Positions 1 to 64,000 of a stretch of 64,000 nt of DNA are shown in pieces. Under the pieces are notes generated by a model. That model was not told the DNA's origin and ran no database searches. It saw only the letters and a list, made by a program, of their open reading frames with translations. A program made the translations under genes and the position numbers. The DNA lies in contig NC_073401.1 of the NCBI RefSeq assembly GCF_028641065.1, positions 30,814,001 through 30,878,000 of the forward strand, read 5' to 3'. The number at the start of each line of letters is the position of its first letter. The stretch's first letter is position 1. Source of the DNA: Leucoraja erinacea. Its lineage: Eukaryota.

Positions 1-1225
1 TGTCTCGAAGGTAATCATGAAGGATTGTAATTTGACAACTTTATTTTCCAATCCATGGGAAACAAAATTTGTGATTATGGGTTGTCTCTTGATGAGGCAC
101 ATTTTTCACTTTTTTTAAATGCATGTCTTATTGGTACATCATTGTATACATGGTATTACAGGAAGAAGCAATCAATTGGCCTGAAAACAAGCTATGCTCT
201 CGTTAAATAAATGGTAAAAATTTAGAAACAAAATTATTCTTAAATGCACTACAAGTAGGTAAAACTTAATGTCATTCATACTGGCAATGGGGGCAAACAC
301 TCCAGGAGTAGTATTGAAGTCTTAACACTATGAAATTTGGAAACAAAATGAGGCAACTGTATTTTATGTTTTGAAGTTGTATTTGATTTCCCCAGATATT
401 TGAGGATGTTAAATGTGACTATCCATCATTGCAGTTACAACAAGTATTGATGTGTTCGGATTTATTCCAGCAAAGCTTATGATGACTAATATATTGTATG
501 TTCAATTTTTTTTTATGTGACTCCTTTACAAACTGGCAAGGAGCAAATTAATTCCACTGAACAAAACAAAAGTGTTTGTGTAAATCTACATTCTGACACG
601 AGTGTGTAACAAATGTTTAGATGTGATATTTGCTTTTTTTTGGCGCATACTAACCGAACTGTACGAAACAAGAATACTGCAGAATCCCCAGCCTGTTCCA
701 CAAGCCGGTTTGCTTACGGCTTCATTTACAATGGTCTTAGTCTATGATCATGCACTATTGCCCATATCCAGAGTCTGAGTCATGACAACTCTGAATTGAA
801 GTTCATTTAATTTTAATCAAAACAATGAAGTCTTTATTGTAATTTCAAAGGACAAAGTTAGTATCAGTGTTTTTGAAATATTTTTTCCCTCTGAATTAGC
901 GTAAATGAATGATGCAGTTGCAGCTTTGCATTATGTGAGATATTTTTTTAAGTACAAGATGCTGGTCTGTTGACCTCTTTGTTGAAAAGTCCTTTGAGTC
1001 TAAAGGGAACTTGCAGTGCGAGAGTGATGCCACACTCATGAATTGGGTGCAGTTCCTACAAGTGCTATTTTAAGTGGCTAACTTCAAATTTCACAAACAG
1101 GTCCTTTAGCCTTTGCTTGCTGCACTACCATCTGGATATTTGTGTGTGGTCCTTTTCAAATGTAATGTTTTTTTTTTTTTTTTTTTGCTCTGTAGTTTGA
1201 AGCAATAAAGTTTGATAATTCATTA
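1..1225 (+). other. Probable 3' UTR and poly(A) region of an upstream plus-strand gene (DGCR8 expected by synteny)
   Basis: AT/U-rich sequence with no recognisable repeats, many TGTA motifs, a T-run at ~1168-1186 and AATAAA at 1204-1209. No coding exon seen. The DGCR8 identity is inferred only from the human DGCR8-TRMT2A-RANBP1 order. Confidence 0.45.
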
Positions 1226-1679
1226 ATGAATACTTTTAGCCTTGCTTTGTAGTGAACATAAGAATGGGTTTGGGGGTTGATCAGTCATTGTATTGGGAAT
1301 ACATAAGTGATTTTTAAGGTTGGAAGGTTACCAATGATGCACATAATGGGGTCACAGGGACAAGTGTTGGGGGCTGTGGTCTCCTCCCACACCTAAAAAA
1401 TTATCAGTGGATTAAGTGACTAATGTAAAAATAAACTATTCTCAGTTGAAAAACTCATTTGGGAATATGTTTTGGGGAAAATGCAGACTGTTCCTCGAGC
1501 TTGTGCCGAAACGCCAGGGGATGGAGAATTAAACTGATGGGCAAATATAGACTCAGTTTCCCTTGTGGACTGAACACTGGTGATCTGCAAGGTGACCTTG
1601 CAATCTGCTCTTGCTTACTCAAGTGTAGACATCACATTTACAAGGGCTCATTCATGCCAGAATCTCTCTACATCCTTTA

Positions 1680-1885
1680 GAATTGAGAAACAGTGTGGAA
1701 ACAGACCCTTCGGCCCACTAAGTCCATACTGACCAGCAATCACCTTGTACACTAATTTCACTTGCTGAAGCCAATTAACCAACAAACCTGTACGTCTTTA
1801 GAGTGTAGGAGGAAACTGGAGAAATCCCACGTGGTCTCGGGAAGAATGTGCAAACTCTGCAGTCAACACCCATAGTCGGGATCGA
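1680..1885 (-). mobile_element. tRNA-derived V-SINE (HE1-like), partial
   Basis: Reverse complement of the element at 9881-10146, including the V-domain and the CR1-like tail (GTGGAAACAGACCCTTCGGCCCAC). Confidence 0.65.
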
Positions 1886-3700
1886 ATCGGAGTTAGCAGC
1901 TTTATCTACCGTTACACCCCAGTGCTGCCTGTGTCCATACCCTGGCCATTGTGCCGAAAAACAATACCAGCAAGCAAGCTGCAGCCAGTCCCGGGGCATG
2001 CAGGCGACCTGGGAGCTACAACCAGACCTGGGGCAAGCGAGCCGACCTGGGACTGGCCGTAGCACCCACGTCACAAAACATGGAGAGGGGGATTGTCTCC
2101 CACCTCTCAAAACATTGGGGGGGGGAAGGGGAGGGGGCTCAGGGGGGGGGGGGGGGGGGTGATGACATGTGTTGTCGCTACCCTTCCTGTCCCAGTCCCC
2201 CCCCAGGATTTGCTGCAAGCGCAGGTAAAGTCACCAAATTAGTTTAGATTTGCACAGTACAGCTGATAGAATGCAGTGCAGCATTTGGCTGTACTTCCTA
2301 CAGATGATGCCCTGAGGCCCACTTTGCTACATCGGAATCCAAACAAAACTGCATAAATGTCACCACAATAGCAATAGAACAACCAATTTTAATTAATTAG
2401 CCAAGATTTCACATTAACAGTTATTTTGAAATGGCATTGACAGCTTCCTAAATTTGCTGCAGCTCTATGTAAACAATTTACTTGCTATATAAAGATGCCA
2501 AGATATCCTTTATGAGCTGAAACAATGGTTTTGTTTTCTGGGATGAAGTGAATATTCAGGATTTCCCAAACCACCAGATGCACTACATCAGCGTGTATTG
2601 CAAGGACAGACTTTCGAGAACCCATAAAATTAACACTGAACCTCTGAGTTACTGCCTTATTATTGTTATCTGGATAAAGTTTGTTCCAAGAAGCTACTGT
2701 AATAGTGATGAGATCAATAAAATGTTGCCAGATATACAAGCACATAATCCAGACTTGTGCAGGATCACCTTTCTTCCATATTTTTTTTAAACCGTAGACA
2801 AACTATGATCAAAGTTTACATATTGATTCATGAAGTGCAAAGGCATCTCACAACACCTTTAACATTTGCCTCTTTCCAACAAAAGAGCTTGGGTATTTGT
2901 TGTTTGGCAGCAGGGTGCTACAGACTGATGTGGCCAGGATATCTATAATTGCAACTGGTTACTGCACTGAGTTGCATATGCTTCCACATCACAGAAATTC
3001 TGCACTCCTTCCCCTGTGCTCTATCTATTGTATTTGAGTGTGACTTGATTGCATTTATATATGGTATGTCTGATCTGTATGGATAGCGTATAAAGCAAAG
3101 GTGGTCACTGTACCTCAGTACACGTGACAACTATAAACCTACACAGTACAGTCAGAAGTTTAGAATAATGTTCCTCAGGCAGACCAGTGACTGAGTCAAC
3201 TCCAGAGCCTTGTGTCCACATTTGCAGCTCGCATTCCATATTGTGCTCTGTCCTATCATTTGGATGTGTTAAATGACACCTAGATCTAAATAAAAAGAAA
3301 CTCCACTATTTGGAAAGCAAGGGAGTTCTTCGAGTGAGCTAGCCATCGCTCAACCTCAAATCGTTGCTGGAAGTGGGTTACTTTCATGTCATTGTATGCG
3401 ATGGAAAATCTATTAGAATGCAATCAAAGTCTTAGATATTGACCAGAGTTTATTTAGCTCCCGACAAATTCATACGAGGAGGGATATACATACACAATTC
3501 CAACAGAAGTCCTAATATGTTTCATGACTGTAGTCACTGTGCTGTCTCGGGGAGCACACTATGCATAATAGTAATTAAAAATTCCATTACAAGAAATAAG
3601 TTTTGCAATGTTATTTGAAATCATTAATAAAACATCCTAGTTTTTTAAGACAATCGAGTTCACGTTCAGCTTTCACCTTGATCAGTTCTAGAGTGTGTGA

Positions 3701-3827
3701 TCATTCCACTCTCTCAAACAATATTAACAGCTCGTAATACATGGTATGTGGGAAGAGATCGACAGCCAAGGCTTTAACAGGGCGGAAAGGAGATCCTTTC
3801 ACTCTGTGAGATGGGGCGCGACAAAGA
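3701..3827 (-). CDS. TRMT2A: TRMT2A exon 12 (last): LCRAPSHRVKGSPFRPVKALAVDLFPHTMYYELLILFERVE*
   Basis: TTTTTCCACAG acceptor, 127 nt, TGA at 3703-3701. Confidence 0.95.
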
Positions 3828-4673
3828 CTGTGGAAAAAGACAAAAAAATCATTGATAAAGTATATGTTCAGGTTTATTAACAATACTGGTTAGCCTGCAG
3901 CGCGAGAGATGGAATCCCAAGTTATATCCCTTCATGAGAAACCCCATACAGAAAGTAAAGGCAACACTCCAATGAATAGGTGACGTTTCAGGTCAGGACC
4001 ACAGACTCATTGCAGTAGAGGGAGAAAGCTGGAAGAGCGGTAGGTTAGGACAAAGCCTGACAAGTGATAGGTGGATACACCTGAGGTGGGGGGGGTGGGG
4101 GGAAGGAGAAAGATTAATTGGCAGGTGGTGGACAGAGGCCAGAGATGGGAAGACAAAAGGATGGCAGATAAGGAGGGATGAGAAGTTAAATGTAAAGCCA
4201 AGGACAGGGATATAGATGGGAAGGGACAGGGGTGGGGATGAAAGAGGGGTGGGAGAAATGGGTGTGCACAAGGTGGGAGAGTACTGGTAAGGCACTTTGT
4301 ATTTACAACACTGATATGGTAAAGGCCCAACCATATAATGCTAAGATATACCTCATGTTTCTCAAACTTCCCCTTTGCTCAATCTATCGTACGCGAGTTT
4401 GACAATTGTATCTATGTACAGTGTATGTGATCTGACTGTAGCATGCAAAACAAAGCTTTTTACTGTACCTCTGTACACGTGACAATAATAAACCTGAACT
4501 TTAAATAATAAGTGCATAATTTCAATATTAAGTGCAAAACAAAAATAAGTTGTTTGTCACGTGTACTGAGGTACAGTGAAAAACATTTTGCTGCGTGCTA
4601 TCCAGTCAACAGAATACATGATTACAATGTGCAAATACATGATCAGGGAATGACGTTTAAATGCATTACTTAC

Positions 4674-4770
4674 TCCACAAAATTGTTCATAGCAGCTCGA
4701 GCATTGCAGGCAACATAAATGAGCCTCTTTAGATGTTCTGCCCTCCTTATTGCCAGTACAACTCTGGAAT
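4674..4770 (-). CDS. TRMT2A: TRMT2A exon 11 (HSRVVLAIRRAEHLKRLIYVACNARAAMNNFVD; catalytic Cys motif)
   Basis: CAG acceptor, GTAAGT donor, 97 nt. Not in the ORF track; read by hand. Confidence 0.95.
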
Positions 4771-4874
4771 CTGCAAGTCAGGGAAAATTAGACCTAAATG
4801 GGGGGAAAAGGGCAATCTAAAAGTGGCAAATACTAGATTAGCAAAATTCAGGCCAACATCAAAATGGTTCTTAC

Positions 4875-4991
4875 GTAGTCCAGCTCTGGGTGGATCCACA
4901 ACAGCCACCAGGTTTTGCGATGTCAAAGAGTTAATTACTGTGGGAAAGAGATCTTCCGCTTTCCCACACAAGAATTCCACATTGGACAGAC
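4875..4991 (-). CDS. TRMT2A: TRMT2A exon 10 (GLSNVEFLCGKAEDL...VVDPPRAGL)
   Basis: TAG acceptor, GTAAGA donor, 117 nt. Confidence 0.95.
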
Positions 4992-5593
4992 CTAAACAGA
5001 ATCAAAATTAAACATAGAAGCATAAACTATACATAAATCATACAAACATTCTGCAAGACATGGATATGTGGGAATGGAGGGATATGGGTCATGTGCAGGT
5101 AGATGTGATTAGTTCATCTTGGTAGCATATTCAGCACAGACATCGTGGGCCAAACGTCCAGTTACTGTGCAGTCCTGTTCTATGTTCTAACACAGCAAAA
5201 GGATAAGCAAAAAAGACATTCGTGCAAAACATATTTAGAGAAACAAAACAAGTTCTTTGTAAGTGAAGCAATGCTCTGTTGAGTTGAATCAAGAACCCGT
5301 CAAGTTGTTAAAAAGTAGCTGTTCTTGAACCTGGTGGCGTGGAACTTAAAGCGGACAGGTGGGACTAATGTAGCTGGCACATTTGGCCAGTGTGGGCTAG
5401 TTGGGCCGAAGGGCCTATGTCCATATTGTATCACTCTATGACTTTCTATGTAAGGGGTGTACACAAGTCAACCAGAGATTGGCATGGTGCACACTGGTCT
5501 GTGGGATTGAGGTGTGGGGTGGGAGGGAAGAGGGTTCCCAACTTGACATGGTTAACATTAATGAAACATTTACCAGAGATGTTAGGTACCAAC

Positions 5594-5669
5594 CATTTAT
5601 TTCTGCATTCACTTTAGCATCTTCTATAGCTTCTTGGCACATTTCAATTCCAATGACATTCCTCACATT
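5594..5669 (-). CDS. TRMT2A: TRMT2A exon 9 (NVRNVIGIEMCQEAIEDAKVNAEIN)
   Basis: CAG acceptor, GTTGGT donor, 76 nt. Confidence 0.92.
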
Positions 5670-6526
5670 CTGGGCAACACAATAAAGAAAGCAACAATTT
5701 TAATCCAGAAATCTAAACTCCATTATCAGTTTTCCTTGCATCACTCTGCTATTCCATCTAATTTTGTTCGATAATGTTTTATTATTAATGTTTAATGCTT
5801 TATGTGTCATTCCTAACTGTCACTGTATGTCATGTTGTCACTTGCGGGCGGAGCACCAAGGCAAATTCCTTGTATATGAATACTTGGCCATTAAACGTAT
5901 TCATAAACTTAAACTCGTAAACTTTGGGGAACGTCACTGGGGATGAGCTGCCTTGGGACAAACTTTGCTCCAATACTCCAAGTCCAGTCTAGTCCTGATT
6001 GTAATGTTATCTCTTTTAAAGCTGGTTTACATATTGTCAGACTCTGACGCCACTAATCAAAGGGGTAGACATATGGAGTTATGTCGTTCATTTCACACAA
6101 AAAAAATCGCGGAAAATGAGATCTTTCACAAAGGTTTCCTTGCGAAGATACAAGTCGAGGAAACCTCAATCTTTTCCAATTCTGGACATATTGTGGTTAT
6201 TAAATTAGTGGGTTTTTTTGTTAATTATATATCTATGTATAGTGGCATTTAGGAGTCTTTTGGGGTAGGCACATGGACATGGAGGGATATGGATCATGTG
6301 CGGGCAAATGTTTACTTTAGATTGCTTTAACTTGGCATCATGTTTGGCACAGACATTGTGTGTTCCTCTGCTATGTTCAATTATGTCAGAAAGTAAACTT
6401 CTAATTTTATGATCTCCCAAATGATCTTTTCTTCTTCGCTGCTCTTCATTACTGGTGATTACTGGCCAAAACTCTCGTTACCTCTTGATCCTTCAACAAC
6501 TTTCCTCTCCACAGCTTTTCACTTGC

Positions 6527-6649
6527 CTTTGCCAGAGAAAGCCCAATAGTTCCAGTACCGCAGCAAACATCCAACACCGTGCTGTCTTGGTTCAGTTTGG
6601 CCCAGTCTCTGACTGCTGAATAAAGCACTTCTGCAGCCAGGGTGTTCAC
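6527..6649 (-). CDS. TRMT2A: TRMT2A exon 8 (VNTLAAEVLY...LDVCCGTGTIGLSLAK; SAM-binding motif I), GC donor
   Basis: TAG acceptor, 123 nt, ends AAG|GCAAGT. Confidence 0.92.
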
Positions 6650-7662
6650 CTAGATACAAAAATATTTACATGAAGAATAAATATTTGATTAATTAGATTA
6701 TAAAAGATCCTAGTTCAAAACACATGCAAATGCTGCTTTAGAAAATAACAGATGCAAAGTGCTGGAGTATAACAGCAAGTCAAGCAGCATCTCTGGAAAA
6801 CATGGATAGGTGACATTTCAGGTCAGGACCCTTCTTCAGACAGATCATCTCCTTGTTCTCTGGAGATGCTACCTGACCAACTGAGTTACTCCAGCATGTT
6901 GTGTCTTTCCTAGTTTGAAACAGCCCTGTCTATATTTTGGGACATTGAGAATGAAAGTTGTGAAGTTATGTTACTGCTGTGATGAAGTCAGGTTGGACCA
7001 TATTTGGAGCATTGTCCTCAATTCTGGTTGTTCCATTATAGGAAGGATGCGGCGGCATTGGAGAGGGTGCAGAAGAGTTTCACCCAGATGTTGTCTGGAT
7101 TGGAGCGTAATGGCTGCAATTAGAGACTGGACAAAGTTGGATTGTTTCCTCTGGAGCGTCGGAGGCTGAGGAGTTACCTGCTATAAATATACACAATTAT
7201 TGGAAGCATTGATCAAGTAAATAGTCAGTCTGAAGAAGGGACCTGAACCCAAACGTCAGCTATCCATATTCTCCACAGATGCTACCTGACCACTGAGTTA
7301 CTCCTGCAATTTGTGTCCTTTTTTTTAAATACACTAGCACCAGCAGTTCCTTGCGTCTACTCTACAGTCAGCCTTTTACAGTCGCTATATTTAAGAGGGA
7401 GTTAGATGTGGCCCTTGTGGCTAAGGGGATCAGGGGGTATGGAGAGAAGGCAGGTACGGGATACTGAGTTGGATGATCAGCCATGATCATATTGAATGGC
7501 GGTGCAGGCTCGAAGGGCCGAATGGCCTACTCCTGCACCTAATTTCTATGTTTCTATGTTTTTCTAGGGATCAAAATCAAGAGAGCATAATTGGTTTAAG
7601 ATGGAAGGAGGAAAGTTTAAAGGTGGTTTCTTTTTTAGCTATTTATAAACAATTAACTTCAC

Positions 7663-7774
7663 CTGGAAAAATGCATGAGGGGAAATCCGGAACTTGAGTC
7701 CCAGGAGATGCTCGTAAATGTACTTGTCTCCGTACACATGGTCCAAGGGAAGGTCTTCCAAGTTTGGAGATTTT
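7663..7774 (-). CDS. TRMT2A: TRMT2A exon 7 ([37 protein letters not shown])
   Basis: TTTTCCAG acceptor, GTGAAG donor, 112 nt. Confidence 0.95.
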
Positions 7775-8529
7775 CTGGAAAAGTTCAGTCATAGAATCAT
7801 ACAACACTGAAATAGGCCCTTCGGCCCAACTCAATCATGCTGGCCAGATTTTTTTTTAATTTTTTTTAAACGGACCCAGTGCACATTGCCAGTGTTGGCT
7901 CGTCCCTTTAAACCTTTCCCATCCTTGTACCCGCACAAGTATCCTTTAAACATTGTAACAGCCCTCTACCCACTTCCTCTGGCCAGATTGTCCCAGGCAC
8001 ACACCACCCTCTGAGTGAAGACATTACCTCTCGGGTCTCTCATCAATCACCATAAACCTACACCCTAGAGTTCTGGACTGCTCTACCTCTACAGAATTCC
8101 TTGAAAATAGTGCTTTATTTTGCAAGTATTTCAAAGTTATTTAATATTTATAAAACTCAGTCATTCCATTGATGACCCCCTAAAAATCGTAACTAATTTT
8201 AGAAATTAATCCTCATCATCGTTAAAAACATTAGCGACGCAGTGGTGCTGGTTTCCGACGGGAACGGTGACGAACTCACCACACATCTCTGTCCTCCAGT
8301 TCCTGCGGACTTCCGCCACTGGAAGTACAGGATTTTGGTGTGTGTGTGAGCTTTATCATCGTTCCTTACAATGTCGTGTACGACAGTGATCGCAACTTCT
8401 ACTGAAGTGTGGTTGGGCGTTGGCTCGCTAGAAGCTCATCCGCCCTTTGACAGGTCTTGTTTCTGGTCCACAGCCCCCTCCTCACCTGGCAAACCTAGAA
8501 ATTCAAAGCACTAAATAATCATTCCTTAC

Positions 8530-8645
8530 CTCTGACCTTCTTCTGCAAAGTAAAGTGAAGTCACTCCACAATCTTTCCCATCTCCTTCAGTGAAATATTT
8601 GGCCAATTCGCCTTGTAGTTCTGCTAGTTCTGCTTTAGTTAGTTT
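8530..8645 (-). CDS. TRMT2A: TRMT2A exon 6 (KLTKAELAELQGELAKYFTEGDGKDCGVTSLYFAEEGQR)
   Basis: TAG acceptor, GTAAGG donor, 116 nt. Confidence 0.95.
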
Positions 8646-9880
8646 CTATAAATGAGTGGAGAGGAAATTAAAGGCATAAAGATTCACAAGATAATGAAGA
8701 AAAAGCTGTCAATGAAAGGACAAAAGAGGGAAACGGAACAAGACTCTGAACACAGAGATAACAAATTGAATATTTGTCCATGGCCACGTAACTGTGCGCA
8801 AAAGGTACAGGGGGAACTCAGTGGGTCAGGCAGCAACTGTGGAGGGAAGGGGCACACAATGCTTCATGTAGAAGGGTCTCGGCCTGAAACGCTGTCCATT
8901 CCCCCCCCCCCCCCCCCCCCCCCCCCCACAGGGCTCCAAGATGAAGCACTACATGAAATGTGCACTTCAAGATTCAACTCCTCCCCTATTTAAAAGAGCT
9001 GAACACAAAAAATGTGTACCAATACGATGCTGGTGCTAAAATGGGCCTATTCTACTTGAGAATGGATGACATGTCATAGTGATAAAGTGCAGAAATAGGC
9101 CCTTCAGCCCAACTTGTCCACACTCACCAACGTGCCACATCTACACTAGTCCCACCTGCCTGTGTTTGGCCCATATCCCTCTAAACCTGTCCTATCCATG
9201 TATCTGTCGAAATGTTTCTTAAATGTTGCAAAGTGTACAGAATTAACTAGAGAAATGTAATTAACTTGGTCCATCTCGTTTAGAACCATGGAATAACATC
9301 TCAGCCAACATTAACATTTATTACTGGTGTTCTAGATGTCAAAGCTGCTAAATGTGTAGACTAATATATTTTGTGGCCGGTTGTTAGTTTGTGATTAATG
9401 ACCATTTGCCAACAGATGCCAAGGAGCAAACATTTTGATGGCACCTTTATAGATGTGCAGAAGTGACGTTACCACATGATGCGGTGAACAGGATGCGGCC
9501 GGTGGGTACAATTCACAACCCAAGTTGTCAGCTCTGCACAGCTTCAAGCTACTGGAATCATTCCAGCTGCATCTCCATTGCCAGAGTGCCCCCAACAGGC
9601 TGGCAGCCAGCAGGGAGAGGGCTTGGGGCAGGGGTGGGGTGGGTTCTAGCGTAGCACAACCGCCAGCACCACCAAGTGTACAAACAGCTTCATCACCATT
9701 CCATGCAATTTAGACAAATGTTACAATCATTCCAACATTTCCTCTCGTAGATGGAATTAACTATAATGTCTTGACTGATAATGAAGTACAAAATTACCAG
9801 AAAATGATCTGACCTAACTTGAATTAACAAATTAAATTGAGAAACAAGAGAGTCAAGTGTGTTTAATTGTGATATGTACT

Positions 9881-10146
9881 AGGCAGCACAGTGGTAGAGT
9901 TGCTGCCCGGAGACCCGGGTTCGATCCTGACCACGGGTGCTGTCTGTACAGTTTGTATGTTCTCTCTGAGACCATGTGGGTTTTCTCCAGGTGCTCCGGT
10001 TTCCTCCCACACTCCAATGACGTACAGGTTTGTAGGTTAATTGGCTTCGTTAAAATTGTCATTTGTGTCCAGTGTGTAGGATAATGCTTGTATACGGGGT
10101 GATCGCTGGTCAGCGCGGACTCTGTGTTTCTGCACTGTATCTATAA
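9881..10146 (+). mobile_element. tRNA-derived V-SINE (HE1-like)
   Basis: tRNA-like head (GGCAGCACAGTGGTAGAG...GGTTCGATCC B-box), V-domain TGGGTTTTCTCCAGGTGCTCCGGTTTCCTCCCAC, and a CR1-like tail. Confidence 0.8.
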
Positions 10147-10194
10147 AGTACTGACAATGGACAATAGACTTATTTGCAGAAGTATAACACAATA

Positions 10195-10740
10195 GACAAT
10201 AGGTTCAGGAGGAGGCCATTCGGCCCTTCGAGCCAGCACCGCCATGCAATGTGATCGTGGCTGATCATCCCCAATCAGTACCCCGTTCCTGCCTTCTCCC
10301 CATGTCCCCTGACTCCGCTATTTTTAAGAGCGTTAACACGGCGTTAAATGCAATACAAACATAATAGATAATAAACAAAGGGCCCAGCACCAAACCATGA
10401 GGCATAGGCCTCCAGTCCGAGAAGCAACCTCTCACCATCACCAGCCAATTCTCCATCCATTCAGCTCTCCTTGGATCCCATGCGATCTAACCTTCCAGAG
10501 CAGTCTACCATGTGGAACCTTGTTGAATGTTTTGCTGAAGTCCATATATACAACATCTACAGCTCTGCCCTCATCAACCTTTTTGGTCACGTCTTAAAAA
10601 AAAACTCAATCAGATTTGAGAGACACAACCTCCCACGTACAAAACCATGCTGACTATCCCTAATCCGCCCTTGTCCATCAAAATGCAGGTATATGCTATC
10701 CCTCAGAACATTTTCTAGTAACTTTCCAACTACAGATGTT
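10195..10740 (-). mobile_element. CR1-type LINE fragments (3' tail and RT pieces)
   Basis: Reverse complement of the CR1 3' tail (GGCCATTCGGCCCTTCGAGCCAGCACCGCC) and of RT-region sequence; decayed ORF reads MENWL...GLVLGPL. Confidence 0.7.
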
Positions 10741-10902
10741 AAGCTATTCATAAAATGAACTACAATAGCAGTGCAAAAACCCCATAGTCCTTAGTGCAAA
10801 CAAAGATAGTCTCTCTAAGTTTATAGTTAAGGTGAGTATTGTGTAGTGTTCAAGAGCCTGACGCCGTTCTTCCCAACACAACACAATAAGACACAACAGT
10901 AC

Positions 10903-11017
10903 CTGAGGGTTGAAGTAAACGATGGCCATAATTTGCTTGGCTCTGGAGATGCGTACAGTCAATTGCTTCCAGTGGCCTTCATAGGTTTCTGGGCTGTACA
11001 CACAATAAGGAGATGAC
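10903..11017 (-). CDS. TRMT2A: TRMT2A exon 5 (SSPYCVYSPETYEGHWKQLTVRISRAKQIMAIVYFNPQ)
   Basis: TTTGCAG acceptor, GTACTG donor, 115 nt. Confidence 0.95.
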
Positions 11018-12069
11018 CTGCAAATAAAACAAACATAACATTGGGATTGAGTTGTAGACAGGTGAAGATCAGAGGGGTTTTCCATTACATACAAAGTGTT
11101 GGAGCAACTCGATTGTTTCAGGCAACATTTTTGGAGGACAGAGATATGCAACATTTCAGGTTGGGACACTTCTCCAGACTACAGACCCAATATGTCGCCT
11201 GTCTATGTTCTCCAGAGATGCCGCCTGATCCGCTGAGCCACTCCAGCAAATTGTGGGGGGGGGTTTGGGTTAACCAGCATCTGCTGTTCCTTGTGTCTTG
11301 CCTTTCCATTACATTATTGGTGGTGGCATCATCACGATTCCTTTTTCAGTTCAGCTCAGTTTGCTGACACTATCCTTTCCATGTCGGGTGCAACTAAATG
11401 ATCTAATAGGTTAACGCCAGTCTGGATGGTGCCACTCCCACAGTAAATTTCTGCATCTGTTCCACCTGCATTTTGTATAACCATCTGAAGCAAATTGTTC
11501 TGTTTTGGTGTGGTTTCAATGACAACTCATCAACCACCACTGAACTGTTTGAGAAGAAAGCTATTTTATGAAAATCTCTTAAATGAGAGACTTCCATAAA
11601 AGCGTTCATTACTATGTAGGATCTTGCAAGTGGTTGTGATTTACACGTCAGAATTTTTTTTATCGGGTACTTTGATTCGCAATAAGTAAATAAAACATAA
11701 ATAAAACCATCAGACATAGCAGCTCATTGAGTCTGCACTGCCTTTCCATCAAGGCTGATCTATTTTTCCCTCTCAACCTCATTCTCCTGCCTTCTCCCCA
11801 TAACCTTTGAAGTTCTTACTAATCAAGAACCTATCAATCTTCACATTAAAAATGCCGAGTGCTTTTGCCTTGGGCATAGTTCACTAGATTGGTAGAAATA
11901 ACTCAAGACTCTTACCCACTACAATGAATACCGACACTAATGGGCAATGGAGAGATAATGCACCTTTCTGTGTGAATAAACCAGGCAGACGGAAGCAAGA
12001 GCAGATGTGGAAAATATGCAACTTATAATACGATAATTATCCACTCAAACAGCGAGTGGCTTTAATAAC

Positions 12070-12251
12070 CTTATATATTTCTGAAATGCCTTGACAACCT
12101 CCTTTGTTTTGGCTGGAATATGAACAGTATCAAATGGCTCTACAACTGCACACGATCCTCCCTTGTATTTACCCAAGCGACATCCCACAGTTTTATCTTC
12201 ACCATCTGCTCCAACTCCAATGAGAAACTCGCACTTGTTACGGTATTCAGT
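12070..12251 (-). CDS. TRMT2A: TRMT2A exon 4 (TEYRNKCEFLIGVG...KAFQKYIR)
   Basis: TTTCAG acceptor, GTTATT donor, 182 nt. Confidence 0.95.
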
Positions 12252-12960
12252 CTGAAACAGAAGATTGCAACGCTGGAAGTAACCTGGCACGGCTGGACCC
12301 AGAATTAGCACAAATATCAATCTTCAACAGCTGCCACTGACATTCACACACGGGACTGAATGCATTTTGGGTAACATTTGAATAAGGGTTTATGCAAGAT
12401 TTATGTAAGACTACAGTGGTGCAGGAAGGAACTGCAGATGCTGGTTTACACCGAAGATAGACGCAAAATGCTGGGGTAACTCAGCGGGACAGACAGCATC
12501 TCCGGAGAGAGGGAATGGGTCCTGAAACGTCACCCATTCCTTCTCTCCAGAGTTGCTGCCTGTCCTGCTGAGTTAATCCAGCATTTTGTGTCTATCATAT
12601 ATACAAGTACAGCACAGGAACAGGCCCTTCAACACTCAATGTCTGTTCCGTTTATGGATTAATGGGGCAACAACTCTGGTTATCTAATCGCTCATAATAT
12701 GTAGATTAAAAGGAAACATTGTACATTCTACTTCGTGGACCATGGGAAAAAATATATTATTGTGGTACAAAGATGCCAATTCTGATCTCAGTACAGAAAG
12801 TAACAGTAATAGGGACAATTGTGGAACTTCAACTGGCTAGTTTTCAGGTCAATGTAAAAATATTCAGTTAGAAACCCTAGCGCACGCACATTACTCATTC
12901 ACACTCAACATTAAAATGAAGCAGTTAGCCAAAATAGCAACAAATCAGAGAAGATCCATA

Positions 12961-13145
12961 GGTAGACAAAAGTGCTGGAGAAACTCACCGGGTGCAGCAG
13001 CATCTATGGAGCGAAGGAAATAGGCAACGTTTCAAGACGAAACGTTGCCTATTTCCTTCACTCCATAGATGCTGCTGCACCCGCTGAGTTTCTCCAGCAC
13101 TTTTGTCTGCCTTCGATTTTCCAGCATCTGCAGTTCCTTCTTAAA
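12961..13145 (+). mobile_element. Fold-back Penelope pseudo-LTR mini-insertion with 15-bp TSD
   Basis: Inverted arms meet at AACGTTTC-AAGAC-GAAACGTT. CAGAGAAGATCCATA is duplicated at 12946-12960 and 13146-13160. Confidence 0.8.
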
Positions 13146-13755
13146 CAGAGAAGATCCATAACCATTTGTTAAAGGCTCGGCGTGGCTATTTCTATTTGGC
13201 ACTTGTACATTTTCAATATTCACTGTTCATCGCCTGTATGGAAGTATTTTACAACCCAGGCTGCTGGTGAAAGACCCTGTGGATCACTGTCCCTTCATGT
13301 GCCTTTATCAAACAAGGTACCCAGAAGTGGGTATTAATCTTCAAACCCACAGCCTTGACATTTATTGCAATGTGAAAGAAACAGAGTGCTGGAGTAACTC
13401 AGCAGTTCAGGCATCATCTCTGGAGAACATGGATGGGTGATGTATTGGGCCGGGACTCTTTTTCAGACTCAAGGATTACTTCAGACTTGAGCCTGAAATG
13501 TCATCTATCCATGTTCTCCAGGGATATTACCAGACCTGCTGAGTTACTCCAGCACTTTGTCTCTTTTCTTGTTCCTTGCGTCTTGTCTTTCTCGTTGTCC
13601 CAGCACCTGCAGTTCCTTGTTTCTACATTAGAGCAATTTACTTAGGTTTCACCTCTGTCACATTCGCAACTGTTCTGCTCACTCAAGTCTTACGGAAGAC
13701 ACTGGCTCTGGGAAACTGTTAAGAAATTGACCCTTGTAAATAAACGTTAACCTAC

Positions 13756-13864
13756 CTGCACTGGTGACGGCCTCACTCCCTCCAATGGGCAACAGGTTCC
13801 ACCATACATCTTTTTCTGCTGAAAAACCCATGGCACCAAGGCTCGATTATGGACTCCTATTTCA
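13756..13864 (-). CDS. TRMT2A: TRMT2A exon 3 (EIGVHNRALVPWVFQQKKMYGGTCCPLEGVRPSPVQ)
   Basis: TAG acceptor, GTAGGT donor, 109 nt, phase 2 to phase 0. Read by hand. Confidence 0.95.
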
Positions 13865-13924
13865 CTAATGGTTGAACAAAAAGATCACAAGGGAAACAAT
13901 GACACTGAAGTAAATTAGGAAAAT

Positions 13925-14230
13925 GGTCGGCACGATGGCCACAGTAGAGCAACTGCCTTCCATCGCCAGAGACCCGGGTTCAGTCCTGACTACGGGTGTT
14001 GTCTGTATGGACTATGTACATTCTCCCCGTGACCGTGTGTGTTTACTCCAACATCTTGGTTCCTCCCACTCTCCAAAGCCATACAGGTTTGTAGGTTAAT
14101 TGGCTTGGTATGAGTGTAAAATTGTCCCCAGTGTGTTTAGGGTAGTGTTAATGTGCGGAGATCGCTGGTCAGTACAGACTCGGTGGGCTGAAGGGCCTGT
14201 TTCCGCACTGTATCTCTAACTAAACTAAAA
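13925..14230 (+). mobile_element. tRNA-derived V-SINE (HE1-like), near full length
   Basis: tRNA-like head, V-domain, and 3' tail GGGCTGAAGGGCCTGTTTCCGCACTGTATCTCTAAC(TAAAC)n. Confidence 0.8.
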
Positions 14231-14629
14231 TAAACAGAAGGAGGACAAGGAGAGGTACAAAGTGCTGGAGTAACTCAGATCAGGCAGCATCTCTGGAGAC
14301 AAAGGGAGATTTATATCCAGAGATGCTGCCTGACCCGCTGAGTTACTCCATCACTTTGTGTTTGTCTTCGGTATAAACCAGCATCTGCAGTTCCTTTCTG
14401 CACAGAAGTAAGACTAATCCATGTGCAACTCTCCAAAATATGGGGAACCTTTTACCTCACTCCACTTCTCTGCACTAACCCCATGCACCTTCACATCTAT
14501 TGGCCGCAGACTTGAATATATTCAAAAACGGCAGCAAATTCTCAAGATCTTTCACTATCTGGATGAAAGATTTCCATGCCGAATGGCTGCCCCAGGATTC
14601 TCCCAGGGAGAGGAAAATGTAATCCTTGA

Positions 14630-15035
14630 GCTGGAAAGTACGCGGGGAAAATTTACGAGGACATTGCCACGGGTCGAGGGCTTGAGCTACAGGGAGAGGT
14701 TGGACGGGCCAGGACTTTATTCCTTGGTGCTTAGGAGGATGAGGGGTAATCTTATAGACGTGTATAAAATCATGAGAATAGATAGGGTGAATGAACAGAG
14801 ACCAAGGTACGGGAATCAAGAACCAGAGGACATAAGTTCAAGGGAAAGATTTAACGGGAATATGAGGGGCAAGGTTTTCACTCAGAGGGTGGTGGGTATA
14901 TGGAACAAGCTGCCAGAGGAGGTAGTTGAAGCAGGTACTTTAACGCCATTAAAAAAACACTTGGACAGGTACATGGATCTTGGTCGGCATGGACGAGTTG
15001 GGCTGAAGGGTCCATTCCCATGCTGTATGACATGA
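14630..15035 (+). mobile_element. CR1-type LINE 3' fragment
   Basis: Translates to the CR1 ORF2 C-terminus (GLSYRERLD..GLYSL..RRMRGNLIDVYKIM...FTQRVVGIWNKLP). Confidence 0.8.
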
Positions 15036-15396
15036 CTCCCATCATTTATTATTGTCATATCTTGTCAGAGAGATTGCAGTTGTGGGGTGGGAAAACAATT
15101 AGCATTATTCCCTCTCCCATGTGAACGCGTGGGATTGCTTCGGGTGCTCCAGTTTCCTCCCACATCCCAAAGACGTGCGGGGGTGTAGGTTAATTGGCCG
15201 GCTATAAAATTGCTCCTAGTGTGTGTGGGGGAGATGAGTGGTCCAACAGAGAATTAGTGTGAATGGGTGATCGATGGTTGGCATGGACTTGGTGGGCTAA
15301 AGAGCCTGTTTCCATGCTGTATCTCTAAACTAAAATATGATAACATTTGTTGCTTTACCATCAAACTCAGAATCCCAAGGGGGGTAACGTACATAC

Positions 15397-16025
15397 GTGG
15401 TCAATGTTCCCAAGACGTGCAAGACATTCTTCTCTTTCTTTTTCAATTGCTCTTCATAGGGAACTTTCCACAGAGGGGTCACAACATCTGCGATTTGCTC
15501 ACTTAAAGGTCTATCTAAAACTTCCACAGCAGCCGGACGTTTCAGGTCATGATCATCATTCTCCTGGCCTTCCTGCTTTCGTTTTTTGGCAATAGGATCT
15601 GCTTTTGGCTTTGCTAATCGGACACGCAAATTCCTGTTCTTCCAGACTTGCCCCTGAAGGACTTGCATGGCTTGGTCTCGATCTTTTTCTTCTTTAAAAG
15701 TCACAAATGCATAAGGTTGCTTTCCAAATAGTTTGATTTTATGTGGAACCAGATTATTCCTGCTGAGGAATTTCCTTAAATCACTGAAGCTCACGAACTT
15801 TGGGAGGTTCTGAATTTCAATCTTGTAAATCTCAGATGTGAAAAGATCGCCTTTGATATATCGATAGACGTCTTCCCCAGGCTCATCAGTTTCCACCCGA
15901 GTTTCATCCGGGGGGCTGGACTTTTCACTTTCCTCCATCACTCTTGAATCCGTCAGCTCACATGTCTCGCTTTGAACAACTCCAGGAGATACACTGGCTC
16001 CTTCTTCAGCCATGGTGCCGAGATT
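15397..16025 (-). CDS. TRMT2A: TRMT2A exon 2 (RRM domain: LFTSEIYKIEIQNLPK...AFVTF...LRVRLAKPKADP); second in-frame ATG at 16013
   Basis: TTTTAG acceptor at 16027-16026, GTATGT donor at 15396, 629 nt. Overlaps ORF 15330..16013. Confidence 0.95.
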
Positions 16026-16148
16026 CTAAAACACGAACATCATCATTCATTACTATTATACCCCATGCTACGGACTGACAGACAATTCATCAACCGTTTG
16101 TAATTTAGGTATCTTATTGTCAAACATTTCTGTTATTATTTCAACAAC

Positions 16149-16271
16149 GTGAACAGATGCTGGGTTAAGTCTTCAGTCTGAAGAAGGGTCTCAACCTGAA
16201 ATGTCACACAGTCCTTCTCTGCAGAGATGCTGCCTGTCCTGTTGAGTTACTCCAGCAGTTTGTGTCTACCC
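16149..16271 (+). mobile_element. Penelope pseudo-LTR mini-insertion with hammerhead-like core and 14-bp TSD
   Basis: Contains CTGAAGAAGGGTCTCAACCTGAAATGTC. ATTATTTCAACAAC occurs at 16135-16148 and 16272-16285. Confidence 0.7.
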
Positions 16272-17349
16272 ATTATTTCAACAACTCTACCTTCAGAAGA
16301 ATGATTAGCAAATCAACGCAAGCTCTCATTTTTCTTAACAACCGAGGTATGTTAAGAACATAAGTGCGTAGAGCACAGGAATAGTCCTTTTGGCCCACAA
16401 TGCCTGGGTGAACCTGATGCCAACTACCATCTGCCTGCACGTGATCCATATCCCTCCATTTCCTCAATAGCTGTGCCTATCCAAAAGTCTCTTAAATGCC
16501 AGTGGTGTATCAGCTTCCACCACCAACCCCTGCAGCGAGTTCCAAGCATTCAGCACCCTCTATGTAAAAAACTTGTTCCATACAAATCCTCACCTTAAAC
16601 CTCTTGCTTCTAGCAGTTGATATTTCTATCCTGGGGAAATAGGTTCTGACTGTCTACCCTATCTATGCCTCTCATAATTTTCCACACTTCTATTAGGTCT
16701 CCTCTCAACCTCCACGTCACAGAGAAAACAATCCAAGACTGTCCAACTCTCCCTGTAGCTAATACCCCTCATGCAGGTACCATTCTGGTCTGAATCTGAA
16801 TAAGGGTCTCGACCTGAAACATCACCCATTCATTCTCTCCAGAGATGCTGCTTGTCCCACTGAGTTGCTCCAGCATTTTGTGTCTACCTTTGGTTTAAAC
16901 CAGCATCTGCAGTTCCTTCGTACACCATTCTGGTAAACCCCCTCAGCGCCCTTTCCAAAGCCTCCATATTCTTCCTGTTATGGAGCCACCAGAATTGCCT
17001 TTGGGAATGTCATCCTATACGTATATATCAACCAAAGTGAACACTATGGGCGTTAAATGCAATAGGTATCGATTGTTGCAAGAACAACAGTAAATTCATG
17101 GTTATGGTCAGGAGAAAAATACCTTTTTAAAAAACAGGATTGAACATTAAGACTGTTCTGATAACACTGTGCACTATTTCTAATAAGAAATCTGAAGGCA
17201 ATATTATATTTTTAAAAGAATTAGGACTGCGACTGGAAGAAACAGATGTTCATTTATAGATTGCTGCAACGGGTTTTAAGAATCAAAAGAACCATCAATA
17301 TTAAAGAAATGGGTGCAACTAAGTGTTGGAGTAACTCAAGAGGGGGTCA

Positions 17350-18930
17350 GTTCAGTTTGAATTGGGAAACAAAGAAATGGCAGAACAGTTAAACTGTTAT
17401 TAAGGAAGACACAAACAATCTCCAATACCAGGGAACTGAGGATCTAGTGGGAGGACTGAAGGGAATCCACATTAGTCAGGAAAGGGTGTTAGGTAAACTG
17501 TTGGGACTGAAGGCAGATAGATCCCCAGGGCATGATGGTCTGCATCCCAGAGTACTCAAGGAGGTGGCCCCAGAATTTGTGGCCCCAATGTTCTCTCGAC
17601 TCTGACTCAGTTCCTATGGACTGGAGGGCAGCCAATGTAACCCTACTTTTCAAGAAAGGAGGGAGAGAGAAAATGGGGAATTATAGACCACTTTCTATTT
17701 TCCCTCCCCCCCCCCCCCCCCCCCCCGACATCAGTCCGTAGAAGAGTCTCGACCCGAACGTCACTATTTATGAAGGGGATGTTATGCTTGACTAATCTTC
17801 TGGAAAATTTTGAGGATGTAACAAATAAAATGGATAATGGAATGAATGGATGTGATGTATCTGGATTTTCAAAATGCCTTTGACAAGGTCTCACACAAGA
17901 GATTTGTGTGCAAAATTAGAGAACATGGTATTGGGGGTAGGGTATTGACATGGATAGAGAACTGGTTGGCAGACAGGAAGCAAAGAGCAGGAATTAACTA
18001 GTCCTTTTCAGAATGGCAGGCAGTGCCGCAAGGCTCGGTTCTGGGACCCCAGTTATTTACAATATATATTAACGATTTAGACGAGGGAATTAAATGTGAC
18101 ATCTCCAAGTTTGCAGATGACACAAAACTGGGTGGCAGTGTGAGTTGCGATGAGGATGCTATGAGGCTGCAGGGTGACTTGGAAAGGTTGGGTGAGCGGG
18201 CAGATGCAATATTATGTGGATAAATGTGAGGTTATCCACTTTGGTGGCAAGAACAGGAAGGCAGATTATTATCTGAATGGTGTCAGATTAGAAAAAGGGG
18301 TGTGTAATGAGACCTGGGTGTGCTTGTACATCAGTCACTAAAAGTAAGCATGCAGGTACAACAGGCAGTGAAGAAAGCTAATGGCATGTTGGCCTTCATT
18401 ACAAGAGGATTTGAGTTTTTGATCAAGGAGGTCCTACTTCAGTTGTACAGGGCCCTAGTGAGACCGCACCTGGAGTATTGTGTGCAATTTTGGTCTCCTA
18501 ATTTGAGAAAGGACATTCTTGCTATTGAGGGAGGTGCAGCGTAGGCTCACCAGGTTAATTCCCATGATGGCGGGACTGACAAATGATGAAAGAATGGGTA
18601 GTTTGAGTTTGTATTCACTGGATCTTATAGAAACATATAAAATTCTCAAGGGACTGGACAGGCTAGAATGTTCCCAATGTTGGAGGAGTCCAGACCCTGG
18701 GGTCCCAGTGTAAGAATAAGGGGTGGCCAATTTAGGACTGAGACGAGGTGAAAAACCTCTTCACCCAGAGAGTTGTGAATCTGTGGAATTCTCTGCCACA
18801 GAAGGCAGTGGAGGCTAATTCACTGGATGTTTTCAAGAGTGAGTTAGATGTAGCTCTTAGGGCTAAAGGAATCAAGGGATATGGGGAAAAGCAGGAACGG
18901 GGTACTGATTTTAGAGGATCAGCCATGATC
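17350..18930 (+). mobile_element. CR1-type LINE, 5'-truncated, decayed RT
   Basis: Frameshifted RT motifs PQGSVLGPQLFTIYINDL, SKFADDTKLGG, LYRALVRPHLEYCVQFWSP and FTQRVVNLWNSLP. A Penelope fragment is nested at ~17695-17765. Confidence 0.9.
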
Positions 18931-18953
18931 ATCCTGCACCTGTTCTTCTGTTT

Positions 18954-19139
18954 AAGAAGGAACTGCAGATGCTGGAAAATCGAAGGTACACAAAAATACT
19001 GGAGAAACTCAGCGGGGGCAGCAGCATCTATGGAGCGAAGGAAATAGGCAACGTTTCGGGCCGAAACATTGCCTATTTCCTTCACTCCATATAGATGCTG
19101 CTGCCCCCTCTGAGTTTCTCCAGCATTTTTGTGTACCTT
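18954..19139 (-). mobile_element. Fold-back Penelope pseudo-LTR mini-insertion with 15-bp TSD
   Basis: Inverted arms meet at GTTTCGG-G-CCGAAAC. CCTGTTCTTCTGTTT occurs at 18939-18953 and 19140-19154. Confidence 0.8.
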
Positions 19140-19863
19140 CCTGTTCTTCTGTTTCAATCTTTAGATTATTATCACATGTACCGAGGAACAGTGATAAAAC
19201 ATTTGGTTAAGTCTGGCAGCATCCCTGGAGAACACGGATAGATGTGACACAAAGTACTGGGGTAAATCATGTAGGCAGGAACTGCAGATGGTGGTTTACA
19301 CCAAAGATATAGACACAAAATGCTGGAGTAACTGCATTTCCAGAGATGTTGCCTGTCCCGCTGAGTTACTCCAGCATTTTGTGTCCACAATGGGTCAGGC
19401 AGCAGCACATCAATATTCATCAGTCGACATAAATACTTTAAAATGTTTTAAATGATGAGAGGGATAGACAGAGTTGACGTGGATAAGCTTTTCCCCACTG
19501 AGGGTAGGGAAGATTAGGGAAGATAGGGAAAACAAGAGGACGTGACTTGAGAATGAAGGGACAGAAGTTTAGGGGTAACATGAGGGGGAACTTCTTTACT
19601 CAGAGAGTGGTGGCTGTGTGGAATGAGCTTCCAGTGAAGATGGTGGAGGCAGGTTCGATTTTATCATTTAAAAATAAATTGGATAGTTATTCTCAGGGAG
19701 GGGAAAGGAATGGAGGGTTATGGTCTGAGTGCAGGTAGATGGGACTAGGGGAGAATACGTGTTCGGCACGGACTAGAAGGGCCGAGCTGGGCCGTTTCCG
19801 TGCTGTAATTGTTATATGGTTATATAAATACACGATTTAGCTGCAGCTCGCGGGCCTACTCAC

Positions 19864-19875
19864 AGTTTGTGACAT
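19864..19875 (-). CDS. TRMT2A: TRMT2A exon 1 coding part (MSQT)
   Basis: ATG TCA CAA ACT|GTGAGT. Phase 0, in frame with exon 2 (NLGTMAEEG). The Kozak context is weak, so the exon may act mostly as 5' UTR. Confidence 0.6.
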
Positions 19876-20246
19876 CAATTAACGGTCTCAGGCCACGATC
19901 CGCCTCCCGGGCGCCGCCATTTTGTGAAGTCATCGCCGGGGCATTGTGGGATCAGGCTGAGGCGGAGCGATGGCTGAGGTAACGCATTTGCCCAAATGCT
20001 AGGTTTATATTTAATATACTCCGTGCTAATGATAATACGAAGCAGTTTTAGAATAAAAACAATGGATATGAGCAGCTTGCGCGGCGTTAAGAGGAGGTGC
20101 TGGAGAGGTCTGGAGGCCGGCCTCCGGTTGCTAGGGAGGCCATATTGGACCGGGGTGAAGTGGGAGCAAAATCAAGCGCGAAAGTAAAAGAGCCGGACAA
20201 GCTTTTATTGTTTGTCACCCGTAATCTAACCCCATCCTCCCTTAAA
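19876..20246. promoter_or_regulatory. Bidirectional TRMT2A/RANBP1 CpG-rich promoter
   Basis: Lies between divergent first exons. YY1 CCGCCATTTT at 19914-19923, ZNF143/Staf-like GCATTGTGGGA at 19941-19951, RFX-like GTTGCTAGG at 20127-20135, reverse CCAAT (ATTGG) at 20144-20148, E2F GCGCGAAA at 20176-20183. Confidence 0.85.
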
Positions 20247-20261
20247 ATGGCAGACGAGAGA
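20247..20261 (+). CDS. RANBP1: RANBP1 exon 1 coding part (MADER)
   Basis: AAAATGG Kozak context, AGA|GTAAGT donor, 5 codons, phase 0 (like human MAAAK). Confidence 0.85.
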
Positions 20262-23224
20262 GTAAGTATTCACACGCACTTGAAGCTCAACATCTCTGCT
20301 TCACATCCAAGCTGATATTGCTTCTGTATGTTTGAAAGCCGACGGTTAATTTTAAAGTGTACCAAAGTCACCATTATATGCCGGGCTTTTTATTTATTGG
20401 AGATGGGGAGGCCTCTGTCATTCGTATCGACGGCCAAGATTCATTGAAAACCGCTATCCGTAAATCCTCTATTTGCGCTATGCGGATTAAATTTTTTATT
20501 TTCTTTGTAAGTTCATTTTTTTTTTCTCATTGAAACCTCGTCTCCTCTACAGTAACATCCATCCCTGGCTTGGTCCAGCACTGGCCTAAACGAATGTGAA
20601 TCAGTTACAATCCATATAATCGGGTTTCTTCGTGTGTCTTTATATTTAAATGTGCGTTTTTTTCCCCCCCGCATTTGTTGAATTAATGGGGATCGAATAT
20701 TGTGCGACAGAATATTTATAAGGTATAGTGTTTTTTTTTTTCTCTCTCCCCAGCTAGTCTAAAATATGAGGTAATGTCTACTGGACTTGTATCCTCGATG
20801 GAAAAGCGTGCTTCTTCTACCTTCAAACATTTATTAACATTTCTTTGAAAATTACAGATCAGTCCCGAAATCTTCTCACGAGATTACACAGCCTTTTTTT
20901 TTTTTTACGTGTTCCTCATTAAATCTCCCTTTAAACTAAGTACAGGAGATCATTTTGTAAATTCCCGAGTTTTGTTTTCTGTGGCAGGTGATTTTCTCTT
21001 GCCAGTTATTAAATTAATTTGTGGATTTTCCCCCCCCTGAAAAACAAAGTTCTGCAGGAACTGGACAAAATCCGTGGAGGGAATGGACAGACATGCCACC
21101 TAACCCTCCAAAATTCTTCCAGCATTTTGCTGGAATCTAGAGAAAAAAGTCTATTCTCTTTCAATTTTTACAGTTGATATCAACGTTTTATTTTAGGAAG
21201 TTGATGATTTTCCCAGTCATTTTCACATAATTCGCTTTTTTTTCCAAAATCGTTCTTGGTATAGAGCTATATAACGTGTACTTTCTCCCTATGCACGTTT
21301 TCTCTGTAAGAATTTTCTGGTAGGACTGTTAACTTTTTAATGGTATGTTGGCACAGCCTCATTTGTTCCAGGCCAAAAGCTTGGGTTCTTGTCCTTTTGA
21401 ATTTAACTCCAAAATTATTGCAATATTAATTTGTATCCTTCCATGAATATGTTCTTTACAACGCACAATATTTAACAACTTTTAAGGATTACATTTATTG
21501 TATGCAGAATTTCTGGATTTTATGAGAATCTGAGGATACAATTAACTAACACTTATTTAAGTCCAGAACAAGAAGGTATGGTGAGGGGGAAACTAGAACC
21601 TAAGAGTGAAGTTAGAAAATACCCATGAAAGCAGGTTGTGATAAAAGTTTGAAATCCCTTGACAAACAACAGTAAATACAATTTGTTTATTTTAAATTTG
21701 AATTTTTGTTAAGCAGAGATATTAAGAGAAATGGGACAAAGCTGTGCATAACAGTTTGAATGGGGGAACAAGTTTAAGGGCGCACATGCCTGCTTCCTGT
21801 TGGACTGTTATGTTCCTGTCTTTATTTCCAAGTACTCGTGAATTCTTAGTTTTTTTCTTTATGTACCTGAAATGAACGGAGGTTGGCTGCTTCATAGTGC
21901 ACGTATCCAAAAGAGATAAAAAGAACTGCATCCTCATTTATTCATGAGGTGTGGAATTGTATTCTGGTTAATAATTTTCTGTGAATTTCATCATATTTGG
22001 GAGCATTTGCATTTTCGTTATTTACTTTTAGCAATTGCTTGATTGTGTGTCCAGTAGCAGATAATGGTCTATTTAAAATCTGTTATTTTAGTAACACTTG
22101 TTTTGACATTTAAAGCTTCCCTTCCCCTGACCACAGCATTTTGCTTGCGTATAGGAAGGAACTGCAGATGCTAGTTTAAACCGAAGATAGACACAAAATA
22201 CTGGAGTAACTCAATGGGGGGCAGCATCTCTGGAGAGAAGGAATGGATGAAGTTTTACGTTCAGAACTTTCTCACCCGATTCAGACCTAAAATGTCACCC
22301 ATTCCTTCCCTCCAGAGATGCTGCCTGCCCCCACTGAGTTACTCCAGCATTTTGTGTCTATTTCGCCAGTTAACAAATGCTTTTATATCTTAGTTGTTAT
22401 AAAGCATTCTGAGATTGTATACCATTGGAGCGTAGCTGGCATTCTCTATGCGTTTTTGTTCCCCTCGTTCAGTTTGAGCTCTAGTCACTCATCTAGATTG
22501 TTTGCATTATAATCCTACAGTGACCAGTCAGCATTTTTGAATGGGGCAAGATCTTAATGCTAATGCTTTGGAGCTAGTTAGTGTGATGTTTTCTTCTTGG
22601 TTTAATGATATGCAACCTGGCTTTCGAGCAATAACTCTAATAATCGCAACTTTGCAAACTACCTAAATTGTTCACATGCACAAATAATGAAAAGACTGGT
22701 GTAAGCAACTACAAATAGATCATTACACCGACTGGGTTTTGCAACCAAATCTTGAGAAATATGATGCAGTTTAAGGAGAGGAAAGGTTTCATGAAATGAA
22801 GCTAGTAGGAGATGAAGATAAAAATTAACTGTATAATGATGACATCAAAGGTGGGAGAAATTGTTTAGGGAAATACTTAATGCAGTAAACTGACTGGAAA
22901 TTGTTATGTTCTTGTCCATACATTACACTTGCAGATTAGAGCAACATCAGAATTACAAATTTTCCAAAATATTGACATGTAGCTAAGTTGGAAGTTCAAC
23001 TTTAGTATGTTATTCTCCAGATCGCTGTAAGTAGCTGCTCCATAAATAACATGTAGAATTAAATGTTTCTTTAATCAACAAATAATTACAATAGCTATTA
23101 TATAAGGTAGGATTAATATAATGGAATGATACTAAAAATGCTTGTAATTCTGAAATAAAAACAAACTGCTGGAAATATTCAACTGTTTGGCAGCTTCCAT
23201 ATAAAGAAACACAAATAATGTTTT

Positions 23225-23431
23225 TGTTTAAGAAGGAACTGTAGATGCTGGAAAAATCAAAGGTAGTTAAAAATGCTGGAGAAACTCAGCGGGTGAGGCA
23301 GCATCTATGGAGCGAAGGAAAAGGTGACGTTTCGGGTCTGAAAAAGGGTCTCGACCCAAAGCATCACCTTTTCCTTCACACCATAGATGCTACCTCACCC
23401 GCTGAGTTTCTCCAGCATTTTTATCTACCTT
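23225..23431. mobile_element. Fold-back Penelope pseudo-LTR mini-insertion with 12-bp TSD
   Basis: Inverted arms around a degenerate hammerhead core (CTGAAAAAGGGTCTCGACCCAAAGC). AAATAATGTTTT occurs at 23213-23224 and 23432-23443. Confidence 0.75.
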
Positions 23432-23508
23432 AAATAATGTTTTCAGTATTTTTTTTAATTTAGTTTTAAAAGGATATCTGTTTCACTTATCTGGTTTGTC
23501 TACTGCAG

Positions 23509-23645
23509 GAAGCAGGAGACCATGATACCACTACAGAGAGTGTAAATGAAGATACCAACCACGATCCTCACTTTGAGCCAATAGTCTCACTTCCTGAGCA
23601 AGAGGTAAAAACATTGGAAGAAGATGAAGAAGAGCTTTTCAGGAT
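23509..23645 (+). CDS. RANBP1: RANBP1 exon 2 (EAGDHDTT...HDPHFEPIVSLPEQEVKTLEEDEEELFRM)
   Basis: CTGCAG acceptor, GTAAGT donor, 137 nt. Confidence 0.96.
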
Positions 23646-25320
23646 GTAAGTAATATATGACGTATAGCAAGTCTGCTTATTGTGCTGGCAACTAGCTCAA
23701 TATGATTTGTATGGGTAGGTGTTTGATAAACATATTAATTTCATAGGTTGGTGTCTAATGCTCTGCTGCAGATTGTTTTGTAATTCCAATTTCTGTTTGA
23801 TTAGCATCTTGGACTTTCAGTTTGGAGTTTACCCAAGAAAGTAGATTCACTTTCTTCTTATTCTGGCCCCTTTTTGTGGCATCTTGAGATCTCCAGCATT
23901 GGCTTCCTGTTTTCCTCTGCCATGCTTTTCATTTTGAATCTCTAATTCTGATCTGTTTAATAATAATAGTGGGAAATAAGTAACTTCTATTTATGTAGGC
24001 TTTGATTACACGGTGTAGCACCATAAATTACTTTAACTTGTTTGATGGTGTCTTTATTGCCGCATACACAGAGATACATTGAAACGCTTGTTCTGCAAGT
24101 TATCCATCAAATCATACCGTACATGAATACAATAGATCCTCTCCTGGAAAAACACACTTGGCGTTTCCATGTTCTCACTTCCATCTTCCAACTTCCAAGT
24201 CTCTGGAACATCAGATCTTTATCTAAACAGACATGCAATTTAGAGGTACAGCGCGGAAACAGGCCCACCAGGTTGGCGCCGACCAGCGATCCCGGCACAA
24301 TAACACTACCCTACACACGCCAGGGACTATGTTTACATTTACCAAGCCAATTAACCTACAAACCTGTACGTCTTTGGAGTATGGGAGAAACCCGAAGATT
24401 TCAGAGAAAACCCACGCAGAACATGGGGAGTAATATTGACCATGATACCAGGGTCCACCCTTCTCCTTGTCAAATAGTGTAATGAGAGTTTAGGGCCCCG
24501 ACCGCCCTGACGTGGGGGCTTCGATCGCCCCAACTGCAGATGGTTCGACTGCCCCAACCGCAGGAGAATAAAGAGGAAAGAAGATTAGACTTTGTTGCCT
24601 TCCATCACAGTGAAGAATGTGGGGAATCTGCTGTGGTGGATGTTTATGTTGACTTTTATGTAGTAGTGTGTCTTGTTGCTTTTTTTAGTATGACTGTATG
24701 GTAAATCAAGTTTCACTGTACCTTAATTGGTACACATGACAATAAAATGCTCTTTGAACCTTTGACAGGGCAATGACACTTCGTGGAAAATTCTGTAATT
24801 TGAGCACAGATTTCTCTGAAATGTCTTAAATCCACAGCAATTTGACTATGAAACAACTCTACTTCTATTTGAGTCATGGGTACCCCATATAAAATTCATG
24901 ATTTTGAGGATTATTTAGACTTATTAAAATTGAAAGGATTCTCTGTGGGAAATGATAGGCTCGGTTTTACCTTGGTTTAACATTTTTACATTAAAATGAG
25001 AATTCTGTGTAACCAATAGATTGGAGCACCTTGTATTCCAAACATTCAAATGAATTGCACTAAACTGACCAAAGCTCACATGCTCTCTTTTTCCCAGCGT
25101 ATTAACACTGACCAAGCGTACATTTTGGGTTGTGGGAATCTTCTAGCCTTGTAAGGAGCTCACCAAACTGTTCACTGAACAACGTTTTCTCTTTTCCCAA
25201 TCCATCTGGAGAGATAATTTAATGATCTGCATTTTCCTCGAAAAAGTAAATGATGTCCAAGTGTTTAGAAAAGTCTGGCGGTAGGATTTAAACGACCAAA
25301 CTTTGTTTTTGTTTCGACAG

Positions 25321-25478
25321 GCGTGCAAAGCTCTTTAGATATGCCTCCGAGAATGACCCTCCTGAATGGAAAGAACGAGGAACTGGAGATGTGAAGTTGT
25401 TGAAACACAAGGAAAGGGGAACAATTCGCCTTCTGATGAGGAGAGATAAAACTCTCAAAATCTGTGCAAACCATTATC
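25321..25478 (+). CDS. RANBP1: RANBP1 exon 3 ([29 protein letters not shown]...KICANHY)
   Basis: CAG acceptor, GTAGGT donor, 158 nt. Confidence 0.96.
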
Positions 25479-26487
25479 GTAGGTCACTTCACTCAAATTC
25501 CAAATGTAGCTTTGCTGTTGGCAGTTGTAAACTATGCTAGACTTTTCTTGGGAATTAATATTTCTTTTTTAAGTTGCTCCTATTGCGTGGTGGTAAAATC
25601 TCTGAATGTTCATGAAATCTCCTTGTGACTGGAATTGTTCTGTTTTGAATAGTATATATTGTGAATGTGAGGTGCTGCTTCCTTTTATTCGCTAAAGGAA
25701 GAATTGCCTGTTGAAATGCTATGGTAATCGGTATGAAAATATGCTGTTCAGAACTAGAAGGAAGTCTGAAAAAATAGAGATGACATTGATGGTGAAATCT
25801 GTACTCTGGGAATCAGAAATAGTAGCAAGCACTCTACCTGGTTTCCCCTCCTCCACTTTTTTTTTCCCCCACATTAATTAATTTAACCATGGTTCAATGT
25901 GCAGTTAATGAATGTGTGATGATATAAACATTTATGCAGTGAACTACAAAGAGGATAAGAATCGATTACAGCTGGGAGAATGGGTAGACAATGGCACATG
26001 AAATTTAATGCAGAGGAAATGGGCTTGATCAGGGTCCTTGTTTAGCCAAGATTTCTGTTGTTGGCAGCACTTAAAAGCATCTATGGCTGTCAAATAAAGA
26101 CCAAATGTCATTGGGTTATACTAGCCTTGCTGTTCAACACGTGATACAGAGTTTTTTCGGGTTCATATACAAACAATGTGCACAGAATTGGGCCAATAAA
26201 AGGCATTATCTCTGGTGGACTGAAGCAATGGCCAGATAATTAAGAAAGCATTATTTCAAAATTAGTTTGATATTTTTCTGGCCTTTTGAAAATATTGGCT
26301 GTCTACAATTGAGGAACTGTCTTTTGGACCAAAGTGAATCTGTTTTTATTCTTTCCATTTTACAAAAAATATATAGAAATGTGCAGCTAATTCAGTCATC
26401 TACCAAAATGAAACTTTTTTTTACAATAAGCAATTAAAATAAAAAAAATAAAAAAAATTGATTCATGGGCATTAATTTAATTTCTAG

Positions 26488-26616
26488 TTACACCTTCCAT
26501 GGAGCTGAGGCCTAATGTGGGAAGTGACCGGGCATGGGTGTGGAATGCACCTGCTGATTTTGCAGATGAAGAACCCAAACCTGAGTTGCTGGCTATCCGG
26601 TTCCTGAACAAAGAAA
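26488..26616 (+). CDS. RANBP1: RANBP1 exon 4 ([42 protein letters not shown])
   Basis: TTTCTAG acceptor, GTAAGT donor, 129 nt. Confidence 0.96.
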
Positions 26617-26739
26617 GTAAGTATTAGACTGAAAATAAATGTCTCTATATATACATTTTTGATCTTGAAGATAACAAAACTGAAATTATATACTACAAAG
26701 ATTAACATGCCATAGTGTTCCATGATATTTTGCAGAGAA

Positions 26740-28005
26740 TAGTCAAGTCGAGAGAGTTTATTGCCATGTGTCCCAGATAGGACAATGAAATTCTTGCTTG
26801 CTGCAGCACAACAGAATATTGTAAGCATAAATACAGAACAGTTTGGTGTGTCTATATAACATAGACCATATATATACACACATAAATAAACAGATAAAGT
26901 GCAATAGGCTGTTATAGTTCAGAGTTTGTTTGTTGGTGTGTTTAACAGCCTGATGGCTGTGGAACAGAAGCTGTTCCTAAACCTGGATGTACCAGATTTC
27001 AGGCGCCTGTACCTTCTACCTGATGGCAGCAGAGAGATGAGTGTGTGGCAAGGATGGTGTGGGTCCTTGATGATGTTGGCAGCCTTTTTGAGGCAGCGAC
27101 TGCGATAGATCCCTTCGATGGTGGGGAGGTCAGAGCCGATCATGGACTGGGCAGTGGTCAGAACTTTCTCAAGTCAAGTCAAGATTCTGCATTCTTTTCT
27201 GCTCCTGGACGCTCAAGTTGCCGATGCAACCAGTCAGCATGCTCTACTGTGCACCTGTAGAAGTTCGAGTGAGTCCTCTTTGACATACCGACTCTCCGTA
27301 ATCTTCTCAGGAAGTAGAGGTGCTGATGTGCTTTCTTTATAATAAGGAGTTAGATGTGGCCCTTGTGGCTAAGGGGATCAGAGGGTATGGAGAGAAGGCA
27401 GGTACGGGATACTGAGTTGGATGATCAGCCATGATCATATTGAATGGCGGTGCAGGCTCGAAGGGCCGAATGGCCTACTCCTGCACCAAATTTCTATGTT
27501 TCTATAATTGCATCAGTGTGCTGGGACCAGGAAAGATCTTCGGAAATAGGCACACCCGGGAATTTGAAGTTCTTGACCCTTTCCACCATTGTCCTGTTGA
27601 TATAAACGGGATTGTGGGTCCCTATCCTACCCCTTCCAAAGTCCACAATAATTTCCTTGGTTTTGCTGGTGTTGAGAGCCAGGTTATTGTGCTGGCATTA
27701 TTTGGTCAATCGGTCGATCTCACTTCTATACTCTGACTCGTCACCATCAGTGTTTCGTCCCACAACAGTGGTGTCGTCGGTAAACTTGATGATGGAGTTC
27801 GCACTATGTCTGGCTTCGCACTCACAAGTATAGAGTGAGTAAAGCAGGGGGCTGAGCACGCAGCCTTGAGGTGCTCCCGTGCTGATTGTTATCGAGGATG
27901 ACACATTTCCACCAATACGGACAGACTGGTCTGTGGATGAGGATGTCAAGGATCCAATTGCAGAGGGATGCGCAGAGACCCAGATCTGAGAGCTTGGTAA
28001 CCAGT
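26740..28005 (-). mobile_element. Rex1/Babar-type LINE, 5'-truncated, with a nested CR1 3' tail at ~27346-27505
   Basis: RT motifs TGAPQGCVLSPLLYSLYT and KFTDDTTVVG; C-terminus IIKDPHHP...LLPSGRRYR...RFRNSF..TAIRLLN. Confidence 0.85.
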
Positions 28006-28777
28006 AGTATTGCCAGCTATTTGTTCTGTACCTTTTCCTACCTCTAGTTTCCCTTTCCCCTGACTCTCAGTCTGAAGCAGGGTCTCGTCCTGAATCGTCA
28101 ACTGTTCCTTTTCTCCAGAGATGCTGCCTGACCCGCTGAGTTACTCAAGAATCGAGAGTTTTATTGTCATGTGTCCCAGACGGGACAATGACATTCTTAC
28201 TTGCTGCAGCACAACAGAATATGTGAACATAATACAGAACGGGAGATAAAAATTCAGTGTGTCTATAGACCATATATACACAATAAATAAACAGATAAAG
28301 TGCAATAGTAATTTTTGTAGTAATAATTCCAACATTTATAATTCCAACACCAACAAATAATAGTAAGAATTCCAACATCTTATCTTCTGGAAAACTCATT
28401 TGACTTGACAAATCCTACATGTCAGTGAGCAGTGGAATTTAAGTTCAGTTAATAGTGAGAATTTTAATGTCCAGTCATAGATAATGATGCCACAATGGTC
28501 TGCCTCTGGCCCCTCACCTGATTTGGCTTTATGTGGCCCCAGACGCGTGATGGTATATAGGATTGGTGTCTGACCCCCTGAAATTCCATGCAGAGCAGCT
28601 CAATTCAAAAGCAGTTTGAGATGAGTGACAAATAATGCAGGTTAGTGCTGCCCAGATCCTTAAAAATAGACAAATTGTTGAGGGAGGGTGTGGGGGTAAG
28701 GAGAAGCAACATTTAAAAAAAAAAAACAATAGTGCCTGGAACACAACTATCCACTCGGGTGTAGGAAGATGCCTTAT

Positions 28778-29194
28778 CAGGAACCACAGTATTGCGTACA
28801 GTTTTGGTCTCCAAATCTGAGGAAGGACATTATTGCCATAGAGGGAGTGCAGAGAAAGTTCACCAGACTGATTCCTGGGATGTCAGGACTTTCTTATGAA
28901 GAAAGACTGGATAGACTCGGATTGTACACGCTAGAATTGAGGAGATTGAGGGGGGATCTTATAGAAACGTACAAAATTCTTAAGGGATTGGACAGGCTAG
29001 ATGCAGGAAGATTGTTCCCGATGTTGGGGAAGTCCAGGACAAGGGGTCACAGCTTAAGGATAGAGGGGAAATCCTTTAGAACCGAGATGACAAAAACATT
29101 TTTCACGCAGAGAGTGGTGAATCTCTGGAACTCTCTGCCACAGAAGGTAGTTGAGGCCAGTTCATTGGCTATATTTAGGAAGGAGTTAGATGTG
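28778..29194 (+). mobile_element. CR1-type LINE 3' fragment
   Basis: Open segment YCVQFWSPNLRKDI...GLSYEERLDRLGLYTLE...FTQRVVNLWNSLP. Confidence 0.9.
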
Positions 29195-29699
29195 AGCCTT
29201 TGCAATGCGGGAGGTAACCTTAACCCTAACTCTAGATTGATAGACTTGGTATTTATAAATTGTCCCTAGCGTGTGTGGGATAGTGTGCGGGGGATCGCTG
29301 GTCGGTGCGGACTCGGTGGGCCGAAGAGCACTGTATCTCTGAACTAAATATGACACGGGCCCCAGGGGTTGGACTCGAACCCCCAATATTCTGCATGGGA
29401 ACTAAACTGTTGGTCGCGAGTTGTCACAGAGGCAGATCTCTCTTCCAATGGTTACCAAATCCCCAGAGGCAGTGGGCTTTTCAACTGGGGACAGGCAATG
29501 TTGTCAATGTACCCGTGCCACCCACCTGCTCCGGCCACTGAGTAAATACCCACCACCCATTTTGAAGCAAGGTGGGGGAGTTGGGGGTGTTGTTCCCAAA
29601 GTCTGCATTTATCCCATAGTCAATGTTACTAAAACAGATGATGTGGAGTAGACTTTGTGCAGTACTATTAGTGGGATCTAGCTGTCGCAGGCTGGGTCC

Positions 29700-29895
29700 T
29701 CAAATGGGGGGCGTCGGGGAAAGTGGGAGGGGGGAATGGGGGGTTGGAAAATGGGAGAAGAGAGAGAGAGAGAGAAATGGGATGTGAGGAGGGGGGGGGG
29801 GGGAAGAGTGGAGCGAGGAGGAGGAAGGGGGGAGGGAGGGGGGGGAGGGAGTGGAGAAGGGTAGGGGGGAGTGGATAAGGAGGTAGAGGGGAGTT
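29700..29895 (+). repeat. Polypurine G/A-rich low-complexity tract
   Basis: About 190 nt of mostly G and A, with (GA)n and G-runs. Confidence 0.85.
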
Positions 29896-32264
29896 CAGTC
29901 TACACTCACTGAATCCATCCCTGTGAAAAGTTAGAGATGGTGATTTGGATCTAGAAGCAGACCAATACAAAATAGAATTGAACGATTCAGACATCTTTTC
30001 ATTTAAACAATTGATTTTGTTGTATTAATTTTGATATTAATGTTTAAAATCCATGCAATGAAGGAAGAATATTTTACAGCCCATCTGTGGTCCCTAACCC
30101 CCAACCCTAACTCTAACTGGGCATCACCCGCAGGACAGCGTGTGACAGGGCGCACGACATGATCAGACACCTAAATGTCGCCCCTGGATTTTAAACAGTC
30201 AAAAACATGCAAAAAAAAAAGGAAATGTTGTTAGCCATTTGCTAGGTGGGAACGAGTAGTGACAATGAGACTCAAGACAAATTTGAAGTTGGTGTGACTT
30301 GGGTGGGGGAGGGATGGAGAGAGAGGGAATCCAGGGGTTACTTGAAGTTGGAGAAATCAATCATCATACCTCTGGGTTGTAAGCTGCCTCAGCGAATGCT
30401 GTTCCCCCAATTTGTGTTTAGCCTCACTGACAATGGAGGAGACCGAGGACAGAAAGGTCAGTGTGGGAATGGGAAGGGGAAAAAGTGTTTGGCACTTTAT
30501 AGGTGTTGTTATGTAACGTTGCATCTGAACAAATATATTCCTGAAGTGTTATGCTTCACCTGTATGTGACACAACATTTGATGATTTTTGTATTTAGTTT
30601 GTCATTTTTATAAATCTCGGTGCCAAGTCCTTTCTTGAAAGTAGAATATTGCGGAGCAGGAACGAGCCCTTTGATCCACATTGTCCCTGCTGATCACGCT
30701 GCCCACTAATCTCCTATGCTGACATGTGATTCCTGTCCCTCTATTCCCTGCATATCCATGTTCCTATCTACAGACCTCCCAAATGCCCTTGAGTTTAGGC
30801 TATTTTAGTTTACCATTCTTGGTTAGAACATCAGGATCGAAAATGATTTACTTCTACTGCAATTGTTGAGGACAATTGAAAATCGTACTCTTCCACGGAT
30901 GTGGTGGGTGAGTCGATTGAGATGATGCAGTGTTGCCATTTACTCTTTTAAGCTTGCATTGAAAAACAAAAACAATGCATTGGATTGTCATAAAGTCACA
31001 ACTGGTTTGCTGATTAAAGGCATGTCATTTTTCAATGAAGCTTCATATGAAAGGCATTACAATTAAAAATAAATTATGTGTAGTTGCCCCTTAAACGTTT
31101 TGGAGGAGCGTTCAAGCCCAGTAGGTTCAGGTTGCAGTGGTTGATTGTAATATTGATGTTAATAGATCTGGAAATGTTTCGGTTTACATTGAAAAACAGA
31201 AACAATGGGTTGGATTGTCATAAAGGCACAACTTGTTCACTAATTCCCTTGTGGTAGGGAACTTGTTCTGGCCTGGTTTGACCAATGTAATTCCAATGCC
31301 ATCATCTATAATTGACTGGTAATAAACGTTGGGTGAAAATAAAGTGTGGATATCACATAGGCAAGCTCTACCATTTTAAGGAGTCTGTCAAAAAGGGCAT
31401 AATTTGCATTCATGGCAATTTTAAAGTTGCTTATTTTAGTATGCGATCTGCTAAATGTTGGGCAGAAACCTGTGTTTACCTACATGTTACAAAAATATAA
31501 AGATTAACTTAATGTAAAATTTCACCAAGCGGGTGGCAATTCGAGAAACATAAGAAAACTTCAACTCTCAAGTCTTAATCAACTCCAAATTTACACGATG
31601 GGAGGCAAATCCATTGGGCACCTAAATCTTTTCACACCTATCTGATTGTAGCAGTTGTATCAGTGTGCCTGTAATTAAGTTTTGGGGGGGGGGCTGTATC
31701 CAAAAGCCTGAATATATGTAAATACTGTGATCAGTTTCACTGGTACAAACTGACAACTCAAAAGACAATTCATCCACTGTTGGCATCAGAGTGTGATATA
31801 AAATAGCCAATTCTTCTGGGTAATTTCTCATAGATCTGGAGATTTCCTTTCAGATTCGTAATGATATTTTAAAAGGCTTTGACTTGCCTTGTTTCACTTA
31901 TTCCTGAACCTCCAGCCTATAAAACAGACTTGGTCTTCGATCACAAGTGCATTGTGACATGAGAAAGATGAATTACTTTAAGATGGTTATGCTATCACAA
32001 CCTTTCCAACCACTTGCCAAAATCCATGGAATTAAATTTGGATACTGTCTGAATGAAATGGTAGTGGTCCAATAGAAATCTTTTTTTTAAACACACACTG
32101 GAGTAACTCGTGTTTCCAAAAAGTTTACTCAGAATAGTGAAATGCTGCACTTAGACTAGTCTTTATATTTGTGATGTATGCTGAATATTAAATTGATCAC
32201 TTACTGAATGCATTTAAAACGTTTCTGATGTTTATGAATAACGACACTGTTTTTCACTTGTTAG

Positions 32265-32321
32265 ATGCACAGAAGTTTAAGGCGAAGTTTGAAGAATGCA
32301 AAGGGAAGATGAAACTAAACG
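32265..32321 (+). CDS. RANBP1: RANBP1 exon 5 (NAQKFKAKFEECKGKMKLN)
   Basis: TTAG acceptor, G|GTAAAA donor, 57 nt. Confidence 0.92.
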
Positions 32322-33611
32322 GTAAAATAACTTTTAAAACAGACACAACATATTTAAACAGGTGCAAATAGTGAATATCCAGTTGGAATAATCACTGACA
32401 ACATTGAAAAGTTTGCATTTAAATTGAACCGTCCCATAAAAAAACGAATGATTGTAGTAGATTTGCTGGGAAGTTGTGATTTATTGTGTCATTTATGTGT
32501 GTGAATGCAGAGTTGGGCCAAGACTGCAAGGTGCTTTACCACTGTGTGTGTGTTGTGTTGTGAATTATACCACCTTGGAATGATCTGAGATGCAAAATAA
32601 AAATACAGAAAATAAGACTCTAAAATAAAAACAGAAAATCCTCGAAATACCCAGCAGATCAGGTGGCATCAGTGGCAAGAGAAACATTAAGGTTGTCAGT
32701 CATTAGCATTTCATCTGATTGAAACCGCCACAATTTTCCATGACTGGTCAGGAATCTACTAACAGTTATTACTCATTGTTTTAATCATTCAGGAAATTGT
32801 GTTAATAGAAACATTTTAATCTGAAAGATGAAGTCGGTTATAAAAAACGTTGATTGAAGACTGTTACTGAATTGACAGAACTGCATACACGGATATTCAA
32901 TTTGCTGGGATTTACTGTTATAAATATATTCAGATACAACAATTCAAAGACAACAGGACATGAGAGAAGCATTTTATTGGCTACTTCACAATTTTGACTT
33001 TTTATTTGATGCAGTTTTGTAATCTATAGTTTGCAGTTTGTTTTGGTGGGGGTGATTTATTTTCTTCCTTTCCTCCCCATCCCCATGTTACTCTTGTAAA
33101 TTTAAAGGTGAAGGAAAATGATCTTGAAACAATTTGGGCAATTAATTGCTGGCTCAGTCTATGAAGACCACGTCCCTTTTAATGATCTTTTTTAAGCTTG
33201 TGGTAGAAAATCTGCTGCTTTACCTCGTGGAACAGTGGTTGTTCACTATATTCATGATCGAGATCAAGAATGTTGGGCAATAAAGGGACCTGGAAGGTGG
33301 GAATATTTCGAGATCAGGATATTGTATGGTGAAACACCTTGTGAATGAATCTGGTCAACTTCTCTTATATGTATGTTGCTAGTGAAATTTTATTGTCTCC
33401 ATTAAAATGGTCAGAATATTCAAAAATGCTTTGCAGCCAGGACTGACTTTTGAAAAGTAGGTACCATTAGATGAACAAATGTGGCCAAAAGGTGTAAAGC
33501 TGAGATGATTGACCTTGTCTGTTTTGTTTGCCTTGTCTAGTTACGTAAAGGAATCTTAATTATTATAAGAATGACCATTGACGCCCATTTTCAATATCTG
33601 TTTCCTCTTAG

Positions 33612-33754
33612 AAGATGATGATGATGAGGAAAATCCAGATAAGGTTGCTGAAAAGCTAGAGGAATTGTCTGTAAAGGAGGATAAGAAAGAATCCGCCAAA
33701 GAGGAAGAATGTGAGAAGAAAGAAGTGACCAGTGAAAAAACTGCCGAGAATTAA
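33612..33754 (+). CDS. RANBP1: RANBP1 exon 6 (EDDDDEENPDKVAEKLEELSVKED...TAEN*), contains NES
   Basis: TTTCCTCTTAG acceptor (NAGNAG), TAA at 33752-33754. Confidence 0.92.
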
Positions 33755-34140
33755 GTAATCCTGGTCCCCGTTTCCCTTTCCTTTTTTTACAGCAGACTGT
33801 AATGAACTGGGTGTGGGCACGGATGAGCTCTTCCAGGCTCTTGCCCTGCGATCCCAAATTGGTTATGAAGATACAGTACCTTCACAGAATGTCATTCCTC
33901 AGTCATCAGCCACCATAAATGTGCTAGTGTATTCCTTGGTGAAAATTCTAGGAGTGTTAACTACTGCCTTATCTATTTACAGTCTTCTGAGAGATAATTT
34001 AAATCTATTGCTTTAATTTCTCAAAATTGGTGAATATAACATTGCTTTACAGTGTATGACTGACTTTTTAAAAAAAACTGTTTTGTGAATGAGACTTAAT
34101 GTCAGAATTCCCACATTGGGTAGCAGATGGTTTATAACCA

Positions 34141-34146
34141 AATAAA
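34141..34146 (+). terminator. RANBP1 candidate poly(A) signal (distal alternative at 34974-34979)
   Basis: AATAAA ~390 nt after the stop codon, followed by a U-rich stretch. Confidence 0.6.
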
Positions 34147-37100
34147 ATTCAGTTAAGTTGTACATGGAAAAAGAAAAACTCTTAGGTTTTTTTTATTATA
34201 ACTTTTGCCCTTCAATGGTTCTGGGCCAAATATGACACAAATGCTGGAAGATTACATTTAAGATTTTTTTAAATTTTTACTCGTTTTTTTTTTTCTCCCC
34301 CCTTCCCCCCCCGTCTAAATTGGTAACTGACAGATTACATAATAGAAAGATTAGTGGCAAGTTCATTGCAGGTTTGGTTAAAGATTTATCTTGACAACTG
34401 TTAGACTGCAAAAAGGAGAAACAGGTAGAGATTTCTGGTGTAATTTAACCAGGTTTGGTCTATGTCGTGCAGCAGGAGATTGGTGTAGTGTCAATGCCCT
34501 CCGGCTGGAACAGTTCTTGCCCCAGTGGCACCCCTTAGTAAACCGATACTGGTCCCAATACATTGCTATCAGATCGTGAACTGACACCAAATATTGTCTG
34601 ATGGTACTACTATAATGCACGACTAATGCATGTAAAGAGGGAGTGGTGCTGATGGTTTCACAATGGATTTCTTTGATTTTCCTGCTGGCTCCAGCTTTGC
34701 TGTTGACACACGGCATTATCTGTAGCGGTCACCATACAATTGGCTTGCACGACATCAGTTATACAGGCTTTACCTACAGAAAAGATTGATCAGCATGAAA
34801 GCTAGAACCTGTTCTGATAAAGTTCGCGTTTGCATTTGCTTGCCCTGGACCACATTTGTGTATAATCTTTTTTTTCTGTTGGAATGAACAAACCATCTTG
34901 ATCTACTGTTTTGTAATGGGGGAAACTTATAAATGAAACTGTTGAGAATTGCTACATTCGTTAGGAAATTTGCAATAAAGGTTTTTGCAAACAGCATGCA
35001 GTGCAAAGAAGGTACTTGTAGGGTGTTTGAATTGATTTGCTTTATTTTTCTGTTTGCTTCCACCATCAGGCTACATTTGCATTAAGAACGTTTCCCATTG
35101 TACATAAGTGCAGCAAGATAGGTCTCAGCAGTTTATCTGAACATTCAAAACTCTTGTAGAAACCAGGAACTCAGCAGGTCAGGCAGTATCTGGAGAACAT
35201 GGATAGGTGATGTTTTGGGTTGGGACCTTTCTTCAGACTGATCTGACATCAAAACCTGAAATGTCGCCTATCTATGTTCTTCATTTAAAACTCATTATTT
35301 GGTTATTTTAGTATTGTGCGATGCACCATCACTGTCAGGTGTAGGATTTGATACAGAACTAAGTCTTGGCTTCATTAGGAGGAAGGGTTCTGTATTATTG
35401 ACTGTGACTTTGATTCCATGCTCATAGTTACTGTTGGCAGGACTGGTGAATACTGCAGATGCTGGAATTTCGAGCAAAAGGCACAAAACGCTAAAGGAAC
35501 TCAGTGGGCCAGGCAGCATCCCTAAAAAATATAGATCGGTGATGTTGTGTGTCAGATCTGAATAATGGCCCTGACCCAAAACATCACATATCCATGTTCT
35601 CCAAGGATGCTGCCAGACCTGCTAAGTTACTCCAACACTTTCTCTTTTCTTTCATTCATTGTATTTGTGTGCTGGCTGCATTCAACTGCTGAATTTGACC
35701 TGCCTTGGGGGATATGGGCAGAAGGCAGGAACAGGGTACTGATTGGGGATGATCAGCCATGATTACATTGAATGGCGGTGCTGGCTCGAACGGGCTGAGT
35801 GGCCTACTCCTGCACCTAATGTCTATCGCCTTTGTTCTGCCCTATGAATATAGAACTAGATCTTGTTAATGAACAGATCAGTCCGTAAGTTCAGGACACT
35901 TAAAAATATTTTGTGAATATTGGCATTATGTTCTGTGCATAAAGGGCCTACTTTTATGTACCTTTATGTTTTATGAATCTTGATAGTTGGTTTAAGTTGC
36001 TACACCGTTGTGCACATCGCTTGCCATTTACCTCCCAAAAATGTTGTTGAATTGCGTGATAATTTATCAAAGGCAGAAGTAAAATGTGTGGAAATAGCTT
36101 TTTAATTATTTGTTTTTAACTGCAGCACATAAGTAAACGGTACAAACTCTCTCATTTCTACACATAAGAAAATGCCAGTTATTTTAAATGTCCATGCTTT
36201 TCTCAAATCATTCTTTTATCTATCTGATTTTACTTTTCATTTTCTTTGTTTTTAATTCTCAGCACGTCCCATTGCCCAGTAAAATGCAAGTTGCTTTTGT
36301 TATGCAATTAGTACGTGGCACTATTCACAACACGTTGTAGTTCAGGGGTGAGGAGGTGCAGAAGTAAAGAATGGCCAGCAGTGTGTGTTGTGATAGCAAT
36401 AGTGTAAGAAATGCTTGCAATCATTTTAATTTTATCTGGTCCAGGGTTGCCTTGTTGCACTTTTTACACGCCTTGTAATTTAGTATTTCAGCACCAGAGG
36501 GAGCAAGAGGCTTCGTTTTCTATTGCACTAGACATTCCACTGCAATAACCTGTGTTGCCAGTGCTAGTATGGAGATAGAATCTGTCTTTGTTAGCTTAGT
36601 GTAGATGCAAGGAACTGCAGATGCTAGTTTACAAAAATGGATACAAAGTGTTGGAGTAACTTAGTGGGTTGGGCAGTGTCTGGAGGGAAGGAATGGGAAA
36701 TATTTCACTGAAGAATTTCCTGACCTAAAGTGTCACCTATCCATGTTCTCCAGAGATGTTGCCTGATCTGTTGAGTAACTCCAGCACTTTGTGTCTTTTT
36801 TTCAACAACTTAATATTTGTTGCACTGCCACCATGAGTTGATGGCAGTGGAGTGAGGGGTTGCAAGACCTGAGTGTAAATGAGAATGAAATTTGCTGCCT
36901 AGCCTTGTTAGGTGCAAAATGACATATAGTAGACAAGGAAATTAAAGTGAAAAGTTAAGATGAGACATTTTTAAACTCCATAAGAACCATGTTGAGACTT
37001 CAGAGTTTAAATATATTAAGGTAATGACTGACATTATACTGACAATTGCCATTCACTCCTGAATTGTTACTACTGTATAAGTATCGAGCAAAGTGAATCT

Positions 37101-37817
37101 AGCCCACTCACTATGGTACACCCTTGTTACAGAGCTTCAAAGACTTACCATCGAACGTTGCCATTTGTTTCCTACCTTCAAACTACTTTTGCATCTAATT
37201 GGCTAACTTGTCCTAGATCCTATGTGATCTGATCTTGCAGGTACAATCACATTGTTTAAGAAACATTTAGACAGATGCATGTATAGATATGTTTAGAGGG
37301 ATAAGGGCCAAAGGCAGGTGGGACTACTGTAGATGGTACATGTTTTGATCAGTGTGCGCAAGTTGCATCCAAGGGCCTGTTTCCACGCTGCACGACTATA
37401 GCTCTATGACCGGCCTACCATGCGTAACCTTGTCAAAGGCCTCGCTGAAGTCCACTAAGCCAACGTATACCGCACCACCCTCATCAATTTTCTTGGTCAT
37501 CTCTTCAAAAAACATGGTCACCAATTAATCCAGTAAGGAATGTGTGAGAAACGGCGAGTACAGTGAATGGTTGAAATGTGAAACTCCCAGTGACGTGAGA
37601 TGAATATTGGGTTATGGTCATACAGCACGGAAACAGTTCCCTTCGGCCCAACTTGCCCCTGCCGACCAAGATGACTCATCTACGCTAGTCCCACCTGCCT
37701 GTATTTGGCTTGTTTACCTCAACCTTTCCTATTCATTTTCCCTTCCAAATGTTATAGTACCTGCCTCATCGACCTCCTTTCGCAGTTCATTCCATGTACC
37801 CACCACCCTCTGAAAAG

Positions 37818-38597
37818 TTTAAGAAAGAACTGCAGTTGCTGGAAAAATCGAACGTAGACAAACAAGCTGGAGAAACTCAGCGGGTGAGGCAGCATCTATG
37901 GAGCGAAGGAATAGGCGATATTTCGGGCCGAGACCCTTCTTCAGACTTCTGCTTTCCGCAGAGACCGTTCCCTCCGTAACTCCCTGGTCAATTCGTCCCT
38001 TCTCACCCAAACCACCCCCTCCCCTGGTACTTTCCCTCGCAACCGCAGGAAATGCTACACTTGTCGTGTTGCCTCCCCCTCAACTCCATCCAAGGACCTA
38101 AACAATCTTTCCAGGCGAGGCAGAGGTTCACCTGCACCTCCTCCAACCTCATCTACTGCATCCGCTCTACATCGGTGAGACCAAGCGCAGGCTTGGCAAT
38201 CGCTTCGTCCAACAACTCCGCTCGGTTCGCAATATCCAACCTGACCTCCTGGTGGCTAAGCACTTCAACTCCCCCTCCATTTCCGAATCCGACCTTTCTG
38301 TCCTGGGCCTCCTCCATGGCCAGAGTGAGGCCCACTGCAAATTGGAGGAACAGCACCTCATATTTTGTTTACATCCCAGTGGTAGGAACATTGACTTCTC
38401 CAATTTCAGGTAGTCCTTGCTTTCTCCCTCCTTCCCCTCCCCAGCTCTCCCACAGCCTACTGTCTCCCCCTCTTCCTTTCTTTTTCTTGCTCCCCGACAT
38501 CAGTCTGAAGAAGGGTCTCGACCTGAAACGTCGCCTATTCCTTCGCTGCATAAATGCTGCCTCACCTGCTGAGTTTCTCCAGCTTTTTTGTCTACCC
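37818..38597 (+). mobile_element. Penelope-like element (Neptune-type), 5'-truncated: inverted pLTR, GIY-YIG endonuclease remnant, direct pLTR
   Basis: Frameshifted translation AFRRDRSLRNSLV...NRRKCYTC...FTCTSSNLIYCIR..LYIGETKRRLGNRF...HFNS...EEQHLIF. 37818-37947 is an inverted copy of the terminal repeat at ~38500-38597. Confidence 0.88.
38501..38536 (+). ncRNA. Minimal type I hammerhead-ribozyme motif in the Penelope pLTR
   Basis: CUGAAGA at 38505-38511, stem II GGGU/CUCG/ACCU, GAAAC at 38525-38529, GUC at 38530-38532. Stem III is reduced to palindromic ACGU and stem I is weak. Activity untested. Confidence 0.6.
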
Positions 38598-40574
38598 TCT
38601 GTGAAAAGGTTGCCCCTCGGGTTCCTATTAAATCTTTCTCCTCTCACCTTATATGCATGCCCCCCCCCCCCCCCCCCCATAGTTCTTGATTCCCCTATAC
38701 TGTGTTTTAAAAAAAAACTCTAAACTCACCCTATCTTAATCCATTTTTATACGCCTTGATAAGATCACCCCCTCGGCGCTCCCCAGTAATATGGGTACAT
38801 TTCAGGGGAAATGATAACCACATGAAAAAGATGGGAATAAAATAATTTAAGAATTGTCAGAGGAACATAAGACAGGAAGAGACTCGTGTGGAGTGTAAAA
38901 AACTAGCACAGACCCGTGAGGCTGAAGGGTCTGCTTCCATTTCATGTAATTCGCTCCATTGTCTGAACATCTACTGATAGCTCAATTAAAACCAAGGCAG
39001 AATTTAATTAAAAAATCCGCAAAAACAATGTTAAACTGTTCTGATGTATCATCGTATTAAAGCAGTGCAAGGCAGGGTTAGAATGCACAGTGTGAGTAAA
39101 TCTTGCAATTTGGAAGATCAGAGGCTTTGATTTCTGGTGTATCATGAGTTTATCATTGCAGTCCGGCTTGACTGAGCTGCAGCTATTGATTTGAGCTTTC
39201 CAATGCTTGGCAGGGGAAAATTGGCCAGGAGATCATCTGGTGCTGATGCTTTGTTCGATAGTGGGTGGGTATATTTTTCAAAGACAGGACTGGGAATGCA
39301 ATAGACTCCACAGACAATTGGCCTGTTGATAATCAAAATCTTGGTTCACAGGTGGAGAGGTTAATTCAACATAGATGGGGCAAGTAAGCAAAAAAAAACA
39401 GGTCATCTGTTCGGGGATAGACTCCGTTCTTTCTGAAACAAAGACAGAGATGGGTCAGAACAAGATTGGGGCTGAAGATGAAATCCCAGGAACAATGGAG
39501 ATTCCTGCACAATGGAATAGTTCACCAACACTTGGAGTAATTGTTACTGAGGTGTCATTTTGTGGAAATAAGCCTTAACTGGAATTCCAACGTGTAACTC
39601 GTTAAATAACTTCTCATGCACAAACGTGTTGTTGTTAGAATCATGAGTATTTAATTGTCATGTGTATGTGCTGACAAGGGAACAATTATATTCTTACTCC
39701 CTCTCCCATCGGGCAGAAGGTATAGAAGAGTGAAAATGCACATCTCCAGATTCAGGGACAGTTCCTTCCCAGCTGTTATCAGGCAACTGAATAATCCTAC
39801 CACAACTGGATAGCCGTTGTTGGGGGAGTCCAGCTCCAGGGGCCACAGTTTAAGAATAAGGGGTAAGCCATTCAGAACAGAGACGATGAAACACTTTTTC
39901 TCACAGAGAGTTGTGAGTCTGTGGAATTCTCTGCCTTGGTGGAGGCCGGTTCTCTGGATAATTTCAAGAGAGCCAGATAAGGCTCTTAAAGATAGTGGAG
40001 TCAGGGGATATGGGGAGAAAGGCAGGAACAGGGTATTGATTGGGGATGATCAGCTATGATCACATTGAATGGCGGTGCTGGCTCGAAGGGCTGAATGGCC
40101 TACTCCTGCACCTATTGTCTGAACTACTATCTACCTCATTGGAGACCCTCGGACTATCTTTGATCGGACTTTACTGGCTTTATCTTGCACTCAACGTTAT
40201 TTCCTTTATCATGTATCTGTATACGGTGGATGGCTCGATTGTAATCATGTATTGTCTTTCCGCTGACTGGTCAGCGTCAGGGCGGTCGAAGCTCCCGCCG
40301 TTGGAGCTCCCAAAGTCGATCAAGAGGCAAAGAGGCTGCCAGCACCACGATGCCAAGCCGCAGCGCGGATGTAGATACGATACGGAAAAAGTCGCATCTT
40401 CATCGAGGAAAGAGATTAAATGTTTCCCCCCACCTTCCATATAATACAACACTAAAGATAAACTAAAACATACATTTAACAACAAACTAAAAACAACAAA
40501 AGAAGAAAAGGACGAGACAGACTATTAACGAGGCTGCCATCGTGTGGCACCACCCAGTATCCAAACGAACTATA

Positions 40575-42075
40575 GAAAGAGGCAGTGCCACGCATGCAGG
40601 TACAGCTCGGTGGTGGGGAAGGTGCTGGAGTCAATAATAAAAGATGAGATAGCCGCACATTTGGATAGCAGTAACAGGATCAGTTCAAGTGAGTTTATTG
40701 TCATGTGTCCCTGATAGGACAATGAAATTCTTGCTTTACTTCAGCACAACAGAACATAATAGGCATTAACTAGGTCCGAGTCAGCATGGATTTACGAAGG
40801 GGAAATCATGCTTGACTAATCTTCTGGAATTTTTTGAAGATGTAACTAGGAAAATGGACAAGGGAGAGCCAGTGGATGTAGTGTACCTGGACTTTCAGAG
40901 AGCATTTGATAAGGTCCCACATAGGAGATTAGTGGGCAACATTAGGGCACATGGTATTGGGGGTAGAGTGCTGAGTTGGAACTCAGTCTGGAGAACAGTT
41001 CCTTGTCAGGGTGGGCAGTCAAAACCTTTCTTGCAAGGACTCTCTTGTAAGGGAGTAGATTGCTGACATGGATAGAGAAGTGGTTGGCAGACAGGAAACA
41101 AAGAGCAGGGATTAACGGGTTCCTTTCAGAATGGCAGGCAGTGACTAGTGGGGTACCGCAAGGCTCGGTGCTGGGACCACAGCTATTTACAATATACATC
41201 AATGATTTGGATGAAGGGATTCAAAGTAATATTAACAAATTTGCAGATGACACAAAGCTGGTTGGCAGTGTGAACTGTGAGGAGGATGCTATGAGAATGC
41301 AGGGTGACTTGGACTGGTTGGGGGAGTGGGCAGATGCATGGCAGATGAAGTTTAATGTGGATAAATGTGAGGCTATCCACTTTGGTAGCAAAAACAGGAA
41401 GGCAGATTACTATCTAAATGGCGTCAAGTTGGGGAAGAGGAAACGGGATCTGGGGGTCCTTGTACATCAGTCTATGAAAGTAAGCATGCAGGTACAGCAG
41501 ACAGTGAAGAAAGCGAATGGCATGTTGGCCTTTATAATGAGAGGAATCGAATATAGGAGCAAAGAGGTCCTGCAGTTGTACAGAGCCCTAGTGAGACCAC
41601 ACCTGGAGTATTGTGTGCAGTTTTGGTCCCCTAATTTGAGGAAGGACATTCTTGCTATTGAGGGAGTGCAGCGTAGGTTTACAAGGTTAATTCCCGGGAT
41701 GGCAGGACTGTCATATGCTGAGAGAATGGAGCAGCTGGGCTTGTACACTCTGGAGTTTAGAAGGATGAGAGGGATCTCATTGAAACATATAAGATTGTTA
41801 AGGGCTTGGACATGCTAGAGACAGGAAACATGTTCCCGATGTTGGGAGAGTCCAGAACCAGGGGCCACAGTTTAAGAATAAGGAGTAAGCCATTTAGAAC
41901 AGAGACGAGGAAACACTTTTTCTTACAGAGAGTGGTGAGTCTATGGAATTCTTTGCCTCAGGTGGAGGCCGGTTCTCTGGATGCTTTCAAGAGAGAGCTA
42001 GATAGGGCTCTTAAAAATAGTGGAGTCAGGGGATATGGGGAGAAGGGCCAAATGGCCTATTCCTGCACCTATTGT
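40575..42075 (+). mobile_element. CR1-type LINE, 5'-truncated, RT domain largely open
   Basis: ORFs 40812..41066 and 41060..41818: VYLDFQRAFDKVPH, SGVPQGSVLGPQLF, KFADDTKL, RPHLEYCVQFWSP. Interrupted by short inserts at ~40685-40770 and ~40975-41060. Confidence 0.92.
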
Positions 42076-42136
42076 CTTAATTAAATGTGTCATCCCAAAT
42101 TGCACATTAATGGAACAGGTCACTTAATAACCATAG

Positions 42137-42248
42137 ACCCTGAAACATCACCATTTCCTTCTCTCCAGAGATGCTGCTTGTCCCGCTGAATTACTCCAGC
42201 TTTTTGTGTTTATCTTTGGTTTAAACCAGCATCTGCAGTACTTTCTTA
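42137..42248 (+). mobile_element. Single-arm Penelope pLTR insertion with 16-bp TSD
   Basis: Begins inside the hammerhead stem II (ACCCTGAAACATC). CACTTAATAACCATAG occurs at 42121-42136 and 42249-42264. Confidence 0.75.
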
Positions 42249-42989
42249 CACTTAATAACCATAGGCTGCTAAAGACCACATCATCTTCCCCCGCTTCTGT
42301 TCTTATGTTTATAAGGGACTAGACCAAGTTACTCTCAACAGCAATAAATAAAACCCAATTCAAAAACAATACTTCCATTCAGTCACAAACATTAATTTGA
42401 GCAACAGGGGAATTGATCCAATGGATTTTATCTGGCTTTATAGATGCTGGTTGACTGATTAGTGGATTTGATTCGATGGTTAATCCCTTTGATGCCTCCT
42501 CAGATCCTCCTGTTTACTGAAACTGTCTGGATTATCTGGGCCTTGTTTCACTTGGAGCACAATAAAGCATTGCCTTCAGAGCACTAAAGTGCTAGTCTAT
42601 TTTCTGATCATTCCCATGGACATGGCAAACATTTAAAACCTACCTATGGTGATGGGGAGTCAGTTTCTTGGAGTAAAGGTAGTCCCACCGTAGAAATGCA
42701 GTTGTAACTGGGGAGTTCTCGAGATGCTGCCTGATTTGCTGAGTTACTCCAGCACTGTGTGTCTTTTTTGTAAACCAGCAACTGCACTTCCTTGTTGCCA
42801 GAGATCCCTTTTATGTGACATTGGTATCTGGGAAGAGAAACACACACACTGCCATCTTGATGGATTAATATGGGCAACTTTCTTTGAGGTTAGCAGTAAG
42901 TGAAGTTGTTTTAATAGTGACAGTACTATTTTCTGATCGAAGAGTTGTCATGAATAATACACCATATCCCTTCTCCCCCCCTCTCTCCC

Positions 42990-43910
42990 CCACGGCCGCG
43001 TCTCGTCACTACTTTTGGAATACGCGACCGCAGCACTTCAGTCCTCGCGCATATCATACTGCTTCCTACATGTACCTCAAACACCAACACACAAGACAGA
43101 CAGACAGACAGGACTTGAATGCTGACCAACTTTCATTATGACTGTCTTAGCAATAGACACAAACAACAGCTCGTCTTCACAAAGCTCAGTACGATACCGT
43201 TGGCTCCTTGTAGTGCGCTGGAAACAGTGCCGGGCACTGCGGCGGAGGAGGCGCGCACTATAAAAGCGGGTGCGTGCGGACGGGGCGCCATTCGCGGCGG
43301 AGGAGCTGAACTGTGCAGGAAGACAGAGGTGAGTGAAGTCATCGCGTGTGTTATCTGGGCTGCTAGGCCAGTAAATATTCACTTTGTTCAAGTTGGCGCG
43401 GTACGTGCAAAGGGAAATGTGTAGACATCCCTTGTCAAATGAACAAGCATTGGATCTGAATGTCAGTAGATGGTGCTATAATCCGGGCGAGAGCAGCTCG
43501 GCGAACGATTAGCGACTGCGGAACCGTCAGACGACATGTGAAGGGCCCGCTCCGTGTGTCCGCGGACGCTGCTGTCCCGCCGCTTTACACCACGGGATAT
43601 GTGGTGCTGGATACTTGTGCGTGGTGCGGTGTTAGACGCGGTGGCGTTATGTCGGGTGTCCGAGCCGCGACAGCGGTGATGGAGGACAACAAGCCGCTAA
43701 GATGGCGGCTGGCCGTGACGCAGCGGTTGGTGTTGGGCGGGAACGTCTCGCGGTGTTTGGCCCCGGGGTGGGGGCGGGGCGACGCCGACTACATGAGCCG
43801 CGCCATGCGTCACAATGGGCGGGATTTGTTGACGTGGCGTCGCCTTGGCCCCGCCTCCCTCCGCCCCGCCCCACATTAACTCTGATCGTTTAGTTGGTGA
43901 GTCGCCATTA
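42990..43910 (+). promoter_or_regulatory. Polyubiquitin gene CpG island: TATA promoter, non-coding exon 1 and regulatory intron
   Basis: GGCGCGC followed by TATAAAA at 43259-43265; Inr-like CCATT at ~43290; donor GAG|GTGAGT after 43328. The intron has YY1 AAGATGGCGG at 43699-43708, GC boxes and CRE-like TGACG sites. Confidence 0.85.
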
Positions 43911-44091
43911 AAAGCTGCAGGTTCATCTCTTTATGTAGTCAAATGCGGTTGTGGGTAGCCACGTGAAACCTTCAGTAAAGCCTTGCTGGGTGTTCCCGGG
44001 GTAGATGGTGCTCAAGGGTAAAGTTAACCATCTGTTTATCGTGAACTATTGAGGTTACCCGACAGAACTATCAAATTATGAACCAAGTTAA

Positions 44092-45069
<978 letters not shown>

Positions 45070-45153
45070 CTGTTGTAATTGGCTTTTTTTTGTGGGTAGT
45101 ATTCTTGCCTCTAGCGTAAAATGTTGATTAAAGTGTCTTCCCATGTCATTCAA

Positions 45154-45159
45154 AATAAA
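45154..45159 (+). terminator. Polyubiquitin poly(A) signal
   Basis: AATAAA 85 nt after TAA, followed by GU-rich sequence. Confidence 0.8.
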
Positions 45160-46232
45160 ATTGTTGCAAGCTTATTGTATGGTTGCAAGTTCTTTGAATG
45201 GTTAGTGAAGTTGGCATATGGAAGGAAAACTAAAGAAGAGCTAATTGAAAATTAAATCATCATACAAAATAGTGCTATTGGATAGGGTTGGGACTTCATC
45301 TTCTTGCAATACAAATTAGTTTAACAAATTTATTTTTGCGATTTCTACTGAACTTGGTATTTCTACTTTTTTTTTTTAAGCAGCCAGTGGTTCTAATTTG
45401 CCTCAATATGACTGGGTCAGTGGCCATCAGATTGTTGCTATGCTGTTGAAGGGGTTGGACTGCAGTGTTATTGGGAGCAATGGATTGAAGACCTGAGTAT
45501 ATGGCATAAGTGTCATTATTGGGCATGTCTAACTGGAACCAGCCCTATTGTTTTATTTTGCTTTGAAATTTCCAATTCATCAGATCCATGTCTGGTTTGG
45601 ACCCTAACTTTAAATACATTTCCGTTTCCAAAAGCAATTGCTTTTAACACTGACAATTGCTTTGATTTTTCAGACAGTTTGCTAATGCTAGAAACGTACG
45701 TTTCAAGATGGAACAAATTAAACAACATGGGTGATATTGCTTGTTGGCTGAGACTTGTGCAGTACGATGGGTGACTCTAGTTACGATCCTTCTTCAGACT
45801 GGCTGAAGGACCTGTTGCCACACTATATTCCTAATCTAAAACTAAAAAGATGTTTCCATTCATGGGAGAGTAGTATCAGAGCTCAGAATAAAAGGACGTA
45901 CCTTTGGAAAGGAGATGGGGAGGAATTTCTTTGGCCAGAGGGTGGTGAATCCGGAATTCATTGCTGACATAAGGAAATGCAAATAGCCACTTTGAGCAAA
46001 TAGCAATTGGTCAACAGAGGACATTTATTGTCCCCCAGACAACAACTCCACTGGTGGGCAAAGGGTTAATGTGGTAAACGACTTGATTGCCGTAGTCAGT
46101 GGGAGCCATGCTCAGGGTAGATGTGGGGAGTCTCCCCTTGTCAGCAGTGCTCAGGATGGAGACGGGGAGCCTACTTTAGACTAATCAGTTTTAAATACCT
46201 AGCTTGTGTAAGGGTTATGGTCCCTGAAAAAG

Positions 46233-46790
46233 AAACATAGAAAATAGGTGTAGGAGTAGGCCACTTGGCCCTTCGAGTCAGCACCGCCATTCCATATGAT
46301 CATGGCTGATCATCCAAAATCAGTACCCTTTTCCAGCTTTTTCCCCATATCCCTAGATTCCCTTAGCCCTAAGAGCTAAATCTAACTCTTGAAAACATCC
46401 AGTGAATTGGCCTCAACTGCCTTTTGCGGCAGAGAATTCCACGGATTCACAACTCCGGGCGAAAATGTTTTTCCTCATCTCAATCGTAAATGGCCTACCC
46501 CTTATTCTTAAACTGACCCCCTGGTTCTGGACTCTCCCAATATTGGGAACATTTTTCCTGCATCTACCCTGTCTAATCCTCTCAGAATTTTATTTTACTA
46601 TAAGATCACCTCTCCTTCAAATTCCAGCGAATACAAGCCCAGTAGATCCATTCTTTCATACGTCAGTCCTGCCATCCTGGGAATTAACCTGGTAAATCTG
46701 CACTGCACTCCCTCAATAGGAATAATGTCCTTCCTCAAATTAGGAGACCAAAATTGCACACAGTACACCAGGTGTGGTCTCACCACGAAT
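46233..46790 (-). mobile_element. CR1-type LINE 3' fragment
   Basis: VRPHLVYCVQFWSPNLRKDI motif and the CR1 3' tail on the minus strand. Confidence 0.85.
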
Positions 46791-47386
46791 CCTTGTAAGA
46801 GTCAGGATTACCATCCCCAATCTTTGCTGCAAATAACTTGGATACTATTAACTGTCTCTGAACGGGCTGAGACTGAAATGGGTCAAATGCAGGCAAATGG
46901 GGCGTGCTTAGATCTAGACTAGACTAGAAAGCCATGGACTGGGATCTGCTGTGGGATCAAATTGTAGGGTAGAATCCAAAGAAAATATGAAACTGCCATG
47001 CCCTTGATGAACCAGGATGAGTCCATCACTCTAGCCCCTTGCATCCATGTCCATTGGAATCACCATACCATGATGTAACCAGTCAAGATACTTCCTAGTG
47101 TATCATCCACACCAATGGATGTGTCCATTTGAGCCAAGCTTGCTGAATCTAAGCTTGTGAGAAACTGGAGGTACTAGCACACCTTTGGAATTATGCCTAT
47201 GCAATGTAGTGATCTGTGATATTATTGCAGAGGAATTTAAAACGTTCAACTTCCCATCCAATCCCATCAACAAAAACTGATGTGTTCTGGGTTCCCTTGA
47301 AGTAAATGGTGAACTCCTTGGCTTTGTTGCATTGAAAGGTAGTTGTGACATCATTCCAGCAGATTAATCACCACCTGTACATAGGA

Positions 47387-47937
47387 GTCATGTGGTGGTG
47401 CTGCAGTGGCTAACTCGCCAACAGTCTGTCTAGTAGTTTTCTTCATAGTTGGTTTCTAGTGTGTGTTAAATGTATGTTTGAGTGTTCTTTAGTTTTGTAT
47501 TGTGTCTGTGTGTGTGGGGGGGGGGGGGACTTTTTAAAACCTTTCCTCGACGAAGATGCAATTAAAAAAAAAAAAAAATTCTTCCCATGTATCTCCGTCC
47601 GCGCTGCAGCCTAATATCGAGGAGCTGGCGGCCTCTTGCAGGGGATCAACTTTGGGAGCTCCAGCTGCGGGACTTAACATAGTGGAGCTCGCTGTCCCTG
47701 GTGAGGGACTAGCTTCGGACGCGGCGGCTAGATCGCCCGGACTGGCCCACCCGCGAGAGAATAAAGAGTGAGGAAGGTTAGACTTTATTGCCTTCCATCA
47801 CTGAGGAATGTGGGGAATCTGCTGTGGTGGATGCTATTGTTAGCTTTCATGCAGTGTGCCTTGTTGCCTTTTTTAGTATGGCTGTATGGTAAATAGCCTC
47901 ACTGCACCTTATTGGCACACGTGACAAAATACCCTTG
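47387..47937 (+). mobile_element. Unclassified non-autonomous retroelement with LINE-like tail (related pieces at ~24494-24765 + and ~40278-40553 -)
   Basis: Shares AGACTTT(A/G)TTGCCTTCCATCAC...GGGGAATCTGCTGTGGTGGATG with ~24590-24640, and the reverse complement of the GGAGCTCCCAAAGT and GCATCTTC(A/G)TCGAGGAAAG blocks at 40300-40415. Confidence 0.6.
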
Positions 47938-50900
47938 TAATTTAACTAACCAATGTCATCTGAATTTATAGATGACCTGGGGGTGTGCTTAGACAGGGTG
48001 GAAAGAAAATAGTGCAGGGGGCTGAGCACCTGTGTTAATGGTCAGTGCCAGGAGGTGTTACTGATTTATTTTTCTAATCAGCACATATACGGGAGGATGA
48101 GACTTAAATGAGCAATATGCACGATGTCTGAAAGGATGTGGCTGAGTTATATGGGGGAAAATGTGAAATGTTCTTGTTAGGAAAAATGGAAGAAGGCTTT
48201 TAAAATAAAATGATATGAAATGTTATTTATAATCTGGACTTTCATCAGTAAAGATGTTGGCAATCATCAGATTATTTAAAAACTTAGCTAGGTTACTAAT
48301 ATTTCTCAGGGAGACAGCCTCTCATTCTTGCCTGGTCCGCGTGTAGATCCAGACATATTGTAACTGACTTACCTGCTGTCTAAAATAATTGAACAAGTCA
48401 TTCAGGTCATGAACATAAAATATTGCATGATAAGTGTTTTATTTTGCCAGTGATGTTGAGAATAAAAGATAGAACATGCAAGATTTGAAAAATAAGTCAA
48501 GAGACTTTTCCACAATTAAGTGTGCTATTTTGGTTCTCATATTAGGCAGTCCTTGAAAATCAAGGATGACTCTTTAGTTTGGCCATCTCAAATCTCATGA
48601 AACAATGTGAGAACCATAGAATCTTCCACGGATGGGACAAGTAGGTGGGCCACTATGCGCATTCAATACATCCTGAATGCTCCTTCTCCATTTTAAGTAT
48701 TCATGGGATCTCCTTGGGTTTGCATTTGCCTTATAGGGAATGTAGCTGGGATTCTCTAAAATGACATCTGGAAGGAGGCTATTATCCTATCGGGAGAGGC
48801 AGGAACATGTTTAGTTTTATTATTGTCACATGTACCAAGGTATAGGAAAAGCGTTTCTGTGGCATGCTATCTAGTCAATGACTGCATGATTACAAACGAG
48901 CTGTCCATGGTGAACAGACGCATGATGACGGGTATATCATTTAGTGCAAGGTAAAGTCTGATTAAAGATAGTCCGAGGGTATTCAGTGAGGTAGGTGAGA
49001 GGTCAAGACTGCACTCGAGCTGGTAAGATGGTGGTTAAGTTGCCTGTTAACAGCTGGGAAGAAACTGCCCCGGAATCTGGGAGTATGTTTTTAAAATTCT
49101 GTGTCTTTCCTGATGGGAGGAGAGAGAAGAGGGAGTGACTGGAGTGAGACTGATCTTTGATTGTGGCCTTGCCAAGTCAGCGTGAGTTCCAGTGTAGATG
49201 GAAGGGAGTTTGGTTTGCGTGATCCACAATTCTCTGCAATCTTGTGCGGTTTTAAATGGAGCTGTTCCCAAACCATGTGAAGCATCCTGACAATGCTTTC
49301 TGTAGAAGTTGGTTAGGATTGTTATGGACATGGCAAACTTCCTAAGCCTTCTTGGGAAGTCAAGATATTACTGTGCTTTCTTGACTTTGGTTTGATGTTG
49401 CTGTTCCAGGACAAATTGCTGGTGATATGTATTCCTATGAAATTGAAGCTTTCAGTGCTATTAATGCACAAGCATTTATTTCAAGAAGGCTTGTATACAA
49501 AAACAGGGATGACATGTTGAGGCTCTAAGGCACTGGTAAGGCTGCATTGGGAATATTGTGAGCAATTTCCAACACCACATTGGTGGAAGGATGTGCTGGG
49601 AGACCCCTTCCACCCATGCAATGGATTGTTCCAGCTGCTACGGTCAAGCAAACGCCTCAGTTGCCATGCTGTGAGAACGGAGAGGTTGAGAAGGAGTTTC
49701 TCCCCAGAGGCCATTTGGACTGTAAACGCCTATCTCATCAGGGACTAACTTTACTGAACGTTTTTCCTTCCAATATTTAATATGTAAAAGAATATGTGTG
49801 TGTTTATGATTGTGTTTATAGTTGGTTTGTCATTTTGCACAAAGTCCGCGAGCATTGCCACTTTCATTTCACTGCACATCTCGTATGTGTATGTGACGAA
49901 TAAACTTGACTTGGCTCTGATCAATACCTTGATCAATGAATGTAAGCATGCTGTTTTCAGTGAACTGTAGTCCCTTCCTCCCCACCAAGCCCTTGCCATT
50001 TCCCACGTAAGCTCTGCACTGCTTTGCCTTCCCAAATTGCAAAGCTGATTTTTCTCTGAATCTCCATCTGCCATTCTCCAGTCTACTTGATGAAGATCGC
50101 CGATCCAACCAACTGTTAGGGGCCTCCAGTCTGAAAAACAACCTACTATCACCAGTCTATCTTTTAGCCTCAAGCCAGTTTTGTATCTTAATTGGTTAGC
50201 TTGCCTGGATCCCATTTATCTTTGCAGACCAATCTGCCATGCGGTACCTTGTCAAAAGCATTATTGAAGTCCATGCAGACAACACCTACTGCACTGCCCT
50301 CGTCAATCTTGGTCACCACTTTAAAAGGCTCAAGTTCATGAACATGATTTCCCACCCACAAGGCCATGCTGGCTATCCGTAGTTCAGTACATCACCTATT
50401 GATACAAATATTTCTGTCAGGAGCCCCATATTTTTTTTTTCCCCTATGTTCCCACAATATCCTAGGATATACTTTCAACTTTAGCGATTAAACGCAGAAA
50501 CAGTCCCCTTGGCCCACCGAGTCCACGATAACCAACAATCACCCCATCACTGAGTCCACCCTGACCAACAATCACCCCCCAGCACTATCCTACACATTAG
50601 AGACAATTTACAATTTTACCAAACCCAATTAATCAGCAAACTTGTACATCTTTGGAGTGTGGGATGAATCCGGAGCACCAGGAGAAAGCCCATGTGGTCA
50701 CAGGGAGAGTGTACAACCACTACAGACAAGTTCAAGTTTGCGTTTATTGTCACTTAACCAACCACGGTACAGCAGTACAGTGACATTTGAGTTACCATAC
50801 AGCCATACTAAGTGACAAGAACACAATACACACGCGGCTTGAAGCTCCGGCTTGGTCTCCAGGAAAGGCCAGCGGCCTTTAAGTTTAGGAATAAGGGATA

Positions 50901-51952
50901 GGCCATTTAGGACTGAGAAGATGAAAAACCTTTTCACCCATCGAGTTGTGAATCTGAATTCACTTCCACAGAAGGCAGTGGAGGCCAATTCACTGGATGT
51001 TTTCAAGAGAGAGTTAGATATGGCACTTAGGGCTAATGGAATCAAGAGATAAGGAAAGAACGCAGGAACGGGGTACAAATTTAGGATGAGCAGCCAAGAT
51101 CATAATGAATGGCAGTGCTGACTCGAAGAACTGAATGGCTTACTCCTGCATCTTTTTTTTCCTTTTTTTTTCAACTTAAATTTTTATTGATTTTTAAGAG
51201 ATATATACAAAACAGTGCAACACCATCACCATAAATAAAACAAAGTAAGAAAAACAGCAATCAAAATAAAATAATAAAGTAGTTAGGGGGAAAAAAATTA
51301 AAAAAAATAAATAATTGGAATAATTTTACCAAATTGGAACTTATCAAATTAAAAAAAGAAAAAACATTACATTGATTAGTTATCTGGAGATAATTCAATA
51401 TTCATACAAACATACCATCTAGTTCTATATAACGCAATCTTCCCATATCTAGCTCGGCATTTATCTAATTGGTGTCTTACTCCTGCACCTATTTTCTATG
51501 TTTCTATTGCCTCTGTAATATGGACTGTCTTCAAGACGTCACAATTAACTTCCATGTCCTTCTCCAATTAGCATCCATGTCCTTCTCCAAAGTAAATACT
51601 GGTGATAAATAATCATTCAACACCTCGCTTATCTCCTGTGACTCCACATGTACATGAACATGTTATAGAGTCATACAGCACAGAAACAGGCCCTTCAGCC
51701 TAACTCATTCGTGTCACAACAAAGCCAGTCCCATGTGCTTGTGTTTAACCCTCTGAACCTTCCTATCCATGTATCTTTGAAATGCTGTTATAGTATGTGC
51801 CTCAACTATCTCCTCTGGCAGTTCATTCCATACATCCACCAGTCTCTGAGTGGAAGAAATTGCCCTTCAGGTTTATATTACATCTTGTCCCCAACCTGGG
51901 TAAAAGATTGCATTTTAATTATTCCTCTCAATATTTTATACTCCTTTAAATA

Positions 51953-52245
51953 TAGAAATTAGGTGCAGGAGTAGGCCATTCGGCCCTTCGAGCCTGCACC
52001 GCCATTCAATATGATCATGGCTGATCATCCAACTCAGTATCCCGTACCTGCCTTCTCTTCATACCCTCTGATCCCCTTGGCCACAAGGGCCACATCTTAC
52101 TCCCTCTTAAATATAGCCAATGAACTGGCCTCGACTACCCTCTGTGGCAGAGAGTTCCAGAGATTCACCACTCTCTGTGTGAAAAAAGTTCTCCTCATCT
52201 CGGTTTTAAAGGATTTCCCCCTTATCCTTAAGCTGTGACCCCTTG
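51953..52245 (-). mobile_element. CR1-type LINE 3' end, young subfamily
   Basis: RGHSLRIRGKSFKTEMRRTFFTQRVVNLWNSLP; tail nearly identical to copies at 7383-7560 and 27346-27503. Confidence 0.85.
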
Positions 52246-52646
52246 CAAAATCGCCCATGGTTCTCAGGTGGGTTTTAACATGCAAAATGAAAACGCTTCT
52301 GAAGCTACATTTACCATTTAAATAATCGTAAACTATCAATGCGTTTTGAAATAAATTTTACTCAGATGCAAGCTAAGGAATGGGATAATTGTCAGCTGTT
52401 AGTTGGACAAAATTAGGACATTTTACTATTTGCCAAAATATATTTCTCAATGTTTCTTGTTTAAAGCCTGCACATTCACCCAAACTACTTATTTATTTAT
52501 CATCTAATAACAGACAAGCCTGCAGCATGTAATGATGTCAACAATCCTGATTTTGGCAAATAATAAAATGTCCTCATTTTGTACCTTCGATTTTGCAGCA
52601 TCTGCAGTTCCTTCTTGGACAAGATTATAGAGGAGCTTGCTCCCCA

Positions 52647-52954
52647 GTGACCCCTCCCCCCGCGTGACTCCTCCCCCGAATGACTCCTCCTTCCGAGTGA
52701 CTCCTCCCCCGGGTGACCCCTCCCCCCGAGTGACTCCTCCCCCTGGTGACTCCTCCTTCCGAGTGACTCCTCCCCCGGGTGACTCCTCCTTCCGAGTGAC
52801 TCCTCCCCCGGGTGACTCCTCCCCCGGGTGACTCCTCCTTCCGAGTGACTCCTCCCCCTGGTGACTCCTCCCCCGGGTGACTCCTCCTTCCGAGTGACTC
52901 CTCCCCCTGGTGACTCCTCCTTCCTCCTTCCGAGTGACTCCTCCCCCGCGTGAC
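52647..52954 (+). repeat. Minisatellite, ~18 units of 16/17 nt (GTGACTCCTCCCCCGG / GTGACTCCTCCTTCCGA)
   Basis: Read directly; ends 46 nt upstream of the SCARB1 ATG. Confidence 0.95.
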
Positions 52955-53000
52955 AACCGGCGGTTTGGCGGCGCGAGCCACAGCAGTTGGAGGTTGGAGG

Positions 53001-53108
53001 ATGAGAGTCCGCGCGTGGACACTGGCCGTGGCTGGAGCGCTGCTGGTCGTGGCCGGCACCGTGTTGCTGCTGGTCACTCCGGCCATCATGCGTCGGCAAG
53101 TGAAAGCG
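53001..53108 (+). CDS. SCARB1: SCARB1 exon 1 (MRVRAWTLAVAGALLVVAGTVLLLVTPAIMRRQVKA; N-terminal TM helix)
   Basis: Hydrophobic anchor followed by PxxxxxQVxx as in the CD36 family; GCG|GTGAGT donor, phase 0; CpG-rich context. Confidence 0.85.
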
Positions 53109-54863
53109 GTGAGTTTTGCTGTTGCGTTTCTCTGAGCGCATCTTAATTTTAGATGTTAATTCTCCTCCTATTCACCTTTAGGCGCAACAACTAAATATTA
53201 AGCTCCCCACGATTTGGTTTCGACGTTTCAACTGGTCAGTCAGATTTAACTCCGACACTTGCTTTCGGTTTTTGCTACTTGAGGCCAATAGTCTTCACTA
53301 AAGCTCCTCTATAATCTTTGGTCTTCACCCTACCATAGTTACCCAACCAGACGCAACTAAATTTAAGGTAGCTATTTTTCTCCAAGAACCCTCTTTTGCT
53401 CAAGTCCACCCTGCGCCAGCTCCAGTTTAAATTCCACTTGGAATATTTCTGGAGGACCAAGAAACCAAGAATAGGAATATTAATTTTGCTCTGAGCCACT
53501 TCCAGTTTAATTTGCTATTGTTGATGTGACTCCCGGCATGTGTAGTCAGTCTTTGAATAATTTGGGTTGGCATGCATGGTTTGTATGTCATTGAGCTGAA
53601 AGATTTATTAATGTTAATGAAAAAAAATATTGGTTTGCCTGAGGCTGAATATGCTGGCACTAATAACCCCTGTTTACTCCACGATGCATTATAATCACCC
53701 ATGCTTAGATACACCAATGGGATGAAAAATAACAGTTGGTCTCCAACATCAAAGCTTCCAGTAACATCCTATTCACGCCCTGAGAGAATGGTTTCACTGT
53801 TCTTGGAATTAGTAACCTACTTATTGGAATTAGTGCCCTACTTTAAAGCTGTTTGAGGGATTTGGTTCTTTAGTCTCTGGGAAGTGAGTAGGCGTTAGTT
53901 CAGTAAATGACTGTAAGACAACTCCCTACTTGGGTTTACAAAGAAAGCTGGAGAAACTCGGCAAAGCTGGAGAAACTCGGCGGGTGGGGCAGCATCTATG
54001 GAGAGAAGGAATGAGCGAGTTCGGTATAGGGAGGTTGCACAAAAGGTCAAAGGGCGTGATGCACGGAGTAGCTCAATCCTTCTGGAGTACAAGGCAGCTT
54101 CCGGCATACACTGGTAACACACAAAACACGTACGTACTTACCCGTTAAAAAAACGCCCAAATGGTCAATTTTTGTACTGCAAAAAAATGAGGAAATGGGG
54201 GTAACCGTGAGGGAAAACATCCAAAATCACTGCTGCGCACTGACTTGCGAAAGAGCAGCGTGCCGGCGGATTGAGAACAAGCCCTGGCCCACGACCACCC
54301 AGGGCTGAAGGGTAACTGAGCGCTCTGAACCCAAGCACCAAGGTGTAAGCAGCCGAAGCAGCAGATCACTCGGGACAGCCTCCACTCCTCCCCCCCCCCC
54401 CCCCCCCCCCCCCAGGGCCCTCGCCCTCCCCCCGTGCGGCCCCACTGTGGGTCGACAGTGCCCACACACATGGGGTCAGGTGGAGCGGGGCCACGGCTCC
54501 GGGCAGCGGACACACGGGGCCATAAACCCGTCAATGTCCGTGTCAGCTGCAGTAGAGTTGGGGACAGTCTGGTCCCTCCGCCCACCCAGAGTCATTGGCC
54601 GTGCTGCACCGGACCCCGACACCCACACCGGGGTGATTCACATCCCGGACCCCGACCTCCACCCCGTGCCGGGCTGTCTGTAGCCCCGCCACCGCATTTC
54701 AGCAGCCAAACACCGGCCGCGGTGGACAGACGTCCCAGGGTCCGTGAGTGTGGAAACCAGTCAGCGTGGAGTTCGGATGCTGGGTACTGGCAGCCACAGT
54801 AAGTGCTTACCTGACGTTCACTGCTTGTACTGCAGAAGGCGTTGCGTGGCATTAGTATGGAAT

Positions 54864-55508
54864 AGGGTGATTTCACCAAATGTCAAATGAGCGTAGATCC
54901 CCCCCTCACGTGACCGAAAATTTTAACTGGAGGACATATGTCAGATCGGTACATGTAAGTGAATGGGGAAACACGCACTTTCCCACCCGTTAAAAACATG
55001 GAAAACGGCCGATTTTTGAGCTGAAATTTTCTGTGCTAGTCGGGGTGACCGTGAAGCACAGCGACCTAAATTTTCAGGCAAAAAAAAAGATAGAAATTAA
55101 GGTAATTACAAGAGGGAATTTCATCAAAAGTAAGGCATTATTAACTTACTTTTGATGAAATTCAGTGAGCAAACGCGTTAATTCCCGATAGTTTGGATCT
55201 TAAAATCTCCATGGCAAATGTCAGCTGTTCACTTCCGCTGCTTTCTACCTTCAGTTCCCTCTTGTAATTACCTTACTTTCTATCTTTTATTTTGCCTGAA
55301 AATTTAGGTCGCTGTGCTTCACGGTCACCCCGACTAGCACAGAAAATTTCAGCTCAAAGATCGGCCGTTTTCCATGTTTTTAACGGGTGGGAAAGTGCGT
55401 GTTTCCCCATTCACTTACATGTACCGATCTGACATATGTCCTCCAGTTAAAATTTTCGGTCACGTGAGGGGGGATCTACGCTCATTTGACCTTTGGTGAA
55501 ATCACCCT
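54864..55508. mobile_element. Non-autonomous foldback DNA transposon A (~255-bp TIRs, AT flanks)
   Basis: AT|AGGGTGATTTCACCAAA ... TTTGGTGAAATCACCCT|AT. Arms ~54864-55118 and ~55255-55508 are near-perfect reverse complements. Confidence 0.88.
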
Positions 55509-55514
55509 ATAATA

Positions 55515-55628
55515 TGAGAGATACAAAGAGCGCGAGAGAAATAGACACAGAGAGACGTACAGAGAGACGAGAGAGAGAGAGAGATACGGAGAGAAAGACA
55601 GACAGACCGAGACAGACAGAGAGAAAGA
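55515..55628 (+). repeat. Degenerate (GA)n/(GACA)n microsatellite
   Basis: Read directly. Confidence 0.8.
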
Positions 55629-56010
55629 TATTAAATTTATAAAACTGACACTTCTTTATTTTTTCCTAGGGCCCGTAAAATGTGCCAAATAAATAATGTG
55701 GCCCTCATATTGAAAAGTTTGGAGGCCCCTGCTTTCAAGCAACATGTGCTAACCATAAAACTGCATGTTGGAAATCAGAAGGTGCCGGAACTACACACGC
55801 TGACAATATTTCCAGCGGGTTCTGTTTCATTGCATGCTCACAGAGGTAGATTGACCTGTCCCACTACTGCACAGTTTCTGTTTATAAATTTGCATTGCAC
55901 CAACTTACTAAATTAGGTTTAACACTAATCAAGAAGTAAAAACAAGGATCTGCAGATGCTGGTTTCCAAAAAAGGCAAAAAGCACTGGAGTAACTCAATT
56001 GGTGATGAAT

Positions 56011-56714
56011 AGGGTGATTTCACGAAAGGTCACTGGAGCGTAGATCCGCGGGTACATGTTCGTGAATGGGAAAACACGCACTTTCATACCCGTTAAAAAC
56101 ATCGAAAACGGACAGTTTTTGAGCTGCAATTTACTGTGCCAGTCGGGGTGACCGTGAGGCACGGCTACCTAAATTTACAGTCCAAAAAAAAGATAGAAAC
56201 TAAGGTAAAATCAAGAGGAGCTGAAGGTGCAAATCAAGCGGAAATGACAAGCGGACATTTGCTGTGGAGATTTAAAGATCCAAAATATCGGGAATTATCG
56301 GGTTTGCTCGCTGCATTTCATCAATAAAGATAAAAAAGTCAATAATGCCTTACTTTTGATGAAATGCAGCGAGCAAACGCGATAATTCCCGATATTTTGG
56401 ATCTTTAAATCTCCACGGCAAATGTCCGATAAGCATTTCCGCTGGATTTGCACCTAGAGCTCCCTCTTGAATTTACCTTAGTTTCTATCTTTTTTTTGGA
56501 CTGTAAATTTAGGTAGCTGTGTCTCACGGTCAAACCGACTGGCACAGTAAATTGCAGCTCAAAAACTGGCCGTTTTCAATGTTTTTAACGGGTGTGAAAG
56601 TGCGTGTTTTCCCATTCACTGACATGTACCGGATGTATAGCATGTCCTCCACTTCAGATTTTCGGTCACGTGGGTGCGGATCTACGCTCCAGTGACCTTT
56701 CGTGAAATCACCCT
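56011..56714. mobile_element. Non-autonomous foldback DNA transposon B, almost entirely palindromic
   Basis: AT|AGGGTGATTTCACGAAAGGTC ... GACCTTTCGTGAAATCACCCT|AT. Arms pair up to a ~31-nt loop at 56325-56355. It splits a Penelope pLTR repeat. Confidence 0.88.
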
Positions 56715-57340
56715 ATAGGTGACGTCTGATTCTGAAGAGGGGTCCCAACCCAAAACTTTGTCTATTCATGTTCTCCAGAGGTGCTGCTTGACCCGCTGAG
56801 TTACTCTCGCACTTTGTGTCTTTTTTAATTCTAATCAAGTATTCTAAGTAGGGACACAAACTAGTGCATAGATGGAAGTGTATTGTTCTCCGTACTTTAA
56901 AGAGTCCAGCAAAAGGATTTGTAGATTTAAAGTTAAATGTAAGAGGGATCAGAAAGCAAAAGAACTGTCTTCCAGCAGAGAATCGTAGAATAGTAAAGCA
57001 CAGAAACGGGCCCTTTCATATCATCTGCATTAGGCCTGCATCCTACTATGCCTTTCCTGAGAAACAGTCCAAATGCCTTTGAAGCGTTTTTTTTTTGTTT
57101 TTTTTAAAAGAGGCTGTTAAAGGAGCTGGAGATTAAAGATCCGCTCTATGATCTTTGCTGCAGATGCAGGAATCTTGAGCAAAATTCGACGCTGGAGGAA
57201 CTAGGCGGGTGGAACTGCTTCTGCAAAATTTGGATAAATTGTAATGGTCATATGTCTTTTGAGAAGGTGTCATTCAATTTGATGTTTAATGTTATATTTG
57301 CACCAACTGTGCTTGTCATGTCCATATTTGTCATGTGTAG

Positions 57341-57501
57341 AAAGTTCAGATTGACCCAGCAAGTGGTATGGCGTACACCATGTGGCGTGATATTCCCGTT
57401 CCCTTCTACATGTCACTCTACTTCTTCGAGGTTAAAAATCCACAGGAAATTCTACGTGGTGAAAAACCAGTTTTGGTTCAGCGTGGGCCTTATATTTACC
57501 G
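57341..57501 (+). CDS. SCARB1: SCARB1 exon 2 (KVQIDPASGMAYTMWRDIPVPFYMSLYFFEVKNPQEILRGEKPVLVQRGPYIYR)
   Basis: TAG acceptor, CG|GTAAGT donor, 161 nt; CD36-family NP..E...G.KP....GPY.Y motif. Read by hand. Confidence 0.95.
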
Positions 57502-57608
57502 GTAAGTGTCTCAATCAGCTATTTAATTTAAATTTTGGTATTTCTGTTTTGTGAAGTTTCAATAGAGTCATGAGTATTTTATTGTCATATGTCCCAAACA
57601 GTGCTATG

Positions 57609-58900
57609 AAATAGTAAGATTAAACGAGAACTTACCAGTTTGATCTTTATTTTATGAGAAGTTACGTCGAGGGACTACGTGAAGAAGGCCGTCCAGGCGC
57701 ATGCGCGTCAAACTTCAAAGCAGCGGTGTGAAATCACAGATGATATACTCCGAAGCATAATAGTAAGCTACGTGATACAAACTTAACTTACCTATGATCT
57801 TATTAGGGTGGGAGCGGAGGGCACGTAGTCCCTCGACGTAACTCTCATAAAATAAAGATCAAACTTCAAACTGGTAAGTTCTTGTTTAATCTTACTATTT
57901 TACTTCGGAGTCACGTGAGTGACTACGTGAAGATTTTAAAGCTTCTGTGATTTCAGGCCGTAGATTGGGTTCCGGCGTATCACTGCATTTTGCTTGACTC
58001 TATGAGTGAAAAACAGTCAATAACATGCAAACCATCATACTTGTTTAATTAATTAATGGTTTATTTTATGATAAAACATTATGTGTCCTAGAGACATTTA
58101 ATACTGAATTCAAAATAGTACCACCAAATACACCAGGGTCTACAATTTCTTTGTGATAATACTTGTGCAACATCCTTTCATTTTCCCAACCTGCAGCCGC
58201 AAGGATATGGTTTATTGGAACGTCCAAATCCTTGGAAACCAATGTTGCCGCCGCCTTGGTGGAATGAGGTTTAAATTTGTCAGTATCAATTCCTGCATCC
58301 AATAGTACCTTCTTCAGCCATCTTGAAATTGTCTGTGTTGTCACTTTTTTGTGTGGCTTTTATGGCTGATGAATAATCCAGATTCTACACCTCTAAGATG
58401 TTTGGTCTCAATGTAGTATTTTAAATATGTAACTACACAAAGTCTTTGATCTGCAGGATATGCTGAAAATCAATTTACACCCCGAGATTCCTGGTCTGCT
58501 CTGTTTTAGCAGGTCATAGACATAGAATGTAATTTCCTCTGTTTTCATTCCCATTCTGTCTATCCTTAACTTGTGTAATGTTTGTACTCTTTGAGCTGAT
58601 ACCAAAGCCCTTAACATGACTACTTTTATCGTAATTTTGTCTAACGACAAATTTGAGATGGGATCCCAATCCCTAAGTAGCATTAAAGATGCCCTTCATG
58701 TATCTACGTCAAAGGGTGTGATCCTAGAACTTGATGTTGCGATGGTCTCGATAAGTATACCAACAAAGCATTCCTTGCGGTGTTGATCACACTATAGCTT
58801 AAATGATCATCAAAATGTAATTTTGACAAATTTCTACAACATCTGAAGCGTCTGCAGTGTGGTAAGAAATATTTTGTGTTGAAGAAACTGTTCCCATTTC
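57609..58900 (-). mobile_element. DIRS1-type tyrosine-recombinase retrotransposon remnant (3' end)
   Basis: YR fragments ALVSAQRVQTL...LKQSRPG and TISRWLKKVL..AGID...HSTKAAA...AAGW......KYY. Inverted repeats at 57609-57681 and 57822-57900. Minus-strand terminus ends in TTT. Confidence 0.85.
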
Positions 58901-59955
58901 AACGTGAAAGAAGTTTGGCAAGTGTTCCCTGGAATGTGGTTCACCATGACTTCTTCGGTTAATTTGCTACTGTTTGCCCTGGTGTGGTAGAATCTTGGAA
59001 GAGTTGATGGGAATGTGGGTAGGATAAAATTGGATTAGTGTATATATGCTGACTGCTGTGAACGATCTTGTTTCTATGCAATACAAATCTCTGATACCAA
59101 AAACAATGCTACACAATTAGGTGGTAAATGGACTAAAGATTTCTTGATTGTTGATGAGGAAAAGCAATATGTTGACACATTGGTGTGAGGCTTTTGTACC
59201 GCCTGCCCAATGGTGGCAGCAAGAAGAGGGCAAAGCTTACATGGTGGGCATCATTTGAAAATGCCGGTCGGTCTAGCCTCCTTGCCCAAACCAACATGAC
59301 CTGATGCCTTAATAAATGCTTTATAGAGGAAAGGATTCTCATTCAGTGCAAGGTCGATCAGGTTGGACCTGCGTGCCTACATTTGAGGATCTTAAATTGA
59401 CTACAGCAAAAGTAGATACATTGACTGTAATCAGCTTGCGTATCCTGGATTCTGGAGAGATCCTAGAGGATTGAGAAATTTACTAATGTCAAGCCACTAT
59501 TCCAAATGGAGGGAGAAACAGCAGGACATTATAGTGCAGGTAATCTCATATTGGCCATTAGAAAACTGCTGAAATCCAATATGGAGAAAATAGTAGATGT
59601 TTAAAAAAATAATGGGATATTCAAGGAGAACCAATATGGGCTATTAAAAGGAAATTATGTTTCTTGAGGCATAATCACACAGAAGAACCATTGTGGGTAA
59701 TATGTTTGGATTTTCTGAGTATTTACTAAATCCATGTAAAGAGAAACATGCAAGAATATTGGACGGGGAATAGCTAACAAATATTGGATGGGGATTAGCT
59801 AACTAATGGAAAAAACATTTGGAATAACAGGGTCAGTCTAATTTGTCATCAGTAACTGGACTCGATGTTGGTGCCAATTTACGTTTTACAATAATGTATT
59901 GCATGAAGACTGTGCTGATAATACACTGTTGTGGTTTGTCTGCTTTACTTCACAG

Positions 59956-60097
59956 AGAATACAGGCAGAAAAGTAACATCACTTTTCACAACAATAACAC
60001 CGTCTCATACCGTGAATATCGTCGCTACTATTTCTATCCTGATGGGTCAGCTGGAAATGAAAGTGATGAAATTGTGTTGCCCAACATGCTTGTCTTG
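59956..60097 (+). CDS. SCARB1: SCARB1 exon 3 (EYRQKSNITFHNNNTVSYREYRRYYFYPDGSAGNESDEIVLPNMLVL); gene continues beyond the window
   Basis: TTCACAG acceptor, TTG|GTAGGT donor, 142 nt; closely resembles SR-BI EFRHKSNITFNNNDTVS. Confidence 0.95.
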
Positions 60098-62454
60098 GTA
60101 GGTATGAGCTACACACTTGTTCTTCATATGGAGAGCAGTTGAATTGGAATGAGGAGCAAAGCTGCCCATGATACCGCACTCTCCCCGCAGCTCTTCCTCT
60201 GTCTTTTCTCTGAGTTCTCTACCCCTTGCCCCTCCTGCCCACACACCACTCCCCCCCACAACGCTCCCGCAACGCCCCCGCCCCACTGTCTCCACAACCC
60301 CCCCGCCCCCACAATCCCTCTCTTGGTGTCTCTTTGTGGAGGAGGCAAGCAAAACGGTTTTTACCCCTTACCCCCCCCCCCCCCCACCCCCCGCCCCACA
60401 CGACACACCAAAAACACACATTAAAACACAAAAAAAAATTAAAAAGTTGAAAAAACTAACACGCTGCTAGCAGGGCTGCCGACTTCCAGCGCCCCCACCG
60501 ACCCAATGGAGTGTTTCATCCCATGGAGTGTCTCACCATACTCACCCCATGGAGTGTTTCAGTTGTCAAACATGCTCCTGATTACCCCACACCATTCTCC
60601 TTCGACAACTGCACTATCCTCATCAATCGCCTTCATGTCTTGACTGAAAATCACAGCCGTCCGATCAATTATTTTAGGATAAACCTTTCTAGAGAACACG
60701 CTACTTTTTGCTTCGGGAATTTTCAAAATATAGATTTTTGAATTTGGCGTTGGATTGGTACAAGGGGACTACAAACCATGTAATATCTATTTTTTGGACA
60801 CTAACTTTCTACATTTCTACTTTTGAGTATGTATGTGGCAATTATGGCTCATGGAATTTTCTCTCACGCTACTAGTTATATTCGTAACAACATATTTAAA
60901 TACGTGAAATTTTCGATCTTTCCGAACCCCTTAAAAAATGTCTGAAGAAGGGACCCGACCCTTAACGTCGCCTAGCCATTTCCTCCCTAGATAAACACAA
61001 CATGCTGGAGTAACTCAGCAGGTCAGGCAGCATCTCTGGAGAGAAGGAATAGGTGATGATTTGGGTCAAGACTCCTTTCGGACGCTCCATAGATCCAGCC
61101 TGACCTGCTGAGTTCTCCAGCACTTTATGTTTTGCTCTTAAAATAAATTAGTGGTCCGCTGAAGAAACTACATGATAAACCATTCTGGAAGTGCAAGTTT
61201 TGCTGTATACTTCATAGACCACATCATAATACATCTTGAGTGAATTTATGAGGTTAGAATTTTTTTTAATCCCCAGGGCCTGATGGTCTGCATCCCAGGG
61301 TACTTAAGAAATCGTGGACGCATTGGTGTTCATTTTCCAATGTTCTATTGATTCAGGATCAGTTCCTGTGGATTGGAGGGTAGCTAATGTTATCCCACTT
61401 TCATTCAGATCTTGAACTTTAAAATACTAATAGATTTAATCTGCTATAATTTATAGAGGTACAGTATGACTTTTTATATCCTTACATTTTTAAGCAGCTA
61501 GATCTTATTTGATCGGGTTTCACCAGGTTGTTACATTGGCGAAGTGGTATGTTAATGAACCAGAAGTCAGGTTGTGCATGCCATGATGGCGGCTGTGACG
61601 TTACGTTCTACGCCTCAGCAAAGATCATAGAAGGCTTGCTCTTGTATCTTTGCACCTCAGTGCATTAGATTACGCAGGAGTGGAGTATCTTCTTCTGCTC
61701 TGTGATCTTTGGACCTGACCCTCCACATCCAGTCCAAAGCCATGCTGACTAAGTCCCAACCTGCAATTATTACCTCTACGCTAAATGCCTTTAGTCCAAA
61801 TGGTACAGTAAAATTTTATCCAGTGTACAGTACATAGACAACGAAATGCATTTAGCATCTCATAGCAAACATTCAACTGAATGGTTCTTCACCGAGGTCA
61901 AAGAAGCTGTTCCTTACCTGCTGGTTCGGCAACGGAGAGACAGCGCCTCCCGGATGGTAGGAGGGTAAACAGAATGTTGGGGTGAGAGCTTAACGCCCTT
62001 GCACAGCGCTTACTAAAGACTATAACTGTATATTTTCACCACCCTCTGTGCCTTCCGGTCGGAGAAAGACAGTTGCCATATCCCTACTGTGATAAGGATG
62101 CTCTCGATGCAGCGGTAGAAGTTCACCAGGATGGCAAATATTATCTGTAGGAAGAAGAGACGCTGATGTTTTGATCAGAGTAGAGGTATTGTGGGTCCAA
62201 GATATTTTTTCCATCTCCGTCCCGTTAATGTGGATGGGCGTGGCGTTTTCTTATATATTTAAAATGAAGAGGGAGTAGAGGAGGGGCTCTCTTGTGAATC
62301 GCACTGTTGGATTGACTTTTAAATTTCATTGTACCATGTACCATGTGCAATGACAATAAAGAGATTCATTCATTCATACGTAGAGGTAATCGAGGGAATT
62401 GCAGGTTGGTGAACCTTATGTCTGTGGTAAGGAAGCAATTGGAGAGAATTTTGC

Positions 62455-62765
62455 ATTGTTAAAGTTCACGTATGGCTATGGGGTAGAAGCTGTCTCTGAG
62501 TCTGTTTGTGCGAGTTTTGAAAGACCTGTACCATCTGCCAGAGGGCAGCAGGTGGAACAGGTTGTGTCCAGGGTGGGTAGGGTCCTTCAGGATGTTGGCT
62601 GTCCTGCCAAGGCAGCGAGAGCTGAAGATGTCCTTCAGGGAGGGCAGTGGGCAGCCAGTGATTGTTTGTGCGGTGTTGATGACCCTTTGAAGGGCTCTCC
62701 TGTCCGCTGCAGAGCAGCTGGCATACCATGTGGTTATACAGTACGCCAGCACACTCTCGATGGAG
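62455..62765 (-). mobile_element. Rex1/Babar-type LINE 3' fragment
   Basis: IESVLAYCITTWY..CS..DRRALQRVI...ILKDPTHPGHNLFHLLPSGR...RLRDSFYP. Confidence 0.85.
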
Positions 62766-62924
62766 CTGTGTGGGCTTTCATCCTCCTGGTCCTCACCTGT
62801 TACTAGAGAAGTTGCAAAGATCTTCATCAGGGCTCCTGCAATCTCTTCTTCCTGAAGTACCTGGGTAGATCCCATCAGCTCTTGGGCAATTATCCACTTT
62901 AGTATTCAAGAGGCAAACCGTCGC

Positions 62925-63140
62925 CTTTAGTTTTAGTTTAGAGATAGTGTGGAAACAGGCCCTTCGGCCCACCAAGTCCGCACTTACCAGAGTTTCCCTG
63001 CACATTAACACACTGGATAATTTACACAAACGCCAAGTCAATTAACCTACAAACCAGTACGTCTTTGGTATGTGGGAAGAAACCGAAGATCTAGAACAAA
63101 ACCCACGGTCACAGGAAGAACGTACATACAGCACCCGTAA
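62925..63140 (-). mobile_element. tRNA-derived V-SINE (HE1-like), partial
   Basis: (TTTAG)n tail, GTGGAAACAGGCCCTTCGGCCCAC, and the reverse V-domain. Confidence 0.7.
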
Positions 63141-64000
63141 TCAAGCGAGTTCGGTATTCCGACTGCGCATGCTCGGGTCAAAGGTCATTTATGCATAAAC
63201 AGCTCTGTGAAGCAGTGGACCTTAATTTCTTCCGTTTTTTCCAACTTTGATTCTTCTTGGTAAGAAAATACTGCTTTCAAACTATGAAATAGTTGTATTT
63301 ATTGTTCCTTTGTTAAAAGCTGAGATTGTTTTGTCGTTTTTATTGCTTTATTATGCTTTGGTGAGTGAGCGAGATCGTGCTCATGCGTGGTCCAGTGCTG
63401 CCTGACCCGCTGAGTTACTCCAGCACTTTGTTTTGTCTGTTCCTAAATTCCTCGCCATTGCTTCGGACAACTTCCCAGCTGATCTAAATCATGATGTGGG
63501 TTAAGGCATTGCCTCATCAACTACAACACATCGAGGGTCCCATCACTGTTCTGGGAGTGCACCACTGGTCACAAACTTTACTTGGGAAAGCAAACTTTGC
63601 TCGCCCTCTGTCTCATATAAAATTGGATCCCACAGCTTTCACTTATTGGATCAGTTTATTGTCAAACCTTGTCAAAGGCCTCATTAAACTCCATGCAGAC
63701 AACTGCTACCATATTGCCCTCATCAACATACCTGGTTAGCTCTTCAAAACATTGTTACATTCGTGTCTGTTGTCAGAGTACCTAGCTTCACCATTCCCTC
63801 ACGCTGTGTTCTACACTCCAACTGCCCTCTTCCTCACATTCATCCTTCATCTCCTCTGACACTAAATCTATGCCCTATGTTCTGGCAACCTGGAGGCGCT
63901 ATCTGTTCCAGCTGTGACGTACGTAATGTTTTGCGAATGTGTGCTGTTGATCAGTGAAGGCAAACCCCCATATGCCTTCTTAACAAACTTACCTATATTT

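Follow-up and report, generated by a model that had tools for sequence, protein, structure and literature searches.

How does a genome come to hold so many small hairpins made of one terminal sequence, and what does the hammerhead motif near their pivots contribute? The window considered here, a 64-kb stretch of skate DNA, raises both questions. An earlier note on it had listed dispersed repeats and read them either as extreme truncations of a Penelope-like element (PLE) or as a self-propagating hairpin family, with self-cleavage setting the end of the template. The repeats lie where they had been placed: BLAST gives 44 matches to the 3′ part of the element at 37946-38600, and the final pipeline retained 38 pLTR arms and 12 head-to-head (tails-out) fold-back pairs in the same window (Table 1). 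Seven exact target-site duplications (TSDs) of 11-16 bp are present, in agreement with the six or more announced, and at least six subfamilies, each with UTR-linked relatives, take the place of the two that had been distinguished. In a wider genome sample, 587 arms form 107 inverted pairs and leave 373 arms unpaired, and the genome-wide number of pLTR arms extrapolates to roughly 0.9 million; the youngest subfamily alone counts about 30,000 near-exact copies. Any copies lying in host-gene introns would, if these introns are transcribed, form the predicted dsRNA stems.

The repeat also terminates the element at 37813-38597, as had been reported, but this element is not the Penelope parent it was taken for; it is a stub, made of a frameshifted 3′ fragment of about 650 nt and an inverted 135-nt arm. 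Its two frames returned no Pfam match. Among relatives contiguous with the window fragment, two of three ORFs have weak GIY-YIG matches (E 5e-4 and 0.014, below the curated cut-off); Pfam finds no RT in these ORFs, and RT-type motifs were judged by eye. On this reading, RT and, at the C-terminus, GIY-YIG appear to share one ORF, as in endonuclease-bearing (EN+) PLEs. The relatives' translations carry a C-x4-C-x2-C linker, of the CX2-5CxxC type that defines the Neptune clade when placed before GIY-YIG (PMC8557442); the linker is also present in Nematis and Naiad. The pLTR tail continues into the element body at one locus (L300) and at 29 of 30 further loci, with six partial tandems, and the insertions have the EN+ PLE layout of an inverted, 5′-truncated pLTR, a one-sided tail and a TSD of variable length. 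The B1 copy of the window includes a 33-nt piece of its own 3′ UTR, so this second subfamily has a longer parent of its own. The Penelope-like origin is borne out, and so is extreme truncation: an endonuclease-bearing Penelope-like retrotransposon with several subfamilies left these copies, which are very short and dead insertions.

Table 1. Repeat copies and other features of the window (breaks and starts numbered from the C of CUGA as +1).
Feature	Positions	Strand	Exact TSD	Arms, breaks and remarks
Methyltransferase exon	6452-6649	-		Pfam support weak
C fold-back	6725..6908			breaks -6 / +34
Solo long-tail C copy	7220..7353	+		from -5
C-subfamily fold-back, old	11079..11314		11079/11303, 12 bp	short arm reaches -3; long arm starts at +16
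B2 fold-back	12423..12596			breaks +29 / +18
A2 fold-back	12946..13160		12946-12960 / 13146-13160, 15 bp	short-ended (-) 12961-13033, 5-nt seam, long-tail (+) 13039-13145
C fold-back	13375..13625			breaks -3 / +22; insertion interrupts tail
Short fold-back	14257..14399			breaks +41 / +43
Short-ended arm (16173-16271)	16135..16285	+	16135/16272, 14 bp	24-nt inverted tail remnant ahead of arm
Solo long-tail pLTR	16779..16934	+	16779/16924, 11 bp	start ~-1, 5-nt reiteration
A2 fold-back	18939..19154		18939/19140, 15 bp	long-tail (-) 18954-19059, short-ended (+) 19061-19139; pivot is helix II/GAAAC palindrome, centre 19060
B2 fold-back	22152..22365			breaks +22 / +16; 28-nt seam
A1 fold-back	23213..23443		23213/23432, 12 bp	long-tail arm (-) ends +16, short-ended arm (+) from -2; ~3 nt microhomology joins the arms
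Host exon, Ran_BP1	25292-26624	+		confirmed by Pfam
B1 copy	28039..28149	+		
C copy	35165..35242	-		from -6
C fold-back, old	35452..35652			breaks +16 / -5
C fold-back	36608..36802			breaks +42 / +1
Inverted long-tail arm of truncated coding stub	37813..37947	-		-3..+129
3′ fragment of Neptune-like PLE	37948..38597	+		5′-truncated, frameshifted; has Cys linker, GIY-YIG remnant and pyrimidine-rich UTR; its pLTR stops at short site
Minimal type I hammerhead motif	38503..38534	+		2-bp helix I, CUGAAGA core (38505 = +1), unpaired A, 4-5 bp helix II, GAAA, palindromic ACGU; predicted cut after 38532
Solo long-tail pLTR	42121..42264	+	42121/42249, 16 bp	start +16
Solo short-ended C copy	56731..56826	+		from -1
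Host exon, CD36 family	57341-57502	+		confirmed by Pfam
pLTR fragment, then fold-back	60940..61133			fragment 60940-60974; fold-back 60989-61133 (+7 / +42)

The minimal hammerhead motif proposed for the pLTR can be recognized in the subfamily majorities, where the core is well preserved and the core boxes, the G10.1-C11.1 pair of helix II, the palindromic 15.2-16.2 positions and an NUH triplet are all found; the GUC cut is predicted at +28/29, and one large subfamily has GUU there. In 16 copies, 90.6% of helix cells are paired, and covariation among these copies does not rise above that of shuffles, as is expected of neutrally decaying copies. An Rfam scan gave no match to hammerhead models at E ≤ 1 (its 22 matches were to hairpin-type models, all below the gathering score), and monomer RNA folded no better than shuffles in three of three cases (z -0.9 to +0.2). 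Minimal type I hammerheads of metazoan pLTRs, mostly single dispersed copies (PMC4209133), share with the skate motif the CUGANGA core, the unpaired base before helix II, the G10.1-C11.1 pair, the palindromic 15.2-16.2 positions, the lack of helix III and the dispersal as single copies with some opposite-strand pairs 100-700 bp apart; the skate motif, a predicted ribozyme, differs in its helix I, which like that of D. virilis spans just 2 bp, its helix II of 4-5 bp and the GUU of that large subfamily.

Both ends of the fold-backs lie right beside the TSD, at fixed RT-start positions, and among the 94 pairs that could be classified (13 of the 107 could not, and two or three pairs are repeats of one insertion) 78 join a long-tail to a short-ended arm, 15 are short+short and one is long+long, where independence predicts 46, 31 and 17 (p 1e-11). 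With one mismatch tolerated, a TSD flanks 33 of 45 well-preserved long+short pairs and 4 of 400 mismatched-flank controls; its length in these pairs is most often 15-16 bp. Non-majority variants are common to both sister arms at 0.016 per column; for shuffled pairs of the same family the figure is 0.008 (maximum 0.011 in 1,000), and in all 107 pairs both arms fall within the A class or both within the non-A class; the two arms therefore come from one source RNA or locus, although later conversion between arms could account for part of the common variants. Inserts longer than 10 nt occupy 26 of the 107 junctions, 14 of them with pLTR-derived sequence.

Self-priming, in which a single cDNA folds at one of the hammerhead palindromes and copies itself, is the model favoured in PMC3846280; it is consistent with the variants common to both arms, with symmetric pivots at the region's two palindromes (the +18 class, to which the 18939 fold-back belongs, has 1,646 exact 27-mer matches genome-wide) and with 5′ ends lying within 8 nt of each other in 32 of the 78 long+short pairs. 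In another 32, however, the short-ended arm extends 5′ beyond the long arm by 8 nt or more (the reverse is seen in 14) and holds sequence absent from the long arm, which holds the tail; in these pairs, and likewise in 37813-38597, neither arm can have been copied from its partner, and snap-back cannot produce them. The centre base of the +18 pivots, moreover, comes from the short-ended arm in 10 of 15 cases and from the long arm in five; fold-back of a long first strand would leave the opposite. We consider snap-back improbable for these copies, and as a general mechanism it is excluded. Spread of the hairpin itself as a non-autonomous unit, be it a retroposed hairpin RNA or a MITE, would fit the density of fold-backs (about 78 per Mb in the wider sample), the great abundance of one junction class and the recurrence of one short+short hairpin with identical flanks at three loci. 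That hairpin, though, is cargo inside another repeat, and junction coordinates differ among nearly all pairs: the seam of the 12946 fold-back occurs once in the 2.19-Gb genome, and the commonest junction, at a local palindrome, carries both centre bases and differing sub-lineage variants on both arms, having arisen independently in several sub-lineages. TSD lengths range from 11 to 20 bp, UTR-linked copies exist for each A2 haplotype tested, and the 107 pairs contain no hairpin clade with one idiosyncratic seam but different flanks or TSDs. With neither a shared seam, nor uniform ends, nor a fixed TSD length, we give very little credence to a self-propagating hairpin family. An orphan short-only lineage, with 0 of 10-11 copies UTR-linked at first, was dropped after later counts of 3/26 and 3/29.

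Breakpoints were taken from local alignments of copies 6-16% diverged, with a precision no better than a few bases; the 5′ ends pile up at -5..+4, about 30 bases before the predicted ribozyme cut. Self-cleavage at the GUC site, the rule put forward for the template end, can invoke the preservation of the core and 352 exact A-type copies lacking the three bases before +29, some with both arms there; of 30 such matches inspected, 21 are true starts. In the fold-back arms, by contrast, 43 of 160 breaks lie at -5..+1 (p 5e-8) and 11 of 160 at +26..+31, where 18.1 are expected (no excess, p 0.98). A genome-wide count of A-type 20-mers preceded by three mismatched bases, made at -2, +29 and +34 only, gives 2,875 starts out of 26,166 at -2 (about 26% after chance correction) and 352 out of 63,727 at +29 (about 2%), some 13-fold lower; the latter class exceeds the +34 control (raw count 368) by a factor of no more than roughly 1.4. 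Among 30 body-linked copies, 29 could be mapped; 13 of these start at -5..+4 and none at +26..+31. In most arms the core still stands uncut upstream of the site, and PAc, the Poseidon element of Anolis carolinensis, can insert without the ribozyme, with no RNA ends detected at the site (PMC11167929). Self-cleavage as the main rule is refuted here, and we see scarcely any chance that it defines the template end.

The edge at -5..+4 may instead be where the RNA has its 5′ end. In six of six subfamilies, an Inr-like TCAGT is conserved shortly before the core although their UTRs differ, and the pLTRs of Drosophila Penelope and of Adineta are described as having an internal promoter of Inr type; among 30 copies starting at -2, there are 6 whose preceding bases repeat, by eye, the pLTR's first bases, as an RT does on reaching the end of its template. 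Should this be so, cDNA synthesis primed on the 5′ pLTR of the transcript would run off after 95-135 nt. The same origin with an RT roadblock at this edge on a long read-through RNA, caused by entry into the C-rich UTR or by a bound protein, is a possible though rather unlikely reading: the conserved TCAGT, the known promoters and the reiterated bases speak against it, whereas the edge coincides with the start of a pyrimidine tract in all six subfamilies, and a cap-derived extra G gives no signal at -4 (8 G, 10 A, 9 T, 36 C); the counts at -3 are G 14, T 11 and C 1. The -3 edge is passed by 80 of 250 short arms and 6 of 19 body-linked copies, the latter a small sample, and this equal share is explained by a roadblock as well as by a start site. 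A splice acceptor (CAG|T at -1) was rejected as the cause: there is no common upstream exon (of 223 stretches upstream, 109 occur once only), and the start lies immediately next to the TSD in 9 of 30 copies; in D. virilis, an intron is described as ending at helix I. One poly(A) run, made from another organism, has the family in its reads, and two sequencing runs of uncertain kind have it in their contigs, with no pile-up of ends, a result without bearing on starts, cleavage or editing in the skate; no RNA run was listed among the sequencing runs holding the family.

We propose that the hairpins are, probably, double-primed pLTR stubs that form de novo wherever they insert, with uncut RNA of the element as template. 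A staggered cut of about 15 bp would leave two 3′ ends, both priming cDNA on that RNA, one from the long-tail start (~+130) and the other from the short start (~+95), and the two cDNA ends would then be joined head to head; double priming itself is inferred by analogy with PAc. The hammerhead would attract pivots through its self-complementary stretches, which offer microhomology for the join, and not through cutting. Against this proposal count the unpaired arms (373 of 587), with a short inverted partner found for just 12 of 306 tested, so that single-ended events are the majority. Also on that side, junction overlap of at least 2 nt is seen in just 28 of 107 pairs, the inserts of more than 10 nt occupy 26 junctions, and the minor +29 start class exists.

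The kind of element, the hammerhead motif and the layout of the insertions are already in the literature. Complex EN+ PLE insertions such as Pen2a_Av comprise an inverted, 5′-truncated pLTR, a 30-40 bp tail at one end and a TSD (PMC3846280; PMC8557442); the skate insertions share their head-to-head inverted pLTR, one-ended tail, TSD enclosing the entire insertion, palindromic seams, strong 5′ truncation and solo pLTRs, and differ in being mostly pLTR-only and extremely numerous. Self-priming or endonuclease resolution is invoked in these papers, whereas the skate counts favour two separately primed cDNAs. In PAc, both strands are cut and extended, two RT starts flank the tail, the template is uncut RNA, the hammerhead is dispensable and a dimer is predicted (PMC11167929). 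The two starts, the extension of both strands and the uncut template would recur here; PAc was studied in vitro and belongs to another clade, and the available text reports neither opposite-strand use of the two starts in one event nor a run-off edge before the core. Non-LTR retrozymes (bioRxiv 10.64898/2026.07.22.740005) are likewise short, ORF-less, hammerhead-bearing and pLTR-related, but they form head-to-tail tandem arrays bounded by cleavage, while the skate copies occur singly or as inverted pairs, with the core still uncut; among the 107 pairs and 373 unpaired arms, with 40 same-strand neighbours within 330 nt, there is no such array.

In L1 twin priming, both target strands prime cDNA, microhomology assists the join, the TSD lies outside and an upstream, non-overlapping segment is inverted; both skate cDNAs, in contrast, copy one terminal segment from two fixed starts. 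Our search, chiefly of freely accessible papers, retrieved nothing on Penelope palindromes in sharks or skates or on Penelope twin priming. The copies form a very large fossil sample bearing on the origin of inverted pLTRs and one-sided tails in PLEs and on the role of the hammerhead: the near-exclusive long+short pairing connects the two RT starts known in vitro with opposite strands of the target, and according to the break map genomic copies derive from RNA uncut at GUC. A bolder version, which we hold to be unlikely, would have the two subunits of a Penelope RT dimer, each with its own fixed start (~+95 and ~+130), prime at the two ends of a 15-16 bp staggered break, both on a single uncut RNA, and would make the 135-nt solos Pol II-driven, SINE-like masters needing neither poly(A) nor cleavage. 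These 135-nt solo copies contain the proposed transcription start and both RT starts.

The dispersed pLTR-derived repeats and fold-backs reported in the earlier note are real and ordinary in kind, and the family is useful as a record of mechanism. Inverted truncated pLTRs, one-sided tails, target-site duplications (TSDs) and seam palindromes are already described in the available text of PMC3846280 and PMC8557442; in our literature search, of limited coverage and without supplements, neither Penelope twin priming nor palindromes like these in shark or skate Penelope elements turned up in any paper. Positions are numbered from the C of the CTGAAGA box (+1, window 38505; −1 is the preceding base), with the predicted hammerhead cut at +28/+29. 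We use "arm" for a single pLTR-derived stretch, which ends either with the long tail (L arms, about +121..+131) or at a short site (S arms, about +92..+96). BLAST gave 44 matches in the window to the 3′ end of the 37946-38600 element, and the final pipeline retained 38 arms and 12 tails-out pairs, with seven exact TSDs of 11-16 bp.

Our sample of 1.264 Mb combined the window itself and 20 adjoining pieces with 100 pieces of 10 kb spaced at round coordinates along contigs C1-C36; it held 587 arms, 431 of them in the spaced pieces. These pieces alone (1.0 Mb) were the basis of extrapolation to roughly 0.9 million arms and, at 78 per Mb, roughly 170,000 fold-backs genome-wide (2.19 Gb). At least six subfamilies exist, six of them each with copies retaining its own 3′ UTR, and UTR-linked members were present for every A2 haplotype tested; both subfamilies of the earlier note thus exist and have longer parents, within a family of at least six, not two.

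If self-cleavage defined the template end, as had been proposed, 5′ ends should pile up at the GUC site; they cluster elsewhere. Among the 176 fold-back arms with unambiguous seams, 160 start within −8..+45, where 18.1 are expected per 6 nt: 43 start at −5..+1 (p = 5e-8) and 11 at +26..+31 (p = 0.98). Body-linked copies, in which the pLTR runs into the element body (29 of 30 mappable), agree, with 13 starts at −5..+4, 10 scattered, none at +26..+31, and 6 reaching upstream as partial tandems. Genome-wide, exact A-type (class A) 20-mers with three non-matching bases ahead of the tested position numbered 2,875/26,166 at −2, 352/63,727 at +29 and 368 (a raw count) at control +34; corrected for chance (0.42, 0.28 and 0.42), the shares are about 26%, 2% and 1.4%, the last without a denominator of its own. 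On inspection, 21 of 30 matches at +29 were true starts, two of them arms of one insertion. With few or no ends at +26..+31 against the pile-up near −5..+4, the copied RNA is uncut at GUC. This is consistent with Poseidon of Anolis carolinensis (PAc), for which the available text of PMC11167929 reports normal insertion of core mutants and no RNA ends at the ribozyme site.

The edge at −5..+4 may be the start of the transcript, or it may be a roadblock to reverse transcriptase (RT). Two findings count toward a transcript start: all six subfamilies keep TCAGT, which is similar to the Inr described for other pLTRs, and in 6 of 30 copies the first bases are reiterated ahead of −2. A roadblock is favoured by the equal share passing the edge in short arms (80/250) and body-linked copies (6/19), and by the absence of a cap-G signal at −4.

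The motif itself fits the minimal hammerhead in the available text of PMC4209133, where dispersed and opposite-strand copies are already described: CUGAAGA, an unpaired A, a helix II of 4-5 bp, GAAA, palindromic ACGU and GUC, with a 2-bp helix I. The covariance-model check proposed earlier gave no match to any Rfam hammerhead model in the window. Across 16 motif copies, 90.6% of cells form pairs and covariation is not above shuffles. Helix II varies among subfamilies yet stays paired (U-A with a CUCG or CCCG loop; U.G with a UUCG loop), and in A2, for which the +8..+20 region was noted, the cut position is mostly GUU, replacing GUC in 22 of 36 arms; together these sequence differences hint at past selection on the motif.

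How, then, do hairpins form? The 107 pairs comprise 78 L+S, 15 S+S, 1 L+L and 13 unclassifiable (a short+short hairpin seen three times and one further shared-flank couple being retained), an excess of L+S over independence (p = 1e-11); each end type also occurs alone among 373 unpaired arms (139 L, 189 S, 45 unclear). In 32/78 L+S pairs the S arm outreaches the L arm in the 5′ direction by 8 nt or more, and in 14/78 the L arm outreaches the S arm; stops at −8..+2 are commoner among S arms (28/78 vs 14/78, p = 0.018). In pairs where S holds 5′ sequence absent from L while L holds the tail, neither arm can have been copied from its partner, which means that each was primed on RNA. Non-majority variants are shared between sister arms at 0.016 per column, against 0.008 in shuffled same-family arms (maximum 0.011), which points to a single source RNA or locus, although later conversion could add to the sharing. 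Of 45 well-preserved L+S pairs, 33 are flanked by TSDs, mostly of 15-16 bp (control 4/400). In PAc, both strands are cut and extended, two RT starts flank the tail, and a dimer is predicted (PMC11167929, available text). From these and the pair data we infer double priming at a staggered target cut, one RT start per strand; the two antisense cDNA ends would then anneal at one of two palindromes in this region, one near −1 and the other near +18, on which symmetric pivots lie. The +18 class has 1,646 exact copies genome-wide, its centre base coming from L in 5/15 and from S in 10/15. Counting against so simple a picture are overlaps of at least 2 nt in only 28/107 seams, inserts longer than 10 nt in 26/107, and a majority of one-armed insertions. 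In long copies (L276, L277, L290, L293, L321), inverted arms can reach 100-550 nt into the 3′ UTR and the end of the ORF, which makes a 3′ pLTR another possible source of the inverted cDNA.

A hairpin family propagating as a unit, the other suggestion of the earlier note, was rejected: seams differ among nearly all pairs, the 12946 seam occurs once in the genome, and the common seam joins arms that both carry different sub-lineage variants in different copies. The thrice-seen hairpin, a B2 short+short pair pivoting at −1 (L131:5880-6500, L121:6340-6960, L112:3516), has the same flanks each time and is cargo inside a GC-rich, MITE- or DNA-transposon-like repeat with short inverted ends.

The supposed Penelope parent in the window is only a stub (see table), yet Penelope-like origin holds: as in Penelope, the pLTR tail passes directly into the element body (locus L300). 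A 37-residue piece matched 24,369 genome candidates, of which 150 were scored; 20 of these, selected because their open frames are long, encode RT-type motifs and a C-x4-C-x2-C linker and match GIY-YIG weakly. By that linker, as defined in the available text of PMC8557442, the predicted parent is an endonuclease-bearing (EN+) Penelope-like element (PLE), probably of Neptune type. One and the same truncated PLE piece, with the same upstream neighbour sequence, recurs at L004, L006, L007 and L005, suggesting PLE fragments carried within another repeat. One PLE copy (L003:1192-1661) has a classical L1-type 5′ inversion, of an upstream ORF segment, adjoining the usual inverted pLTR.

Repeat features of the window other than the short arms
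Feature	Window position	Basis
Truncated, frameshifted PLE stub with inverted L arm	37813-38597	Window sequence, BLAST
Fragments with other repeats inserted	39830-42070	Sequence by eye
Inverted repeat, 219 nt, 99% complementary, 136-nt spacer	54900-55473	
Second long inverted repeat, arms about 275 nt, 92-94%, nested arms, 31-nt loop	56051-56630	

As for the host genes named earlier, RanBP1 and CD36-family exons were confirmed in the window, and the methyltransferase exon is weakly supported. The inverted repeat with the 136-nt spacer is young, MITE-like and of no relation to the pLTR, and the interrupted fragments presumably belong to a CR1-type LINE.
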